Shown: positions 1 through 64,000, counted from the first letter of the stretch. The stretch is 64,000 nucleotides of DNA from an uncultured virus (IMG/VR IMGVR_UViG_2568526633_000001) (IMGVR_UViG_2568526633_000001); one strand, 5' to 3'. The notes: generated by a model not told the origin, from the letters alone. Numbers and translations are program-made.

Positions 1-573
1 ATGGCACAAAAAATTATCAATGTAAAACCGATTAAGTCAACAGAAGTTTTAAAAGAATTTTCAAACGAGTTGTTAAAAAATAAACATGGGCAAAGAGACT
101 ATACCATTTTTACTTTTGGGGTTTTTACGGGATTAAGAATTTCAGATATATTGAATCTGAAAGTTGAAGATGTAAAAGGTAAGTTGAAAACGGATATTAT
201 TGAACAAAAGACAGGGAAGAAAAGAACGCTTAATCTAATGCAATTAACGAATCAAATCATTAAATATCTGGATGAAGAACATGATGGGGAAAGTGAATGG
301 TTGTTTCCATCGCCTAGAGATAATACGAAACATTTGGCAAGCCATCAGTATTATAAAATCATGCAAAAAACTGCTGATTTGTTAGAGTTGGATTACGTTG
401 GTACGCATACATTAAGAAAAACATTTGCTTATTTTTATTACAAGAGAACGAAAGATTTAACCACGTTGATGAAAATTCTAAATCATAGTTCGCAAAGTGT
501 TACTTTAAAATATATAGGTATTGAAGAAGAGGAGATTCAATCAAGTCTAGATAACTTTAATCCATTTCAATAA
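1..573 (+). CDS. Small tyrosine recombinase/integrase (catalytic domain only)
   Basis: GLRISD, HTLRKT, LNHSS and TLKYIG supply the R-H-x-x-R-H-Y catalytic residues. Confidence 0.9.
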   Translation: MAQKIINVKPIKSTEVLKEFSNELLKNKHGQRDYTIFTFGVFTGLRISDILNLKVEDVKGKLKTDIIEQKTGKKRTLNLMQLTNQIIKYLDEEHDGESEWLFPSPRDNTKHLASHQYYKIMQKTADLLELDYVGTHTLRKTFAYFYYKRTKDLTTLMKILNHSSQSVTLKYIGIEEEEIQSSLDNFNPFQ

Positions 574-576
574 TCA

Positions 577-608
577 AAAAAGCACAGTCAATTAAGATTG
601 TGCTTTTT
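577..608. terminator. Bidirectional intrinsic terminator between convergent genes
   Basis: AAAAAGCACAGTC / GATTGTGCTTTTT inverted repeat with A/T tracts on both sides. Confidence 0.7.
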
Positions 609-1512
609 GTTTGGAAAATTTTTTATTAATTGTATTAAATTTTCGTTTATTGGAAAGACTGATTCGATATAAATTTATTGCATCTGTTAAATCTTTAGAC
701 TCATTTGACGAATAAATTGAATTTTTTGAGTAAGAATATTTAGTTAAATAATAGAAAAAATCAATAGGGGTAGTAATTTCTTTAGATTCATATTGATATT
801 GACTATTTTTAAAGAAATAAAGTAATTTTTGCTCTGAGGAAATATAAATAAGAATATCTTCTCGAATAAATTCAGTATTTTTGTTTACTCTATTGGAATA
901 GGATACATCTTTTAGTTTTGATTCAATAGAAGATAATACTTCTTTGGTTGGAATTACTAGAATTTCAGGAACATCTAAACTCGTTGTGAAGTAGTTATCG
1001 GTATACAACTGGTCAATATTTGAAATTTTAACAGGAAAAGAAGTAAATCTATTATTTCTAAATTGAGTAAAAAATTCCTTCTGACTATTATATCCTAGCA
1101 TGTTATGATAGTCTCTTGTTTGATTTTTTAACTTATCAGAAGACTTATACAGACGGTTACCTAAAGTAAAAACCGAGAGATACAGTTGTTTTTGTTTTTT
1201 CTCATTTGTTAATACTTGAATGCGACTTGTATAAAAACCTAACTCAATAAACAATGAAACTAGCTCTGTTTGTTTATCTAATGCTTGGATATTTTGAAAA
1301 TCATACTTATTCGTATAACAGAAGTATTTATTTGATTTCTTTTTATGAATGAGTCCATTCTGTTTTAAAGTTTTTAAACGTGATTCAAGGCTCGTCCTAT
1401 TACATTGTAGAAGTTTGACTAAAGTAGATTGATAAATACCATTACTTGCGTGGATAATTTGAAATAACTCCTCTGTGTCAATGGCTCTTATGTTGACTGT
1501 TTGTTTACTCAT
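592..1512 (-). CDS. Hypothetical protein with probable N-terminal winged helix
   Basis: ~306-aa ORF with GGAGGGAG RBS; N-terminus (LVKLLQCNRTSLESRLKTLKQNGLI) resembles a wHTH. Confidence 0.6.
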   Translation of the reverse strand: MSKQTVNIRAIDTEELFQIIHASNGIYQSTLVKLLQCNRTSLESRLKTLKQNGLIHKKKSNKYFCYTNKYDFQNIQALDKQTELVSLFIELGFYTSRIQVLTNEKKQKQLYLSVFTLGNRLYKSSDKLKNQTRDYHNMLGYNSQKEFFTQFRNNRFTSFPVKISNIDQLYTDNYFTTSLDVPEILVIPTKEVLSSIESKLKDVSYSNRVNKNTEFIREDILIYISSEQKLLYFFKNSQYQYESKEITTPIDFFYYLTKYSYSKNSIYSSNESKDLTDAINLYRISLSNKRKFNTINKKFSKQKAQS

Positions 1513-2073
1513 GTTCACTCCCTCCGATTATTTTTTCGTTTACTAGTTATAATTTTTCTACTCTTTAAACTATCCATTTTTAGTTAGATGAAGAGTAGAG
1601 TTTTCCATCAAACTTATGATGGATTTTTAGTGTTCAAAATGAATTATAAAATGGAAAATTTTTTATGGCAGCTCATGTTTTGAAAATTTTGTGGAGGTTT
1701 CCATTCGATTTTTTTGAAAAGCAGCCTCAATTTTAAAAGTTTTCAAAAAGTTCTCATCTGTTAAAAAAGTTGATTTAGCAATGTTTTAAATCATATTTTG
1801 ATGATTTCATAGAAAAAATGGATACTTAAGAGAAAATTAGATGTGCAGGGAATACGTAGGGTCCGTGAAGGCTTTATGCAACCTATGTATTCTACGAAAT
1901 GTAGGGTTAACGTAGGGGTTCATTTCTAAATAAAAAATATTAATTCTTATAAGTATCCATCTCGTAACTATCCTTTTTTACGCTCCCTATAATTCTATTA
2001 TAGCATCGTTATTTTGGTGATGGAAATTTGAACGTTATGTATAAAATTTGTTGACAAAAAATGTAATTAATAA

Positions 2074-2108
2074 CAAAACTCCTTTGATAATTTGTCAAAG
2101 GAGTTTTG
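2074..2108. terminator. Intrinsic terminator downstream of the LRR gene
   Basis: CAAAACTCCTTTGA / TCAAAGGAGTTTTG perfect 14-bp inverted repeat. Confidence 0.75.
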
Positions 2109-2111
2109 AAA

Positions 2112-2972
2112 TTAACGTGAAAACCAAGTACCATCCTGCATTTTAATACTATTGTTAGCTATTTTTGTGTTAGGATTTTTTATAGTTACTTTACTAAATT
2201 TAGTAATTGGAAAAGCTAAGCTCTCTATACTTTCTACATTTTTAGGGATAATTAATTCCCCTGAATAATTTGAATTTGCAAATGCCCCTCTACCAATTGT
2301 TTTTAGATTTTCAGGAAGTTTTAATTCTCCACGAAGCATCATAACAGTACTAAACGCATTATTACCAATATGTTCTACAGAATCAGGTAAATTTATTTCA
2401 AAAGAGGAGTATGCTTTACTAAAAATACTATCGCCAATAACCTTTAAACCATCATTGAAAACAACTGAGGTTGGTGCAGATTTTTCAAATGAAGAACTCC
2501 CTATTTCCGTCAAGAATTTTGGAAATTGTATCTTACCATTTAAATTGGTTGATTGAAAAGCATTATTTTTAATTTTTGTAACTGGGATATCATGAATCTT
2601 ATCTGGAAATACTAATGTTCCAGTCATTTTAGAATTTCCGTATAGATAATCTCCATTATAATTAGAACTCTTATCTATAGATAGCGTTCCATCTTCTAGT
2701 TGAGAAATTTCAACCCAGATTTCTGTTTCACCTGCTCTATTATTTTCACTTCTAATTTTAACGTACTTTTGTTCTTCTGTAATTTTTGGATATTGAGGGG
2801 AAGGAGTCTTTCTTGTTAAGTTACCTTCTGCTTGCTCTAAACTGTCAGTAAATATTGTCGATAAACTAGGTTTTAAAGTATCTCTAAATAGTAAATAGTT
2901 AATAGCTATAAAAATACCAAATATAATTATTGCAACAACTATAAATAGTCCTTGACTTGTTCCATTTGTCAT
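2112..2972 (-). CDS. Membrane-anchored BspA-like leucine-rich repeat (LRR_5) surface protein
   Basis: N-terminal hydrophobic helix; repeated LPxSVxxIGxxAF-type units; AAAGGAGG RBS. Confidence 0.8.
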   Translation of the reverse strand: MTNGTSQGLFIVVAIIIFGIFIAINYLLFRDTLKPSLSTIFTDSLEQAEGNLTRKTPSPQYPKITEEQKYVKIRSENNRAGETEIWVEISQLEDGTLSIDKSSNYNGDYLYGNSKMTGTLVFPDKIHDIPVTKIKNNAFQSTNLNGKIQFPKFLTEIGSSSFEKSAPTSVVFNDGLKVIGDSIFSKAYSSFEINLPDSVEHIGNNAFSTVMMLRGELKLPENLKTIGRGAFANSNYSGELIIPKNVESIESLAFPITKFSKVTIKNPNTKIANNSIKMQDGTWFSR

Positions 2973-3319
2973 AAAAAATGACCTCCTTTTTGTTATTTTA
3001 TTGTAGTATAAATTATAGCAAGTACTTATCAGAAATCAATTTTATAGAGTGTTTTTAATTTTGCTTATTCCTTTATTATAAGAGCTTTTGTGGTGTTTTC
3101 TGAATAATAATAGAAAAGTAAAGGCACAAGTGATTTACTCGACAACTTCTTATCAGGATGTAATAATATAAGTATCTTGACGATAACCATTTTAAATAAC
3201 CTCTATATTTAAATGCGTTTCAAATACCGTAGCATTGAAAGAATGTTACGGTATTTTTTATAGGTAAAATAGGTATTTTAAAATAAACTAAAATTTATAA
3301 AAGAAGGGAGGAAACTATT

Positions 3320-3892
3320 ATGACAAAAATAATTGGATACATTCGGACTAGTAAGAATAATCAAAACTTAGGAGTAGAGGTTCAAAAAGAAGCTCTTAAT
3401 CGTTATGCAATTGATTCTTTTTTCGTTGAACAAGTGAGTGGTCGGAAAGAAAATAGAAAAGAGCTAAATAAAGTTCTGAATATTTTAGAAGCAGGGGATA
3501 CGTTAATTATTTATAAGATAGATAGGTTAGGGCGTTCCACGAAACAACTTGTAAATATCATGAGTGAACTGCAAGAAAAAGGTATCAATTTAATTAGCAT
3601 TAAAGAAAATATAGATACATCGACACCTATGGGAAAAGTAATATTTACAATACTTTCAGCGATTGCTGAACTTGAAGCAGACTATATATCTGAACGAACC
3701 AAAGAAGCATTAGCTGTCCTTAAAGACAACGGTGTTCAATTAGGGAACAAAGGATTAGACCAAAGAACGATTCATAAAATTAAAAAGTTATATGTAGAAA
3801 CAGATTTAACGCAAAAAGAAATTGCAGAAAAATGTGACGTTTGTGTTAAAACAGTATATAATATAAAAAAACGGTATCAGTTAACCAGATGA
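3320..3892 (+). CDS. Small serine recombinase (resolvase/invertase) with C-terminal HTH
   Basis: GYIRTS catalytic Ser, SGRK, DRLGRS, C-terminal TQKEIAEKCDVCVKTVY HTH. Confidence 0.92.
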   Translation: MTKIIGYIRTSKNNQNLGVEVQKEALNRYAIDSFFVEQVSGRKENRKELNKVLNILEAGDTLIIYKIDRLGRSTKQLVNIMSELQEKGINLISIKENIDTSTPMGKVIFTILSAIAELEADYISERTKEALAVLKDNGVQLGNKGLDQRTIHKIKKLYVETDLTQKEIAEKCDVCVKTVYNIKKRYQLTR

Positions 3893-4091
3893 TGGTTTCA
3901 TCACTATATAGAATCTGATATAATGATTGCCGGTAATGAACGTTCGTTTGTTACCTATGAAGCACAAAAAAATATAAATACATAGAATGGTTGATAAATC
4001 TGAATTTTTGTATTCGGAAATATCAGCTTTTTTTGTTTGTTTTTAACGAACGTTTGATTCACGCAGCAAAAGAAGAGAAAGGATTGAAAAA

Positions 4092-4316
4092 ATGGCATTA
4101 AAAGATGGGGTAAAAATAATTATTCAAGATGCAGTAGAAGTTCCCGATAAAGATGAAAGTGGTTGTCTGGTTGGGTGTATTAGCTGGTTAATTGGGTTTG
4201 CAATTATTATAGGTATCTTAATTTTAGGATTTAAATTTTTGATGAATCATCCGATTTTCTTGTTTTGTTTTATCGCAGTAGCGTTGTTCATTGGTGTGAA
4301 AGTAAATAAAAAATAA
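4092..4316 (+). CDS. Small membrane protein
   Basis: Two hydrophobic segments, RBS present. Confidence 0.6.
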   Translation: MALKDGVKIIIQDAVEVPDKDESGCLVGCISWLIGFAIIIGILILGFKFLMNHPIFLFCFIAVALFIGVKVNKK

Positions 4317-4324
4317 CAGGAGAG

Positions 4325-5758
4325 GTGAATAAAATGAAAAAATGGGTAAAAATGGCAAGTCTTGGCTTACTATTATTTAGTGTGTTAGGTGCGTGTGGGA
4401 AAGTGCAAGATACTAAAGATAGTAAAGAAGTTCAATCATCCACAGTAGAATCAACAACCCATACTAAAGAAAAAGAATCAATTATTCAATCAAAAACAGC
4501 GACAGATTACGATACGATTTATGTTCAAAATGAACTAGTAATCGGTCAAACTGGAGATGACAGTTCGTATAATTGGACAATTTATGATACATCATTAAAG
4601 GAAAAAAATTCCATTTTAAATGCTGATAAGAAACGAGATGAACTGGCACATTCCTTGAAAACAGGTTATTCAAAAAAGGTAAATGGAACAGCAGTAATAG
4701 AAAATAATGTGAATGAATATGAAATTTATTCTACTTATTTAGATGAAAATGCTGAACTGGCAAAGACTAGTTTAGGAGAACGAACAGTTGATAATGATGT
4801 GTCAATAAATACATTAACTTCTGGGAAATATGAAATTATTCCTTATCGTGATTGGTCAGGAGTTACAATTAATTATTTAGCTAACGGATATAGAGAAAAG
4901 AGATTTTCAACCGCACATGGTAGTATGTCAGGCGATATAAATAAAAATGGCCATTTCACACTTCTGGACCAAATGAATGATAGCAAGACAGTTAATGATA
5001 CTTCTGTTCAGATTTATGATGCAAAATTGAAAGACAGTGGTGATAGCCGTAGTGGTGAAAAAGATATAGCCACTAAAACAATCAATACAGTCAAATTAGA
5101 TACAGCAACAAATATAAACGATAAAAATCGTCTATTTATCAGACAGTATACAAGTGGTTTAGTTGATGACCCTGCGATTTGGACATTTTATGATTTAGAT
5201 TCTGGTACAAGTTACAATTATCCATCAAATATAGAAATTGTTAAATTTGTTGATTATGGCATTGAAACACCAATTGGTGACGGTGAATTTTTAGGAGATA
5301 TTGGTGAAGCAGAAAACTATGTTTTTGAAGATTTAAATGAAAAAGTAACACCTGATGGCTCGACCCCATCTAGTATTGATTTTACATCAAGAAAAAAAGG
5401 GATTATTTCATCCGATGGAACAGTAATAAAAGAACCGTTCGCTTTTGAAATTAAGAAACCGAACATCAATGGAATTGCTCCTTATAAACTAGAAAAAGAG
5501 GACAAGTATGGACTAATAAACGTAAATACTGGTGAAATTATCAAAGAGCCATTTGCTTATAACATTCAACAATATAACGACAATGGATTATCAGCAATGA
5601 CAGAATCTGAAGATGGGAAATATAGTATTATTGATGAAAAAGGGAATATATTAGAAGAAACAGAATATATTTATATATCTCCCTTAACAAATGACAATCT
5701 AGCCAGTTGTCGAGAAAAGGCAAATGAAAGTTTAGGCGTGTTGAAAGTTAATGGATAA
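4325..5758 (+). CDS. Lipoprotein with C-terminal WG-type repeats
   Basis: Lipobox LGAC after a signal peptide; KYGLIN/KYSIID-GxII repeats. Confidence 0.75.
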   Translation: MNKMKKWVKMASLGLLLFSVLGACGKVQDTKDSKEVQSSTVESTTHTKEKESIIQSKTATDYDTIYVQNELVIGQTGDDSSYNWTIYDTSLKEKNSILNADKKRDELAHSLKTGYSKKVNGTAVIENNVNEYEIYSTYLDENAELAKTSLGERTVDNDVSINTLTSGKYEIIPYRDWSGVTINYLANGYREKRFSTAHGSMSGDINKNGHFTLLDQMNDSKTVNDTSVQIYDAKLKDSGDSRSGEKDIATKTINTVKLDTATNINDKNRLFIRQYTSGLVDDPAIWTFYDLDSGTSYNYPSNIEIVKFVDYGIETPIGDGEFLGDIGEAENYVFEDLNEKVTPDGSTPSSIDFTSRKKGIISSDGTVIKEPFAFEIKKPNINGIAPYKLEKEDKYGLINVNTGEIIKEPFAYNIQQYNDNGLSAMTESEDGKYSIIDEKGNILEETEYIYISPLTNDNLASCREKANESLGVLKVNG

Positions 5759-5987
5759 ATTAGTTCAGAAAAAATATGTCCTTCATAAAGTGAAAAGGAC
5801 TTTCTATAAAGCAAATATGACGATTTCACAGATAGTCGTAAACAGTATAGCCAATGAATTATATAAAGAGTTTACCAAGTGTTCAGAAAAAGAGCAGGAA
5901 GGTTTATTAGTATCTGATGAACTTGTGAAGTTACTTTGGGATAAACATGTGATAACAAAAGAAAAAGAATTATTAAAAGAGATATGA
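5751..5987 (+). CDS. Hypothetical protein
   Basis: 78-aa ORF overlapping the upstream stop, followed by a terminator. Confidence 0.55.
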   Translation: MDKLVQKKYVLHKVKRTFYKANMTISQIVVNSIANELYKEFTKCSEKEQEGLLVSDELVKLLWDKHVITKEKELLKEI

Positions 5988-6009
5988 TTTTATTCATGTC
6001 TCTTTTTTT
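5975..6009 (+). terminator. Intrinsic terminator
   Basis: AAAAGAGATATGA / TCATGTCTCTTTT followed by a T-run. Confidence 0.7.
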
Positions 6010-6461
6010 GTAAAAAATTTATCTTAAAATTTTTGTAAAAAGTCACTTAAAAAATAACCCTCGAAAAAGTCAATAAAATCAAGGGTTTTCTCTTTGTTGA
6101 CAAAATCAATAGATTGTTGTTATATCAACGTTTTAAAGTGTTATTTTTCAAAAAACACCTCTCAAACGCCACGAAAAAATTTTTGTGGGTAATTCTACGC
6201 TTAAATGAATCTGAGAGGTGTTTTTTAGTATGTAGATAGATTTAAAATTTGAAAAAATACCGATATATCAGCTTTTTTTTAAGATTTTACTGTTTCTAAT
6301 AAAGTGCTAGGAAAATAGGAGATAGCAAAATGAAATTTCTGATAAAAATATACTACTTATTTTTTAGTGTCCAATTGTGACAGAATTACTTTACTTCAGA
6401 TTGAAATGATGATATAGTCCGGCAACAATGATTAATAAAATAATTAATGGAGGATAAATAT

Positions 6462-6731
6462 ATGAATGCAAAAAAATTAACAGAAGAGGAATTGATTGAG
6501 AAACAAGAAAAGGTAAAAGCTTTGCTACATATCTTAGATAAAATTTACGGAGTTAAAATGACTGTGTTTTCTAAGGCAATCGGTATTCATAACCAAAATT
6601 TGCACAATTTCAGGAAAGGAAAACGAGGTCTATCAGAAGAAAAAACAATATTATTGGAAAAAGTAATCGTCTTAAAATACGGCAGATTATTAATGTTGGA
6701 GGATAGTGAACATGAAGTGTTATCTAAGTAG
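6462..6731 (+). CDS. Small HTH (XRE-like) DNA-binding protein
   Basis: FSKAIGIHNQNLHNFRKGKRGLS HTH pattern; GGAGG RBS. Confidence 0.65.
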   Translation: MNAKKLTEEELIEKQEKVKALLHILDKIYGVKMTVFSKAIGIHNQNLHNFRKGKRGLSEEKTILLEKVIVLKYGRLLMLEDSEHEVLSK

Positions 6732-8580
6732 TATTAAAAATAGTGAAAAACCTAATTCATCAATGGTTAAAGCAATTTCAACTACAATTTTAAAAGAATT
6801 AGTAGATATCTCTTTAGAAGAGCTTGCGATTGAGATTTCTGAAGAAGGAAAAACTGTTGTTTTATCAGAATTATCGGAACAAAAATTATCAAAATATACG
6901 CCAATTGTTGGTCAAGAAATTATTATGTTAGATTTTGATAATAAAGACGAAAATAATCAGTATACTATTGCTGACTTAGAACAAGATACATTTATGTTAG
7001 AAAATGCTTGTTTTATCTATCGGACTTTTAGTGATGATGATTCTAATGTAGATAAATTTAGAGTTGTCTTTCATTTAGATAAATTAATAACTATGAATTC
7101 TGAGATAGAAGAGATATATAGAAGATTATTTGAAATGTATCCACAAGCAGACAGGAGTGTTGGACAAACAAGTAGAATGTTTTTTGGAAGTAATAAAGGA
7201 TACGAAGTGATTGATTGGGATAATAACTTGGATACTTCAAAATTGTTAGAGCCAACAAATACAGATATTTATAAAGGTATAGAAGCTATAAGTGGTGAAA
7301 TGATTGATAATTCTATACCGAATTATGAATTATTAAAATTAGGTAGACTTGATATTGTGAAAGAAAAGCTAGGAGACAATTATAAACAAGAATTTCCTGA
7401 CGATTACAATGCAATGAACTACTTTAAATCGTTAGATATGAGAGAGTTTCTTGAATTATCCGATGAGAATCCTTTTTATGATATTTTTCATGAAGAGACA
7501 GAACCTAGTGCATCAGTATTTTATGCTGAAAAATATGGGATATTCTTATATAAATGTTTTAGTGAAAGTCATCCTTATTGTGGGAATATTATTTCTTTAC
7601 TAGAACGATATTTAAAAATATCTTCAATTGAAGTAGTTAACTTACTAGTAGAAATTAGTAGTTCAAAAGTAACAAATACATCGAAATTAGGACAAAGTAA
7701 ATTTAACGCCCAAAAATTTAAAAAAGAATTACAGTCAGGAGAATTAGAAGAAAACTATCCTGAATTATATAAATACTTTAGTAGATACCAAGTAGAAATT
7801 CCTATTATTTTAGATTTTATGTATGACTATGTATATACTGACGAGAATGGAGAGTTACGGTATTTAAATTATTATAGTATTAACAATTTAGCTAAGCAAT
7901 TAGCTAAAGCTACCAATAAAAAGAAAATAAGTATTGATAGGACAAGACAAATTCTTTATCATATGATTGTTACTGAGATTGTTAAAAAGAAACCAGAAGC
8001 AGAAATTCCTGAAAATATATTTAATAATTTGATATTGGAACAAAAGAAAGATTGCACTAAGCTAAGAACGAGTAATATCTATGAACCGACAAATTTGACA
8101 GATGAAAACACAGCAGTTAGTGAAGGAATAGCCAAGGTTTTGAGGGAAAATAAAGTAACGGTTGGTAGTCTAAGTTACGAGTTAGTATATAGATTATTTG
8201 GTGAAGAAAAAGCGTATCAAGATTTTCCACAATCCTATGAACCACTTATTCAACGAAAAATGATTAAAATGAGTAAAACCAATAGTAATATAAGTCAAGC
8301 AAGTGAGAAGTTAGAAAACACAGCTGTTAAAATTATCATGAACGAGATAGAAAAAAAAGGATATGTATACGAAAAAGATGTTATTTCTAAGTTAGCCAAA
8401 GCGAGAAGGTTGAAAATAAACGATACTAAGAGAAAATTCCAGAAAATTCGAGTAGATGTATACAATAAATATGATTTAGAAAGAGAGAGATTAACAAAAG
8501 AGTTATATCAAAAATTTAACATCCAAGAGAGCTACACATCTAAAGTTGTTATTTATAAAAGAGATATTCTAGGCAGATAG
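6712..8580 (+). CDS. Putative replication protein with N-terminal AEP primase-polymerase-like domain
   Basis: MLDFD (hhhDhD), YRTFS and KFRVVF motifs; followed by a repeat-rich AT-rich non-coding region. Confidence 0.6.
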   Translation: MKCYLSSIKNSEKPNSSMVKAISTTILKELVDISLEELAIEISEEGKTVVLSELSEQKLSKYTPIVGQEIIMLDFDNKDENNQYTIADLEQDTFMLENACFIYRTFSDDDSNVDKFRVVFHLDKLITMNSEIEEIYRRLFEMYPQADRSVGQTSRMFFGSNKGYEVIDWDNNLDTSKLLEPTNTDIYKGIEAISGEMIDNSIPNYELLKLGRLDIVKEKLGDNYKQEFPDDYNAMNYFKSLDMREFLELSDENPFYDIFHEETEPSASVFYAEKYGIFLYKCFSESHPYCGNIISLLERYLKISSIEVVNLLVEISSSKVTNTSKLGQSKFNAQKFKKELQSGELEENYPELYKYFSRYQVEIPIILDFMYDYVYTDENGELRYLNYYSINNLAKQLAKATNKKKISIDRTRQILYHMIVTEIVKKKPEAEIPENIFNNLILEQKKDCTKLRTSNIYEPTNLTDENTAVSEGIAKVLRENKVTVGSLSYELVYRLFGEEKAYQDFPQSYEPLIQRKMIKMSKTNSNISQASEKLENTAVKIIMNEIEKKGYVYEKDVISKLAKARRLKINDTKRKFQKIRVDVYNKYDLERERLTKELYQKFNIQESYTSKVVIYKRDILGR

Positions 8581-8740
8581 TGAGAGTACTATCTGTCTTT
8601 TCTATTATTAAATATAAACAATAAAGAATAATTTCTATACATAAAGAATATTATCTCTTTTTGTATTTATTCAAAATTGCGTATCGAACTAAGAAAATCC
8701 TTATCGTTTACCCCTAGAAATATTGATGAAATTGATAGAA

Positions 8741-8882
8741 ATCATTTGATACCTCTATAAGGAATATTCCCTCTAGAGGTATCAAACGAGGAGGTCTATA
8801 AAAGCCAATAAAATCAATAGTAAACTACCTGTTTTTTCTAAGGTCAATACGCACTTTTTATATTCCCTCTAGAGGTATCAAA
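8741..8882. repeat. 42-bp near-palindrome plus 23-bp direct repeat (putative origin/iterons)
   Basis: TTTGATACCTCTA (8745) / TAGAGGTATCAAA (8774) around GGAATATTCC; ATATTCCCTCTAGAGGTATCAAA at 8764 and 8860. Confidence 0.8.
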
Positions 8883-8889
8883 TGATGAG

Positions 8890-10330
8890 ATTCATAAAAG
8901 TCAATAAAACTAGGGAAAAACTACCCATTTTCACACATATAAATACTCAAAAACTTATTTACACTAAAGAATAGTGTGATATAAATAACTGCAAAACGTT
9001 GATATATATGTGTTTGTATTTTTGAGTTTCAGCAAGATTGAATCTTGCTTACTTAATAGATGTGCTTATGTTTAGTAATATAGCTAAAATTTGCTCTCTC
9101 TATTTCCTAATATAACAAGTTAGTGGTAATTAATCATGAATTGTAGTTTGAATATCCTTTAGGGAATCAGCCTTAAACATCATCATATCATTAATATATC
9201 TTTAATGATATATTTTTTTCTATATTAAATGTCTAGGTGTTTAAATACATTTTAAACAGTCTGCTTTCATCCCTTAGTGTCTTGAAAATGATTTTCGACT
9301 AATTATACATAAAAATTTATAATCGCTTAAAACACAATTTAAGCAGCATAAAATTGATTTTGAATTTTATGCAAAGAAATTACTAATGATTTTTAATAGT
9401 CAATAAGATTTGAGAAGTATTAATCTATAATTTGACCATCAGAATTCATTTTTTCAATTTCAACTATTTGTTGTTCATAGAATGGCGAGGTAGCTATTTT
9501 AATCTTTTTATCTGTTGAAATCGTTAAAGAAGAAATATAATGAGGAGTTACTGCCACTTTAGCAGATGTTTCTGACAACGTAATTAATAATGATTGATTG
9601 TCGCCAAAAGTAGTATATTCAGAAACAATAGCAACTAATCCATCTTTATCTGTTAGTATCGACAAATAATTAGGAGCTTCGATAATCCATCCAAATTGCA
9701 TCTTGTGAGTATTCATTATATGTTCCAACTCTCTATTTGTTTTTTTGTTAGTATAAGTATAATAGTAACTTAAAAAAAGAAAAAGTGAGAGATAAGAAAA
9801 TCTTTATAGTTTATCTCTAGAAACACTGATAAAAACGGTAGAATAATAAAATTCAATAAAATCTAGGGTAATCTACCTGTTTTCATACATATCTTTACGC
9901 AAAAAAACTATTTACATAGATAATTGTGTGAAAAACAGCTGTAAAAAATTGATATATTAGTATTTATTTTTATAGTGCCAGCAAGGTACATCTTGCTTAC
10001 TTAATAACACTGCCTAGGTTTAGTAAAATAGCTAAAATTTACTCTCTATCAGTGATTATGTATTTTTATATATAACGAAACGCTATGTTTCTATCTTTTT
10101 AATTCAGTAAATGAAAGTACTTAGAAAATCTATATGAACCTATATCTAACAACAATATACATAATCTTATATAAAATGAAGCAATGGATTTTTTTGAATA
10201 ATAAAATAACTTGCAACGTATTTTAAATAGCCTGTATTATCTCTAGAGAGTGTTAGAAATCATTTTCGATAAATTATACATAAAAATTTAAAACGTCTTA
10301 GAACGAAAAAAAGCAGCATATAATCGATTG
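8890..10330. repeat. Long imperfect direct duplication (~8890-9360 vs ~9845-10330) flanking a small ORF
   Basis: Shared blocks include ATCTTGCTTACTTAATA, GTTTAGTAA-ATAGCTAAAATTT and AATTATACATAAAAATTTA. Confidence 0.75.
9420..9728 (-). CDS. Hypothetical protein
   Basis: 102-aa ORF in AT-rich DNA. Confidence 0.45.
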   Translation of the reverse strand: MEHIMNTHKMQFGWIIEAPNYLSILTDKDGLVAIVSEYTTFGDNQSLLITLSETSAKVAVTPHYISSLTISTDKKIKIATSPFYEQQIVEIEKMNSDGQIID

Positions 10331-10707
10331 TAGAAATCTATAAAATATTTTTAAACTTTCAAATGCTAAAATGACTTTATGAATAGTATTTTAAAACATA
10401 ATCTGATGGAAAGATAAAAATTTTACTTATACCAGTTTTAGAATTTGAAAAACTATATGTAAAGTTTGATATAATAACAATTTGTTGATTTTGTTAATAG
10501 GTATACCCCCCTTCATTTTATTGACTTTTGAAGGGGGGAACTTTTTTAAGTATATTTTGACAATGTTTTTGAGATAAAAAAGAAGATAAAAGGAGTATTA
10601 ATGAATAGAGAATATTTACATATGAAATATATATTTAAAATAAGTTGACTATAATGATTTTTGATGATAGTCTTCTGGACCAATTATAGTGAATGGAGGC
10701 TATTATT

Positions 10708-10923
10708 ATGAACGGAACAGTAACTATCATTTCCAATAATTTAAGCTATAAACAAGCAATATTTTCTTTATTAGCACTTAACTCATTGCCGGAAGATTTT
10801 ATAGGAAATCAGGTATATCGTGATACCGTAGAAAAAATTATTGCTCAAACTTTAGATAGCTTAGAAAATGAGCTAACTATTATAGAATCACTACCTAATA
10901 TTGAAGGTAGTACTTATTTTTAG
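10708..10923 (+). CDS. Hypothetical protein
   Basis: GGAGG RBS, ~71 aa. Confidence 0.55.
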   Translation: MNGTVTIISNNLSYKQAIFSLLALNSLPEDFIGNQVYRDTVEKIIAQTLDSLENELTIIESLPNIEGSTYF

Positions 10924-10999
10924 ATAATTAAAACATTGTAGTTGATTTATAGATATTTATAGATATACTGATTATTGATAAAAGAGGATGATATTAATT

Positions 11000-11221
11000 A
11001 TGAGTAGAAAACGAGATTATAGATATATTGAAAAAGAGTTTCATCAACTAATGAAAAAGAAATATTATCCAAAACAACACAATCAAAAATTACAATTATT
11101 GATGGATGAATTAAAAAAAAATTATGATTTTTCAATTTATACAGAAGATACTTCAAGAGCAATTGCTTTGCATTATCATATGTCTCAAAAATTTCAAACG
11201 GATAAACCTAGTCTATTTTAG
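11000..11221 (+). CDS. Hypothetical protein
   Basis: AAGAGG RBS, ~73 aa. Confidence 0.5.
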   Translation: MSRKRDYRYIEKEFHQLMKKKYYPKQHNQKLQLLMDELKKNYDFSIYTEDTSRAIALHYHMSQKFQTDKPSLF

Positions 11222-11301
11222 ATTAGGTTTTTTTATTATCCAAAACTGGCTTAAAAACTGTTATAATAGTAAAGTATGACAATGATTAGGAGGAATTATT
11301 A

Positions 11302-11888
11302 ATGGTCTCAGCAGAACTTAAAATTGAAGATAAACTGTGGGCAGCTGCCGATAAATTAAGAGGAAGCATGGATGCTTCAGAATATAAAAATGTTGTTTTA
11401 GGATTAATATTTTTAAAATATGTTTCAGATAGCTTTGAAGAAAAGTATGAAGAACTAACCAAAGATGAGTATGCAGACCCTGAAGATAAAGATGAATATT
11501 TGGCTGATAATATTTTTTGGGTACCGGCTGAAGCAAGATGGGAAAAAATCAATCGTGATGCTAAAACACCAAAAATTGGTGAAACGATTGATGAAGCGAT
11601 GATTGCGATTGAAAAAGAGAATCCATCATTGAAATTAGTACTCCCAAAGAATTATTCAAGGCCCCAATTAGATAAAACTCGTCTAGGAGAAACAGTTGAT
11701 TTAATTACTAACATTAAAGTAGGAGATTCAGAAAACCGTAAAACTGACACATTAGGAAGAACATATGAATATTTTCTTGGAAAGTTTGCCGGTGCTGAAG
11801 GTAAAAGCGGTGGTGAATTTTACACTCCAAACCCAGTAGTTACTTTGTTGGTTGAAATGTTAGAACCATATTCAGGACGTATTTATGA
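11302..11888 (+). pseudogene. hsdM: Type I R-M modification subunit, 5' fragment interrupted by the prophage
   Basis: [20 protein letters not shown] and GEFYTP motifs; homology stops at RIYD just before motif I, then the frame runs into phage DNA to a stop at 11943. Confidence 0.95.
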
Positions 11889-11913
11889 TATAATCACTTT
11901 GAAATTGATACAA
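11867..11913. other. attL (hsdM/prophage junction), GA core at 11887-11888
   Basis: hsdM homology ends at GA; phage arm TGATACAA at 11906-11913 lies 17 nt from the core. Confidence 0.85.
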
Positions 11914-12020
11914 ATAAACAGGCTTGAAATGGCTTGTTATTAGGGCTTTTCACTCGTATCCGTGAGTGGGAGGCCTTTTTATTTTGCCTTTTTCTGCCTT
12001 GGGGAGTTCAACCGATTTTC

Positions 12021-12050
12021 AGGGGGTGTGAGGGGTGTGTAGGGGGTGTA
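12021..12050 (+). repeat. Three tandem G-rich 10-mers near attL
   Basis: AGGGGGTGTG AGGGGTGTGT AGGGGGTGTA. Confidence 0.75.
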
Positions 12051-12308
12051 ACGGTTGCCAAAGTTCTCGGCTCACATTCATAATGCTATGCTTAACTTTG
12101 ACACAGATACAAACAGTAACCACTAGCTTGCTACCAGCCTTTCGTTACCCAAAATCTAATCAAATTGACTACTGTGTACTATATTCCATTCCCAAAAACC
12201 TCGTGTGAAATAATTTGATGTAGAATATCGAAACGGTAACTCTTTAATTTCATTGTGGAATTTTATTGTTCGTGATATGATTATATTGTAAAAGAGAGGA
12301 GGCCAAAA

Positions 12309-12767
12309 ATGAGAACGATTGATATTCTTCTAGAAAATTTAAGAAGGTATTATGGAGTAGATTCACTTCGAAATATAGCTAAGAAGATTGAAATGTCAGG
12401 TAATGTTCTGCTGAATTGGTCTTCAGGAAGAAGCTCCCCCAAATTAGATCAACTTGATAAAATTGCGTATCTCATTAATGTAGAGGTTTCTAAGCTGTTG
12501 ATTCAGGATATCGAGATAAGTATAACTTCCCCAATTTGGAGGGATAATGTTGAAAGAAACTTTATCGAGAATCTTGGGCGTTATACTCAAGAAAAGGGTA
12601 TTCACAAATCATGGTTTGATGAAAAGCGGTGCGGAGTAAGCTATGGGGCCTTCCGTTACTATATCAATGGGAATAATAAGACTGTAAATTTAAACACGTT
12701 AGATAAACTGGCAAAAATTTTAGGCATACAAACATATCAATTATTAGAAAGTAGGAAAAACAGATGA
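12309..12767 (+). CDS. Tandem XRE-HTH regulator (controller-like)
   Basis: Two HTH-like units (WSSGRSSPKLDQLDKIA; TLDKLAKILGI); ATGA overlap with the next gene. Confidence 0.8.
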   Translation: MRTIDILLENLRRYYGVDSLRNIAKKIEMSGNVLLNWSSGRSSPKLDQLDKIAYLINVEVSKLLIQDIEISITSPIWRDNVERNFIENLGRYTQEKGIHKSWFDEKRCGVSYGAFRYYINGNNKTVNLNTLDKLAKILGIQTYQLLESRKNR

Positions 12768-15151
12768 AGAAGAAAATTGAAACACAAGGGACTCGAAACA
12801 AGGTCAATCACGCATTAGCAGATGCAAAAAACTTGGTTCCTCGGTTGGTAAAAGAAACGTACACCTTCAAGGGTCGTAAATCACCTGAGCTTCTGGAACG
12901 TGTAATATTGGCTTTGACTGGTAGTGATTCCATTATATTAGATCCATTTTTGGGTAGCGGAATGACTTTAATCGCATCGCAAAACGCTCAACGTAAGTTC
13001 TTCGGAATTGAATTAGATAACTACACATACTCCGTGGATAAGACTCTGTTTGAAAAAGTAGATTCTAAGGAATTGAAGAAGCTTTTTAAACAAATAGAAG
13101 ATTCTGTCAAAGACCGAGTGATGTCTTTATATGAGACAGAATGCGATGGTGAAACAAATTATATTAAGAAGGTATTGTTTGATCGTAAAAATGGGAAGGA
13201 TGGTTACTTTCATCCTGAGGAAAATCGAGAAATTAAAAACGGGCGCAATGTTATCTTGATGAAGAAATCTTCCAAAGGCAATAGTTCTAAGAGATTTGAT
13301 GAAGTGGATTGGAATAAACTTCAAGAAGTTGAGAAAATGGATGCTAGCGGTTTCCCTGATGATACATATTATGAAAACAGTCGTATTAATATCACAAAAT
13401 CGACTGGTGCCGATAAGTATGGAGAAATTTTCTCGCACCGAAATAAAGTTGCACTATTAATGATTCAGAGTGAAATTTCAAAATTACCAACTTCGAAAGA
13501 AAAAGAATTTTTACAACAAGTTTTAGTTGCATCACTCAGTCTTGCCCGTATTGCCATGTATGGTAGCTCTACGGATATTCTATATCATGTTGTTCATGAA
13601 AAGGCGCAAGACATGAATGTTTGGTTTTTATTTGAGTCACGTTATAAAAAGTTTGTTACGTTTCAAACGGAATACAAAAGCATTTTAACAGATCATTTCG
13701 ATAAAGGTAGCACTTATAAAGTTGTTAATGCCGACTATTATGAGTACTTGAAGAATCACGAAGGCTTGATGTTTGATGCAATCGTTACTGACTTCCCATA
13801 TACTGACCAGGTGCCGTATTTGGAAAGAAATCAAATGTTTAGAATCTGGCTGAATCATTTTGATGATGACCGTGAGCATTTTATGCTGACAGAGAAGATG
13901 TTGGAAAGTGAAATGGTGGTAACTAATGCAGTTGCTAGAAAAGAGAAAGATTTAGACCATTATTATCATGACATTGATAAGATGTTTAAGACTTTTTCTG
14001 AACACTTGAAAGTTGGATCACCAGTGGTAATTTTTACGAAATTAGGAAAGATGAAGTATTTTAACGTTTTTGCCCGTGTTGTTGATTATGCACGAAAAAA
14101 CGGTTTTGAATATACTTTCCGTGTGGGTGTAGAGAAGAGCGATCCTACATTGCGCAAACAATCTGCATATAAAAATACTCTCATCAATGAGGTAGTCATT
14201 GGTTTTGAGAAACTTCCAGAATCCAAGCGCTATTTGTACATTGGCGACGAAAACTATGAAAGCAAATTAGTTGATGATATATATCGGGCGTTGAAGAAAG
14301 TTAAGGATGCCCCTTATACCATGACTGCAGCGGTTTCTAATGCAAAAAAAGAGCTAACCCAAAAAGGTGTGCATTTTGATGATACAATTCAACATCTGAT
14401 AGTTGAAGTAATCAAGAATAATTTTTACGTAGATGGCCAGGATATTCAATTGGATAAGACGAGACTCTATTTGGACCAAGAAGATGAAGATACCTTATTC
14501 AAAAAATTATACGACTTAGTCCCTTTTTACGTTGATAAATTACTGAAACAAAAAGGGAAATTCGTTCTGGAAGACCTGTATGTTGAGTTGATAGATGAGT
14601 TATCTGATGGTAATAACCGGACTTTATATGATTTGCTAAATGATGATGATAATATTGAAGGAATCAATAGGTTGGTTAGAGACAAGACTGATAAAAGTCC
14701 TGACGGTAAATACTACGTTAAAAAGCAACTTCCAAAAGATTTTAATGCTGATGCAATTGATGTGGCGACAATGGATGCTTATGACTTCGAAGATCTTTGT
14801 AAGTCATTGTTGGAACACGAAAACTATGCTGATGTTCATCGAAAAGGCGGTAGCGGAGATATGGGTGTGGACATCGTTGCGAAATGGTTTAACGGTAATA
14901 CAAGTGAGATATGGCTTGTGCAGTGTAAGCGGTGGGTAAACAAAGTTGATGCAACCCCAATCCAACGCTTAGTTTCAGAGCGTGAACGTCTTGGTGCTAA
15001 CAAGATTGCTTGCTATACTACATCTGATTACACTAAGGATGCGAAGAAAGTGGCAAAACTCCAAAATGTAGAGCTTGTAGACGGCAAAGAGCTGTTGATT
15101 AAGTTGAATCGATATTTCCCTGGCAAATACTACAACTCCAATTTGAAATAA
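12764..15151 (+). CDS. Amino-MTase-fold protein fused to a C-terminal Mrr-type restriction nuclease
   Basis: DPFLGSG (motif I), DFPY (variant motif IV); C-terminal DFEDL...GDMGVDIVA...VQCKRW...LVDG Mrr_cat. Confidence 0.85.
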   Translation: MKKKIETQGTRNKVNHALADAKNLVPRLVKETYTFKGRKSPELLERVILALTGSDSIILDPFLGSGMTLIASQNAQRKFFGIELDNYTYSVDKTLFEKVDSKELKKLFKQIEDSVKDRVMSLYETECDGETNYIKKVLFDRKNGKDGYFHPEENREIKNGRNVILMKKSSKGNSSKRFDEVDWNKLQEVEKMDASGFPDDTYYENSRINITKSTGADKYGEIFSHRNKVALLMIQSEISKLPTSKEKEFLQQVLVASLSLARIAMYGSSTDILYHVVHEKAQDMNVWFLFESRYKKFVTFQTEYKSILTDHFDKGSTYKVVNADYYEYLKNHEGLMFDAIVTDFPYTDQVPYLERNQMFRIWLNHFDDDREHFMLTEKMLESEMVVTNAVARKEKDLDHYYHDIDKMFKTFSEHLKVGSPVVIFTKLGKMKYFNVFARVVDYARKNGFEYTFRVGVEKSDPTLRKQSAYKNTLINEVVIGFEKLPESKRYLYIGDENYESKLVDDIYRALKKVKDAPYTMTAAVSNAKKELTQKGVHFDDTIQHLIVEVIKNNFYVDGQDIQLDKTRLYLDQEDEDTLFKKLYDLVPFYVDKLLKQKGKFVLEDLYVELIDELSDGNNRTLYDLLNDDDNIEGINRLVRDKTDKSPDGKYYVKKQLPKDFNADAIDVATMDAYDFEDLCKSLLEHENYADVHRKGGSGDMGVDIVAKWFNGNTSEIWLVQCKRWVNKVDATPIQRLVSERERLGANKIACYTTSDYTKDAKKVAKLQNVELVDGKELLIKLNRYFPGKYYNSNLK

Positions 15152-15156
15152 AATAA

Positions 15157-15191
15157 AAAATGGCGCCTTCTAAGCTTGAAGGTGCCATTTT
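15157..15191. terminator. Hairpin between the convergent R-M genes (bidirectional terminator)
   Basis: AAAATGGCGCCTTC / GAAGGTGCCATTTT. Confidence 0.7.
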
Positions 15192-18064
15192 GCTGAGTCT
15201 TTTTTCCAAATGAAATGTTCTTCGAAAATTTCAACTAGGGATTTATATTTTTTAGATAGTTGCTCTAGCCAACCGTTTTCAATCAGCATTTCCATGATGC
15301 CCAAGTCATAGAGTTCCGGTGTGCTTAAATCTCCGTGTTTTTCGAGAAGTTTTTTTGCTAACATAACTACTGAATCTTTAATATCTTCAACGGAGGTGGT
15401 AGTAATCGGTTTGGGAAGCGCTTGACGAGTATTTTCAAAGAAAAGTACAGCATCACCACTTAGCGATTTTTTAGGGCTTAGGATGTTTTTAACCGTCTTA
15501 GACTTCTTAATGTGTTCTTGGGAAATGAACTTAAATCCGTTGCTTTCAAGAATCTGTAGGAGCTTTACCCATACATCAAGGTTACTATCATGAAAGAAAA
15601 GACACATAATATTGTTTTCCTTCAATTTCCTTTTACACATCTCAAATACTTCATATAAAAGGGTGAAGTACTCATCTTTACCTTTGTTTCTTTCCGGGGC
15701 GGAAGATACAATGATTTCATCATGTAAGTTAAAACCAACACCAATAAAAGGTTTGTAAAGTTGCATATATTCAGAGTAGAGCACTTGGTCCATATATGGT
15801 GGATCAGTAATTATTAAGGAAACTGAATCATCTGGGATATCATCATTTGTAATGTACTGACTTCCTTTGGTTAATACCAAAGCATCATTCGCGTTAAGTT
15901 CTGAGTAATTCGAAGCCAATTTACCCTTTGCATAGTGTTGAGTAATATATTTTTTAGCTTGTACCAAATTCTTAATACGACGCCGCAATAAATCTATGAT
16001 ATTTTTTTCTACACAATTGCTTTTCGGAATCCATAGTGGCCATTGCGAATTAGAATGAGTATCAGTGATTTTTGCAAGATGCAGCATAGACATAAGCAGA
16101 TAGTTTAATACATTTCTATCCTCGTCCCTATCAGTAGCCTGAATATATTCCACAATTTCGTTTAACACAGAGAAATTTCGTGGAGTAAAAATATCGCTAA
16201 TTCTATCGGAAGCTCCGACAGCAATTTTACTATTCTGTATCAGTTGAACATTTGGAACAAATCGATCGTTTTCAACGGTGCTGAATTTAGAATAATCATC
16301 TTCATCAGGTTCTTTAACTCTTTTTTTGCAATTCGGGCAAGTGTAAGAGATAGCTTTTATGGAAAAACTATTTGTCGTTCGTTCTGGTTTGTCAAATACA
16401 ACTTTTGAAGTAATTCCAATTCCGCCACAGTTGTCACATTTGGTTTCGTAGTAATGCGATAAATCATTTAGTTTATTCTCTAGATTTGAAAATAATTGAT
16501 TTAAATCTGAATGAGGTATATCAGTTAGAATATTACTTGTGATGAATTTTGACATCTCATTTACATCACACCCTATTCCAATTCGATTCATGTTGCCCTG
16601 CACCGCTTCTAGTACTGTTACGCCAGAACCCATAAATGGATCGAAAACTATATCGTTTTCAGATGAAAGATGGCTTATTAAAGAGTCGATTACATTAAAA
16701 GACTTTTGCGACCAATATAAATGGGTATTGTATACCGGATTCTTTGAGGTGGGGGTGAGACTCTTGATTTCATTTTTTAATTCAATCAAGTCATATTGTG
16801 ATTTATGAACCTCTTGTCCGCAAAGTATTAAGTACTCAAATACTTCTTTAGCTGAGCTATTTCTATTGTTCGCGTGCTGATAGTCTTTAAGCTCAATTTG
16901 CACTCTCTTATTGCCGAATACACGTTTCGCAATATCTACCAATTCCTCAATAGAAACAGTATATCTATCGGTCTTTTGGTTTGATTCATCTTTAGGATAA
17001 GCATAACTTAAAGCGAGCACTACGCCGTTTTCGTGACAATAATTAAACAGTTCTTCCAAACGTCCTTTTGCGGTACTTTTTTTACTCAAGTCAGATTGAT
17101 TACGACCCTCGGTGTAAAGTCCTTTAGTAAACTTACCTCTCGAGATAGTTGGCTCCGGGTAATCATATTTAGCAGCGACATTTAACAGATGGTAGTACCT
17201 AGAATACTGCATGTCAGTATATGGAGGGTCAGCATATATTAACTTGATTCGTTGTTGGTTAAACTCTGAGTTTTTGAGGAGAGCGGACATGTCTTGATTA
17301 AATACTTTGCTTTTTTCAATAGGTTCAGACTCAGGGCTTTTTTTAATGAACTCATCTAATTTAGATTCAAAGTACGCAATAACATTTCTTTTTCTTTGCT
17401 TAAGATGACGAGTGCTATTTTTTTCGATGTTCAACGGCTGTGCCATATGGCCATCTTTTGAAAAAACTGTTTCGTTCATAGCATAAAACAAGCAGCTCAG
17501 TAATACATTCTGAGTTTCGACACTGTCCACTTCATGAATCGTTTTTATAATAGAATCAATTTGAACAGACTGTTCGATCCCAAAATAACTACCCGAGTAA
17601 TAATACAAGAACAAATTGTATTGATTATCTTTACCAAGCTGTTTATAATTAATCAGTTCATCTAATCCGTTCCATATTGTTGGGAAACTCTCGTATAAAG
17701 AAATTAACCCATTTGTAGAATCGGATACAAGAAGATTTCTTTCCTTTGCAACAGCCTCTTCATGACTTGAAAGTAACATTCGGAAATTTGTTTTATATCC
17801 TTTAAAAAAAGCTTCCTTAGCATTTAGTAGTGAACTGGTTGAAGGTGTGTTTAACAAAGAAGAAGAGATGATAGATGAGTATAACTCAGCATCATTTGCA
17901 ACTACAGAGTAGCTGCCTTTAAGGTAGGCGCCAACGCTCCCTGAACCAGCAAATAAATCGCATATATTTTCTCCAGGAGAAATGTACTTGCGAATATTTT
18001 CACTGATAAAGGGCATCAATGAAGCTTTATTTCCCTGGTAATTCAGTATTTTAATTAATTCCAT
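15170..18064 (-). CDS. Double DNA adenine methyltransferase (Dam/D12-like domain plus a second amino-MTase domain)
   Basis: YQGNK, DLFAGSG and DPPY in the N-half; DPFMGSG and DPPY in the C-half; AGGAGG RBS. Confidence 0.9.
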   Translation of the reverse strand: MELIKILNYQGNKASLMPFISENIRKYISPGENICDLFAGSGSVGAYLKGSYSVVANDAELYSSIISSSLLNTPSTSSLLNAKEAFFKGYKTNFRMLLSSHEEAVAKERNLLVSDSTNGLISLYESFPTIWNGLDELINYKQLGKDNQYNLFLYYYSGSYFGIEQSVQIDSIIKTIHEVDSVETQNVLLSCLFYAMNETVFSKDGHMAQPLNIEKNSTRHLKQRKRNVIAYFESKLDEFIKKSPESEPIEKSKVFNQDMSALLKNSEFNQQRIKLIYADPPYTDMQYSRYYHLLNVAAKYDYPEPTISRGKFTKGLYTEGRNQSDLSKKSTAKGRLEELFNYCHENGVVLALSYAYPKDESNQKTDRYTVSIEELVDIAKRVFGNKRVQIELKDYQHANNRNSSAKEVFEYLILCGQEVHKSQYDLIELKNEIKSLTPTSKNPVYNTHLYWSQKSFNVIDSLISHLSSENDIVFDPFMGSGVTVLEAVQGNMNRIGIGCDVNEMSKFITSNILTDIPHSDLNQLFSNLENKLNDLSHYYETKCDNCGGIGITSKVVFDKPERTTNSFSIKAISYTCPNCKKRVKEPDEDDYSKFSTVENDRFVPNVQLIQNSKIAVGASDRISDIFTPRNFSVLNEIVEYIQATDRDEDRNVLNYLLMSMLHLAKITDTHSNSQWPLWIPKSNCVEKNIIDLLRRRIKNLVQAKKYITQHYAKGKLASNYSELNANDALVLTKGSQYITNDDIPDDSVSLIITDPPYMDQVLYSEYMQLYKPFIGVGFNLHDEIIVSSAPERNKGKDEYFTLLYEVFEMCKRKLKENNIMCLFFHDSNLDVWVKLLQILESNGFKFISQEHIKKSKTVKNILSPKKSLSGDAVLFFENTRQALPKPITTTSVEDIKDSVVMLAKKLLEKHGDLSTPELYDLGIMEMLIENGWLEQLSKKYKSLVEIFEEHFIWKKDSAKWHLQA

Positions 18065-18084
18065 AACATCCCTCCTGACCATTA

Positions 18085-18113
18085 ATTATAACAAATGGCG
18101 CCTTATTTTTCAA
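18085..18113 (-). promoter_or_regulatory. SigA promoter of the double MTase
   Basis: TTGAAA-N17-TATAAT with extended TG on the minus strand. Confidence 0.75.
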
Positions 18114-18331
18114 GTTCAAATAGATTTTTCATGAAAATATTAACGCATCGTCTTTTTGTTGCATTCCAGTTTTTCTCAAGATATAAAATAAGACATAGGC
18201 TCGCTTTCGTGGCTAGCCTATGTCCTATATTTGTACTAAAATCCGAAAGTGCAAAAGCATTTTAGAAAATTAGTTAAGAGGGCTTAGAACACTTTCAATT
18301 AAAGTGTCCAATATTTTGCAATTAGATGGTA

Positions 18332-18556
18332 CTATCCAATCCCATCATCTATCCTCACGGTTTCCAGTATATCCTCAATGTCACAATCAAGTGCATCACA
18401 GATTCTGAGTAAAACATCGGTCGTGATGTTTTTTCCTTTGCCCAGTTTTGCAATCGAGGCTGGGCTGATATTGGCATGCTTACCCAGCTCAGATTTCGTC
18501 CACCCCTTATCAATTAGGAGCTTCCACAATTTGTTGTAGCTAATTGTTCTAGCCAA
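18332..18556 (-). CDS. Cro/C1-type HTH_26 regulator
   Basis: ISYNKLWKLLIDKG...ICDALDCDIEDILE family signature. Confidence 0.85.
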   Translation of the reverse strand: MARTISYNKLWKLLIDKGWTKSELGKHANISPASIAKLGKGKNITTDVLLRICDALDCDIEDILETVRIDDGIG

Positions 18557-20203
18557 TTATTTTTCCTCGCTTTCTTCATTCCAAGCTTTACCAAACAACT
18601 CACCACCGCCAGGATATAGGCGAAGTACAGTAGATGTCTTAAGCATCGTTTGTGTTGCGGGTGTAAATGACTCCTCCTTGTCCAGAGCAATGAATACCTG
18701 TTTGGGCTGCGTTGAATAAAATCGAATAATTCTCTCAAGCGATTCATCTTGAATTTGTTTCAGCAAGATTGAATCATGGACTAAGATAGGCAATGGCGTT
18801 TCTTCAAGCATAGCCAAGTCGAAAACGATTAGTCCTTTATACTCCGACCCTGTACCACGGTCTTTCGGCGTGAAGAACTCATAGCTTTTGGCAGAAGAGA
18901 TAGTTAGGTATGGAGCAGTTTTCTTGCTCAAGTTAATATCGTCGTTGATTTGACGCATCTTAGAATCAATTTCTTGTTGCAGGGTTTCAAAGATTTTTTG
19001 GATCAAGGCATCATAAGCTGCCTTCAAGGTATTAAAGGTTTCCTGCAATTGTTTCTTAGTGACATAGTTTTTGTTTGAATCTTGTAACTGCGTGATTTCC
19101 TTTCGGACTTCGGCATATTTATCAAGGATCGCTTGAGAAACATTTGGGATATCGCTAATGTCCGAAATCTTTGCTTCAAGATCAGAAATGTTAGCCGAGA
19201 TTAGGTCGACCATTGATTGAAGGCTCTTAGAACTCTCAGTGAACTCTTTTCTCAGTACAGAGGCTAGTTGCTTATGAAACTGCTCAATCTCCGAAAGTTT
19301 TCGGAGGTTGACCTCCGGGAAAAACTGTTGGAGGTTTTCGAAGTCTTTCTCAAATTGCTGGCGTGAAGGGTTTCGTTCCGCTTCAAAGTTTTTCTTTTGT
19401 GCTAAAAGTTTTGTTCGCTGTCTGCGGGCATTGGATAGTTGACGGCGGAGATCTGCGAGTTGTTGAGCCTGTATTGAGCTCAAATCTCCAAGACCTTTCG
19501 TGCTTTCATCTGAGAGTTCTTTCAACTCTTCATCAAGCTGAGCAATTCGTTTTTGATTTTTCTTATAGGCACTATCAGTGCTTACCGAAGCAATATACTC
19601 GTACTTTTGAGCTGAGTTAAACGCGTTTTTCCTGTTTTCGGCTTCCTTAAGAATTTCCTTTTGGTCATTGACGCCATCATATTTCCCGAACAACATAAGC
19701 AAAGACTCAATACCTTGCTTATCGGGTGAGTTTTTGGCAGCTTTAAGTGGCTTGCTATGGTCGTAAGTATCACGTCCCCAAACTCGAATAAATGGGCTCA
19801 TCACTTGCCTGAACAATAGATTGTCAGAAGCAAATCTATAAGACTTTGCCAGGAAATTGCAGTAATCTTCTTTGCTCAGGTGATTAGTGATGTTGTAATT
19901 TTCGTCGCAGATATTTACAAATGCGGAATTATCAGTGGAACGAGAAAAGAAGTAGTGCTTACCATAAAAATCAAATTCAAAATTGATGGTGTGATGACCT
20001 ACGTTCTCGATCACGTCAGCCGCTTCGTCCACATAATCAGAACCTCCAAAAATAAAATCAATGACAAGAAGGAAGGTTGATTTACCGATTGAGTTAGCCC
20101 CGTCATTAGCCCCGATTACAGAGTTTAGACCCGTAGTAAACCGTATAGGTCCGCGTGGTTTGTCATTTTCAATGAATTTGTCACAGCTAAGTTCAACTAA
20201 CAT
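18557..20203 (-). CDS. SMC-like ABC ATPase (DUF2326-type; Lamassu LmuB-like)
   Basis: Walker A NSIGKST, central coiled coil, GTGS signature, Walker B LVHDS. Confidence 0.85.
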   Translation of the reverse strand: MLVELSCDKFIENDKPRGPIRFTTGLNSVIGANDGANSIGKSTFLLVIDFIFGGSDYVDEAADVIENVGHHTINFEFDFYGKHYFFSRSTDNSAFVNICDENYNITNHLSKEDYCNFLAKSYRFASDNLLFRQVMSPFIRVWGRDTYDHSKPLKAAKNSPDKQGIESLLMLFGKYDGVNDQKEILKEAENRKNAFNSAQKYEYIASVSTDSAYKKNQKRIAQLDEELKELSDESTKGLGDLSSIQAQQLADLRRQLSNARRQRTKLLAQKKNFEAERNPSRQQFEKDFENLQQFFPEVNLRKLSEIEQFHKQLASVLRKEFTESSKSLQSMVDLISANISDLEAKISDISDIPNVSQAILDKYAEVRKEITQLQDSNKNYVTKKQLQETFNTLKAAYDALIQKIFETLQQEIDSKMRQINDDINLSKKTAPYLTISSAKSYEFFTPKDRGTGSEYKGLIVFDLAMLEETPLPILVHDSILLKQIQDESLERIIRFYSTQPKQVFIALDKEESFTPATQTMLKTSTVLRLYPGGGELFGKAWNEESEEK

Positions 20204-20417
20204 ATTGAATCACCCCCTCGTCTAATAGTTCAATTGCACCAAGCGCATACAAACAGTCAAGAGCACTTGAGAATTCCGCAACTGATACAAATTTCTTATT
20301 GAGTTTTTTATAGAGAGTAGCAGGACTTTGGCTGCCTTTTTGAAGTTCATTCAAAATAACTGGTAGCTTAGCCAAGATACTCTTATTGTACGATATGACT
20401 TTATTTGGAAATTTCAT
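20193..20417 (-). CDS. ABC three-component system middle component (LmuC-like)
   Basis: 74 aa, PNK...S and ALDCLYALGAI motifs; overlaps both neighbours. Confidence 0.75.
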   Translation of the reverse strand: MKFPNKVISYNKSILAKLPVILNELQKGSQSPATLYKKLNKKFVSVAEFSSALDCLYALGAIELLDEGVIQYVS

Positions 20418-21582
20418 TGAACACCTCACAGCTCTGCACAAAGAAAGCAACGATAATCCTGCACGCCTCAATATGCTGTGCGGGTCTTTTTGTTTGCTCT
20501 AAAATCCACTGTGCGAGTTTCTCAACAATTTCTTGTTGGCTCCAATCCCCAGAATTTAACTCTTTAAACGCTTTCTTTATTTCCGATTGGATAATATCAA
20601 AGTCATCTATTTCCTCGAATAAAGCACTGATGTATTTGTAGTAGGTCAATACGCTGTTTTGAATGGAATTTTTTAATAGACAATTCTCGGGCAAGACTTT
20701 CTGATCGATCTTCAGTGCTGTCATGCTTAATATTTCGAGGGTGCCAACTGACTGTAAATTAGCCAAAGAATCGATTACTTCTTTGATTTCATCTTCTAAG
20801 TTAAGGTCTGCCAACATCTGCTGTAATGCATAGTCAGTCGCAAACTGTTTTTTTAAACTGGAAAGCACTAAGTATTCGTCAATCTCTGGACCGGCCTGAT
20901 ATGTTTCCGCATGAGTTCGGCAGAGTGCAATTTGGTTATCTGAAGAATCCAGCTTTACTGGTGGAGCTAGGGCATTTTCAAAGTCAATAGCGATATCGTC
21001 ATCGAGATTGCTAGGGAATATTTCTACTATCCCGTTTTGGCGCGTAGTTACACCCTTAACCTTCCTGGTCAGCTTTTTACGACAAATTGGGCACTCATTT
21101 CCGACCTCATCAAGAAGTGGGAAATCATCAGCGACAGGCTTTGATTCCATTAACTTGTTTGGGCGATTAATCGCGTATAGGAAAGTCATAGCTAGGAACT
21201 GCCCAATCTCGTTATTTTCAAGGATCTCAGAAAAAACTGTGTATTTTCTGGCTGGAACAGTTGCATCGGCATTAAGGCATTTCAATATTGCTTCGAAACA
21301 ATCATCTTCGGTATGTGGATTTAAATAGGGAACGATATCGGATTCAAACTTATTAATGGTATCAGCTATGACTTCAGGTCTAGTTGATGCCATTTTTAGT
21401 GCATCGTCGACATCATCTTTCCTATTTACAAGACGAGAAACTTTCTTGTCATTGACCGTTACGTTGACATCTTCCCGCTCACCTAAAAAGCCCAATATCA
21501 AAATACCAAGAGGTCCCTGGTGATATTGGGTGATTCCAGATAAAAGGATTTTAATGTACGAAGAAATATTGAATTCAGTCAA
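20401..21582 (-). CDS. ABC three-component effector (LmuA-like): N-terminal domain, degenerate HNH/Zn domain, C-terminal domain
   Basis: TTG start with AAGGGAG RBS; CPIC...NQIALCRTH; C-terminal IIVAFFVQSCEVF typical of ABC-3C CTDs. Confidence 0.78.
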   Translation of the reverse strand: MTEFNISSYIKILLSGITQYHQGPLGILILGFLGEREDVNVTVNDKKVSRLVNRKDDVDDALKMASTRPEVIADTINKFESDIVPYLNPHTEDDCFEAILKCLNADATVPARKYTVFSEILENNEIGQFLAMTFLYAINRPNKLMESKPVADDFPLLDEVGNECPICRKKLTRKVKGVTTRQNGIVEIFPSNLDDDIAIDFENALAPPVKLDSSDNQIALCRTHAETYQAGPEIDEYLVLSSLKKQFATDYALQQMLADLNLEDEIKEVIDSLANLQSVGTLEILSMTALKIDQKVLPENCLLKNSIQNSVLTYYKYISALFEEIDDFDIIQSEIKKAFKELNSGDWSQQEIVEKLAQWILEQTKRPAQHIEACRIIVAFFVQSCEVFNEISK

Positions 21583-21614
21583 AAACAACGCTCCCTTCAG
21601 CCACGAGAAAAAAT

Positions 21615-21647
21615 ACTGCAAAAACACCGCAAAATGATGGCAAAGAT
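21615..21647. promoter_or_regulatory. Three GCAAA repeats at 11-bp period (candidate operator array)
   Basis: ACTGCAAAAAC ACCGCAAAATG ATGGCAAAGAT just upstream of the leftward operon. Confidence 0.5.
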
Positions 21648-22040
21648 TTCTAAAGCTCATCTGAGTACAATTTATCTTGTGGTTAATATCTATTTTGGTT
21701 TGCCGAATTCGGCATAAAAAGAACCAACGAATATATTATATCACGTTTTCAGAAAAGAATATATCGGCATTTGTGGAAAAGTATGATGCAATCGCAGATA
21801 TTTTCTTTACCCAACAACGTTCATACACGGTGCGCACCGAAACGAACGGAAGAACCAATAGAAAATTTCGAATAGCTAATTGGCAGGACTCTGCCTCAAA
21901 ATGCTAATTCTGAAAAATTCTGGCTCTATCCGTGGTTTCAGTGCGCCTTTTTCGTGTGCCCTAAAATCCGTTAGTCCAGTCTTTCTATCAGCTTCTTTCG
22001 TTCTTGTGTGAACCAACACAAAACGTAAAGGAGTTGATTT

Positions 22041-22628
22041 TTGATGAAATCAAGAAAAACGAATCAAAACAAGCGTGATTACTATGTTTACAAACACGCT
22101 GATGGGAGTTCAGTGACTTTGAACCCAGGGGAAAACGGTGTCACTGAAATGGATATTTATAACCTTCATCGTTTGGATGACCGTGAAGTCGATAATTACT
22201 ACCGCACTATCCGTCCAGACCGTACAGATGAAGAAAAAGTGAAGATGGATGCTTGGGAAAAAGAGTTTATTGAAAAATTCAAATCGAATCATGGGTATGC
22301 ACCACATCCCGAAGACGTGAAGTTTGCAGTGAAAGAAGCATTTCCGATGAATTATGCTTTGTCTCTTAATGAATTTGAACAAGAGGATAAGAATCCACTG
22401 TTGCATACGGCTAAGCTGATAACGGATCTTTCTGATGACGTTGACCCACGAGTAGGACGATTGCGTGAAGTTGTTGGGGTTCTCAATCCCTATCATCAAG
22501 AGCTATACAAGGAATTGGTAATTGACGGAAAAACTCAAACTGAAGTTGCCAAGGAACGAGGTGTCACCAAGCAGGCAATCAACAAGAGCTTTAACTACAT
22601 CAAATCACGTATTGAAGAACTTTTTTAG
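22041..22628 (+). CDS. Phage sigma-factor-like protein (sigma70 region 4 HTH)
   Basis: C-terminal YKELVIDGKTQTEVAKERGVTKQAINKS; AAGGAG RBS; first gene of the rightward arm. Confidence 0.75.
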   Translation: MMKSRKTNQNKRDYYVYKHADGSSVTLNPGENGVTEMDIYNLHRLDDREVDNYYRTIRPDRTDEEKVKMDAWEKEFIEKFKSNHGYAPHPEDVKFAVKEAFPMNYALSLNEFEQEDKNPLLHTAKLITDLSDDVDPRVGRLREVVGVLNPYHQELYKELVIDGKTQTEVAKERGVTKQAINKSFNYIKSRIEELF

Positions 22629-22638
22629 ATTTTTTGAA

Positions 22639-22674
22639 AGTTAGGGTTTACTTTTTCCGATTTTCGACGCCTGT
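22639..22674 (+). promoter_or_regulatory. Conserved 36-bp motif, copy 1
   Basis: AGTTAGGGTTTACTTTT-TCC-GATTTTCGACGCCTGT. Confidence 0.85.
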
Positions 22675-22729
22675 CATTTGTAAGGGGGTAAGCCTCATAC
22701 AAAAAATCAAATTAAGGAGGAAACGCGAA

Positions 22730-22927
22730 ATGGAATTAAAACATCGTGTTTGCATTCGTGTGACGGATGAAGATGGTAACAAGGAGACTGTGCTTCAAGG
22801 TGGTGTCCGCAACCTGCCACGTAAGTTAGTTGAGTGGTTGTTTGGCGAGAATATGGAAATTCTTGTCTTAACACCGGGACAATCCATTGAGTCGGTCGAG
22901 ATTCATGAAATCAAGAAAGGGGCGTAG
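22730..22927 (+). CDS. Phage hypothetical protein
   Basis: AAGGAGG RBS, 65 aa. Confidence 0.75.
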   Translation: MELKHRVCIRVTDEDGNKETVLQGGVRNLPRKLVEWLFGENMEILVLTPGQSIESVEIHEIKKGA

Positions 22928-22931
22928 AAAC

Positions 22932-23246
22932 ATGAGTCGAATGAAATTAGTGTTACAAGTCACCGAGGATGTACAGGCATTAGCTGATAGCCTTTGTGAG
23001 TTGGCGGAAGCGATGCAATCAGGTGAACCTGAACCAACGCAAGGCCCAAAGACTGAGCCAGAGCCTCAAGTGGAAGAGGTGAAACAACCAACACTCGAGG
23101 AAGTACGTGGCTTGTTGGCACGGAAATCCCAAGAGGGGAAATCGGCCGAAGTCAAAGCGCTCATCGAGAAGTTTGGTGCTAGTCGTTTGAGCGAGATTCA
23201 GCCTGAAAGTTATCTAGCTTTAATAGCAGAAGCGGAGGGATTGTAA
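22932..23246 (+). CDS. Conserved phage protein of the PolA replication module
   Basis: PTLEEVR...KFGASRLSEI C-terminal domain; coupled to the next gene. Confidence 0.7.
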   Translation: MSRMKLVLQVTEDVQALADSLCELAEAMQSGEPEPTQGPKTEPEPQVEEVKQPTLEEVRGLLARKSQEGKSAEVKALIEKFGASRLSEIQPESYLALIAEAEGL

Positions 23247-24388
23247 TGCCGACACAACATGCTTTGCTTTCTGCTTCGTCAAGCAACAGGTGGATTCACT
23301 GTCCGCCTAGCGTGCGACTAAGCGAGCAATTTGAAAATAAGACTAGCGACTTTGCGAGGCAGGGGACTGATGCCCATACGCTTTGTGAATACAAACTCCA
23401 TAAGTTACTGGGTGACGATGTAGAAGATCCAACCCCAAGCCTCGAGTTCTATGACGAAGAAATGGAGCAGTGCGCCGAAAGTTATGTCACCTTTGTTATG
23501 GAAGAAGTCGCGAAAGCACGACAAACGACTGCTGACCCAATCGTAATTGTTGAGCAGCGACTAGATTTCTCAAGGTTTGTTCCTGACGGCTTTGGTACGG
23601 GCGACTGCCTAGTGATTGCCGATGGAACATTATCGGTAATCGACATGAAATATGGTTTAGGGATTTTAGTCGATGCGTATCAGAACCCACAGATGATGTG
23701 TTATGCCCTCGGTGCGTTGGAGCTGTTTGACGGTATCTACGACATTCAAGAAGTCAAGATGACTATTTTTCAACCGAGACGAGAAAACGTCAGCACCTAT
23801 ACGTTATCAAAAGATGATTTGCTTCAGTGGGCCGATGAAATTCTAGTGCCAGCAGCCCAGTTAGCGTTTAAGGGCGAGGGGGAATATCAATGTGGTAAGT
23901 GGTGCGGTTTCTGCCCGGCTAAGAACAGTTGCCGTGCTCGTGCCGAACAGAATCTTGAATTGTCTAAGTACGAGTTCCAGAAACCGGAATTGCTCGAAGA
24001 TGATGAAATTGAGGAAATTCTCGAAAAGGTCGATGACTTGATTTCATGGAGCAACGACATCAAGGAATACGCGCTTCAATTAGCTCTATCTGGAAAACAG
24101 TGGGCTAACCACAAATTGGTAGAAGGACGATCAACTCGTAAGTATTCCAATGATAATGATGTAGCGGCAGCCGTCATCAAAGCAGGATATGACCCTTATG
24201 ATAAGAAGCTCCTTGGTGTAACGGCTATGACAAAAGCGCTTGGGAAAGCCAAGTTTGATGAGCTGCTGAGTGACTATATTGTCAAGCCACCTTGCAAACT
24301 CACTCTTGTTACCAATGACGATAAACGTCAAGCGGTAAAAATCAACAACGTAAACGATGAATTCAATAATTTAGCGGAGGACCAATAA
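23246..24388 (+). CDS. DUF2800 Cas4-like PD-(D/E)xK nuclease
   Basis: HALLSASS, FGTGD, IDMKYG, CGFCPAKNSC. Confidence 0.85.
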   Translation: MPTQHALLSASSSNRWIHCPPSVRLSEQFENKTSDFARQGTDAHTLCEYKLHKLLGDDVEDPTPSLEFYDEEMEQCAESYVTFVMEEVAKARQTTADPIVIVEQRLDFSRFVPDGFGTGDCLVIADGTLSVIDMKYGLGILVDAYQNPQMMCYALGALELFDGIYDIQEVKMTIFQPRRENVSTYTLSKDDLLQWADEILVPAAQLAFKGEGEYQCGKWCGFCPAKNSCRARAEQNLELSKYEFQKPELLEDDEIEEILEKVDDLISWSNDIKEYALQLALSGKQWANHKLVEGRSTRKYSNDNDVAAAVIKAGYDPYDKKLLGVTAMTKALGKAKFDELLSDYIVKPPCKLTLVTNDDKRQAVKINNVNDEFNNLAEDQ

Positions 24389-24389
24389 C

Positions 24390-24938
24390 ATGGCAAACAT
24401 TAACAAAACCAAAGTAATCACAGGTACAAATACTCGTCTTTCTTACTTCCACGGTTGGGAGCCGGTCTCAATCAATGGGGGAGCCGAGAAATACTCAACA
24501 GCTGTCTTGATCCCGAAAACCGATAAGAAAACGATTGATGCGATTGAGAAAGCTATTGATGCAGCAATTGAAGAAGGTATCGCTAAGTTTGGTGGCAAGA
24601 AGCCAAATAAGGCGGCTATCAAACTTCCACTTCGTGACGGGGATATCGAACGTGATGACGAAGCCTACAAAGGGCATTACTTTATCAACGCTAACTCAAC
24701 GACCCCACCACAAATCGTGGACCAACGTGTGCAGCCAATTCTTGAACGTTCACAGGTTTATAGCGGATGCTACGCTCGCGTATCAATTAACTTCTACGCC
24801 TTCAACTCGAATGGGAATAAAGGTGTAGCAGCAGGATTAGGCAACATTCAATTCGTCCGTGATGGCGAGCCACTTGGTGGTCAAACCTCGGCGTCAGATG
24901 AGTTTGAAACCTTGGCGGATGATGACTTCTTAGCATAA
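24390..24938 (+). CDS. DUF2815 single-stranded DNA-binding protein
   Basis: RLSY, PLRDGD, YSGCY, GLGNIQ motifs; acidic tail DDDFLA. Confidence 0.85.
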   Translation: MANINKTKVITGTNTRLSYFHGWEPVSINGGAEKYSTAVLIPKTDKKTIDAIEKAIDAAIEEGIAKFGGKKPNKAAIKLPLRDGDIERDDEAYKGHYFINANSTTPPQIVDQRVQPILERSQVYSGCYARVSINFYAFNSNGNKGVAAGLGNIQFVRDGEPLGGQTSASDEFETLADDDFLA

Positions 24939-24997
24939 GAACATTTAAGGGCGATGGGAGATATCTCCCGTCGTCTGTTTTGATTGGAGGAATTGAA

Positions 24998-26935
24998 TTG
25001 AAACATTTATCAATCGATATCGAGTCGTTTTCGAGTGCCAACATCTCAAAATGTGGTGCCTATAAATACAGCGAAAGCTCAGACTTTGAGATTTTATTAT
25101 TCGCCTATAGCGTTGATGGTCAGCCAGTTGAAGTGGTTGATTTGGCTCAGGGAGAAACGATACCAGAAGACGTCATCAAATCCTTATCGGACGAAACCGT
25201 GATTAAACACGCCTTCAATGCGAATTTTGAGCGAGTTTGCTTATCACGTTTTCTGGGACTAAACGGCTTTCTCAATCCCCGAGGTTGGCACTGCACCATG
25301 GTTTGGGCTGCGACTTTAGGATTGCCATTATCGCTTGCCGGCGTTGGCGCGGTTCTTGGTTTGGATAAGCAGAAACTATCTGAGGGAAAAGACTTAGTTC
25401 GTTACTTTTGTATGCCCTGTAATGCGACCAAGGTAAACCAAGGCAGGACTAGGAATTTGTCACGTCATTCCCTAGATAAGTGGCGAGACTTTGTTGCTTA
25501 CAACATTCGTGATGTCGAGGTGGAAGTTGCTATCCAGCAAAAGTTGTCAAATTTTCCGGTGACGCAGGAAATCTGGGAGGAGTACTGGCTGGACCAAGAA
25601 ATCAATGACCGAGGAATTGAAATCGATATGATCTTGGCTGACTCGGCTGTGAATCTTGATGAAGTATCGAAGAATGAAATCAATGAGCAGTTAAAGAAGT
25701 TGACGGGGCTTGAAAATCCTAACTCGGTTCTTCAGATGCGCTCTTGGCTTTCGCAACATGGGCTTGAAGTGGAATCACTGGGTAAAGCTGCGGTTAAAGA
25801 ATTAATTGAACAAACGAATGATGACAAGCTGAAGGAAGTCTTGCTCTTAAGGCAGCAGCTCGCCAAGTCATCCGTGCGTAAGTATCAGGCGATGCAAAAT
25901 TATGCTTGTTTAGATAATCGAGCTCGTGGACTTTTTCAATTTTATGGTGCTAACCGAACAGGACGATTTGCCGGTCGTGGCATCCAACTTCAAAACTTGC
26001 CACAGAACCACATGAGCGATTTAGCTGAGGCGCGTGAATTGGTCAGAAACGGAGAATACGAGCTATTAGCTCTTCTTTACGACAATGTCCCGGAAGTTCT
26101 CTCTGAGCTCATCAGGACAGCTTTTATCCCTAAACCAGGAATGAAGTTTATTGTGTCGGACTTTTCAGCTATTGAGGCACGAGTCATTGCGTGGTTAGCG
26201 GGTGAGAAATGGCGTAAAGAAGTATTCAGGAATGGCGGGGATATTTACTGTGCGTCAGCGTCTCAGATGTTTGGTGTGCCAGTTGAAAAGCACGGTGTGA
26301 ATGGACATTTGCGGCAAAAAGGAAAGATTGCCGAACTTGCACTTGGTTATGGTGGTTCAGTTGGCGCATTGACCGCTATGGGCGCACTCAATATGGGATT
26401 AACAGAAGATGAACTCCAACCGCTTGTGGCTTCATGGCGTGAGACGAATCCTGCGATAACCAAATTGTGGTGGGATATTGATTCGGCGGCTAAGGGTTGC
26501 GTGAGTGTTGGTGCTAAGACTGAAACTCATGGGATTACGTTTGAGTACAAATCAGGCTTTATGTTCATCCAGCTGTTGTCAGGTCGACGTTTGGCTTATG
26601 TCAAACCGCGGATTGGGCAGAACCGTTTCGGTGGTGCGGCAGTGACCTATGAAGGTGTTGGTACAACCAAGAAATGGGAACGCCTAGAAAGCTATGGACC
26701 TAAGTTTGTCGAAAACATCGTGCAAGCCATGGCGCGGGATATTTTGTGTTTTGCCATGCAGAACTTGAAGGATTATCGCATTGTCGGACACGTGCATGAT
26801 GAGGTGATTATCGAAGTCCCCAAAGAAGTAACTGTTGAAGAAGTCAATTCAATCATGTCTCAAACGCCGAATTGGGCTAAGGGATTGTTGCTCAATGCGG
26901 ACGGATACGAGTGTGATTTTTACCAAAAAGATTAG
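24998..26935 (+). CDS. Phage family A DNA polymerase
   Basis: DIE exo I, AFNANFE, RTGR, QNLP, DFSAIEAR (motif A), RQKGKIAELALGYG (B), HVHDE (C). Confidence 0.95.
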   Translation: MKHLSIDIESFSSANISKCGAYKYSESSDFEILLFAYSVDGQPVEVVDLAQGETIPEDVIKSLSDETVIKHAFNANFERVCLSRFLGLNGFLNPRGWHCTMVWAATLGLPLSLAGVGAVLGLDKQKLSEGKDLVRYFCMPCNATKVNQGRTRNLSRHSLDKWRDFVAYNIRDVEVEVAIQQKLSNFPVTQEIWEEYWLDQEINDRGIEIDMILADSAVNLDEVSKNEINEQLKKLTGLENPNSVLQMRSWLSQHGLEVESLGKAAVKELIEQTNDDKLKEVLLLRQQLAKSSVRKYQAMQNYACLDNRARGLFQFYGANRTGRFAGRGIQLQNLPQNHMSDLAEARELVRNGEYELLALLYDNVPEVLSELIRTAFIPKPGMKFIVSDFSAIEARVIAWLAGEKWRKEVFRNGGDIYCASASQMFGVPVEKHGVNGHLRQKGKIAELALGYGGSVGALTAMGALNMGLTEDELQPLVASWRETNPAITKLWWDIDSAAKGCVSVGAKTETHGITFEYKSGFMFIQLLSGRRLAYVKPRIGQNRFGGAAVTYEGVGTTKKWERLESYGPKFVENIVQAMARDILCFAMQNLKDYRIVGHVHDEVIIEVPKEVTVEEVNSIMSQTPNWAKGLLLNADGYECDFYQKD

Positions 26936-27026
26936 TCGATCAAAACGCTCATCAAAAATGTTGGTTTTCGCTCACCGAAATTGTGGAATTTGAGATGCTC
27001 CCAAATATTTTTTTGAAGTTTTTTCA

Positions 27027-27062
27027 AGTTAGGGTTTACTTTTGGCGATTTTCGACGCCTGT
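27027..27062 (+). promoter_or_regulatory. Conserved 36-bp motif, copy 2
   Basis: AGTTAGGGTTTACTTTT-GGC-GATTTTCGACGCCTGT. Confidence 0.85.
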
Positions 27063-27119
27063 AACTTAGGAAGGGTTAGAAACCCCTCCTGAAAATTCAA
27101 TTACAGGAGGCGAATAGCC

Positions 27120-27788
27120 ATGAAAGAATTAATCCCTAAAGACGAGTTTGGCATCTTTGCTGACTCGCATGACACAGCTCGAGTTGACAGTTTGTTTGTT
27201 GCTGAGTTTTTCGGAAAACTACATCAGCACGTCTTACGTGACATCCGCAAAATCACCGATGAACATTCAGGTTTAAGCCGTGAATTCGCCGAGTCCAATT
27301 TTGGACGCGGGTCTTATACGGATGCTCAAGGACAGAAACGTCCTGTGTACTTCCTTACAAGAGATGGATTCACGATGTTGGTAATGGGCTATACCGGTAA
27401 GAAGGCTATGAAGTTCAAGGAACTCTACATCAAGCGTTTCAACGAGATGGAGGCAACCATTAAGCATCTCGTGACCTTGCGCATGGAGTATCCGATTCTC
27501 ACGGAGAACATTACTTTACTCCATGACAATCCAAAGCCCCATCACTATAGCAATGAGGCTAACATGCTCAATAAAATCGTGACAGGGATGACTGCCAAGG
27601 AGTACAAGCTGAAACACGACATTCCAAAAGAGGAGTCAAGTATTCGTCCGTTTCTGACGGATAAAGAGCGTGAACAACTCGATATCCTACAACGTATCGA
27701 CACCGGGTTATTACTTTCCGTTCCTGACTATCACGAGCGTAAGCAGAAGTTGGAATGGTATTACATGAAGAAATTTAAGGAGGATTAG
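27120..27788 (+). CDS. Rha family phage regulatory protein
   Basis: SLFVAEFFGKLHQHVLRDI; LTRDGFTMLVMGYTGKKAMKFK. Confidence 0.9.
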   Translation: MKELIPKDEFGIFADSHDTARVDSLFVAEFFGKLHQHVLRDIRKITDEHSGLSREFAESNFGRGSYTDAQGQKRPVYFLTRDGFTMLVMGYTGKKAMKFKELYIKRFNEMEATIKHLVTLRMEYPILTENITLLHDNPKPHHYSNEANMLNKIVTGMTAKEYKLKHDIPKEESSIRPFLTDKEREQLDILQRIDTGLLLSVPDYHERKQKLEWYYMKKFKED

Positions 27789-27792
27789 ACCT

Positions 27793-28005
27793 ATGTTTTA
27801 TGTGAAAGAAAAAATGAGTGATGTGGCTGAATTGACCATTGAGATTACTGATGAGAACGCATTCTGTACCTGTCCGAAGTGTGGAGTTGAAGTGCAAGTG
27901 GACTTGTCGGAAGTCTTGAAAGACGGTGATTCTGATTTGTTTAGCACGGTAGTTTGCTGTGCTGACTGCAGTCGAAAGATTCAGGAGGAAGAGCTCAATG
28001 CCTAA
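27793..28005 (+). CDS. Small Zn-binding phage protein
   Basis: CPKC and CADC motifs. Confidence 0.7.
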   Translation: MFYVKEKMSDVAELTIEITDENAFCTCPKCGVEVQVDLSEVLKDGDSDLFSTVVCCADCSRKIQEEELNA

Positions 28006-28342
28006 ACGTTCTGACTATCGACCAATGGTCTATATTTGCTCCGCATTCTCGGGCGATGAGTTAGCCAACACCCAAAAGACCAAGCGTTACTGCCGTTATG
28101 CCTTAGACCACAACTGTATGCCAGTAGCTCCACATCTGATGTACCCGCAGTTCATGGATGAAACCACTGAGCGTGACCTGGCTATCCACATGGACTTAGT
28201 TCTCCTTGGGAAATGTGAGGAGGTCTGGGTAATTGGCAATCGCCTATCAAAGGGCATGGCGATTGAACTCGAACAAGCCCAGTGGTTGGGGAAGCATATC
28301 CGTTATTTTGACGAGGAGATGAAGGAGGTTTTCCATGATTAA
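27998..28342 (+). CDS. Nucleoside deoxyribosyltransferase-like (DUF4406/DUF7768-type) protein
   Basis: VYICS...APHL...CEEVWV...SKGMAIE. Confidence 0.7.
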   Translation: MPKRSDYRPMVYICSAFSGDELANTQKTKRYCRYALDHNCMPVAPHLMYPQFMDETTERDLAIHMDLVLLGKCEEVWVIGNRLSKGMAIELEQAQWLGKHIRYFDEEMKEVFHD

Positions 28343-30581
28343 TTTTGCGCTTTATACGGCTAACACAGTCGGCAACTCCAAGAATAGTGTGTTCCCAACT
28401 AAGCATATGATCACTGACAAGGCGAGTTTCCAACAAGCAGTTCAGTTTGACCACGTCACTGCGGAATACCAGAACAATTATCGCAAAGGAGACAACTTCA
28501 TCCAATCCGATGTGATTCCACTCGATTGCGACAATCACCATTCGGAGAACCCATCTGATTGGGTGACTTCCCTTGATGTGGCGATGCAGTTTCCAGATGT
28601 TGCTTTTGCGGTCAGCTACTCTCGGAATCACAACAAGGTCAAAGGAGATAAGACAGCTCGTCCAAGGTTTCACGTCTATTTCCCAATTGAGACAGTTGCA
28701 GACAAGGACGAATATGTCAATTTGAAGCAACAAATCAACGAGGCGTTTCCTTACTTTGACGACAATGCGATGGATGCAGCAAGACTGCTTTTCGGAACTT
28801 CCAACTCAGAGGTCGAAATCTACGAAGGCTCGAAACGCGTTACTGACGTGCTTTCAGAGGATTTATTTGCCGATTGGGAGAGCCGATTGTCGGAGATTGG
28901 TGAGGGTTCTCGAAATTCGACCATGAGCCACATCGCTGGCAAGCTCATCAAGCGTTATGGGGCAAAGGAAGAGACCTATCACCTCTTTCTCGAGCAAGCG
29001 GAGAAATGTAACCCGCCACTTCCTGATGAGGAGCTAAAGTCAATCTGGAACTCAGCCGTTCGCTTTGGCAAAAAAGTTAAACAGCAAGAAGGGTACATTC
29101 CGCCCGAGCAGTACAACAAAGATACCGAACTTGAACCAACCGACTACTCGGACGTGGGACAAGCAACTGTCTTGGCACGTGAATATGAGTGCAAGTTACG
29201 TTACTCACCATCAACCGACTATATCGTCTACAACGGCTCCTACTGGGAAGAATCCGCTCCAAAATCACAGGCAGTGGCTCAAGCATTGACGGAGCGACAA
29301 CTTGAGGAAGCCGAGACTGCAATTGCTAAGCAAACTCAAGAAATGGTGAAGAATGGGGCATTTGCCATTCTTGCTTCTGTTGGACCAAAGAAAGCAGTGC
29401 CGATGTTCAACAAGGAACAGGCTCATTCTTATGAATTGTTTGAGTCCGCGCAGGCTTACAAGAAATACGCAGTGAAGAGGCGTGATGACAAATACTTATC
29501 GTCAGCGCTAAAGGTCGCTCGACCAATGCTTGAAATCGAACAACGTATTCTTGATGTGAACGAGTTTCTGCTCAACACGCCATCTGCTACCTACGATTTA
29601 CGGACAGGTTACACTCAAGACCACAAGGCTGAGGACTACATCACCAAGCAGACAGAGTGTGATCCAAGTTCTAACAATGAACAGCTTTGGTTTGATGCGC
29701 TCAATACCATTTTCGTTGGTGACCAAGAGTTAATTGACTACGTCCAGATGATCGTAGGACTTGCAGCGATTGGGAAGGTTTACGTGGAGGCGCTCATCAT
29801 TTCTTATGGCGAGGGTAGAAACGGGAAGTCGACTTTCTGGAACGTAATCAGCCGTGTTCTCGGTAATTATTCAGGGAGTATCTCTGCTGATATCCTGACC
29901 AGCCAAATTCGAAGAAACGTGAAACCTGAGTTGGCGGAAGCGAAAGGCAAGCGACTACTCATTGCAGCCGAGCTTGAGGAAGGGATGCGACTCAACACGT
30001 CTAACATCAAGCAACTCTGCTCAACTGATGAAATCGCTGCTGAGAAGAAATACAAAGATCCCTTTAGATACGTCCCTACCCACACGTTGGTGCTCTATAC
30101 CAATCATCTACCCAAGGTGGGTGCCATTGACAAAGGGACGTGGAGACGGCTGATTGTGATTCCGTTCCTTGCCACGATTGAGGGTAACAAGGACGTCAAG
30201 AATTATGCAGACTATCTGTTTGAAAATGCGGGTGGGGCAGTTCTGAAATGGATACTCGAGGGCGCGAAGAGAGTGATTGCCGCTGATTACAAATTGCCAG
30301 TACCACGAGTCGTGAATGAGGCTATTGAGGAATATAAGGCGGCCAACGATTGGTTGGGGCATTTCCTAGAAGAGTGCTGTGAAACCGACTCGGAGTATGT
30401 CGAAAAAAGTGGCGAGGTTTATTCGGAGTATCGTGCCTTTTGTATGCGCACCGGTGAATACACTCGGAGCAGTGCCGATTTTTATGCAGCTATCGAAAAT
30501 GCTGGATTTGCCCGACACCGTAATAAGAAAGGGCGATATATCAAGGGGTTAAGGGTGAAATCTGAATTTCTTGATGACTAG
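28335..30581 (+). CDS. P4-family primase/SF3 helicase
   Basis: LDCD prim-pol motif, PriCT (GSRN...CNPPL), Walker A GEGRNGKST, LYTNHLP. Confidence 0.92.
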   Translation: MINFALYTANTVGNSKNSVFPTKHMITDKASFQQAVQFDHVTAEYQNNYRKGDNFIQSDVIPLDCDNHHSENPSDWVTSLDVAMQFPDVAFAVSYSRNHNKVKGDKTARPRFHVYFPIETVADKDEYVNLKQQINEAFPYFDDNAMDAARLLFGTSNSEVEIYEGSKRVTDVLSEDLFADWESRLSEIGEGSRNSTMSHIAGKLIKRYGAKEETYHLFLEQAEKCNPPLPDEELKSIWNSAVRFGKKVKQQEGYIPPEQYNKDTELEPTDYSDVGQATVLAREYECKLRYSPSTDYIVYNGSYWEESAPKSQAVAQALTERQLEEAETAIAKQTQEMVKNGAFAILASVGPKKAVPMFNKEQAHSYELFESAQAYKKYAVKRRDDKYLSSALKVARPMLEIEQRILDVNEFLLNTPSATYDLRTGYTQDHKAEDYITKQTECDPSSNNEQLWFDALNTIFVGDQELIDYVQMIVGLAAIGKVYVEALIISYGEGRNGKSTFWNVISRVLGNYSGSISADILTSQIRRNVKPELAEAKGKRLLIAAELEEGMRLNTSNIKQLCSTDEIAAEKKYKDPFRYVPTHTLVLYTNHLPKVGAIDKGTWRRLIVIPFLATIEGNKDVKNYADYLFENAGGAVLKWILEGAKRVIAADYKLPVPRVVNEAIEEYKAANDWLGHFLEECCETDSEYVEKSGEVYSEYRAFCMRTGEYTRSSADFYAAIENAGFARHRNKKGRYIKGLRVKSEFLDD

Positions 30582-30585
30582 AGAG

Positions 30586-30682
30586 GGTGACACCTATGAC
30601 ACCTACCTACATACAGTTTTCTAGAGAGTAAAAAAATTAAACCTATAGAAAGTCTATGTCAGGGGGTGTCGGTGTTGTCACC
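30586..30682. repeat. Imperfect 97-bp inverted repeat after the primase (candidate phage origin)
   Basis: GGTGACA/TGTCACC, GACACC/GGTGTC and ACATA/TATGT share one symmetry axis around an AT-rich centre. Confidence 0.7.
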
Positions 30683-30706
30683 ATCAAAGAATGGAGGTAG
30701 TTAGCC

Positions 30707-30919
30707 ATGCAATTTTTTACATGGATGAAACGGAATTATATTGATGATCCAACAGTAAAAGGGACGTTGGCTAGGAGTATGAAAGACGATAGCTTTTTCT
30801 TCCCTAAGCAACGTGGACATGACCATATCAGGAAATATCTCATTTGCAGTCAAGCGAGTGATTCTTGCTTAGAGGCATTTGAGGAATGTTGGAAGGAGTA
30901 CAAACAAAATGAAATTTAA
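30707..30919 (+). CDS. YozE-like small protein
   Basis: FFTW...GTLARSMKDDSFFFPK...FEECWKEY. Confidence 0.7.
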   Translation: MQFFTWMKRNYIDDPTVKGTLARSMKDDSFFFPKQRGHDHIRKYLICSQASDSCLEAFEECWKEYKQNEI

Positions 30920-31118
30920 GCAATGGTTGAAAATTGGCGTTGGCAAACGAAATGCCAACTTTGATGCATTCTACGACTTTGCCTCAAAGGATGTGACCTA
31001 TCCTTGGAAAAAGTCTTACGAAAAACAGCTCGCATATCTGATGAACCAGAATGTTGATGTGAGCTATCTGGAAGTTCTGCGTGATGCCTACTTTGCCTAC
31101 ATGACGGTGTGGCTATGA
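30909..31118 (+). CDS. Second YozE-like small protein
   Basis: FKQWL...DVTYP...AYFAY pattern paralleling the upstream gene. Confidence 0.5.
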   Translation: MKFKQWLKIGVGKRNANFDAFYDFASKDVTYPWKKSYEKQLAYLMNQNVDVSYLEVLRDAYFAYMTVWL

Positions 31119-31402
31119 GAGAAAAGCAAGTGGAACAGGCCCTGGTTAAGGCGGTAAAAGCAAGAGGAGGCATTTGTCCTAAGTTCGTATCCCCAGGGCT
31201 GTCGGGAGTGCCTGACAGATTGGTTCTTATGCCAAATGGGAAAATAGCCTTTGTCGAAGTGAAGGCTCCAAAGAAGAAACCAAGAGCCTTACAGCTTTAT
31301 CGAATGAAACAGCTGACGGATTTGGGGTTCAAGTGCTTTGTGTTGGATGAGGTTGAACAAATACCCGCATTGATTGGAGAGATTGGAGGTGGCGATGCAT
31401 GA
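31115..31402 (+). CDS. VRR-NUC nuclease
   Basis: GVPDRL...FVEVKAP...RALQ. Confidence 0.9.
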   Translation: MREKQVEQALVKAVKARGGICPKFVSPGLSGVPDRLVLMPNGKIAFVEVKAPKKKPRALQLYRMKQLTDLGFKCFVLDEVEQIPALIGEIGGGDA

Positions 31403-32754
31403 AATTTATTCCGCATGAGTATCAGCAGTACTCAATAGACTTTATCAAGAATAACAAGATTGCCGCCCTTCTGTTAGAAATGGGATTGGGCAAAACGGTG
31501 ACCACGCTAACAGCGATCAAGGATTTGATGCATGACGACTTCTCAATCAAGAAAGTCTTGATTGTGGCTCCTCTTAGAGTAGCCCAATCGACATGGCCCA
31601 ATGAAATCGAAAAGTGGGATCACTTGAAAGATTTGACCTATTCCGTTGTTCTTGGCACTCCCAAGCAACGCAAAGAGGCACTTTGGAAGAAAGCTGACCT
31701 GTATCTAATCAATCGAGAAAACCTGGATTGGCTAATTACGAAGTCTGGCTTTGATTTCGACTTTGACATGGTAGTGATTGATGAGCTGTCGTCTTTCAAA
31801 AACTATAAGGCAAAGAGGTTCACGAGCTTGATGCAAGTTCGCCATAAGGTTGACCGCATCGTTGGTTTGACCGGCACACCTTCAAGTAATGGTCTTATGG
31901 ATTTGTTTGCGGAGTTCAAGGTCTTGGATATGGGTGAGCGCTTGGAATATTACATTTCGAGGTATCGAGATAAGTATTTCCTACCGGATAAGCGAAATGG
32001 ACTGCAGATTTATTCTTGGAAACCAAGGGAGAATGCGGAACAGGAAATCTATGACAAGATTTCGGACATCACCATTTCCATGAAGTCGGTGGATTTCTTA
32101 GATATGCCAGAACTTGTGATAAACGAAGTGCCAGTCTCTCTTGGTGAGACTGAGAAACACAAGTACGACAAGTTCAAGGCAGACTTGGTGCTACAACTCA
32201 AAGATGCGGATATTGATGCCGCCAACGCAGCCGTTCTTTCCAACAAGTTACTGCAGATGGCGAATGGAGCAATCTATGACGAGTTCAACGTCAGCCACCA
32301 CATCCATGACCAAAAGCTAGATGCCTTGGAAGATTTGATTGAAGGAGCAAACGGCAAGTCAATCCTTATCGCTTATTGGTTTCAACATGACCTTGAGAGA
32401 ATTAAAGAGCGGTTCAAGGTTCGTCAAATTAAGACTGCCAAAGACATCGAGGAATGGAACAAAGGAAATATTCCTATCGGTGTGATTCATCCTGCAAGTG
32501 CTGGTCACGGACTCAACCTTCAAGCAGGAGGTTCAACCCTTGTCTGGTTCGGATTGACGTGGAGCCTTGAGCTTTATCAACAAACAAATGCAAGACTGTG
32601 GCGACAAGGGCAAAACGAGACCGTGGTAATTCATCACATCATTGCCAAGGATACGATTGATGAAGATGTGATGTTGGCTTTGAAACTGAAAGATAAAACT
32701 CAAGCAAGTTTGATAGATGCCGTCAAAGCAAGATTGGAGGAAAAAAATGATTAG
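31399..32754 (+). CDS. SNF2-like helicase
   Basis: MGLGKT, VIDELS, LTGTP, HGLNLQ, ARLWRQGQ. Confidence 0.92.
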   Translation: MKFIPHEYQQYSIDFIKNNKIAALLLEMGLGKTVTTLTAIKDLMHDDFSIKKVLIVAPLRVAQSTWPNEIEKWDHLKDLTYSVVLGTPKQRKEALWKKADLYLINRENLDWLITKSGFDFDFDMVVIDELSSFKNYKAKRFTSLMQVRHKVDRIVGLTGTPSSNGLMDLFAEFKVLDMGERLEYYISRYRDKYFLPDKRNGLQIYSWKPRENAEQEIYDKISDITISMKSVDFLDMPELVINEVPVSLGETEKHKYDKFKADLVLQLKDADIDAANAAVLSNKLLQMANGAIYDEFNVSHHIHDQKLDALEDLIEGANGKSILIAYWFQHDLERIKERFKVRQIKTAKDIEEWNKGNIPIGVIHPASAGHGLNLQAGGSTLVWFGLTWSLELYQQTNARLWRQGQNETVVIHHIIAKDTIDEDVMLALKLKDKTQASLIDAVKARLEEKND

Positions 32755-33091
32755 TGTACTGGAAAAACGATATGCATTACGCAAAGAGCTGAGGGCTGAT
32801 TTGGACTTCTATTTGAAACAATCGAAGGAACATCCTGAATATCAAATTAGCGAGGATATTCAAGAAAGCATCTCTAAAAAGATTAAGTTCTATGCTGATT
32901 TAACGACATGGTTTCAAAAGCTAACATTGGAAGTTCAAGAGCCGTTAAAAATTCGTGTGTTTCACCTTCGCTACAATATGGGATTTGAACTCGAGGAGAT
33001 TGCTGACGGTCTAGGGATTTCGGTGGAAGAAGTTGAAAGCATTATCACCTCGACTGAAAAACACCTGATGCATATCGAATGGTTCAAGTAG
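32747..33091 (+). CDS. Sigma70 region-4-like HTH protein
   Basis: VFHLRYNMGFELEEIADGLGIS. Confidence 0.6.
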   Translation: MISVLEKRYALRKELRADLDFYLKQSKEHPEYQISEDIQESISKKIKFYADLTTWFQKLTLEVQEPLKIRVFHLRYNMGFELEEIADGLGISVEEVESIITSTEKHLMHIEWFK

Positions 33092-33102
33092 GAGGGTTGC
33101 AG

Positions 33103-33519
33103 ATGACACCAAAAGAATATCTAAAACAAACAGATACCATGAAGAAACACATCAATTCACTTGAGGTCGACCTCGAAGAGATGCGAGCGTTGTCGTGCAG
33201 CGTTTCAGCAGTTCGATATGATGAGGAACGTATTAACAATGGGACAAGGAATACTGAAGCACCTTTCATTCGAAGTCTTGAGCGGATTGCAGATATGGAG
33301 TCAAAGATTGAAAATGCAAAACATGCTTTGTTGTCCTTGAAATTAGACATTAGTGAAGCAATTGACTTGCTTGAAGATGTAGACGAGCGAGCTTTGCTTA
33401 GAGCTAGGTATGTCAATGGGAAAAGTTGGCGGATGATTGCCAAGCAGATGTGTTACTCTCAGAGCACCGTTCACCGCATTCATTCCAACGCATTAATGCA
33501 TTTTTCAGTCCCAAATTGA
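33103..33519 (+). CDS. RinA/ArpU-like late transcriptional activator
   Basis: MTPKEYL...LLRARYVNGKSWRMIA...YSQSTVHRIHSNAL; last gene before the packaging module. Confidence 0.82.
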   Translation: MTPKEYLKQTDTMKKHINSLEVDLEEMRALSCSVSAVRYDEERINNGTRNTEAPFIRSLERIADMESKIENAKHALLSLKLDISEAIDLLEDVDERALLRARYVNGKSWRMIAKQMCYSQSTVHRIHSNALMHFSVPN

Positions 33520-33520
33520 A

Positions 33521-33588
33521 AGTTGACACACAATGAGAGTCCATGAGAGACGATGACACATTGTGTAATTAATTTAAGGTGGTAAAAT
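33521..33588 (+). promoter_or_regulatory. Late promoter with four 10-bp-period activator repeats
   Basis: TGA(C/G)A(C/G) at 33524, 33534, 33544 and 33554, then extended -10 TGGTAAAAT at 33580. Confidence 0.7.
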
Positions 33589-33673
33589 AGTATTATCAAA
33601 AAACTATAGTTTACCAAGCCTTCGTGGAGAAATCCTCGGGGGCTTTTACTTTGCACAGAAAGGAGAGCTACCC

Positions 33674-34039
33674 ATGCCAATGAAACCAGCTAAACCCTGT
33701 AAGTATCCAGGTTGTCCGCACCTCACGCATGCCGACTATTGCGAAGAGCATAGATTACTTGCGAGGAAACGTTACGAGAAATACGAACGTGATCCGGAGA
33801 CCAACAAACGTTACGGCAGAGCTTGGAAAAAGATAAGGGCAAGATATGTGGCAGCTCATCCTCTGTGTGAGATGTGTCAGGCAGAAGGAAGGCTCACGTC
33901 AACCGAGATTGTCCATCACATCAAAGAACTGAGTGAAGGTGGAACGCATGACTTTTCAAATTTGATGAGCGTGTGTAAGTCCTGCCATTCACGAATCCAC
34001 ATGACACGAATGAACGCGAAAGATAAAACTATCTTGTAG
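33674..34039 (+). CDS. Terminase-associated HNH endonuclease
   Basis: CEMC...VHHIK...NLMSVCKSCH; upstream of terS. Confidence 0.9.
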   Translation: MPMKPAKPCKYPGCPHLTHADYCEEHRLLARKRYEKYERDPETNKRYGRAWKKIRARYVAAHPLCEMCQAEGRLTSTEIVHHIKELSEGGTHDFSNLMSVCKSCHSRIHMTRMNAKDKTIL

Positions 34040-34170
34040 AACGTACTGATGGGGAGGGGCGGTCAACATCTCTACGACCTGTCGAATTGAACAGCGCGCT
34101 AGGCTCTCACGCGCAAAAAGTTCAATTCAAAGGCCCTATTAACCCCCAAGAGAAAAAGGAGGCGAGAACA

Positions 34171-34749
34171 ATCGCAAGAGACGGTACAAACAGAGGCGGT
34201 AGACGTGCGAAGGCAGGTTCTAAACCAACGCCTCTAGCAGATAAATTAGCAGCCAGTAAGTCCGGTAAACGAATCGAAATCCATGAATTTGAACCAGAGA
34301 CACTATTGGTTGGTGGTGATATTGGTGAGGGCGCAGAACTTGAGGGAGCTGATATGCCAGACCCAAGTGAGTACCTTTCGGCCAAACAGAAGGACGGTAC
34401 AACATTGGGAGCGGATGAATTATTCCGGGAGACATGGTTATGGCTTAAGGAGCGTGGTTGCGAGAAACTCGTCAGCCCAAGGGTGCTTGAAGGCTATGCA
34501 CAAGCCTTTGCTCGTTATATTCAGTGTGAACAGGCTGTCAGCCAGTATGGTCTGCTCGGGAAACACCCAACGACAGGTGGTGTCGTGACGAGCCCATTTG
34601 TGACGATGAGCCAAAGTTTTCAGAAACAAGCCAATCTCCTCTGGTATGAGATTTTCGATATTGTGAAACAAAACTGCACGACAGATTTTGAAGGCAGTCC
34701 AAATGATGATGCAATGGAGCGATTGCTCCGTTCAAGGAAAGGAAATTAA
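34171..34749 (+). CDS. Terminase small subunit (P27-like); apparent ATC start
   Basis: ARDGTNRGG N-terminus; AGGAGG 8 nt upstream of ATC; position between HNH and terL. Confidence 0.75.
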   Translation: MARDGTNRGGRRAKAGSKPTPLADKLAASKSGKRIEIHEFEPETLLVGGDIGEGAELEGADMPDPSEYLSAKQKDGTTLGADELFRETWLWLKERGCEKLVSPRVLEGYAQAFARYIQCEQAVSQYGLLGKHPTTGGVVTSPFVTMSQSFQKQANLLWYEIFDIVKQNCTTDFEGSPNDDAMERLLRSRKGN

Positions 34750-34753
34750 ACCA

Positions 34754-35536
34754 ATGATAGAAAAAGTAAATCCGAGCCACCCTGATAAAATTGCCGACCG
34801 TATTGCTGGGGCAATCGTGGACTTGGCTTACCAAGAAGACAAGAATCCAAAGATAGCAGTTGAGATTTTAATCGGGCATGGCATCTGTCATGTGATTATT
34901 GAAACCTCGACTGCTCTTTCTTTTGAGGAAGTGCGTAAGGCAATCAAACGTATCGCGGGGGATGTTAAACAAGATATTGTGGTCGTGCCACAAGACGAGG
35001 AGTTAGCCGAAAATCAAGTTGATGCAATTCGTTGTGGGGATAACGGCATCTTCAAAGGAGTACCACTGACTGATGAACAGCTTAAAATCTCGAAAATCGT
35101 CCGTGAGCTTTATGAGAAATATCCGACAGACGGGAAGTTCATTCTGGATGGTGAGCGTTTGATTATCTGTCAAAGCCATGCGAAAACTGCTGAACTTAAA
35201 GACTTGTATCCATTTGCTCAAATCAATCCCCTAGGCGATTGGACTGGCGGCACTGATGTTGATACAGGAGCGACCAACCGCAAACTTGGTTCAGACATGG
35301 CTGATTCAGTCACAGGTGGAGGGCTGCATGGTAAAGACTTATCCAAGGCGGATGTATCAATTAACATCCACGCATTCCTCAAGGCCCAACAAACAGGAAA
35401 GCCAGTTGAACTAATCTGTGCCATTGGTGATGAGGAAGTTGATGGCTTGCCTTACTCGGTAATTGTAGAGGAAGCGCGTGACTTCGTGAATCAGCTTGGT
35501 GGATTCGAGAAATTAGCAGAATGGGGGTTGTTCTAG
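34754..35536 (+). CDS. metK: Short S-adenosylmethionine synthetase-like protein
   Basis: HPDKIAD, GDNG, DTGATNRK and GGGLHGKDLSKAD MetK motifs; ~260 aa. Confidence 0.8.
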   Translation: MIEKVNPSHPDKIADRIAGAIVDLAYQEDKNPKIAVEILIGHGICHVIIETSTALSFEEVRKAIKRIAGDVKQDIVVVPQDEELAENQVDAIRCGDNGIFKGVPLTDEQLKISKIVRELYEKYPTDGKFILDGERLIICQSHAKTAELKDLYPFAQINPLGDWTGGTDVDTGATNRKLGSDMADSVTGGGLHGKDLSKADVSINIHAFLKAQQTGKPVELICAIGDEEVDGLPYSVIVEEARDFVNQLGGFEKLAEWGLF

Positions 35537-36787
35537 ATGATTAAAACAATCGACCATTTTGAAAAGGTAGACATTGAAAAGCTCGTTCCCTATGCAAGGA
35601 ATTCACGAACTCACTCCAAGGAACAGGTGCTTCAACTGCGAGCCTCACTCAGAGAGTTTGGTTTTCTGAATCCATGCTTGATTGACAAAGACTTTAATGT
35701 CATCGCAGGTCATGGACGAATCATGGCGGCGAAGGAAGAAGGCATTAAAGAAGTGCCTTGTATCTTTATCGAGCATCTGACAGAGGCGCAAAAGCGAGCT
35801 TACATCATTGCCGATAACAAGCTTGCCATGAACGCTGGCTGGGATGATGAAATGCTCTCGATTGAATTGTCTGACCTTCAAGGTGCGGACTTCGATTTGG
35901 ACTTGCTCGGATTTGATCCCGCTGAGATTGACCAGTTACTGAATGGTGATGCAGAAGCTCAAGAAGATGAGTTTGATGTGGATGCCGAACTTGAGAAACC
36001 AACCTTCTCGAAAACCGGGGACTTGTGGTTGCTTGGCAATCACCGTCTTGTTTGCGGGGACAGTACCAAGCAAGAAACCTATGATGTCCTGATGGATGGC
36101 AAACTTGCCAATCTCACCGTGACGGATCCTCCTTACAACGTGAATTACGAAGGCAGTGCGGGCAAAATCAAAAATGACAATATGGCAAACGAGGCGTTCT
36201 ACACATTCCTGTATGACGCTTTTTCTTGTATGGAAAAATCAATGGCAGACGATGCCAGCATTTATGTGTTCCATGCCGATACGGAGGGATTGAATTTTCG
36301 TAAAGCCTTTGTGGACGCAGGATTTTACCTCTCAGGGACTTGTATTTGGAAGAAACAAAGTCTCGTCCTTGGTCGCTCTCCTTATCAATGGCAACATGAG
36401 CCAGTCCTCTATGGCTGGAAGAAGAAAGGGAAACATCAGTGGTATACAGGTCGCAAAGAGTCGACCATTTGGGAATTTGATAAACCAAAGAAAAATGGCG
36501 ACCACCCAACCATGAAACCTATTCCGTTGCTTGCCTATCCAATCACCAATTCGAGCATGAGTAACTGCATCGTCCTTGATCCATTTGGTGGTAGTGGTTC
36601 AACTCTTATTGCTTGTGAGCAGACAAACCGCATTTGCCACACGATTGAACTGGATGAGAAGTTCGTTGACGTGATTGTGAATCGTTATATCGAACAGGTT
36701 GGTTCAGCTGAATCTGTTCGAGTGATCCGCGATGCTCAAACGCTCACCTATGAAGATGTGTTTTCGAGGGACGATTGTATCAACTAA
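35537..36787 (+). CDS. ParB-like N-terminal domain plus N6/N4 DNA methyltransferase
   Basis: IAGHGR and ADNK (ParB); DPPY, HPTMKP and DPFGGSG (beta-class order). Confidence 0.92.
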   Translation: MIKTIDHFEKVDIEKLVPYARNSRTHSKEQVLQLRASLREFGFLNPCLIDKDFNVIAGHGRIMAAKEEGIKEVPCIFIEHLTEAQKRAYIIADNKLAMNAGWDDEMLSIELSDLQGADFDLDLLGFDPAEIDQLLNGDAEAQEDEFDVDAELEKPTFSKTGDLWLLGNHRLVCGDSTKQETYDVLMDGKLANLTVTDPPYNVNYEGSAGKIKNDNMANEAFYTFLYDAFSCMEKSMADDASIYVFHADTEGLNFRKAFVDAGFYLSGTCIWKKQSLVLGRSPYQWQHEPVLYGWKKKGKHQWYTGRKESTIWEFDKPKKNGDHPTMKPIPLLAYPITNSSMSNCIVLDPFGGSGSTLIACEQTNRICHTIELDEKFVDVIVNRYIEQVGSAESVRVIRDAQTLTYEDVFSRDDCIN

Positions 36788-36809
36788 AACCATTAAGAAC
36801 TGGCTAATC

Positions 36810-36841
36810 ACTTGATATAAAAGGCTTTCTGAGTGATATAT
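36810..36841 (+). promoter_or_regulatory. Second conserved motif, copy 1
   Basis: ACTTGATATAA-N10-GAGTGATATAT. Confidence 0.65.
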
Positions 36842-36874
36842 GTAATGAACAAAAAGCAAAAGGAGGACATCAAG

Positions 36875-37264
36875 ATGATGCCAAATCGTGAAACAATCGA
36901 ACGCTTGAAAGAAACATACCCTGAAGGCACACGGGTGGAACTGGTAGCCATGAGCGACACGTACGCCCCACCAAAGGGCACACAGGGAACGGTGACGGGG
37001 GTGGATGACATTGGTTCGCTTCTCGTGAAATGGGACAATGGTTCAAGCCTCAACGTGTTGTACGGGGAGGACATGGTGCGAATCGTCAAGCCCAAGAAAA
37101 GCTTCAAACTGGTTTTCCAAAACGGAACCGTTAAGGAATATGAGACTTATGAAGAAGCTTGGGATTTTGTCACCGACATGGTGTTGAATGACGACTTGGT
37201 CTGGGTGGACTTTTATCCAACTGAACATAACTGGGATATGGTTCGAGTGAGAAAGGGGTTCTAA
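36875..37264 (+). CDS. DUF4314-like protein
   Basis: YPEGTRVELVAM...GTVTGVDDIG...WDNGSSL. Confidence 0.8.
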   Translation: MMPNRETIERLKETYPEGTRVELVAMSDTYAPPKGTQGTVTGVDDIGSLLVKWDNGSSLNVLYGEDMVRIVKPKKSFKLVFQNGTVKEYETYEEAWDFVTDMVLNDDLVWVDFYPTEHNWDMVRVRKGF

Positions 37265-37266
37265 CC

Positions 37267-37461
37267 ATGGGAGTGAGCAAGCGTAAAATCTACAACATTG
37301 CCAAGAAACACATCTACGGTTTGCCTGAACGGGGTGACTTGAAGGCACATAACAGTGACCGTGAAGATTTCCTCGACATTGCCGTGTGGAGCCTTGAGGA
37401 TGCGTTAATCGCAGCCTACGAGCAAGGCAGAAAGGATGGGCAAAATGAATCCAAGAATTAA
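37267..37461 (+). CDS. Small phage protein (DUF6900-like)
   Basis: NSDREDFLDIAVWSLEDALIAAYEQG. Confidence 0.7.
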   Translation: MGVSKRKIYNIAKKHIYGLPERGDLKAHNSDREDFLDIAVWSLEDALIAAYEQGRKDGQNESKN

Positions 37462-37633
37462 GAAACAAATCATTGCCATTCAAGAGTCGGGGCTGACAAA
37501 CATGCTCGACACCAATTACGTGCAGCGACTAGCTCATGAGCGTAACTTCTTTGAACTCGTGATTTTCATTGAAGACCACAAGAAGGAGTACGTGCATTTC
37601 ATCATGACAGGAGATGAATCTGATGTGGACTAA
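37445..37633 (+). CDS. DUF5049-like protein
   Basis: QIIAIQESGLTNMLD...YVHFIMTG. Confidence 0.75.
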   Translation: MNPRIKKQIIAIQESGLTNMLDTNYVQRLAHERNFFELVIFIEDHKKEYVHFIMTGDESDVD

Positions 37634-37847
37634 TGGTGTGATTAAGATTGATAAGACCAACGTAACCTTCAGTGTAAAGCATTTTGAAGAACCAAGCGAG
37701 TTTGGGATTGACGAAGGTTGCATTTCCAAACTCGAACTGAGAGTGAAGGGAAAGATTGTCGCCGACTACGACCGTGGATGGGATATTGAACCAAGCGATG
37801 CTGCGGTTGAGAAAGCACTACAATATGTGCTTGCGACTTACAACTAA
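37623..37847 (+). CDS. Small phage protein
   Basis: SEFGIDEGCISKL...YDRGWDIEP; followed by a terminator hairpin at ~37856-37880. Confidence 0.7.
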   Translation: MWTNGVIKIDKTNVTFSVKHFEEPSEFGIDEGCISKLELRVKGKIVADYDRGWDIEPSDAAVEKALQYVLATYN

Positions 37848-37891
37848 AATTTTGAAGAACAGCTTGAGGGCTGTTTTTCTTATGGAAAGGA

Positions 37892-39499
37892 GTGGTGCGG
37901 TTGCCTTTAAAGAAATATAAGCCGACCAAGTTTAAGGAAAAATCGTCCAAGTATGACAAAGACTTAGCTGATTATGCCGTGAACTTTATCGAGTGCCTGA
38001 GCCATACCAAAGGAACATGGGCGGGCAAACCGTTTGAACTCCTTGATTGGCAGGAACAAATCATCCGTGATTTATTTGGCACGGTTAAGCCAAATGGTTA
38101 TCGGCAGTTCAATACGGCTTACATTGAAATCCCCAAGAAGATGGGGAAATCAGAACTTGCGGCTGCGGTAGCTCTGTTGCTTACTTGTGGTGATGGTGAA
38201 GAACGTGCCGAGGTTTATGGTTGTGCAGCTGACCGGCAACAAGCCTCTATCGTATTTGAGGTGGCTGCCGATATGGTGCGAATGTGTCCTGCATTGAATA
38301 AGCGAGTGAAGATCCTTGCCTCACAGAAACGGATAGTCTTCAAGCCAACGAATAGTTTTTATCAAGTTTTGTCAGCTGAGGCTTATTCCAAACACGGCTT
38401 TAACATCCACGGTGTCGTCTTTGATGAGCTACATACCCAGCCCAACCGTAAGCTCTTTGATGTAATGACGAAGGGTTCAGGTGATGCACGTACCCAACCT
38501 TTGTATTTCTTGATTACGACTGCTGGGACGGATACCAATTCCATCTGTTATGAAACGCATCAGAAGGCACTTGATATTATTGACGGTCGCAAGCACGACA
38601 CGACTTTCTATCCTGTGATTTATGGGGCGGATGAAAGTGATGATTGGACAGATCCGAAAGTTTGGAAGAAGGCGAATCCGTCTCTTGGTGTCACGGTAGG
38701 TATTGATAAGGTCAAGGCAGCTTGTGAGTCGGCAAAGCAAAACCCTGCCGAGGAAAACTCATTCAGGCAGTTACGCCTAAACCAATGGGTGAAACAAGCC
38801 ATTCGGTGGATGCCAATGGATAAATGGGACGCTTGTGGTTTTAAGGTAGCTGAGAAATCGCTAGAAGGACGAGTTTGTTATGGTGGGCTTGACCTTTCCA
38901 GCACGACCGACATTACATCCTTTGTTTTGGTCTTTCCACCCGAAGATGAGGATGATAAGTTTGTCATCTTGCCGTATTTCTGGATACCAGAGGAAACGCT
39001 TGACCTACGGGTGAAACGTGACCATGTCCCTTATGATTTATGGGAAAAGCAAGGGTGGCTGAAAACCACTGAGGGGAATGTCGTTCATTACGGGTTCATT
39101 GAAACCTTTATTGAGGAACTCGGACAGAAATACAACATCCGAGAAATCGCCTTTGACCGTTGGGGTGCTGTTCAGATGGTTCAGAACCTCGAGGGAATGG
39201 GCTTTACGGTTGTACCTTTCGGACAAGGGTTTAAGGATATGAGCCCGCCGACCAAAGAATTGATGAAACTAACTCTAGAGCAGAAAATCGCTCATGGTGC
39301 GCATCCCGTTCTTCGGTGGAATATGGATAACATCTTCATTCGAACTGACCCAGCAGGAAACATCAAAGCCGATAAAGAAAAATCAACGGAGAAGATTGAT
39401 GGAGCGATTGCGACCATCATGGCACTCGACCGTGCTATCCGCTGTGGGAATAATAATGCAGCAAGTGTCTATGATGATAGAGGCTTGTTATTTTTGTGA
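37892..39499 (+). CDS. terL: Terminase large subunit
   Basis: IPKKMGKSE Walker A, VFDELH Walker B, GGLDLS and KIDG nuclease motifs. Confidence 0.95.
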   Translation: MVRLPLKKYKPTKFKEKSSKYDKDLADYAVNFIECLSHTKGTWAGKPFELLDWQEQIIRDLFGTVKPNGYRQFNTAYIEIPKKMGKSELAAAVALLLTCGDGEERAEVYGCAADRQQASIVFEVAADMVRMCPALNKRVKILASQKRIVFKPTNSFYQVLSAEAYSKHGFNIHGVVFDELHTQPNRKLFDVMTKGSGDARTQPLYFLITTAGTDTNSICYETHQKALDIIDGRKHDTTFYPVIYGADESDDWTDPKVWKKANPSLGVTVGIDKVKAACESAKQNPAEENSFRQLRLNQWVKQAIRWMPMDKWDACGFKVAEKSLEGRVCYGGLDLSSTTDITSFVLVFPPEDEDDKFVILPYFWIPEETLDLRVKRDHVPYDLWEKQGWLKTTEGNVVHYGFIETFIEELGQKYNIREIAFDRWGAVQMVQNLEGMGFTVVPFGQGFKDMSPPTKELMKLTLEQKIAHGAHPVLRWNMDNIFIRTDPAGNIKADKEKSTEKIDGAIATIMALDRAIRCGNNNAASVYDDRGLLFL

Positions 39500-39539
39500 T
39501 TATTCACTCTCATGAGCTAATCCGTGATAAAATCATATA

Positions 39540-39624
39540 CAGAAGATAAAAACACGTCCCGGTAGGTAGTCCGGGAGCGACAAATGTCGTCAGTAACCTG
39601 CCTCCTTGGTTGTCCTTTCTTCTG
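39540..39624 (+). ncRNA. yjdF riboswitch (azaaromatic-binding, tRNA-like fold)
   Basis: P1 CAGAAGA/TCTTCTG enclosing AAAAACACG, CGGTAGGTAGTCCGG, GTCAGTAACCT and TGTCC elements, directly upstream of a YjdF-like gene. Confidence 0.85.
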
Positions 39625-39648
39625 ATTCAAAACAAAGGAGGGATTGCC

Positions 39649-40068
39649 GTGGAGAAGATAAGTGCAACATTGACGGTGTTGTTCGAAGATCCATTCTGGG
39701 TTGGCGTTTTTGAGAGAAGGTATGATGACAAGATTGAGGTCGCCAAAGTAACCTTTGAGAAAGAGCCTAAAGATTATGAGGTTTATGACTTCGTTTTGCG
39801 CCAATACCATTACTTGAAATTCAGTCCAGCAATCGAAGATGATGTGCTTAGTGATAAGAAAATCAATCCAAAACGCTTGCAGAAATTGGCTAAGAAGCAA
39901 GCTTCTGAGGTCGGTATTGGCACGAAAGCACAACAAGCACTGAAACTTCAACTAGAAGAGCGAAAATTGGAACGCAAGAAAAGCAGTCGTGAACAACGAG
40001 AAGCTGAAAAGCAAAAACAATTTGAACTCCGACAAAAGAAACGTCACGAGAAACACAGAGGGCATTAA
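39649..40068 (+). CDS. yjdF: YjdF (DUF2992) family protein
   Basis: LTVLFEDPFWVGVFE, EPKDYEV, INPKRLQ and KHRGH end; GTG start with AAGGAGG. Confidence 0.88.
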   Translation: MEKISATLTVLFEDPFWVGVFERRYDDKIEVAKVTFEKEPKDYEVYDFVLRQYHYLKFSPAIEDDVLSDKKINPKRLQKLAKKQASEVGIGTKAQQALKLQLEERKLERKKSSREQREAEKQKQFELRQKKRHEKHRGH

Positions 40069-40118
40069 TTTCCCCCCTGTGTTTTTCTATACCCAAAAAT
40101 CTGGAAAGGAACTAATCA

Positions 40119-41486
40119 ATGGGAATATTTAACAGACTATTTAAGTCGCGAGATAAACCAATGAACCAAACAATCAGCTCGCCTAACCGCTTTATGTTTG
40201 GTGGAACAACGGCTGGAAAAGTCGTAACTGAACAAAGCTCCATGCAGATGACAGCTGTCTATTCTTGTGTCCGCATCTTAGCGGAGGCGGTTGCAGGCTT
40301 GCCTCTACACTTTTACAAATATCGTGAAGGTGGTGGCAAGGAAAAGGCAGTCAACCATCCGCTTTACTTTTTGCTCCATGATGAACCCAATAGTGAAATG
40401 ACCTCATTTGTCTTTCGTGAAACGCTCATGACTCATTTGCTTTTATGGGGAAATGCTTATGCTCAAATCATCAGAAATGGTAAGGGAGAGGTTGTGGGGC
40501 TTTACCCGTTAATGCCAGACAGAATGGCAGTCAATCGGGATGAAAGGAAGGAGATTTACTACCTCTACACGGTAGATTCCGGACCACAAGTCAGGCTTTC
40601 CAAGTCAGAAGTCCTGCATATTCCTGGGCTTGGATTTGATGGTTTGGTAGGATATTCGCCAATCGCAATGGCTAAGAATGCGATTGGTATGGCGATAGCC
40701 TGTGAGGAATACGGAGCCAAGTTCTTTGCGAATGGAGCGAATCCCGGTGGTGTTCTTGAACATCCAGGGACATTAAAAGATCCAGTCCGAATCCGTGAAA
40801 GTTGGAATGCGACCTTTGGAGGTTCGTCCAACGCCAGCAAGGTAGCCGTGCTTGAAGAAGGGATGAAATACAGTCCAATCTCGATTTCGCCTGAACAAGC
40901 TCAGTTCCTTGAAACTAGGAAATTTCAAATCAACGAGATAGCTCGAATTTTCAGAGTGCCACCACACATGGTTGGTGACCTTGAGAAGTCGAGCTTTTCA
41001 AATATCGAACAGCAGTCACTAGAATTTGTGAAGTACACCCTCGACCCTTGGGTGATGCGGTGGGAACAGGCTATGACCAAAGCCCTCCTCTCATTGGACG
41101 AGAAAAAGGACTACTTCATCAAGTTCAATGTGGACGGGCTTCTTCGTGGTGATTATCAGTCACGCATGAACGGTTATGCGACAGGACGTCAAAACGGGTG
41201 GATGTCAGCTAACGATATTCGAGAACTTGAAAACCTCGACCGCATTCCAGAAGAGGAAGGTGGGGACTTGTATCTCGTGAACGGCAATATGCTACCGCTC
41301 AAAGATGCTGGGGCATTTGCCACAAATACTAACGAACAGGAGGAAGAAAACCAAGATGAAGAAGTTTTGGAAGTGGGTGAATCAGACACCGAAAAATCTG
41401 ACGACACCCGAAACGCAGGAGAACCAAGAGCCAAGCCAAATCTCCGACCGAACCCTTTACCTCAACGGACAAATCGCCGAGGTTAG
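40119..41486 (+). CDS. HK97-type portal protein
   Basis: AVYSCVRILAE, LLWGNAY, IARIFRVPP, NIEQQ. Confidence 0.93.
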   Translation: MGIFNRLFKSRDKPMNQTISSPNRFMFGGTTAGKVVTEQSSMQMTAVYSCVRILAEAVAGLPLHFYKYREGGGKEKAVNHPLYFLLHDEPNSEMTSFVFRETLMTHLLLWGNAYAQIIRNGKGEVVGLYPLMPDRMAVNRDERKEIYYLYTVDSGPQVRLSKSEVLHIPGLGFDGLVGYSPIAMAKNAIGMAIACEEYGAKFFANGANPGGVLEHPGTLKDPVRIRESWNATFGGSSNASKVAVLEEGMKYSPISISPEQAQFLETRKFQINEIARIFRVPPHMVGDLEKSSFSNIEQQSLEFVKYTLDPWVMRWEQAMTKALLSLDEKKDYFIKFNVDGLLRGDYQSRMNGYATGRQNGWMSANDIRELENLDRIPEEEGGDLYLVNGNMLPLKDAGAFATNTNEQEEENQDEEVLEVGESDTEKSDDTRNAGEPRAKPNLRPNPLPQRTNRRG

Positions 41487-42129
41487 TTGGTTTGATGATG
41501 ACGTCACACCTCAGCTATTCAAAGATGAGCTGATGAGTGGCGAAGGAAATATCACAGTCTGGATTAATAGTCCAGGTGGCGATTGTGTGGCGGCAGCTCA
41601 GATCTACAATATGCTGAAAGAATACTCGGGTGACGTGACGATTAAGATTGACGGACTTGCGGCTTCGGCAGCATCAGTCATTGCAATGGCAGGTGACAAA
41701 GTGGTCATGAGTCCTGTTGCCATGATGATGATTCATAATCCGTCCACGGTTGCGTTCGGTGACCGAGTGGATATGCAGAAGGCAATGGCAATGCTTGATG
41801 AAGTGAAGGAAAGTATCATCAATGCATATGAAATCAAAACTGGCATGAGCCGAACTAAACTTGCCCATATGATGGATGCAGAAACGTGGATGGATGCGAG
41901 GTCAGCGGTTGATTTAGGCTTTGCCGATGATGTTGACGGTAAGGTTGACGAAGACCTACCTAAGATGACTTTCTCGGAAACCACGGTGATGAATTCACTC
42001 ATGGATAAAATCGCCAAGCGATGTCGTATAAAATCAGCTAAACAAAAAGAAGAACCAAAACCAACAAATACTATCAAAGCCGATTCTCTCGAAGAACGGC
42101 TATTTTTAATGAAAACATGGAGGGATTAA
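41356..42129 (+). CDS. ClpP-type head maturation protease
   Basis: INSPGG, AASAAS, MIHNP, ETWM. Confidence 0.9.
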   Translation: MKKFWKWVNQTPKNLTTPETQENQEPSQISDRTLYLNGQIAEVSWFDDDVTPQLFKDELMSGEGNITVWINSPGGDCVAAAQIYNMLKEYSGDVTIKIDGLAASAASVIAMAGDKVVMSPVAMMMIHNPSTVAFGDRVDMQKAMAMLDEVKESIINAYEIKTGMSRTKLAHMMDAETWMDARSAVDLGFADDVDGKVDEDLPKMTFSETTVMNSLMDKIAKRCRIKSAKQKEEPKPTNTIKADSLEERLFLMKTWRD

Positions 42130-42132
42130 CTT

Positions 42133-43350
42133 ATGAACCAAATTCAAGAATTGATGGAAAAACGTAAACTTGCATGGGAAGGTGCGAAAGCCTTCGTTGA
42201 AGCGAAGAAAGACAAGGATGGCTTGATGTCGGATGAAGATGCCAAGACTTACTCTGAAATGGAGAAAAAGGTCGCTAACTTCACGAAAGAAATCGAGCGT
42301 ATGCAGTCCATGGAAAACATGGAGCGTGAAATGGCTAAACCAATGTCTGAACCATTGACCTCGCAACCAATGCAAGCTGAAAATAATAACGACAAACCGA
42401 AGAAAACTGGTCGTGCCTCAAACGAGTACAAAGAGGGTGTTCTTCAAGCTCTCCGTTCTAACTTCCGTCAAGTATCAAACGTCCTTCAAGAAGGTGTTGA
42501 TGCGGCAGGTGGTTACCTTGTGCCAGATGAATACGACAAACGCTTGATTGACGGATTAACTTCTGAAAACATCATGCGTTCACTGGGGACAACCATTACC
42601 ACAAGTGGTGAACATAAAATCAATATTGCAGGCAACAAACCGGCTGCTTCATGGATTGAAGAAGGCGGCGAGTTAAGCTTTGGTGATGCAACCTTCGACC
42701 AAATCTTACTTGATGCTCACAAACTTCATGTGGCGATCAAGATTACTGATGAGTTGCTTTACGACAATGCCTTCAACCTCGAAAGCTACATCATTGACCA
42801 ATTTGCTAAAGCCTTATCCAATGCCGAAGAAGATGCCTTCTTGAATGGTGATGGTGTAGGAAAACCTCTCGGAATCTTTGCGGAAACAGGCGGTGGTCAA
42901 GTAGCGGTGACAACGAACACGCAAAGCTCAATTACGGGAGATGAGTTAATCAACCTCGTTTACGCTTTGAAACGTCCATATCGAAAAAATGCGAAGTTCA
43001 TCATGAACGACCAGACGATTGCCCTACTTCGCAAACTCAAAGACAACAATGGCGCTTACTTATGGCAACCAGCCGTTCAAGCAGGTGAACCTGATCGCCT
43101 TTATGGTTATCCGGTTTACACGTCTGAGTATGTGCCAGCGGTGGCTGCTGGCAAACCTGTCATTGCCTTTGGTGATTTCAGCTACTATAACATCGGTGAC
43201 CGTGGTGTGCGTTCCTTCGACCAACTCCGTGAACTCTTTGCGGGCAATGGTATGGTTGGTTTTCTTGCCAAAGAACGTGTGGATGGCAAACTCGTCTTGC
43301 CAGAAGCCATTCAAATCTTGAAGATGAAAGCATCCGCTGCGGCATCTTAA
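42133..43350 (+). CDS. HK97-fold major capsid protein
   Basis: GGYLVP, FLNGDG..KP.G, FGDFSYY, RVDGK. Confidence 0.93.
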   Translation: MNQIQELMEKRKLAWEGAKAFVEAKKDKDGLMSDEDAKTYSEMEKKVANFTKEIERMQSMENMEREMAKPMSEPLTSQPMQAENNNDKPKKTGRASNEYKEGVLQALRSNFRQVSNVLQEGVDAAGGYLVPDEYDKRLIDGLTSENIMRSLGTTITTSGEHKINIAGNKPAASWIEEGGELSFGDATFDQILLDAHKLHVAIKITDELLYDNAFNLESYIIDQFAKALSNAEEDAFLNGDGVGKPLGIFAETGGGQVAVTTNTQSSITGDELINLVYALKRPYRKNAKFIMNDQTIALLRKLKDNNGAYLWQPAVQAGEPDRLYGYPVYTSEYVPAVAAGKPVIAFGDFSYYNIGDRGVRSFDQLRELFAGNGMVGFLAKERVDGKLVLPEAIQILKMKASAAAS

Positions 43351-43420
43351 TAATCGTGGCACTGACGTACCTCTCCGTGTTAAAATATGCTAAGCAATGA
43401 AAACGGAGAGGTTGAATTCA

Positions 43421-43615
43421 ATGTCAGTACAAGGTCAAAAAAAGTGGGATGAGGTTCCTGAAAACATCAAGGAGTTGCTGGTAAACAATGTTTACTGCAG
43501 AAATTGTGGTGTTACTACAATTGTCGACTACGAACCAAGTCTAAGTGATGGTCTAGTGGTTCTTGAGGGGAAATGTAAAACTTGTGGTGCTCCGGTAGCA
43601 CGAGTAATAGATTAG
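43421..43615 (+). CDS. Small Zn-ribbon moron protein
   Basis: CRNC/CKTC; own TGTTAAAAT -10 at ~43378. Confidence 0.7.
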   Translation: MSVQGQKKWDEVPENIKELLVNNVYCRNCGVTTIVDYEPSLSDGLVVLEGKCKTCGAPVARVID

Positions 43616-43627
43616 AGAGGAAGCTTA

Positions 43628-43960
43628 ATGAATGGGCAATATCATCTAATCAATCGAAAAGGGAATAAGTTCAAGTTTTATTGGGCTCCAATGCATCCTG
43701 AAATTAACCGCACGGACTATTCCAAATGGGGAGTGGCAGTCGTTGATTTGGATTGGAAAACTTATGACCCACGTCCGCTGCATTTGAGGGCAAAACCATT
43801 AGACTATGAATTACAGCCTACTTTTCAAGTGTTGAGCTTTCCAATTATTGGTGGGGAAGAGTACCGTAATACATATTGGGTTCTCGGCTCTCACCATCTT
43901 TGGCAAGCAATTAGAGTATTTGAAAAGGGCGGAAAAGATGCTGCATGGGCATCTGGATGA
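43628..43960 (+). CDS. Hypothetical moron protein
   Basis: AGAGGA RBS; followed by a terminator hairpin at ~43960-43990. Confidence 0.6.
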   Translation: MNGQYHLINRKGNKFKFYWAPMHPEINRTDYSKWGVAVVDLDWKTYDPRPLHLRAKPLDYELQPTFQVLSFPIIGGEEYRNTYWVLGSHHLWQAIRVFEKGGKDAAWASG

Positions 43961-44005
43961 GGTAATCACCTAGTGGTTGCCTTTTTATTTTGGAGAGGAG
44001 GCAAC

Positions 44006-44317
44006 ATGACGAGCTTACTTGCAAAGGTAAAAGCCAATCTCATACTCGAGCATAGTGAGGATGATGAGCTGTTGGAACGATTTATTCTGACGGCTCTTTC
44101 TTATGCCGAAAGCTACCAACACCTAACTGAAGGCTATTATTCGGAAAATGAAATCCCAGCCACGACTGAGCAAGCGATTATTATGCTTGCCAGTCACTTC
44201 TATGAAAGTCGTGACGGTTCAACCGCTGGCTTCTTTTCGGATAACGTCAATGCTAGTAGCCAAGTTTGGAACACAGTTAATCTGCTACTCAGGCTAGACA
44301 GGCGGTGGCAAGTATGA
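44006..44317 (+). CDS. Head-tail connector (gp6-like)
   Basis: KVKANL...DDELL...AIIMLASHFYESR. Confidence 0.85.
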   Translation: MTSLLAKVKANLILEHSEDDELLERFILTALSYAESYQHLTEGYYSENEIPATTEQAIIMLASHFYESRDGSTAGFFSDNVNASSQVWNTVNLLLRLDRRWQV

Positions 44318-44652
44318 GTTTTGGGAAAATGAATCAACGTATTCAGATAGTAAAGACGGTTAACCAGAAAGACAGTGCAGGCTTTGTGACCAAACAAGAT
44401 GAGGTCCTGGCAAGCGTTCGGACTTACAAGGAAGAAAAGAACGCCACCGAAAAGTGGGTCAACCTTGCGACCTTTAGCTCAGCGACTTGTTTATTTCGTC
44501 TGAGGGTAATTCCGAACCTCACTGTCACGACTGAAATGGTTATCTTGTCGGACAATGACAGGTATCAAATCATTTCAGTAGAAAACGTCAGAAATCGAGA
44601 CATGTACCTTGAAGTGTTGGCGAAGAAAGTTGAGGTGAGTGCGGATGGCTAA
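44314..44652 (+). CDS. Head closure protein
   Basis: GKMNQRIQI...YQIISVE; position in the operon. Confidence 0.8.
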   Translation: MSFGKMNQRIQIVKTVNQKDSAGFVTKQDEVLASVRTYKEEKNATEKWVNLATFSSATCLFRLRVIPNLTVTTEMVILSDNDRYQIISVENVRNRDMYLEVLAKKVEVSADG

Positions 44653-45076
44653 GGCAATAATGAAGATGCCAGAGGACTTCTTGATGAAGGTCTCAAAACT
44701 TGAAAGCAAGACGGATGAAATCTTGCCACGAGTGTTGGAGAGCGGTGCGGAGGTGGTTGAAGCCAAAGTCAGAACCAACCTTTCAGCAGTTGTTGGTGCA
44801 AATACCAAGCTTGAAAGTCAGTCAACTGGAGAACTCGAACGAGCGCTTGGTACATCACAAGCCCGTCAAGATAAGGACGGGAACTGGAATATCAAAGTTG
44901 GTTTTGACGAACCACGGTCTGACGGTGATTCCAATGCCAAGATTGCGAATATCCTTGAATACGGTCGTCACGGTCAAGCACCTAAACCTTTCTTGAAACC
45001 TGCTAAGTCGCAATCAAGGAAATCTTGCATTGAAACTATGAAGGCGAAACTCGAAAGTGAGGTGGAGAGCATTTGA
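44645..45076 (+). CDS. HK97 gp10-like neck protein
   Basis: STGEL, LEYG, PFLKPA. Confidence 0.85.
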   Translation: MAKAIMKMPEDFLMKVSKLESKTDEILPRVLESGAEVVEAKVRTNLSAVVGANTKLESQSTGELERALGTSQARQDKDGNWNIKVGFDEPRSDGDSNAKIANILEYGRHGQAPKPFLKPAKSQSRKSCIETMKAKLESEVESI

Positions 45077-45411
45077 TTTTAGAAGAATTAAACACTTTAC
45101 TTATGAACCTCGACATTCCAGTTGAAACGGGTGAATTCAGTGGTCCGGCTCCTGACGTTTATTCAGTGCTCACACCACTTTCCGATCGTTTTGAAGTCTA
45201 CGGAGACAACTTGCCTACGGTTGATATTTGTGAGGTTCGCATTTCACTTTTTGTCCGTGGGAACTATCTGGAAATGAAGAAACAAATAATTCAAGCCTTA
45301 CTTGGAGCAGACTTTACGATCACGGATCGGCTCTTTGTCGGTTTTGAGAAAGACACGAAATATTATCATGTGGCGATAGATGTCGCCAAGCATTATGAAA
45401 TGGAGGGATAA
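45073..45411 (+). CDS. Putative tail completion protein
   Basis: Size and position; FEKDTKYYH. Confidence 0.7.
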   Translation: MILEELNTLLMNLDIPVETGEFSGPAPDVYSVLTPLSDRFEVYGDNLPTVDICEVRISLFVRGNYLEMKKQIIQALLGADFTITDRLFVGFEKDTKYYHVAIDVAKHYEMEG

Positions 45412-45412
45412 G

Positions 45413-46003
45413 ATGGCTACGATTGGATTGGATCAATTATTTTATGCACCGATTACAGAGTCGGCAACCACTGGTGAAGAAACATATGGAACACCCGTGA
45501 AACTTGCGAAGGCAATCTCAGCTGAGCTGTCAGTTGAATTAGCCGAGGCGACATTGTTTGCGGATGACGGTGCATCAGAGGTGGTCAAAGAATTTAAGAA
45601 TGGGAAATTGACACTTGGTGTTGATGACATTGGGCGAAGTGTTGCAGCCGTGCTTGTTGGGGCAACTGTTGACGATAACGGTGTCTTGATTTCAACGACT
45701 GAGGATGGAGGTACGCCGGTTGCGATTGGTTTCCGTGCGCGTAAGTCCAACGGGAAATATAAATACCTGTGGCTTTACCGCGTAAAATTTGCTGTACCAA
45801 GCACCAGTCTTGCGACTAAGGGTGACGACATTACCTTCTCAAGCCCAACGATTGAGGGAACGGTGATGCGCCGAAATAAACTTGACGGACAAGGCAAACA
45901 CCCGTGGAAAGCGGAAGTGGATGAAAATGATACTGGGGTCGATGCAGCTACCATCAGTGGTTGGTACGCGAGTGTCTATGAACCTGAATTTACGGAAGGC
46001 TAG
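45413..46003 (+). CDS. Major tail protein (phi13-like)
   Basis: MATIGL..YA.I, LFADD, WLYRVKF. Confidence 0.88.
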   Translation: MATIGLDQLFYAPITESATTGEETYGTPVKLAKAISAELSVELAEATLFADDGASEVVKEFKNGKLTLGVDDIGRSVAAVLVGATVDDNGVLISTTEDGGTPVAIGFRARKSNGKYKYLWLYRVKFAVPSTSLATKGDDITFSSPTIEGTVMRRNKLDGQGKHPWKAEVDENDTGVDAATISGWYASVYEPEFTEG

Positions 46004-46012
46004 GAGGATACC

Positions 46013-46396
46013 ATGACAGAAGAACGAAGTGCCAAGATAACGCTTGGTGGAGATGAATACGAGTTGATTTTAACAACCAAGGCGACTAAAGAAATCGCTG
46101 CTCACTACGGTGGGCTTGAGAACTTGGGTGAGAAATTGCTTAAGAGCGAGAACTTTGAACTAGCCCTTGATGAAATCATCTGGCTGATTACTTTGTTGGC
46201 CAATCAGTCCATCAAGATTCATAACTTGAAAAACAAGGATGACAAGAAAGACGAACTCACGACTGAGTATGTGGAGCTATTGACCTCGCCACTGGAACTA
46301 GCTGAATACAAATCAGCAATCACCGAAGCAATGTTCAAGGGAACTGCTCGGAACATTGAGAGTGAGATTGAAACAAAAAACAAAGCAGGCGAGTAA
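46013..46396 (+). CDS. Tail assembly chaperone (G)
   Basis: Follows the major tail gene; ends with a slippery heptamer. Confidence 0.8.
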   Translation: MTEERSAKITLGGDEYELILTTKATKEIAAHYGGLENLGEKLLKSENFELALDEIIWLITLLANQSIKIHNLKNKDDKKDELTTEYVELLTSPLELAEYKSAITEAMFKGTARNIESEIETKNKAGE

Positions 46397-46584
46397 GTGA
46401 CGTTGAAACATTTACTCGCCTTTACTATTACGGAACAGTGCAAATGGGCATGACACCAGATGATTTTTGGTTTTGCCCACTTGGACTGTTTCTTGATTTA
46501 TGGGAATGCCATAAGCAGTTCGCGGGCATCAGCAAGCCAAAGGTTGAGATGTTCATTGATGATGTGATTCCAAGTGGGATTTAA
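46375..46584 (+). CDS. -1 frameshift extension (T) of the tail assembly chaperone
   Basis: In-frame A AAA AAC at 46375-46381; -1 frame open to TAA at 46582-46584 (..MGMTPDDFWFCPLGLFLDLWECHK..). Confidence 0.8.
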   Translation, partial: KKQSRRVSDVETFTRLYYYGTVQMGMTPDDFWFCPLGLFLDLWECHKQFAGISKPKVEMFIDDVIPSGI

Positions 46585-46661
46585 TTGATAGTTTGTGTTT
46601 AAAATATTCCAAGTGTTATAATTTATATATGTTATTGAAGAGATTCTGAGGAGGCTATGCT

Positions 46662-47306
46662 ATGGATTACAAACTTTTTCAGGAACATAGAGAAACTAAG
46701 TACGGCATTCATTTAGTTGAAGAAACTTCACTTGATACGCTTGTGTATTCGATTGTTCATTTGAATGATACCGGAAAAGTAATTGTAGCAATTGCAATGA
46801 ATCCAAGAGGCAATAAACCGATAAGCGAGGAAGAAAATCGTATAAATAATGCGAATTCTCAAAATGTTACTAAGTTGGAGCCAACTAGAAGAACCGCACT
46901 GTATCGTTTTTCTGACTTATTCGGATATAAATCTTTCAAAGAATTAATTCAGGTAGATATTTTTTCCAAACGAACAATTCAATCCAAGCAATTAGATTAT
47001 GAAATTCGGAATGCTGTCGATAGAACTGAATTAGATAGATTGATTGGATTCAATAACTATGAAACTATAAAAGCGGAAGTTGAAAAAGCTGACTATGTTT
47101 TACTCGATTGGGGAGCAGGTATTCCATGGGAAAAATTTAGTGACTATAGAGATGAGTTATATCAACTTTTTGAAAATAACTTTGAAAAATGTTTTTGGTT
47201 TGGAGCAACATCTGATGGATCCCCTAAACATCCAAATTTCCATGGGGAAAAAAGACTACAAAAAATAGAAAAATCTGAGCTAAAAAGAATTTTCTACAAA
47301 AAATAA
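46662..47306 (+). CDS. AT-rich moron, DUF1643-like protein
   Basis: IAMNP, LDWGA and GSPKHP motifs; TGTTATAAT promoter at 46614; terminator at ~47320-47342. Confidence 0.6.
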   Translation: MDYKLFQEHRETKYGIHLVEETSLDTLVYSIVHLNDTGKVIVAIAMNPRGNKPISEEENRINNANSQNVTKLEPTRRTALYRFSDLFGYKSFKELIQVDIFSKRTIQSKQLDYEIRNAVDRTELDRLIGFNNYETIKAEVEKADYVLLDWGAGIPWEKFSDYRDELYQLFENNFEKCFWFGATSDGSPKHPNFHGEKRLQKIEKSELKRIFYKK

Positions 47307-47373
47307 AACATGTCGATTAAGACTGCGTAGGCGGTCTTTTTTCATGCTTAAAACAGGAAGGGGGTGAGGTTTA

Positions 47374-49934
47374 ATGGCAGATAACTTTGGCTTAAAGATT
47401 GGAGTTGAGGGGGAGAAGGAGTTTAAGAACTCTCTTCGTGAAATCAACCAATCCTTCAAGGTGCTCGGCTCAGAGATGAAGTTGGTATCCTCTGAGTTCG
47501 ATAAGAATGACAAAAGCATTCAGGCGGTTTCTGCTCGAAATGCAGTCCTCAATAAGTCGATTGATGCTCAGAAAGAGAAAATCACGACACTTGAAAGTGC
47601 CCTTAAAAACGCCTCAGACAGCTTTGGCGAAAACGATAAACGAACCCAGAACTGGGCAATCCAACTCAACAACGCCAAGGCTCAGCTTAATGGCATGGAG
47701 CGTGAACTTGCGACCAATGAGAAGGCACTCGACTCCATGGGGCAAGAAGAGGTGGACGTCACCAAAGAAACGGATAACCTTGGCAATGAACTCAAGGATA
47801 CAGGTGATGAGGCTGAGAAGTCTGGAGGCAAGTTCGAGAAATTCGGTGGCGTTCTTAAAGGCATTGGTGCAGCCATGGGAGCCGTGGCTCTTGCAGCCGG
47901 TGCTGCCGCAATTGAATTAGGCAAACAAGTGGTATCAGCTTATGCCGACTATGAACAATTAGTCGGCGGGGTTGATACCCTTTTTGGTGATGCATCAAAG
48001 ACAGTTCAGAAATCAGCGGATAATGCCTTCAAGACTGCAGGGATGTCCGCCAACGAGTACATGGAAACTGTCACAGGTTTCTCTGCAAGCTTGATCCAGT
48101 CACTCAACGGAGATACGGCAAAAGCTGCTGGTGTCGCTGACCAAGCCATCACCGACATGAGCGATAATGCCAACAAAATGGGATCGAATATGTCTGACAT
48201 CCAAAATGCGTATCAAGGTTTTGCTAAGCAGAACTACACTATGCTCGACAACTTGAAATTAGGTTATGGCGGGACAAAAGGTGAGATGGAACGACTGCTT
48301 GCTGACGCAGAGAAAATCACAGGCAAGAAGTATGACCTTTCCAACTTTGCGGATGTGACCGAAGCGATTCATGTCATCCAAACTGAAATTGGCATCACAG
48401 GAACGACTGCCAAAGAGGCGACAGAAACCATCAGCGGTTCGATTGATGGCATGCAGTCGGCAATTTCTAACCTCATGGCAGGACTCGGAAATGCTAATGC
48501 AGATATTGGCTCACTCATTGGAAATGTGGTCGAGTCATTCCAAAATGTGCTCAAGAACATCATTCCTGTCATTGAAAATATCGTCTCCGCCTTGCCTGCG
48601 ATGATTGATGCGGTCATCGGGGCAATTGGTCAGTTATTGCCAACCTTGCTCGAGGCAGTGACCTCATTGTTTTCTCAAGTTTTGCAGACGATTTTAGGCC
48701 TACTACCGACCTTGATTCCCGTGGTGGTTCAAGCCGTCTTAACGATTGTGCAAACATTGATTGAGAATCTGCCACTCCTTATTAATGCCGCCTTTCAGTT
48801 AGTAACGACACTCATTCAAGGTATCGGGGAGGCTTTACCTGAGCTTATCCCGATTACCATTCAAGCCATTATCACCATTGTGAATGGTTTGATTGAGAAC
48901 TTGCCGTTACTCCTTGATGCGGCTCTCCAACTAATCATGGGACTGGCTCAAGGGTTGATTACGGCTTTACCGATTTTGATTGGTGCTTTGCCACAGATTA
49001 TTACGGGAATCGTGAACTTCATTATCAGTTCTATCCCCATCATCATCCAGACAGGTATTCAACTATTACCTCGTTGGTATCGGCATTACCTGATATCATC
49101 AATGCGATTGTGGCAGCCATTCCGGTGATTATTCAAAACATTTTGAATGCGGTGATTGGGGCAATTCCTCAGCTGATTGATGCAGGTATTCAACTCTTAG
49201 TTGCTTTAATTGGTGCTTTACCACAAATCATCACGACCATTGCGAACGCTCTGCCTTAGATTATCAATGCCATTACAAGCACCTTGGTTGGGAATATCGA
49301 CAAGATTATCCTTGCCGGAGTGCAACTATTAGTAGCGTTGGTTCAGAACTTGCCGGCCATTATCTCGGCAGTTGTGAAGGCAGTCCCTCAAATTATCACA
49401 GGACTCGTGAATGCCTTTGGGGAGTACATCTCCACAATGGGAAATATTGGTCTCAACCTCATCAAAGGCATGTGGAATGGTATCGCTGATGCAGCGGGTT
49501 GGCTTAGAAGTAAAATCTCAGGGTTCTTCGGTGGCGTGGTAAACAGTATCAAGGATTTCTTTGGTATTCACTCACCATCAACTTTGTTCCGAGATGAAAT
49601 CGGGAAGAACATGGCGCTAGGGATTGGCGTTGGTTTCGATAAGGAAATGACGGGTGTGGCGAAAACCATGCAAGATGCCATTCCAACGAAGCTTGATATG
49701 CCAAAATTTGATATTGATACAGGTATCCATACAGCAATTGATAGCACCTTCTCCATGCTTGATTTAGGAGCGAAGGTGGACGCACTTACCAATATTACGA
49801 CTGAGATGTTCCCAGCACTCCTCAAAGCAATGGATATCAAGATTACCCTTGATGATGGAACGCTTGTTGGTCGCTTAGCTCCTGAAATTGATAAGAGCTT
49901 AGCTGTTTTGAAACGTAGAAATTATGCCTACTAA
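47374..49934 (+). pseudogene. Tape measure protein disrupted by a frameshift (~49068) and an in-frame TAG (49257-49259)
   Basis: Helical LPxII repeats continue across three ORF pieces to the FFGIHSPS C-terminus. Confidence 0.85.
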
Positions 49935-50007
49935 TTAAGGGGTAAAAGCGCCATTTTTTATTTTGATGTATAATTTAAATACATGAAATCGGAAACGGAG
50001 AGTTATT

Positions 50008-50529
50008 ATGGGGAATATTATTGATAATGTCATGGGGCATATTACTCCAATTGACAAAAAAGAAGTTGATGAATTTAAATTGCTTGTATCAGAGGAGGCA
50101 TTTCTGACAGAAAATCGTGACAAAATCACGTTTTCAGAAGGATTCCCACCGGAATTAGCAGGAGCAATTAGCGGTTTGGGTGCTGGTGCTGTTGGAGTAG
50201 GGTTTGTGTTTGCCGCATTTGCCGGAATGAGCGGAGCGGAGATTATGGCGGCGCTTGCTGGATTTGGAGTTGCCGGAGCAGTTGGAGGAATCGCAAGTAT
50301 TGCTGCTGTAGTGGCTGCGCCTATCGTTATAGTTGGTGGAGGTGCGTTCCACATTGCCAATCAGAATAAACTAGGTCATGAGTTAGAACGACTGTTTAAA
50401 GAATCAATCAAATTTGAGAAACAACTTGCCAATGACGAAAGAGAAAATGTTAGAGGCTTGATTCTAGCTACAAACGAATATCGTAAAAAGCTTGCTAATA
50501 AGCATCATAATTTGAAGAAGTATGTTTAA
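50008..50529 (+). CDS. Gly/Ala-rich membrane moron protein
   Basis: GxxxG-rich hydrophobic centre; own TATAAT at 49969 and terminator at ~50553-50576. Confidence 0.7.
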   Translation: MGNIIDNVMGHITPIDKKEVDEFKLLVSEEAFLTENRDKITFSEGFPPELAGAISGLGAGAVGVGFVFAAFAGMSGAEIMAALAGFGVAGAVGGIASIAAVVAAPIVIVGGGAFHIANQNKLGHELERLFKESIKFEKQLANDERENVRGLILATNEYRKKLANKHHNLKKYV

Positions 50530-50597
50530 ATGTGCTTCATAATAATAACCAAAGATCGCTTTGCGGTCTTTTTTTATGCCCAAAAGGAGGTGGTAGC

Positions 50598-51290
50598 TTG
50601 AATGCGTTTATTTTAGATGGAACAATCAACTCACGGACTGACCTTGGACTTCGCATCACACAAGTTCCTGTGATTCCAACAAGTGAACGAGTGATTGAAA
50701 ACATTGAGGTGGATGGACGAGAAGGAGATTTGACCTTACTCAAGGGTTGGAAGGATATGACGTTTAATCTGAAAGCCGTCATCTGGGCAAAGGATGTGTG
50801 GACGGTCTGGCGAAATATCTCTCCACAAATCCTAAACGCCAAGACCATTAGCTTTTCAAACGATCCGTCAGTCTTTTATAAAATGAAAACCATTCAGGCG
50901 AGTGGGTTAACGCAAGTGCTATCGACCATGTGGGAGTTTGAGCTTGAAATTACCTGCTTGCCATTTCGTTATAAAGTAGGCGTTCCGCTCATCAATCGAA
51001 CCTCATCTGGAACGGTAACGAATAGTGGTAACGTCTTTTCACTGCCACGAATCAAGGTCTATGGCAGTGGTACGAGGACACTAACGATTAACGGCAAACC
51101 TATCGTGCTCAACCTTCAATCAGAGTATTTGATTATCGATAGTGAACTGAAGGAATGTTACTACGGAGACGTGGCAACAAATAATCTAATGACAGGTGAT
51201 TTCCCTGAATTTCGAGTGGGCTCTAATACGGTCACGCTAGGAACAGGTATCACCAAAGTCGAAATCGAACCGAGGTGGCGATACTTATGA
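50598..51290 (+). CDS. Distal tail protein (Dit)
   Basis: VDGREG, CLPFRY, GDFP, PRWRYL; position after the TMP. Confidence 0.85.
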   Translation: MNAFILDGTINSRTDLGLRITQVPVIPTSERVIENIEVDGREGDLTLLKGWKDMTFNLKAVIWAKDVWTVWRNISPQILNAKTISFSNDPSVFYKMKTIQASGLTQVLSTMWEFELEITCLPFRYKVGVPLINRTSSGTVTNSGNVFSLPRIKVYGSGTRTLTINGKPIVLNLQSEYLIIDSELKECYYGDVATNNLMTGDFPEFRVGSNTVTLGTGITKVEIEPRWRYL

Positions 51291-54200
51291 TGATTTTATA
51301 TGAGAAAACTGAATCAAGCTTCAATCATAATGGTCTCGCTGTCCTTGATGATGCTGTTGTAAGCCCTGTTGTTACCGAACAACTCAATGGGCTTTTTTCT
51401 TTGGAATTTGACTATCCCATTCATGCTAAGGCGAGCGACAAACTTCGACCAGAGATGATTGTGAAATGCCCTGTGCCTGAACTTCAAGACCAACTCTTTC
51501 GAATCGTAGAACGTGATGATTCCATTGGTGGTCTTTTGCACATCGTGGCGCACCACATCTTTTACGACTTAGCAAAGAACCTCATTGAAGACACCTATAT
51601 CGTCAACAAGAACGGTAGCGGAGCATTAACTCAACTCTTGGGGGCAACGGCAGTCGGCCACTCATTTACTGGAACTTCCAACATCACAACCGTCAATAAC
51701 GTTCGCTTGGTGCGATTAAATCCAGTCGAAGTCTTGATTGATGCAGATTTGGATAATGGCTATCAAGTGCATTATGGCGGGGAGATTGTTAGGGATAATT
51801 TCTCGATTTCTATGCTTGTCCACCGAGGGAGTGATAATGGTGTTCAGATCCGAGACAAGAAGAATCTGACAGGCTACAAGTCTGATTTGGACTATTCGTC
51901 TATCGTCACTCGCATCATGCCAGAGGGCTATGATGGCTTGTTCTTGCCTGAAAAATATGTCGATAGCCCACTCATCAGCAGCTATGTCAGTCCGAAAATT
52001 AAGGTCATAAAATATGACAACGTCAAAGTCGGTGATGAAGAAGGCGAGTTTGCGACCAAGGAATTGGCTTATGCGGAACTCAGGCGACTCGCAGCACTTG
52101 AATTTACGGTATCTCATATTGATAAACCGACTGCGACCTATGATGTGGAATTTGCCCCACTTGAGCGAACGGAGGAATACAAGGAGTTTTCAAGTCTTGA
52201 GACGATTAATCTTGGGGATACTGTTTCTGTCATTCACGCAGATGACGGCTTTAGTGTGACCGCTCGAATGGTTGAGTATAGGTATGACCCCATTTTGAAA
52301 GCATTCATTTCTATCACGCTTGGGAACGTCATGCCGAAATTCACCGATGTGGCAAAGGACATCAAGAAAGTCGATACCAAGGTTGAACAAGCCAAGGATG
52401 ATGCCAACTACGCCTTGACTGCGGCTAACGGCAAGAATACCAACTTCTATGGTCCGGATACGCCAGCCAATCCAAAGTTAGGAGACGTTTGGTACAAAGA
52501 GAATGGCGACAAACTTGAAATGTGGGTTTATGAAAGCCGTGATGGTGTGACTCAGTGGTATGCCTTAGCCAATGACCTGACAGCAGAAGAAGTCAAACAA
52601 GCAGTTGCTCAAGCTCAGGAAGAATCAGCTGATGCGCTTGAAAAAGCCAATAATGCCTTTGATGAAGCAGTGAACGCTTTGGAAAATGCAAATCAAGCCA
52701 ACTCAACGGCAAATTCTGCCAGCCAGCTCGCTGATTCAGCGTTTAACAAATCAGTGAAATCGTCAGTAGTCACTTATGCGGTTGGGACAAGTGGAACTAC
52801 TGCCCCAACGTCAGGGTGGCAAAGCACCGTACCATCTGTTTCTTCAACTCAGTACCTGTGGACGAGAACTGTGTTTACACTTCAAGATAACTCTGCCACA
52901 ACTTCATACTCGGTTTCAAAGCAAGGCACAAAAGGGGACAGAGGTGATACAGGGGCCACTGGAGCAACCGGTGCAACAGGTAGCCCTGGTACTCCGGGGC
53001 AAAACGCACCAACGATTACGTCAGTTCGAGAGCAGTTTTACCTCTCGACTTCAAATACCAGTCAAACAGGAGGATCGTGGTCAAATACCATTCCTACTTG
53101 GTCGAGTGGCAAGTATTACTGGACAAGAGTGGTGACGACTTATTCGGATAGCTCAACTACAACCTCAACGGCAGTTCTTGACCAAGGGTTGAATCAATCC
53201 TTGGTATCAGCTCTTGAAGCAAAGTCTGTTACTGAAACCTTAACCACTACCGTAAATCAGCATGCCACAAAAATTGAACTGGCTGCGACCAACATTACCA
53301 ACCTTCAAGGACGAATGACGACAGCCGAGTCGACACTCACCGTTCAGGCAGGTCAGATAGCTGCCAAAGCGAGTCAAACTTCGGTGGATAGCTTAACCGG
53401 CAGAATCTCAAGTGCCGAAGCAAGTCTGACGGTTCAAGCAGGGGAAATCGTATCAAAGGCAAGTCAAAGTTCCGTTGATGCGTTGACAGGGAGGGTGACA
53501 TCAGCCGAAACATTGATTCAACAAACCTCCGATACCATGCTTTTGAAAGTCTCTGAACTCCAAGATGAAATCGGTATTCCTTTCAAAGTCAAGAATTGGG
53601 AACAAGGGTCACTTAGCACGAGTGATGGTTCAGAGATAACTGCTACTAACTATATCCGCTCAGAGTTCATCGATGTGGAGTCGGGTGATAAGTATATTGC
53701 TCAACGAAGAGATGGGACATCAGTTACGTTTTACTATCACTTTTATGGTTTCACTTTACCCTATGTGGACTATGTGCCAGCTGCCAAGCAGTATGTCGAG
53801 AAGTTAGCAGTTGGAACGTATGACAACACCACAATCCTTGATTACCTCAATTCGAAAAATGTGGAGACTTTGTCTATCACAGGCTCAGTAACATCAAACC
53901 CATATGCCTCGGCTGAGGACTATCTGGCAATTTACAAATTACCTTTAGACGGTCGAGTTTTTCCGAACACCATCACTTGGAATGGACGAAAAGACACGTC
54001 CGACAATATCGTCCTACTTTACATCGGTGGTGTGTGGGAGCAGATTGATGTGGTAACAAATAGTAGTAACGCTATCCACCAATGGACATTATCTGATTCA
54101 CAGATTGCGGGTATGCCAACGGATGCGATTTATATTGCCTTCTTTTCTATCAAGAACGGCTCGTATGCGGGGATTTATAATGCGACCACTTCGCCATTTA

Positions 54201-55339
54201 CCCTGAACCCGATGGACGAGTTAGCTTATGTACAAGTTTCCTATCAAAGCTCATCAAGTACCGTGACCGTTCCAAGCAATGCCCTCAAGATGAGGGTGCG
54301 AGTGAACACCACGACTAAGCCTGATGATTATGATGGGAATGTTTTCTCAGCTACAGCAAGGGCGGATTACTCCAAAGCCAATACTGTCTATTCAGCAATT
54401 CTCATGCAAAAGGACATCATCAACCTTCGAGTTGGAAAAGGGGATGTGATTAACCAAATCAACCTCTCCCCTGAAAGCATCTTGATCGCCGGAAATAAAG
54501 TCCATATCACAGGGGAAACCACCATTGATAGTGGAATTATCACATCAGCAATGATCGGGAGTGCAGCCATTACCACAGCGAAGATTGCGGATGCGGCTAT
54601 TACAAGTGCGAAAATCGCCAGTCTTGATGCAGGGAAGATTACGACAGGAACGTTGTCTGCTAGTCGCATAGCTGCAAGTTCTATTACGGCTGATAAGCTT
54701 GCAGCCAATATACTCACAGCGATTACAGCAAGTAATTCCATCCGAATCACAGGGACAACCATTGGCTATTACTCAGGAAGTACACTCGTCACAGAAATTA
54801 ACTCACAGGGAATGACCATTAGACGTGGTGGAACAACAGTCGGAACGATTGGAGCGAATAACATCAGTGGTCATAGTGATTGGCGAGGTTTGGTGTTTGA
54901 CCTTGAATATGGGACAGAGTACATGGCTTGGGCGCACATGGATAGTTCAGGTGCGAGTAGCTACACGACCAAACTAATCTGGTACTCTCGGACACTTGAA
55001 ACCAACAAGGAGAAGGGATTTCATTTTGATGATGATGTCTGGCTTAACGGCACGATTAAATTATCAGGTGGGCATACGATTAGCCTGAATGGCATCACCT
55101 TCAGTTCGTCACTTTATACCCGAATTGGGAATAGTGGTGGTAGTGCAGGGATTGCTTTTAACGGCTCTAATTTATTCCTTGGGGATGATGGTACCTGGGT
55201 TGACTTTGGTATCATCCGTGAAATCTGTAAAAAGCTTGCTGGAAGAACGATTGCCTTACCAACTGGTTTTAACAGTAATGGGACGGCCAGTGGTTGGTAT
55301 AATGCTCAGTCGTTTAACCCTATGACAACATATTCATAA
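51287..55339 (+). CDS. Tail-associated lysin/spike-fibre protein with a collagen-like segment
   Basis: Tal-like N-terminus (NGL..L, YGGEI.RDNF), G-X-Y run, YxWTR repeats, gp58-like INQINLS segment. Confidence 0.85.
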   Translation: MMILYEKTESSFNHNGLAVLDDAVVSPVVTEQLNGLFSLEFDYPIHAKASDKLRPEMIVKCPVPELQDQLFRIVERDDSIGGLLHIVAHHIFYDLAKNLIEDTYIVNKNGSGALTQLLGATAVGHSFTGTSNITTVNNVRLVRLNPVEVLIDADLDNGYQVHYGGEIVRDNFSISMLVHRGSDNGVQIRDKKNLTGYKSDLDYSSIVTRIMPEGYDGLFLPEKYVDSPLISSYVSPKIKVIKYDNVKVGDEEGEFATKELAYAELRRLAALEFTVSHIDKPTATYDVEFAPLERTEEYKEFSSLETINLGDTVSVIHADDGFSVTARMVEYRYDPILKAFISITLGNVMPKFTDVAKDIKKVDTKVEQAKDDANYALTAANGKNTNFYGPDTPANPKLGDVWYKENGDKLEMWVYESRDGVTQWYALANDLTAEEVKQAVAQAQEESADALEKANNAFDEAVNALENANQANSTANSASQLADSAFNKSVKSSVVTYAVGTSGTTAPTSGWQSTVPSVSSTQYLWTRTVFTLQDNSATTSYSVSKQGTKGDRGDTGATGATGATGSPGTPGQNAPTITSVREQFYLSTSNTSQTGGSWSNTIPTWSSGKYYWTRVVTTYSDSSTTTSTAVLDQGLNQSLVSALEAKSVTETLTTTVNQHATKIELAATNITNLQGRMTTAESTLTVQAGQIAAKASQTSVDSLTGRISSAEASLTVQAGEIVSKASQSSVDALTGRVTSAETLIQQTSDTMLLKVSELQDEIGIPFKVKNWEQGSLSTSDGSEITATNYIRSEFIDVESGDKYIAQRRDGTSVTFYYHFYGFTLPYVDYVPAAKQYVEKLAVGTYDNTTILDYLNSKNVETLSITGSVTSNPYASAEDYLAIYKLPLDGRVFPNTITWNGRKDTSDNIVLLYIGGVWEQIDVVTNSSNAIHQWTLSDSQIAGMPTDAIYIAFFSIKNGSYAGIYNATTSPFTLNPMDELAYVQVSYQSSSSTVTVPSNALKMRVRVNTTTKPDDYDGNVFSATARADYSKANTVYSAILMQKDIINLRVGKGDVINQINLSPESILIAGNKVHITGETTIDSGIITSAMIGSAAITTAKIADAAITSAKIASLDAGKITTGTLSASRIAASSITADKLAANILTAITASNSIRITGTTIGYYSGSTLVTEINSQGMTIRRGGTTVGTIGANNISGHSDWRGLVFDLEYGTEYMAWAHMDSSGASSYTTKLIWYSRTLETNKEKGFHFDDDVWLNGTIKLSGGHTISLNGITFSSSLYTRIGNSGGSAGIAFNGSNLFLGDDGTWVDFGIIREICKKLAGRTIALPTGFNSNGTASGWYNAQSFNPMTTYS

Positions 55340-55351
55340 TGGGAGGGAACA

Positions 55352-55513
55352 ATGGAAAATGAAGAAGAATTAGTGGTTTTGCCACATGTTGAAACAGTCG
55401 AAGAACCTGAATCATGTTCTACAGATATGGTCGAACTATTGACCTTGGTCGTTGATGACCTCTGCGTGCAAGTCGGGAAATTGAAGGAGGAACTCAAGAA
55501 TGCTAAAGATTAG
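55352..55513 (+). CDS. Small acidic phage protein (53 aa, absent from the ORF track)
   Basis: GGAGGG RBS, MENEEELVVLP...; overlaps the next start. Confidence 0.55.
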   Translation: MENEEELVVLPHVETVEEPESCSTDMVELLTLVVDDLCVQVGKLKEELKNAKD

Positions 55514-55919
55514 AAACGAAGAACTGGTTGATGTGATTACCTTCCTTGAAGGATTTGAACTTCAACCGAAAGTCAGTCGGGTGCGAACGAAACTCGTCAA
55601 GCTCATCCGAACTAAGATCGACGAGCTGTACAAGGACGAGATTGATTTGTTACAACGTTTTGGGAAGAAAGACGAGGAGGGGAATCTCGTCCAAGACAAT
55701 GGGAACTTTTCGTTGCTACCTGAAACGGCAGTTGAATATCATAAAGAAAAGGCAGATTTGTTAAACGAAGACTCCGTTATTGATGTAGCGGAACTTCATG
55801 ACAAACTGCCTTTATTGATTGGTGGCTTAGAAGATAGCGAGGTCAAGGTTTCAGGCAAAGATGCAGAGGCCTTAGAACTCGTCTTGGAATTATTGGAAAT
55901 AGAAGTTAAAGGCGTTTAG
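55500..55919 (+). CDS. DUF1617-like phage protein
   Basis: SRVRTKL...DEEGN motif; position before the holin. Confidence 0.7.
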   Translation: MLKIRNEELVDVITFLEGFELQPKVSRVRTKLVKLIRTKIDELYKDEIDLLQRFGKKDEEGNLVQDNGNFSLLPETAVEYHKEKADLLNEDSVIDVAELHDKLPLLIGGLEDSEVKVSGKDAEALELVLELLEIEVKGV

Positions 55920-55965
55920 GCGAAAGTCTAGATGCCTTTTTTGAATACAGAAATGGAGGAATGAC

Positions 55966-56382
55966 ATGATGAAACAGACATGGAATTTGATTCAGACAGG
56001 CTTTGTGGCAACAGGTGGTCTGGTTGGTTGGTATCTGGGAGGTTTTGATGCCTCGCTTTATACCTTGCTTGCCTTTGTGGTGGTGGACTACATCACAGGG
56101 GTCTTGCGTGCGATCAACGAGAAGAAGGTTTCAAGCCGTATTGGGGCAAAGGGTATCACAAAGAAGATTTTGATTTTCTTGTTGGTGGGTGTCGGTCACA
56201 TGCTCGACTTGGAGCTGAAAACAGGGAACGTCCTACGTGATGCAGTGATTTTCTTCTACATCTCAAACGAGGGAATCTCACTTTTAGAAAATGCCGTAAG
56301 CATTGGCTTGCCTGTGCCTGAAAAAGTCAAAGAAGCACTCAAACAATTACATGGTAAGGAGGATAACGAAAATGGGAATTAG
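55966..56382 (+). CDS. Holin (toxin secretion/phage lysis family)
   Basis: DYITG, NEGISLLEN, GLPVP. Confidence 0.9.
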   Translation: MMKQTWNLIQTGFVATGGLVGWYLGGFDASLYTLLAFVVVDYITGVLRAINEKKVSSRIGAKGITKKILIFLLVGVGHMLDLELKTGNVLRDAVIFFYISNEGISLLENAVSIGLPVPEKVKEALKQLHGKEDNENGN

Positions 56383-57292
56383 TAGTTTAGCCACAAAATA
56401 TGGCTTTCAATCGTTCCCTCACTACTCATCGGGACGTAGTGGGGCGAAGGTCAATAAAATCGTCATCCATCACATGGCAGGCACGAACTATGACATCGTG
56501 CCAAGTATCTGGCAGACCCGTGAGGCCTCAGCGCATTACGGGATTGGCAAAAACGGAGAAATTCGTGCCTATGTGGATGAAAACAATACGGCATGGCACG
56601 CGGGTAACTGGAATGCCAATATCTCGAGTATTGGGATTGAAAACTGCAACTCCAATGGCTCACCATCATGGAGTGTGAATCAAGCCACCATTGATGCGTG
56701 CGCCAAGTTAGTGGCGGATATCGCCAAACGTCACGGTCTTGGAAAGCTAGTGGTGAATCAGAACTTGTTCCCACACAGCTATTTTTCAAGCACCTCGTGT
56801 CCCGGTGTTCTTTTAGATAAACTGCAGTACATTGCGGACAAAGCAAACGCGATTAATACTGGTGGCGGTTCATCAACTCCAAGCAAGCCAACCGCAGGAC
56901 TTTATCGTGTTCGAAAATCATGGGCGGATGCCAAGACTCAGATCGGAGCATTCAAGGATCTAGCGAATGCCAAAGCCTGCGCTGACCGAAACAAAGGCTA
57001 TTCTGTCTATGATGAATCCGGAAAGGCTATTTATCCAACAGGTGGCGGTTCATCAACCCCAACAACCAAGAAACTCGTGGTCCAAGTGAACGGCTTGAAT
57101 GTCCGTAATCGTCCTTCACTCAGTGGCACGGTAGTCGGTACTTATAACAAGGGCGCGACATGGACACTGCCCAAGTCAGAACAACTGACAATCGCGGATG
57201 GTTGGGTATGGGCTCGTTGTCCTATCGGCTATTGTGCCGTCGGGAAGAATACTGGCAAGACTGAGCCGGATGACTATATCTTAATTTCATAG
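56372..57292 (+). CDS. Endolysin, Amidase_2 with C-terminal cell-wall-binding domains (including SH3b-like)
   Basis: IVIHH, SAHY, AWHAG, SIGIE, TSCPG; YRVRKSW and LNVRNRPS domains. Confidence 0.92.
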   Translation: MGISSLATKYGFQSFPHYSSGRSGAKVNKIVIHHMAGTNYDIVPSIWQTREASAHYGIGKNGEIRAYVDENNTAWHAGNWNANISSIGIENCNSNGSPSWSVNQATIDACAKLVADIAKRHGLGKLVVNQNLFPHSYFSSTSCPGVLLDKLQYIADKANAINTGGGSSTPSKPTAGLYRVRKSWADAKTQIGAFKDLANAKACADRNKGYSVYDESGKAIYPTGGGSSTPTTKKLVVQVNGLNVRNRPSLSGTVVGTYNKGATWTLPKSEQLTIADGWVWARCPIGYCAVGKNTGKTEPDDYILIS

Positions 57293-57302
57293 CCAAACGA
57301 AT

Positions 57303-57344
57303 AAACCTGCAAGAGTGATTAATTTCATTCTTGCAGGCTTTTTT
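57303..57344 (+). terminator. Terminator after the lysis module
   Basis: CCTGCAAGAGTG / CATTCTTGCAGG plus T-run. Confidence 0.8.
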
Positions 57345-57356
57345 GCTTTTTTTCAG

Positions 57357-57392
57357 AGTTAGGGTTTACTTTTTGAGATTTTCGACGCCTGT
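57357..57392 (+). promoter_or_regulatory. Conserved 36-bp motif, copy 3
   Basis: AGTTAGGGTTTACTTTT-TGA-GATTTTCGACGCCTGT. Confidence 0.85.
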
Positions 57393-57412
57393 AACTTGAG
57401 GAGGGATAACCC

Positions 57413-57817
57413 ATGAACGAGTTACAGAAAGAAAAAATCAAAGAATTAAGGAAATCAGGCTATGGCTACAAACGAGTGGCTACTGAATTGGGAATATCCA
57501 TTAACACCATAAAATCATTTTGTAGAAAAGAAGGGCTTAATGGAGTTAAGGGAACAGTTCGGTCACTAGATGTCTGTCTTACCTGTGGATCTGCTTTGCC
57601 AATATCAAAAACCAAGAAACGAAAATTCTGTTCTAAAGAATGCCGTGAGAAGTGGTGGAGCAAAAATCGAAATAAACTAAATAAGAAGAAGGCTCGAATC
57701 GAACATTGCCTATCTTGTGGCAAGGAAATGAGACTTTATGAGTTTGAAAAGCGGAAATTTTGCTCTCATGCTTGCTACATTGAATCACGATTCGGAGGTG
57801 GTGCTCATCATGAATAA
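57413..57817 (+). CDS. HTH plus Zn-finger protein upstream of the recombinases (possible directionality factor)
   Basis: GYGYKRVATELGISINTIKSFC HTH; two CxxC...FCS..C units. Confidence 0.7.
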   Translation: MNELQKEKIKELRKSGYGYKRVATELGISINTIKSFCRKEGLNGVKGTVRSLDVCLTCGSALPISKTKKRKFCSKECREKWWSKNRNKLNKKKARIEHCLSCGKEMRLYEFEKRKFCSHACYIESRFGGGAHHE

Positions 57818-57974
57818 GCAACTTATCCGGAATGAAATGCTATATCAAATGAGCATTCAACCTGCCAAAATCATGCTTGAAAAAAGTCTCATCACCAAGG
57901 TGGAGTTCAAGAAAATGAAGGCCTTCCTCCTTCAGAAATATGAGCCGATAATCCCGTCATTATTGGATTTATGA
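57810..57974 (+). CDS. SHOCT-like small protein
   Basis: MLEKSLITKVEF...LLQKYEP. Confidence 0.6.
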   Translation: MNKQLIRNEMLYQMSIQPAKIMLEKSLITKVEFKKMKAFLLQKYEPIIPSLLDL

Positions 57975-58005
57975 CTTGATATAAGTGTCGAAAAGAGTGA
58001 TGTAT
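57974..58005 (+). promoter_or_regulatory. Second conserved motif, copy 2
   Basis: ACTTGATATAA-N10-GAGTGATGTAT. Confidence 0.65.
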
Positions 58006-58032
58006 AGGTGTGTAGGAAGGAGGATTTACACC

Positions 58033-59805
58033 ATGAAGGTAATACAAAAGATTGAACCGACAAAGCCTAAAATCGCCAAGCGAAAACGTGTGGCAGCCTA
58101 TGCTCGGGTCTCCGTTGATAAGGGCAGAACCATGCACTCACTCTCGGCACAGGTCAGTTACTACTCAAAACTGATTCAGAAGAACCCTGATTGGGAATAC
58201 GTGGGTGTTTACTCAGATGGCGGAATTTCAGGAAGAACAACTGAATCCAGAAATGAATTTAAGCGCCTCATCAAAGACTGTAAGGACGGCAAGGTGGATA
58301 TTATCCTAACGAAGTCCATCAGCCGATTTGCGAGGAACACTGTTGATTTGTTGGAAACCGTCCGCGATCTCAGAGCCATTAACGTTGAGGTGCGGTTTGA
58401 GAAAGAGAATATCCACTCCCTCAGTGGTGATGGTGAGCTGATGCTTTCAATCTTGGCATCTTTCGCTCAAGAAGAAAGTCGCAGTATCTCCAACAACATC
58501 AAATGGTCAATTCAGAAACGGTTTAAGGAAGGTAAACACAATGGACGTTTTAACATTTACGGTTATCGTTGGGTGGGGCAGGAGTTGATAGTTGAACCGA
58601 GTGAAGCTGAGAACATCAAGTTGATGTACGCAAACTACATGAACGGTTTGTCCGCAGAGTTCACAGCAAAGCAACTCACGAAAATGGGCGTGACAGCCAT
58701 GAAGGGTGGACCATTTAAGGCAACATCTGTCAGGCAAATCTTGAAGAACATCACTTACACGGGCAACCTACTTTTACAAAAGGAGTATACGCCAGATCCT
58801 ATAACAGGAAAATCGAGATATAACAACGGTGAAATGCCACAATACTTTGTTGAGAATCATCATGAAGCAATTATCCCTATGGAGGAATGGCAGGCGGTTC
58901 AAGATGAGCGGTTGAAACGAAGAAAACTCGGTGCTCGTGCTAATAAGTCGATTAACACCACTTGTTTTACATCAAAAATAAAGTGCGGAAACTGCGGCAA
59001 GAATTTCAGACGAAGTGGAAAACGGCAAGGGAAAAATAAAGAGCTTTATCATATTTGGATTTGTCGTAACAAAAGCGAGAAAGGTGTGAAAGTCTGTAAT
59101 GCTCGGAATATTCCAGAGCCTGCTCTCAAAAAGTATGCAACTGAAGTTCTTGGTTTAGAAGTGTTTGATGAACAAATTTTCATAGACTCGATTGAAGAAA
59201 TCGTTGCCTCAGAAGGGAATATGTTGCAGTTCAAGTTTTATGGGGGCAGAGAGGTTGAGGTTAAATGGACATCTACGGCTCGCAAGGATTACTGGACGCC
59301 AGAGGTCAGACGGGCTTGGAGTGAACGGAACAAACGTAAGGAAAGTAGAACTTGGAACGGCAGAACGACAGAATTCACAGGTTTTGTAGTTTGCGGACGA
59401 TGTGGAGCCAATTATCGAAGGCAAGCTGTAACGTCTAAAACGGATGGCACAGTCAGAAGAAAGTGGCACTGTTCAAATTCAGCTGTAGCTTGTAATGAGG
59501 GTAAGAGTCGAAATTGCATCTACGAAGAGGATTTAAAGGTAATGGTTGCAGAGATTCTTGGAATTCCAACATTCAATGAACCAACAATGGATGAAAAGCT
59601 ATCTCGAATCAGTATCATCGACACTGAAGTAACTTTTCATTTTAAAGATGGTCATGATGAAGTCAGAACTTTTGAGATACCTAAAAAGAAGGCGAGAACC
59701 TTTTCAGAAGAAGAACGTGCCAGGCGAAGATTAGTTATGAAGAAACGATGGGAGGAGAAGAAACGTGACGAAGAAAGTAACAACGATACCAGCGACAATC
59801 ACTAA
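58033..59805 (+). CDS. Large serine recombinase 1 (duplicated Zn-ribbon)
   Basis: YARVS, SISRFARN, recombinase domain, two CGxCG...WxC units. Confidence 0.93.
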   Translation: MKVIQKIEPTKPKIAKRKRVAAYARVSVDKGRTMHSLSAQVSYYSKLIQKNPDWEYVGVYSDGGISGRTTESRNEFKRLIKDCKDGKVDIILTKSISRFARNTVDLLETVRDLRAINVEVRFEKENIHSLSGDGELMLSILASFAQEESRSISNNIKWSIQKRFKEGKHNGRFNIYGYRWVGQELIVEPSEAENIKLMYANYMNGLSAEFTAKQLTKMGVTAMKGGPFKATSVRQILKNITYTGNLLLQKEYTPDPITGKSRYNNGEMPQYFVENHHEAIIPMEEWQAVQDERLKRRKLGARANKSINTTCFTSKIKCGNCGKNFRRSGKRQGKNKELYHIWICRNKSEKGVKVCNARNIPEPALKKYATEVLGLEVFDEQIFIDSIEEIVASEGNMLQFKFYGGREVEVKWTSTARKDYWTPEVRRAWSERNKRKESRTWNGRTTEFTGFVVCGRCGANYRRQAVTSKTDGTVRRKWHCSNSAVACNEGKSRNCIYEEDLKVMVAEILGIPTFNEPTMDEKLSRISIIDTEVTFHFKDGHDEVRTFEIPKKKARTFSEEERARRRLVMKKRWEEKKRDEESNNDTSDNH

Positions 59806-61339
59806 ATTCAGTCAGACACCAATTAACCGTGTCACCAAAAGACGAGTGGCGGCTTACGCTCGTGTGTCAACTGAACAAGAAGAACAGCAGACTAGCTATG
59901 AGGCGCAGATTGATTACTACACCAACTACATTAGCGGTCGGGAGGATTGGGAGTTTGCGGGCATGTATTCGGACGAAGGCATCAGTGCGACCAACACCAA
60001 GAAACGTGTTGGCTTTCAAACCATGGTGACGGATGCCTTGGACGGCAAGATTGACTTGATTGTCACGAAAAGTGTCAGCCGTTTTGCCCGCAACACTGTT
60101 GACTCCTTAACCACGGTTCGCCAACTCAAGGAAAAAGGGGTCGAGATTTATTTCGAGAAAGAAAATATCTGGACACTTGACTCCAAGGGCGAACTCCTCA
60201 TCACGATTATGTCGAGCTTGGCTCAAGAGGAAAGTCGAAGTATTTCTGAGAACGTGGTTTGGGGTCAGAGAAAACGATTCGCTGACGGCAAAGTGACCGT
60301 CCCGTTCAAACGTTTCTTGGGTTATGACATGGGTGAGGATCGAAACTTGGTGGTCAACCCTGAGCAAGCCAAGCTCGTCAAACGGATTTATGGGATGTTC
60401 CTTCAAGGCAAAGCCCCGCATACGATAGCGAAGATCCTGACGGAAGAACCAGAAACACTGACACCCGCAGGCAAGCAGAAGTGGAATCCATCCACGATTA
60501 AATCCATCCTGACCAATGAGAAGTACAAGGGTGATGCCTTACTGCAGAAGTCCTACACAGTCGACTTCCTTACTAAAGAGAAGAAAGCCAACGAAGGAGA
60601 AATCCCTCAATACTACGTCAAGGGCAACCACGAAGCCATTATCCAACCTGAGATATTTGACATGGTTCAAAAACAGATGGCTTTACGCACCAAGGGAAAT
60701 AATCGCAGGCGTTCGACCAGCATATTTTCAAGTAAACTGATCTGCGGAGACTGCGGCAACTTTTATGGCTCTAAGGTTTGGCATAGCAATACCAAATACC
60801 GCAGAACCGTCTGGCGGTGTAACCACAAATACGGGAATGACGAGAAGTGTCAAACGCCACATTTGACTGAGGATGAAATCAAGGAAATCTTCATCAAGGC
60901 GACCAACCAATTGGTGGATATGAAAGACGAGGTCATCAGCAACTATGACGAGATGAAGGAGATGTTGTTCGGAACGGTTGACCTTGAAAGCGAGCAAGGA
61001 AAACTTGAAGATGAGCTTAACGAAGTCGCTAGCTTAATTGAGGACTGTATTAACGAGAATGCCAGAGTCGCACTCGACCAATCGGAATACGAGAAACGGT
61101 ATAACAGCTTTGTGGAACGGTTCGACAAAGCGAACGGACGGCTAGAGGAAGTCAAGGTGCAAATTACCGAACGCCAGGCACGAGGGCAACAAATCGAGAT
61201 ATTCTTAAAAGACCTGGAGGAGGTTGGTGTGCTCGAGGAATTCGAAGATGATTTATTCCTTGCATTGGTTGAAAACATTGAGGTTGGAAGGTATAAAGTG
61301 GTGGTCCGGTTCAAGGATGGCACTGAGGTGGAAGGTTAA
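59765..61339 (+). CDS. Large serine recombinase 2
   Basis: YARVST, SVSRFARN, CGDCG Zn ribbon, coiled coil. Confidence 0.93.
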   Translation: MTKKVTTIPATITKFSQTPINRVTKRRVAAYARVSTEQEEQQTSYEAQIDYYTNYISGREDWEFAGMYSDEGISATNTKKRVGFQTMVTDALDGKIDLIVTKSVSRFARNTVDSLTTVRQLKEKGVEIYFEKENIWTLDSKGELLITIMSSLAQEESRSISENVVWGQRKRFADGKVTVPFKRFLGYDMGEDRNLVVNPEQAKLVKRIYGMFLQGKAPHTIAKILTEEPETLTPAGKQKWNPSTIKSILTNEKYKGDALLQKSYTVDFLTKEKKANEGEIPQYYVKGNHEAIIQPEIFDMVQKQMALRTKGNNRRRSTSIFSSKLICGDCGNFYGSKVWHSNTKYRRTVWRCNHKYGNDEKCQTPHLTEDEIKEIFIKATNQLVDMKDEVISNYDEMKEMLFGTVDLESEQGKLEDELNEVASLIEDCINENARVALDQSEYEKRYNSFVERFDKANGRLEEVKVQITERQARGQQIEIFLKDLEEVGVLEEFEDDLFLALVENIEVGRYKVVVRFKDGTEVEG

Positions 61340-61463
61340 GTTAAATTGGGTTGAGGCACTCTTGCTTGATGGCGGGAGTGCTGTTTTTGTGGTATTCAAG
61401 AAAGCGTCTACGTGATATAATATATCGGATAAGGTACTAGAGAAGGGTTAAGGAGTAGAAGAA

Positions 61464-63506
61464 ATGGAATCAAATCCACGAAAACTATTAGATGAGTTTA
61501 TTCCTGAAGCAATGGGAAAACAATTTGTTATCCCGGTATATCAAAGAAAATATACCTGGACGGTAAAAAAGCAGCTGGTTCAACTGATGAAAGATTTGGT
61601 TGGGCTTATTGAAGATGAGACGAATCAAAAACAGCATTTTTTAGGTACAATCGTTTACCTTGAAAATGTTGTGGATTATAAAACTGAGCGATCTATTGTT
61701 GATGGACAACAGCGGTTAGTGACTATGTTTTTGATTGCTCATGCGATGAAATCAATCTCTGAAAATGAGTACCGTGCAAGGGAAATTGATGAAACATATC
61801 TTCAAAATTATGCTGAGCAAGTTGGAAGTAGATACCGCCAACGGCTGTATCCTTCTGTGGCAGATGGGAACGATTATCTGATTATTGCAGAGGGCAGATA
61901 TGATGAGATAAATAAAGACAGCGCCAGTAATATCGTTCAGAACTTTCTGTACTTGCGAACAGAGTTAAAGGATCTGGTCGAAGAATATACGTTTGATAGA
62001 GTACTTTATGCACTGAAACGATTTTCTATTGTTTATATTAAATTAGATGACCGCGATAATGCACAGCAAATTTTTGAAAGTATCAATTCTACCGGTGAAA
62101 GATTGACTGCCTCGGATTTGATTCGAAACTTCATCATGATGGATAAATCGAATGAAGAGCAGACTACGCTTTATACTAAATATTGGCGTCGGTTGGAAGA
62201 AGTCTTTGATAATTCTAAAGGAATGGAAGACTTTTTCAGATACTACCTTGCTGCAATAATTGGGGAGTATTCAGCAAAGCATATTCTTTATCAAGCATTC
62301 AAAGACTATTGGCATAAAGAGCGCGAGGTATCAAGTGATGCCGAATTGCTCCAAAAATTAGTACGATATGCTGGTTATTTTGCGAGACTTTACTATAACA
62401 AACCTGAAGGAAAATACTCAGAAGTATTGAGTGATTTCCAAAGCATGGAAAGTATGATGCCTGCACCTTTTGTTTTGGGATTATCTGAATGGTACTATCA
62501 TGACCAATTTATCACTGAAGACCAATATATTGATGCGATTAAGGTAGTGAATGATTATCAGCTTCGGAGATATTTTAATGGGGATGATACAAGCAGAGTG
62601 TCAAAAGCATTTCCTTCATATTTGAAAAATGTTAGGAAGTACGCTAAAGCTAATGGATATGAAAATATCGTTGATATTGTAATTTATGTTCTTGTTACTA
62701 GAAATCAATCAAATAATATGGCACTTCCATCTGACAAGGCATTGAAATCTAATCTATTGAATGCCAATGCTTATGCGATGAGATTGGCCCGTTGGTTACT
62801 TGAAAAAATAGAGAATCGTGAAAATTCAGCAACACTTGATATGAGTAACTTGTCCATTGAACACATCATGCCACAGACTAGTACTTCATATTGGGAAGAG
62901 AAGGCTGGTACATCGGGGGAAGAATACACAGGATTAGTAAATACCATTGGTAATTTAACACTCGTTACAAAGCCTGATAATTCGGCCGCGGGAAATAAAG
63001 ACTTTGAGACCAAAAAGAAAATCTTTGAAGATACCCTTCATATTCGTATGAATAAAGATTTGTACGAATTGACTGAGTGGACATCATCGGATATTTCTGC
63101 CAGAAGTGAAGCTCTAATCAATGAACTGATTACTATGTATCCCTATTTGAGATCGTCGGGCGACTATGAACACGATGGTAATAGAGAAATTTTCTTAGAG
63201 GCACAAGGAATAAAGGCAACTGGGTATTTGAACGAAGACGAGACTGTGATTATACATTCAGGTTCAGAAATCTATTCTAAGATTAAAGATATTGCATCTG
63301 ATTCGTTAGATGAAACTCGCCAAGAGCTGTTGGATAATGGAATCATTGAAGAAACAATTGGGGGACTACAATTTGTTCAAGATTACACTGCCTCATCTGT
63401 TTCGAATGCAGCAGCTCTGCTGTTAGGGGGGAGCCGAAATGGTTGGGACTACTGGAAAGATGATAACGGAATAAGTATTAATGATTCGCTAAGAAATAAG
63501 AAATAG
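61464..63506 (+). CDS. GmrSD-like (DUF262 + DUF1524 HNH) modification-dependent nuclease with C-terminal DUF4357-like domain
   Basis: IPVYQR.Y.W, VDGQQR, IFESINSTG, SIEHIMPQ, IGNLTL; C-terminal SSVSNAA...GGSRNGWDYWK. Confidence 0.88.
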   Translation: MESNPRKLLDEFIPEAMGKQFVIPVYQRKYTWTVKKQLVQLMKDLVGLIEDETNQKQHFLGTIVYLENVVDYKTERSIVDGQQRLVTMFLIAHAMKSISENEYRAREIDETYLQNYAEQVGSRYRQRLYPSVADGNDYLIIAEGRYDEINKDSASNIVQNFLYLRTELKDLVEEYTFDRVLYALKRFSIVYIKLDDRDNAQQIFESINSTGERLTASDLIRNFIMMDKSNEEQTTLYTKYWRRLEEVFDNSKGMEDFFRYYLAAIIGEYSAKHILYQAFKDYWHKEREVSSDAELLQKLVRYAGYFARLYYNKPEGKYSEVLSDFQSMESMMPAPFVLGLSEWYYHDQFITEDQYIDAIKVVNDYQLRRYFNGDDTSRVSKAFPSYLKNVRKYAKANGYENIVDIVIYVLVTRNQSNNMALPSDKALKSNLLNANAYAMRLARWLLEKIENRENSATLDMSNLSIEHIMPQTSTSYWEEKAGTSGEEYTGLVNTIGNLTLVTKPDNSAAGNKDFETKKKIFEDTLHIRMNKDLYELTEWTSSDISARSEALINELITMYPYLRSSGDYEHDGNREIFLEAQGIKATGYLNEDETVIIHSGSEIYSKIKDIASDSLDETRQELLDNGIIEETIGGLQFVQDYTASSVSNAAALLLGGSRNGWDYWKDDNGISINDSLRNKK

Positions 63507-63526
63507 AGCATGGAGGTGGTGTTAGG

Positions 63527-63811
63527 TTGGATAAGAACAAACTAAGATATGCAATTATGAAATTGCGTGATGAAAAAAAGAACCCTTTTATTGAGCTTGA
63601 AGGGCAAGTGCCAAAAGAAGATATTTTAGAACAAACAAAAATTCTTTCGCGCAACGACTTACTAGAATCCATGGTTTGGGCGGATAACACAGTTCATATC
63701 TGGGGGAATGTTTCTCTGGAAGGGGAAAAATATTTAGTTGAAAACTCCGGTCTTGCTAAGGCGTATGCATTGGCAAAAGAAGTTAAAGATTGGATTCCAT
63801 TTTGGAGCTAA
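63527..63811 (+). CDS. YjcQ-like small protein
   Basis: KLRYAI...EGEKYLVENS..AKAY. Confidence 0.7.
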   Translation: MDKNKLRYAIMKLRDEKKNPFIELEGQVPKEDILEQTKILSRNDLLESMVWADNTVHIWGNVSLEGEKYLVENSGLAKAYALAKEVKDWIPFWS

Positions 63812-63830
63812 GATAAGTTTTTAAACGGAG

Positions 63831-63866
63831 AAGGCAGCAAATCATAATTGGTTTGTTGCCTTTTTT
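63831..63866 (+). terminator. Terminator at the right end of the prophage
   Basis: AAGGCAGCAAA / TTTGTTGCCTT plus T-run. Confidence 0.75.
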
Positions 63867-63880
63867 GATTGCCCAAAAAG

Positions 63881-63960
63881 AAAAATGACAAAGTATCGAG
63901 AAAAATGACAAAGTATCGAGAAAAATGACATAGTACACGGGAAAAATAACATTGTATCAC
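63881..63960 (+). repeat. Tandem 20-bp repeats running into attR
   Basis: AAAAATGACAAAGTATCGAG twice (perfect), then two degenerate copies. Confidence 0.85.
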
Positions 63961-64000
63961 CGACAACGTCTAAATAGACCCATGTTGTGGAGCAGGGGGG
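63952..64000. other. attR (prophage/hsdM junction), GA core at 63977-63978
   Basis: Phage arm TTGTATCA at 63952-63959 lies 17 nt from the core. Confidence 0.85.
63977..64000 (+). pseudogene. hsdM: Start of the 3' fragment of hsdM (runs off the window)
   Basis: GAC CCA TGT TGT GGA GCA GGG GGG = DPCCGAGG, exactly the motif I missing after RIYD. Confidence 0.88.

What the first reader, a model, noticed from the sequence alone, without database searches (positions are those of the whole stretch)
11867..64000. Prophage splits hsdM inside the SAM-binding motif: a candidate reversible switch for host type I R-M
Seen: hsdM stops at ...GRIY-GA (11887-11888) and resumes at GA-C CCA TGT TGT GGA (63977), so excision gives an in-frame RIYDPCCGAGG. 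The rebuilt attP is TTGTATCA-N17-GA-N17-TGATACAA, exactly symmetric about a 2-bp core. Known: large serine integrases use 2-bp cores with symmetric attP arms, and gene-interrupting prophages can act as excision switches. Inference: lysogeny silences the resident type I R-M while the element supplies its own defences. Both recombinases look intact while the tail is broken, so the element may now work as an on/off switch for the host methylome.
Basis: partly seen in the sequence, partly recalled or inferred. Interest (0 to 1): 0.82.

Follow-up and report, generated by a model that had tools for sequence, protein, structure and literature searches.

The report
Prophage that integrates into DNA-methylase motifs
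A 52-kb prophage sits exactly inside the cofactor-binding motif of a restriction-system methylase gene, and the same phage and its relatives hit that same short motif in many different DNA methylase genes, so its integrase appears to use this motif as a portable landing site.

Summary
hsdM stops at GA 11887-88 and resumes at GA 63977-78. The two ends carry TTGTATCA/TGATACAA, each 17 nt from the GA. Intact alleles elsewhere read ...GRIYDPCCGAGGMF....

The insert (11889-63976) is a siphovirus-type prophage with two tandem large serine recombinases.

New here: a 99.95% identical copy in genome G001 splits a different hsdM (29% identical N-terminus) at the same Asp codon. In run X11 the same phage starts at the same base next to a type III Mod-like gene.

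Among 74 inserted junctions of relatives, 37 lie in DNA methyltransferase genes just before a D-P motif: 19 by Pfam, 13 by motif plus a PDB check, 5 by motif only. Five of five relatives examined have both gene halves. So the attB is the DNA encoding this motif.

The window copy has a frameshift and a stop in its tape-measure gene; G001's copy does not.

hsdM knock-out is well supported, and reversal by precise excision follows from the sequence. A regulated "switch" has no support. hsdM was already a known target of serine-integrase ICEs. The phage context, the motif-level site and the spread across methylase classes look new.

The parts
11302..11888 (+). hsdM 5' part (195 codons plus the GA of the Asp codon); the frame reads on into the phage end to a stop at 11943
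   Evidence: Pfam HsdM_N 1.5e-28 and N6_Mtase profile positions 2-53 of 311. 100% identical to residues 1-195 of intact 507-aa alleles.
11887..11888 (+). GA crossover dinucleotide at attL
   Evidence: contigs of X11 and X15 begin to match at 11887.
11889..11913 (+). P' arm of attP: 17 nt followed by TGATACAA
   Evidence: Homologous arms in 41 relatives.
11942..11977 (+). terminator-like hairpin just inside the phage left end
   Evidence: 16 pairs followed by a T run.
11889..63976 (+). prophage, about 52.1 kb
   Evidence: 99.95% identical over 52,063 bp to the copy on G001 contig C15, with homology ending at both junctions. Gene content.
12309..12767 (+). HTH regulator at the left end
   Evidence: Pfam HTH_26/HTH_3; PHROG transcriptional regulator.
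12764..15151 (+). methyltransferase-Mrr_cat fusion (cargo)
   Evidence: Pfam Mrr_cat 2e-25 and N6_N4_Mtase; PADLOC MTase_II.
15170..18082 (-). 970-aa multi-domain DNA methyltransferase (cargo)
   Evidence: Pfam N6_N4_Mtase and MethyltransfD12; PADLOC PglX-like and MTase_II.
18557..21660 (-). three-gene ABC-3C-type module (DUF2326, MC7, CTD11)
   Evidence: Pfam; weak PADLOC LmuB/PDC-M68B.
23246..32754 (+). replication module (DUF2800 nuclease, Enc34-type SSB, family A polymerase, Rha, D5-type primase, VRR-NUC, SNF2 helicase)
   Evidence: Pfam.
34087..43350 (+). packaging and head module (TerS, SAM-synthetase-N-like ORF, ParB-methylase, TerL, portal, ClpP-type protease, capsid)
   Evidence: Pfam.
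47374..49128 (+). tape-measure gene, first piece; 1-bp deletion at 49067 relative to G001
   Evidence: PHROG phrog_58 positions 170-825.
49284..49934 (+). tape-measure gene, second piece; an in-frame TAG at 49257-49259 precedes it (CAG in G001)
   Evidence: PHROG phrog_58 positions 876-1022. The G001 gene is open for 853 aa.
50532..57292 (+). distal tail (Dit), tail tip/endopeptidase (1354 aa), holin, amidase
57985..59805 (+). Int1, large serine recombinase (606 aa)
   Evidence: Pfam Resolvase, Recombinase and Zn_ribbon_recom. YARVS motif and one difference (I359T) from G001.
59765..61339 (+). Int2, large serine recombinase (524 aa); overlaps Int1 by 41 nt
   Evidence: Pfam. 41% identical to Int1. 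N-terminal domain matches PDB 3g13 at 2.9e-43. Identical in G001.
61464..63506 (+). GmrSD-type nuclease with DUF4357 (cargo)
   Evidence: Pfam; PADLOC Orf5/HEC-06 at 3.7e-98.
63527..63811 (+). small YjcQ-like ORF
   Evidence: Pfam YjcQ 2.9e-6.
63826..63867 (+). strong hairpin followed by a T run (terminator-like) before attR
   Evidence: -25.6 kcal/mol, z -5.1. Not called by the consensus scan.
63879..63951 (+). 20-bp tandem repeat, 3.6 copies, running into the P arm; G001 has one copy fewer
63952..63976 (+). P arm of attP: TTGTATCA followed by 17 nt
   Evidence: Homologous arms in relatives.
63977..64000 (+). GA core at attR and the first 8 codons of the hsdM 3' part (DPCCGAGG)
   Evidence: Matches residues 196-203 of the intact alleles.

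Best explanation
Window positions 11889-63976 are a temperate siphovirus-type prophage. It integrated by conservative site-specific recombination, catalysed by its tandem pair of large serine recombinases (Int1 and Int2).

The phage site is TTGTATCA-N17-GA-N17-TGATACAA. The host site is the DNA that encodes the end of a hydrophobic strand followed by Asp-Pro in an N6-adenine DNA methyltransferase. Crossover occurs at the GA of the Asp codon.

Here the host gene is a type I hsdM. It is cut between ...GRIY and DPCCGAGG, which is the SAM-binding motif I. This leaves a 195-residue N-terminal stump and a promoterless 3' part behind phage terminators.

HsdM is needed for both methylation and restriction in type I systems (established knowledge). 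The lysogen is therefore inferred to be r-m- for this system. Precise excision would restore the gene.

The site is not specific to this hsdM. The same phage uses at least three methyltransferase genes, and its integrase family uses dozens. The motif therefore works as a widely available, non-essential landing pad whose use also disarms R-M systems.

The window copy has recently lost its tape-measure gene and probably cannot make infectious particles.

Shown: the anatomy, the junctions, the multiple targets and the tail lesions. Inferred: the loss of R-M function, polarity on hsdS/hsdR, the need for both recombinases, and excision competence.
For: - Junctions and arms.
- Gene content.
- Second target: the G001 copy is 99.95% identical over 52,063 bp, with homology ending at the junctions. 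It lies in an hsdM whose N-terminus is 29% identical to the window's, cut at ...SVF|DPTMGSGS, with an intact 303-aa 3' ORF followed by an hsdS start.
- Third target: the X11 contig (2 differences in 8.1 kb) starts at 11887, and its host side reads ...YAGKVKLILI|. This is the pattern of fragments that align to type III Mod structures up to residue 122/123. A 3' fragment from relative L005 starts at residue 123/124.
- Relatives: of 160 loci, 137 had enough flank, giving 83 distinct junctions. Nine are intact attP and 74 are inserted. Of the 74, 19 lie in methyltransferase genes by Pfam. The 5' parts end at N6_Mtase profile position ~42-53 of 311, and the 3' parts start at position 52 (Eco57I/N6_Mtase) or position 7 of N6_N4_Mtase. 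A further 13 are Mod-like by motif and 5 are methylase-like by motif only.
- Near-identical integrases (93-99%) sharing one arm sit in hsdM, Mod-like and other methylase genes.
- In 5 of 5 long records, both halves of the split hsdM lie on one strand 16-59 kb apart, with matching attL and attR and open 3' ORFs of 295-689 aa.
- Intact alleles of the window's hsdM exist and read through the junction as predicted.
- Terminator-like hairpins lie inside both phage ends.
- Tail lesions.
Against: - No functional data: excision, methylation loss and the requirement for both recombinases are all untested.
- The 3' part of hsdM, hsdS and hsdR of this genome could not be seen. Polarity is argued from a 79%-identical plasmid homologue with the order hsdM-hsdS-hsdR.
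- Not all relatives hit methylases. 18 junctions are in serine-recombinase genes of other elements, 1 in an amidase, 1 in an LRR gene, 1 is a doubtful rumA-like case and 16 are unclassified.
- Host half-sites share little DNA sequence beyond an AT-rich run, GA, and YCC plus GG. How the site is recognised is unexplained.
- 18 of the 37 methylase calls rest on motifs rather than on a domain hit.
- The tape-measure lesions could be assembly errors. I could not check them against reads.
Confidence: 0.8

Rival explanations
1. One reading: the element is now a regulated, reversible on/off switch of the host type I R-M (active lysogeny, like A118 in comK or SPbeta in spsM). It would excise without killing the cell when R-M is needed and re-integrate afterwards.
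For: - Precise excision would restore hsdM in frame.
- The recombinases are intact while the tape-measure gene is broken. Excision need not end in infectious particles.
- Ambroset 2016 (PMC4701971, passages and section 23 read) speculated the same for ICEs in hsdM.
Against: - There is no sign of domestication. There are only 26 differences from an intact copy in another genome (2 at the host edge and 6 in the repeat region), and only the two tape-measure lesions are disabling.
- The same phage lies in three different methylase genes.
- Intact alleles are common.
- The lysis genes are intact.
- No directionality factor or host-signal link was identified.
- Only contigs, not reads, were available, so excision could not be looked for.
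Confidence: 0.12
2. Adaptive anti-defence by integration: the integrase family has been selected to hit R-M methyltransferase genes because knocking them out benefits the element (for example by opening the host to kin elements), not merely because the motif is a convenient conserved site.
For: - The targets span type I, type III-like and other methylases, always at the D-P motif.
- For type I and type III systems the M/Mod subunit is required for restriction as well (established knowledge). A knock-out therefore disarms without self-restriction.
- The phage brings replacement defence genes.
Against: - Relatives also hit non-defence genes with D-[PD]-x-x-G-type motifs, namely serine recombinases and Amidase_3. 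This fits sequence-driven targeting.
- Durrant 2022 (PMC10083194, passages read) found no enrichment of LSR targets in or near defence genes overall.
- Integration comes after the incoming DNA has already escaped restriction.
- No fitness data.
Confidence: 0.3
3. Loose, transposon-like multi-targeting (as in TndX-like or Cp36-type LSRs), with the methylase hits being coincidental.
For: - Host half-sites are weakly conserved at the DNA level.
- One phage uses at least three targets.
Against: - The break falls at the same codon of the same protein motif in 37 of 74 junctions and in all three sites of this phage.
- Neither Int1 nor Int2 has the DUF4368 domain that marks the multi-targeting clade in Durrant 2022.
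Confidence: 0.04

Closest known systems
ICEs with serine-integrase triplets inserted in hsdM (ICE 10750-RD.2 of S. pyogenes; Tn1549-family ICEs of streptococci)
   Same: Large serine recombinases encoded in tandem, insertion inside hsdM, and very short duplications of 2-8 bp (PMC1949102 passage; PMC4701971 section 23; PMC7563491 passages). Some of my relatives carry a third LSR.
   Different: Here the element is a phage rather than a conjugative element, and it has two recombinases, not three. The site is pinned to the Asp codon of motif I. The same element also uses a second, unrelated hsdM and a Mod-like gene. The integrase cassette occurs in both orientations relative to the target, whereas the paper reports a single orientation.
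Gene-interrupting prophages with serine integrases (A118/phi10403S in comK, SPbeta in spsM, skin in sigK): active lysogeny
   Same: An LSR, insertion inside a coding sequence, and precise restoration on excision (SPbeta: PMC5499854, abstract seen in a listing; A118: as cited in PMC4701971).
   Different: Those elements have one fixed target gene and an excision tied to a host programme. Here there are several target genes, and no regulatory link is known.
Multi-targeting LSR clade (TndX-like, DUF4368; for example Cp36) of Durrant et al. 2022
   Same: Closely related recombinases found in different target gene clusters (PMC10083194, passages).
   Different: There is no DUF4368 domain. The targets are not AT-rich degenerate sites but one protein-motif position. 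Methyltransferases are not mentioned in that paper's main text (0 occurrences). I did not open its supplements.
CcrA/CcrB of SCCmec (recalled, not from a call)
   Same: Two different large serine recombinases encoded side by side, acting on a site inside a methyltransferase gene (rlmH).
   Different: That target is an rRNA methyltransferase, a single site at the gene's 3' end that does not inactivate it, and the element is not a phage.

Membership tests
Large serine recombinase (phage/ICE integrase) | N-terminal Resolvase domain with catalytic serine, then Recombinase domain and zinc ribbon | tested here: met
   Both Int1 and Int2 match Pfam PF00239, PF07508 and PF13408. Both have the ...YARVS... 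motif. PDB matches to conjugative-transposon recombinase, SPbeta and TP901-1 integrases.
Large serine recombinase (phage/ICE integrase) | 2-bp non-palindromic crossover with inverted attP arms, and no long duplication | tested here: met
   GA is the only sequence shared by both junctions. The arms lie 17 nt from it on each side. Intact attP of this form appears in 9 relatives.
Large serine recombinase (phage/ICE integrase) | Excision needs a directionality factor | not testable with these tools
   No candidate identified.
Type I R-M methyltransferase HsdM | HsdM_N domain plus N6_Mtase domain with motif I (DPxCGxGG) and motif IV (NPPF) | tested here: met
   The 5' part matches Pfam HsdM_N and the start of N6_Mtase. 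The first 8 codons of the 3' part read DPCCGAGG. Intact 100%-identical alleles carry ...ANPPFN.... The 3' part of this genome lies beyond the window.
Type I R-M methyltransferase HsdM | Adjacent hsdS and hsdR | not testable with these tools
   Own assembly not held. In G001 an hsdS start follows the 3' part before the contig ends. A 79% homologue has the order hsdM-hsdS-hsdR.
Active-lysogeny switch (A118-comK type) | Insertion interrupts a gene and precise excision restores it | tested here: met
   by sequence only.
Active-lysogeny switch (A118-comK type) | Excision without lysis, triggered by a host condition, followed by re-integration or maintenance | not testable with these tools
   Only contigs of public runs were available.
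Active-lysogeny switch (A118-comK type) | Stable, conserved occupancy of one locus across a lineage | tested here: not met
   The same phage at 99.95% identity occupies three different genes. Many intact alleles exist. One further organism does share this junction (X14).
hsdM-targeting ICEs with serine-integrase triplets | Three tandem serine integrases and a conjugation module | tested here: not met
   The window has two integrases and a full phage structural module, with no conjugation gene among the ORFs scanned.
Multi-targeting LSR clade (Durrant 2022) | DUF4368 domain; more than 3 target gene clusters per 90% LSR cluster | tested here: inconclusive
   DUF4368 is absent. Three target genes are seen for this phage. 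Relatives at 93-99% identity hit at least 3 classes.

The most novel reading that the evidence does not exclude
A widespread family of paired serine integrases in Firmicutes phages and islands has evolved to read the DNA encoding the catalytic or SAM-binding Asp-Pro motif of N6-adenine DNA methyltransferases (type I HsdM, type III Mod, type IIG and others). Integration would then itself be an anti-restriction act that disarms whichever R-M system the new host carries. Tail-defective derivatives such as this one could persist as excisable cassettes that toggle a host's R-M and methylome.
Probability: 0.3. Interest if true: 0.82.

Novelty: new variant of a known kind. Interest (0 to 1): 0.64.

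Why it matters
- **A new route to broad host range.** If an integrase family uses a protein-motif-encoding sequence shared by most DNA adenine methylases as its attB, any bacterium with such a gene offers a landing site. This is a different solution from tRNA targeting.
- **Consequences for the host.** Lysogeny would change the host's restriction barrier and methylome. That affects gene flow in enterococci and gut Firmicutes and can be tested by methylome sequencing.
- **A natural resource for study.** The system offers one integrase pair with many attB variants. This helps in working out how serine integrases read attB, and it gives a recombinase with ready-made sites in many bacteria.
- **The "switch" idea** stays a hypothesis, but a cheap one to test.

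Tried and rejected
- **Own genome:** not held. Everything beyond 64000 is unknown. I used G001 and relatives instead.
- **Reference phages:** no megablast match for the integrase end. Only 12 weak partial matches (60-80%) for the structural region.
- **Host flank:** not found in 400 of 401 sampled genomes of G001's family. Only a 214-bp plasmid match. The host is therefore not defined by DNA. Names come only from protein sources.
- **My first tblastn query** ended at the junction by construction, so I re-checked truncation directly. One apparent hit (L037) was an intact hsdM; a second hsdM in that locus is the split one.
- **PDB searches** with the L110 and L101 fragments gave nothing. Those classes rest on motif reading.
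- **Consensus terminator scan** found nothing near attR, although folding shows a strong hairpin.
- **Public runs** were contigs only, so rare excision products cannot be seen. The X15 loose end at 11887 was not among the rows shown, and X7 pieces did not visibly bridge the junction. No conclusion is drawn from these.
- **Distinct half-sites for Int1 and Int2:** in five relatives the two attP arms match each other at about 11 of 17 inner positions by eye, and in the window at about 8 of 17. I therefore dropped the idea.
- **phiEr670-like prophages** (PMC12785378, passages) target rlmD with a single recombinase and are a different family.
- **Complex prediction and structure prediction** were not used. 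A pass for two serine-recombinase catalytic domains would reflect likeness to solved dimers.

Full report
**Observation**

The hsdM reading frame starts at 11302 and carries HsdM_N and the first ~50 positions of N6_Mtase. It runs to ...GGA CGT ATT TAT GA at 11887-88. At the other end, GA at 63977-78 is followed by C CCA TGT TGT GGA GCA GGG GG up to the window end.

On the phage side of each GA there are 17 nt and then the 8-mer: TGATACAA at 11906-13 and TTGTATCA at 63952-59. This 8-mer occurs only 7 times on both strands of the window, so the mirror-image placement is not chance.

Intact 507-aa alleles, 100% identical to the 195-residue fragment, exist in public data. Sources name these proteins as type I M subunits of several Enterococcus species.

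**What the insert is**

Positions 11889-63976 encode, in order:
- a left-end HTH regulator;
- a methylase-Mrr fusion, a 970-aa methylase and a three-gene ABC-3C-type module;
- a replication module (DUF2800 nuclease, Enc34-type SSB, family A polymerase, D5-type primase, VRR-NUC, SNF2);
- small and large terminase, portal, ClpP-type protease and capsid;
- connectors, major tail, tape measure, Dit and a 1354-aa tail-tip protein;
- holin and amidase;
- two large serine recombinases whose genes overlap by 41 nt;
- a GmrSD-type nuclease and a small YjcQ-like ORF.

Int1 and Int2 are 41% identical. Both keep the catalytic-serine motif. No close relative is in the reference phage collection.

**Independent definition of the ends**

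The window's own assembly is not held. Genome G001 carries the same prophage on contig C15: 99.95% identity over 52,063 bp, with homology running only from 11879 to 63981.

The G001 flanks are a different hsdM. Its N-terminal part is 29% identical in protein to the window's. It is cut at ...KLFSVF|DPTMGSGS..., at the same Asp codon. Its 3' part is an open 303-aa ORF followed by the start of an hsdS gene before the contig ends.

Public-run contigs add a third site. In X11 a 33.7-kb contig matches the window from 11887 onward with 2 differences in 8.1 kb. Its upstream letters translate to ...YAGKVKLILI|. In X15 a 60-kb contig also breaks at 11887, but its flank was not among the rows shown. In X14, a differently labelled organism, a 25-kb contig bridges the window's own junction.

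**The target is a motif, not a gene**

I fetched 160 loci encoding relatives of Int2 (58-100% identity): 80 from genomes across Clostridia, Bacilli and Erysipelotrichia, and 80 from viral contigs.

The Int1-Int2 pair is present in 144 of the 160. Thirteen of the 16 exceptions have under 1 kb upstream of Int2, so their contigs probably end before Int1.

137 loci have at least 200 nt beyond the last recombinase. In 86 of these (83 distinct sequences) the arm TTGTATCA, with at most one mismatch, is followed at 17 nt by GA or TC. Of the 83:
- 9 are intact attP sites of the form arm-N17-core-N17-arm;
- 74 are junctions with host DNA.

The 74 junctions break down as follows:
- 17 are HsdM_N/N6_Mtase 5' parts whose Pfam match ends at about profile position 42-53 of 311.
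- 2 are 3' parts: L024 starts at N6_Mtase position 52 (DPACGSG...), and L005/L086 starts at N6_N4_Mtase position 7 (DPPYNTG...).
- 13 end in ...K-V-K-x-I-Y-I|.
- 5 end in a methylase-like ...xxTP...| pattern, by motif only.
- 18 are serine-recombinase genes of other elements. The 15 with a Resolvase-domain match all start at profile position 39. Two (L074, L075) match only the zinc ribbon, and one (L020) is called by motif.
- 1 is an Amidase_3 gene starting at DPGHGG.
- 1 is an LRR gene.
- 1 is a doubtful rumA-like case.
- 16 are unclassified.

The ...KVKxIYI| class is type III Mod-like. The L010 fragment aligns to two solved Mod proteins up to residue 122/123. The L005 3' fragment begins at residue 123/124 of the same chains, so both fragments meet at the same peptide bond.

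Eight relatives share one identical arm, and their Int2 homologues are 93-99% identical. They sit in hsdM (2), Mod-like (5) and another methylase-like gene (1).

In five long records I searched the whole genome for N6_Mtase. All five have the 5' part (profile 2 to ~52) and a 3' part (profile from 47-51) on the same strand, 16-59 kb apart. Their attL reads ...Y|GA plus arm. Their attR reads arm plus GA|YCC..., giving DP(C/A/T)CGS.... The 3' ORFs are open for 295-689 aa.

**How it most likely works**

The pair of serine recombinases joins the phage attP to a host site centred on the GA of the Asp codon in (hydrophobic)-D-P. This is motif I of gamma-class enzymes such as HsdM and motif IV (DPPY) of Mod-like enzymes.

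Host half-sites share little DNA. The left side has an AT-rich run before GA, with T or A at position -5 and A frequent at -9. The right side has YCC and GG doublets. What exactly is read remains open.

The integrase cassette occurs in both orientations relative to attP polarity. In the window, G001 and L005 it lies next to the arm that joins the 3' gene part. In the 35 methylase 5' junctions of relatives it lies next to the other arm and reads toward the 5' part.

Why two recombinases are needed is unknown. The arms are fairly symmetric in relatives, so I do not claim separate half-site specificities.

**Consequence for the host**

The stump lacks the whole catalytic domain. A terminator-like hairpin lies just inside the left phage end. 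A strong hairpin (-25.6 kcal/mol, z -5.1) precedes attR.

HsdM is required for both modification and restriction in type I enzymes (established knowledge). The lysogen should therefore lack this system.

In the nearest annotated homologue, a 79%-identical gene on an E. faecium plasmid, the order is hsdM, hsdS segments with a tyrosine recombinase, then hsdR, all on one strand. Polarity is therefore plausible, but only by analogy.

**State of the prophage**

The alignment of the window and G001 copies shows 26 differences: 2 at the host-side edge, 6 in the repeat region near attR, and 18 within the phage proper.

Two of them disable the tape-measure gene in the window:
- a 1-bp deletion at 49067, not in a homopolymer;
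- TAG instead of CAG at 49257.

G001's tape-measure gene is open for 853 aa. Int2 is identical in the two copies and Int1 differs at one residue (I359T).

The defect is very recent. The same phage has lately moved between three insertion sites. That argues for an active temperate phage lineage rather than a domesticated switch.

**Comparison with what is known**

hsdM as a target of serine-integrase elements is in print:
- ICE 10750-RD.2 of S. pyogenes (PMC1949102, passage);
- ICEs with serine-integrase triplets in streptococci (PMC4701971, passages and section 23; PMC7563491, passages). The first of these also speculates that such ICEs might excise when the gene is useful.

Durrant et al. 2022 (PMC10083194, passages) classify LSRs as site-specific or multi-targeting. 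They do not mention methyltransferases in the main text (0 occurrences) and report no enrichment of targets in defence genes. I did not open their supplements.

Six full-text searches turned up no description of any of the following:
- a prophage in hsdM;
- the motif-level position of the site;
- one element using type I and type III-like methylase genes.

The library holds only open-access papers and bioRxiv, so this is not proof of absence.

**Verdict**

The more interesting result is the landing site. A conserved methylase motif is used across gene families by one phage and by a large integrase family.

Noticed in passing
window 63879-63951: A 20-bp tandem repeat (3.6 copies) runs straight into the P arm, and its last unit contains the TTGTATCA arm itself. 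G001 has one copy fewer. These could be extra protein-binding sites next to attP.
   Followed up: partly
window 1-11300: The host flank looks like an island: a tyrosine-integrase fragment (1-573), a small resolvase (3320-3892) and a BspA-type LRR protein (2112-2972). Intact hsdM alleles that are 96-100% identical over the 195-residue fragment carry the names of at least seven Enterococcus species. The R-M system itself seems to be mobile.
   Followed up: partly
L011, L029, L034, L035, L044, L047, L054, L056, L062, L064, L065, L080, L122, L148, L161 (junctions downstream of Int2): A sub-group of relatives is inserted into serine-recombinase genes of other elements, always at Resolvase profile position 39 (D|DGxSG). 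Many of those target genes carry DUF4368. This is element-in-element stacking that inactivates a rival's integrase.
   Followed up: partly
window 12764-18082 and 35537-36787: The phage's own three methyltransferase genes contain six D-P motif sites of the kind its integrase family targets. None is occupied here.
   Followed up: no
window 46662-47306: A DUF1643 gene with no PHROG match sits between the tail-chaperone region and the tape-measure gene. It looks like a moron.
   Followed up: no
window 34688-36787: An ORF with an S-adenosylmethionine-synthetase N-terminal-like region is followed by a ParB-methyltransferase, between the small and large terminase genes.
   Followed up: no
L173 (E. 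faecium plasmid pW142) 6001-13521: The closest annotated homologue of this hsdM (79%) belongs to a type I system with several hsdS segments and a tyrosine recombinase between them. That is a phase-variable specificity locus.
   Followed up: no
G403:C1:4214307-4231410 (loci L181, L186): In this genome the two halves of the split hsdM are only about 16 kb apart. The same integrase pair and site are therefore also used by a much smaller element than a 50-kb phage.
   Followed up: no
L167, L169, L171 (G001 contigs C7, C27, C19): G001 has three further open methylase genes with D-P-x-C-G-S-G motifs that are not occupied. Their DNA around the motif is much more GC-rich than the occupied site.
   Followed up: no
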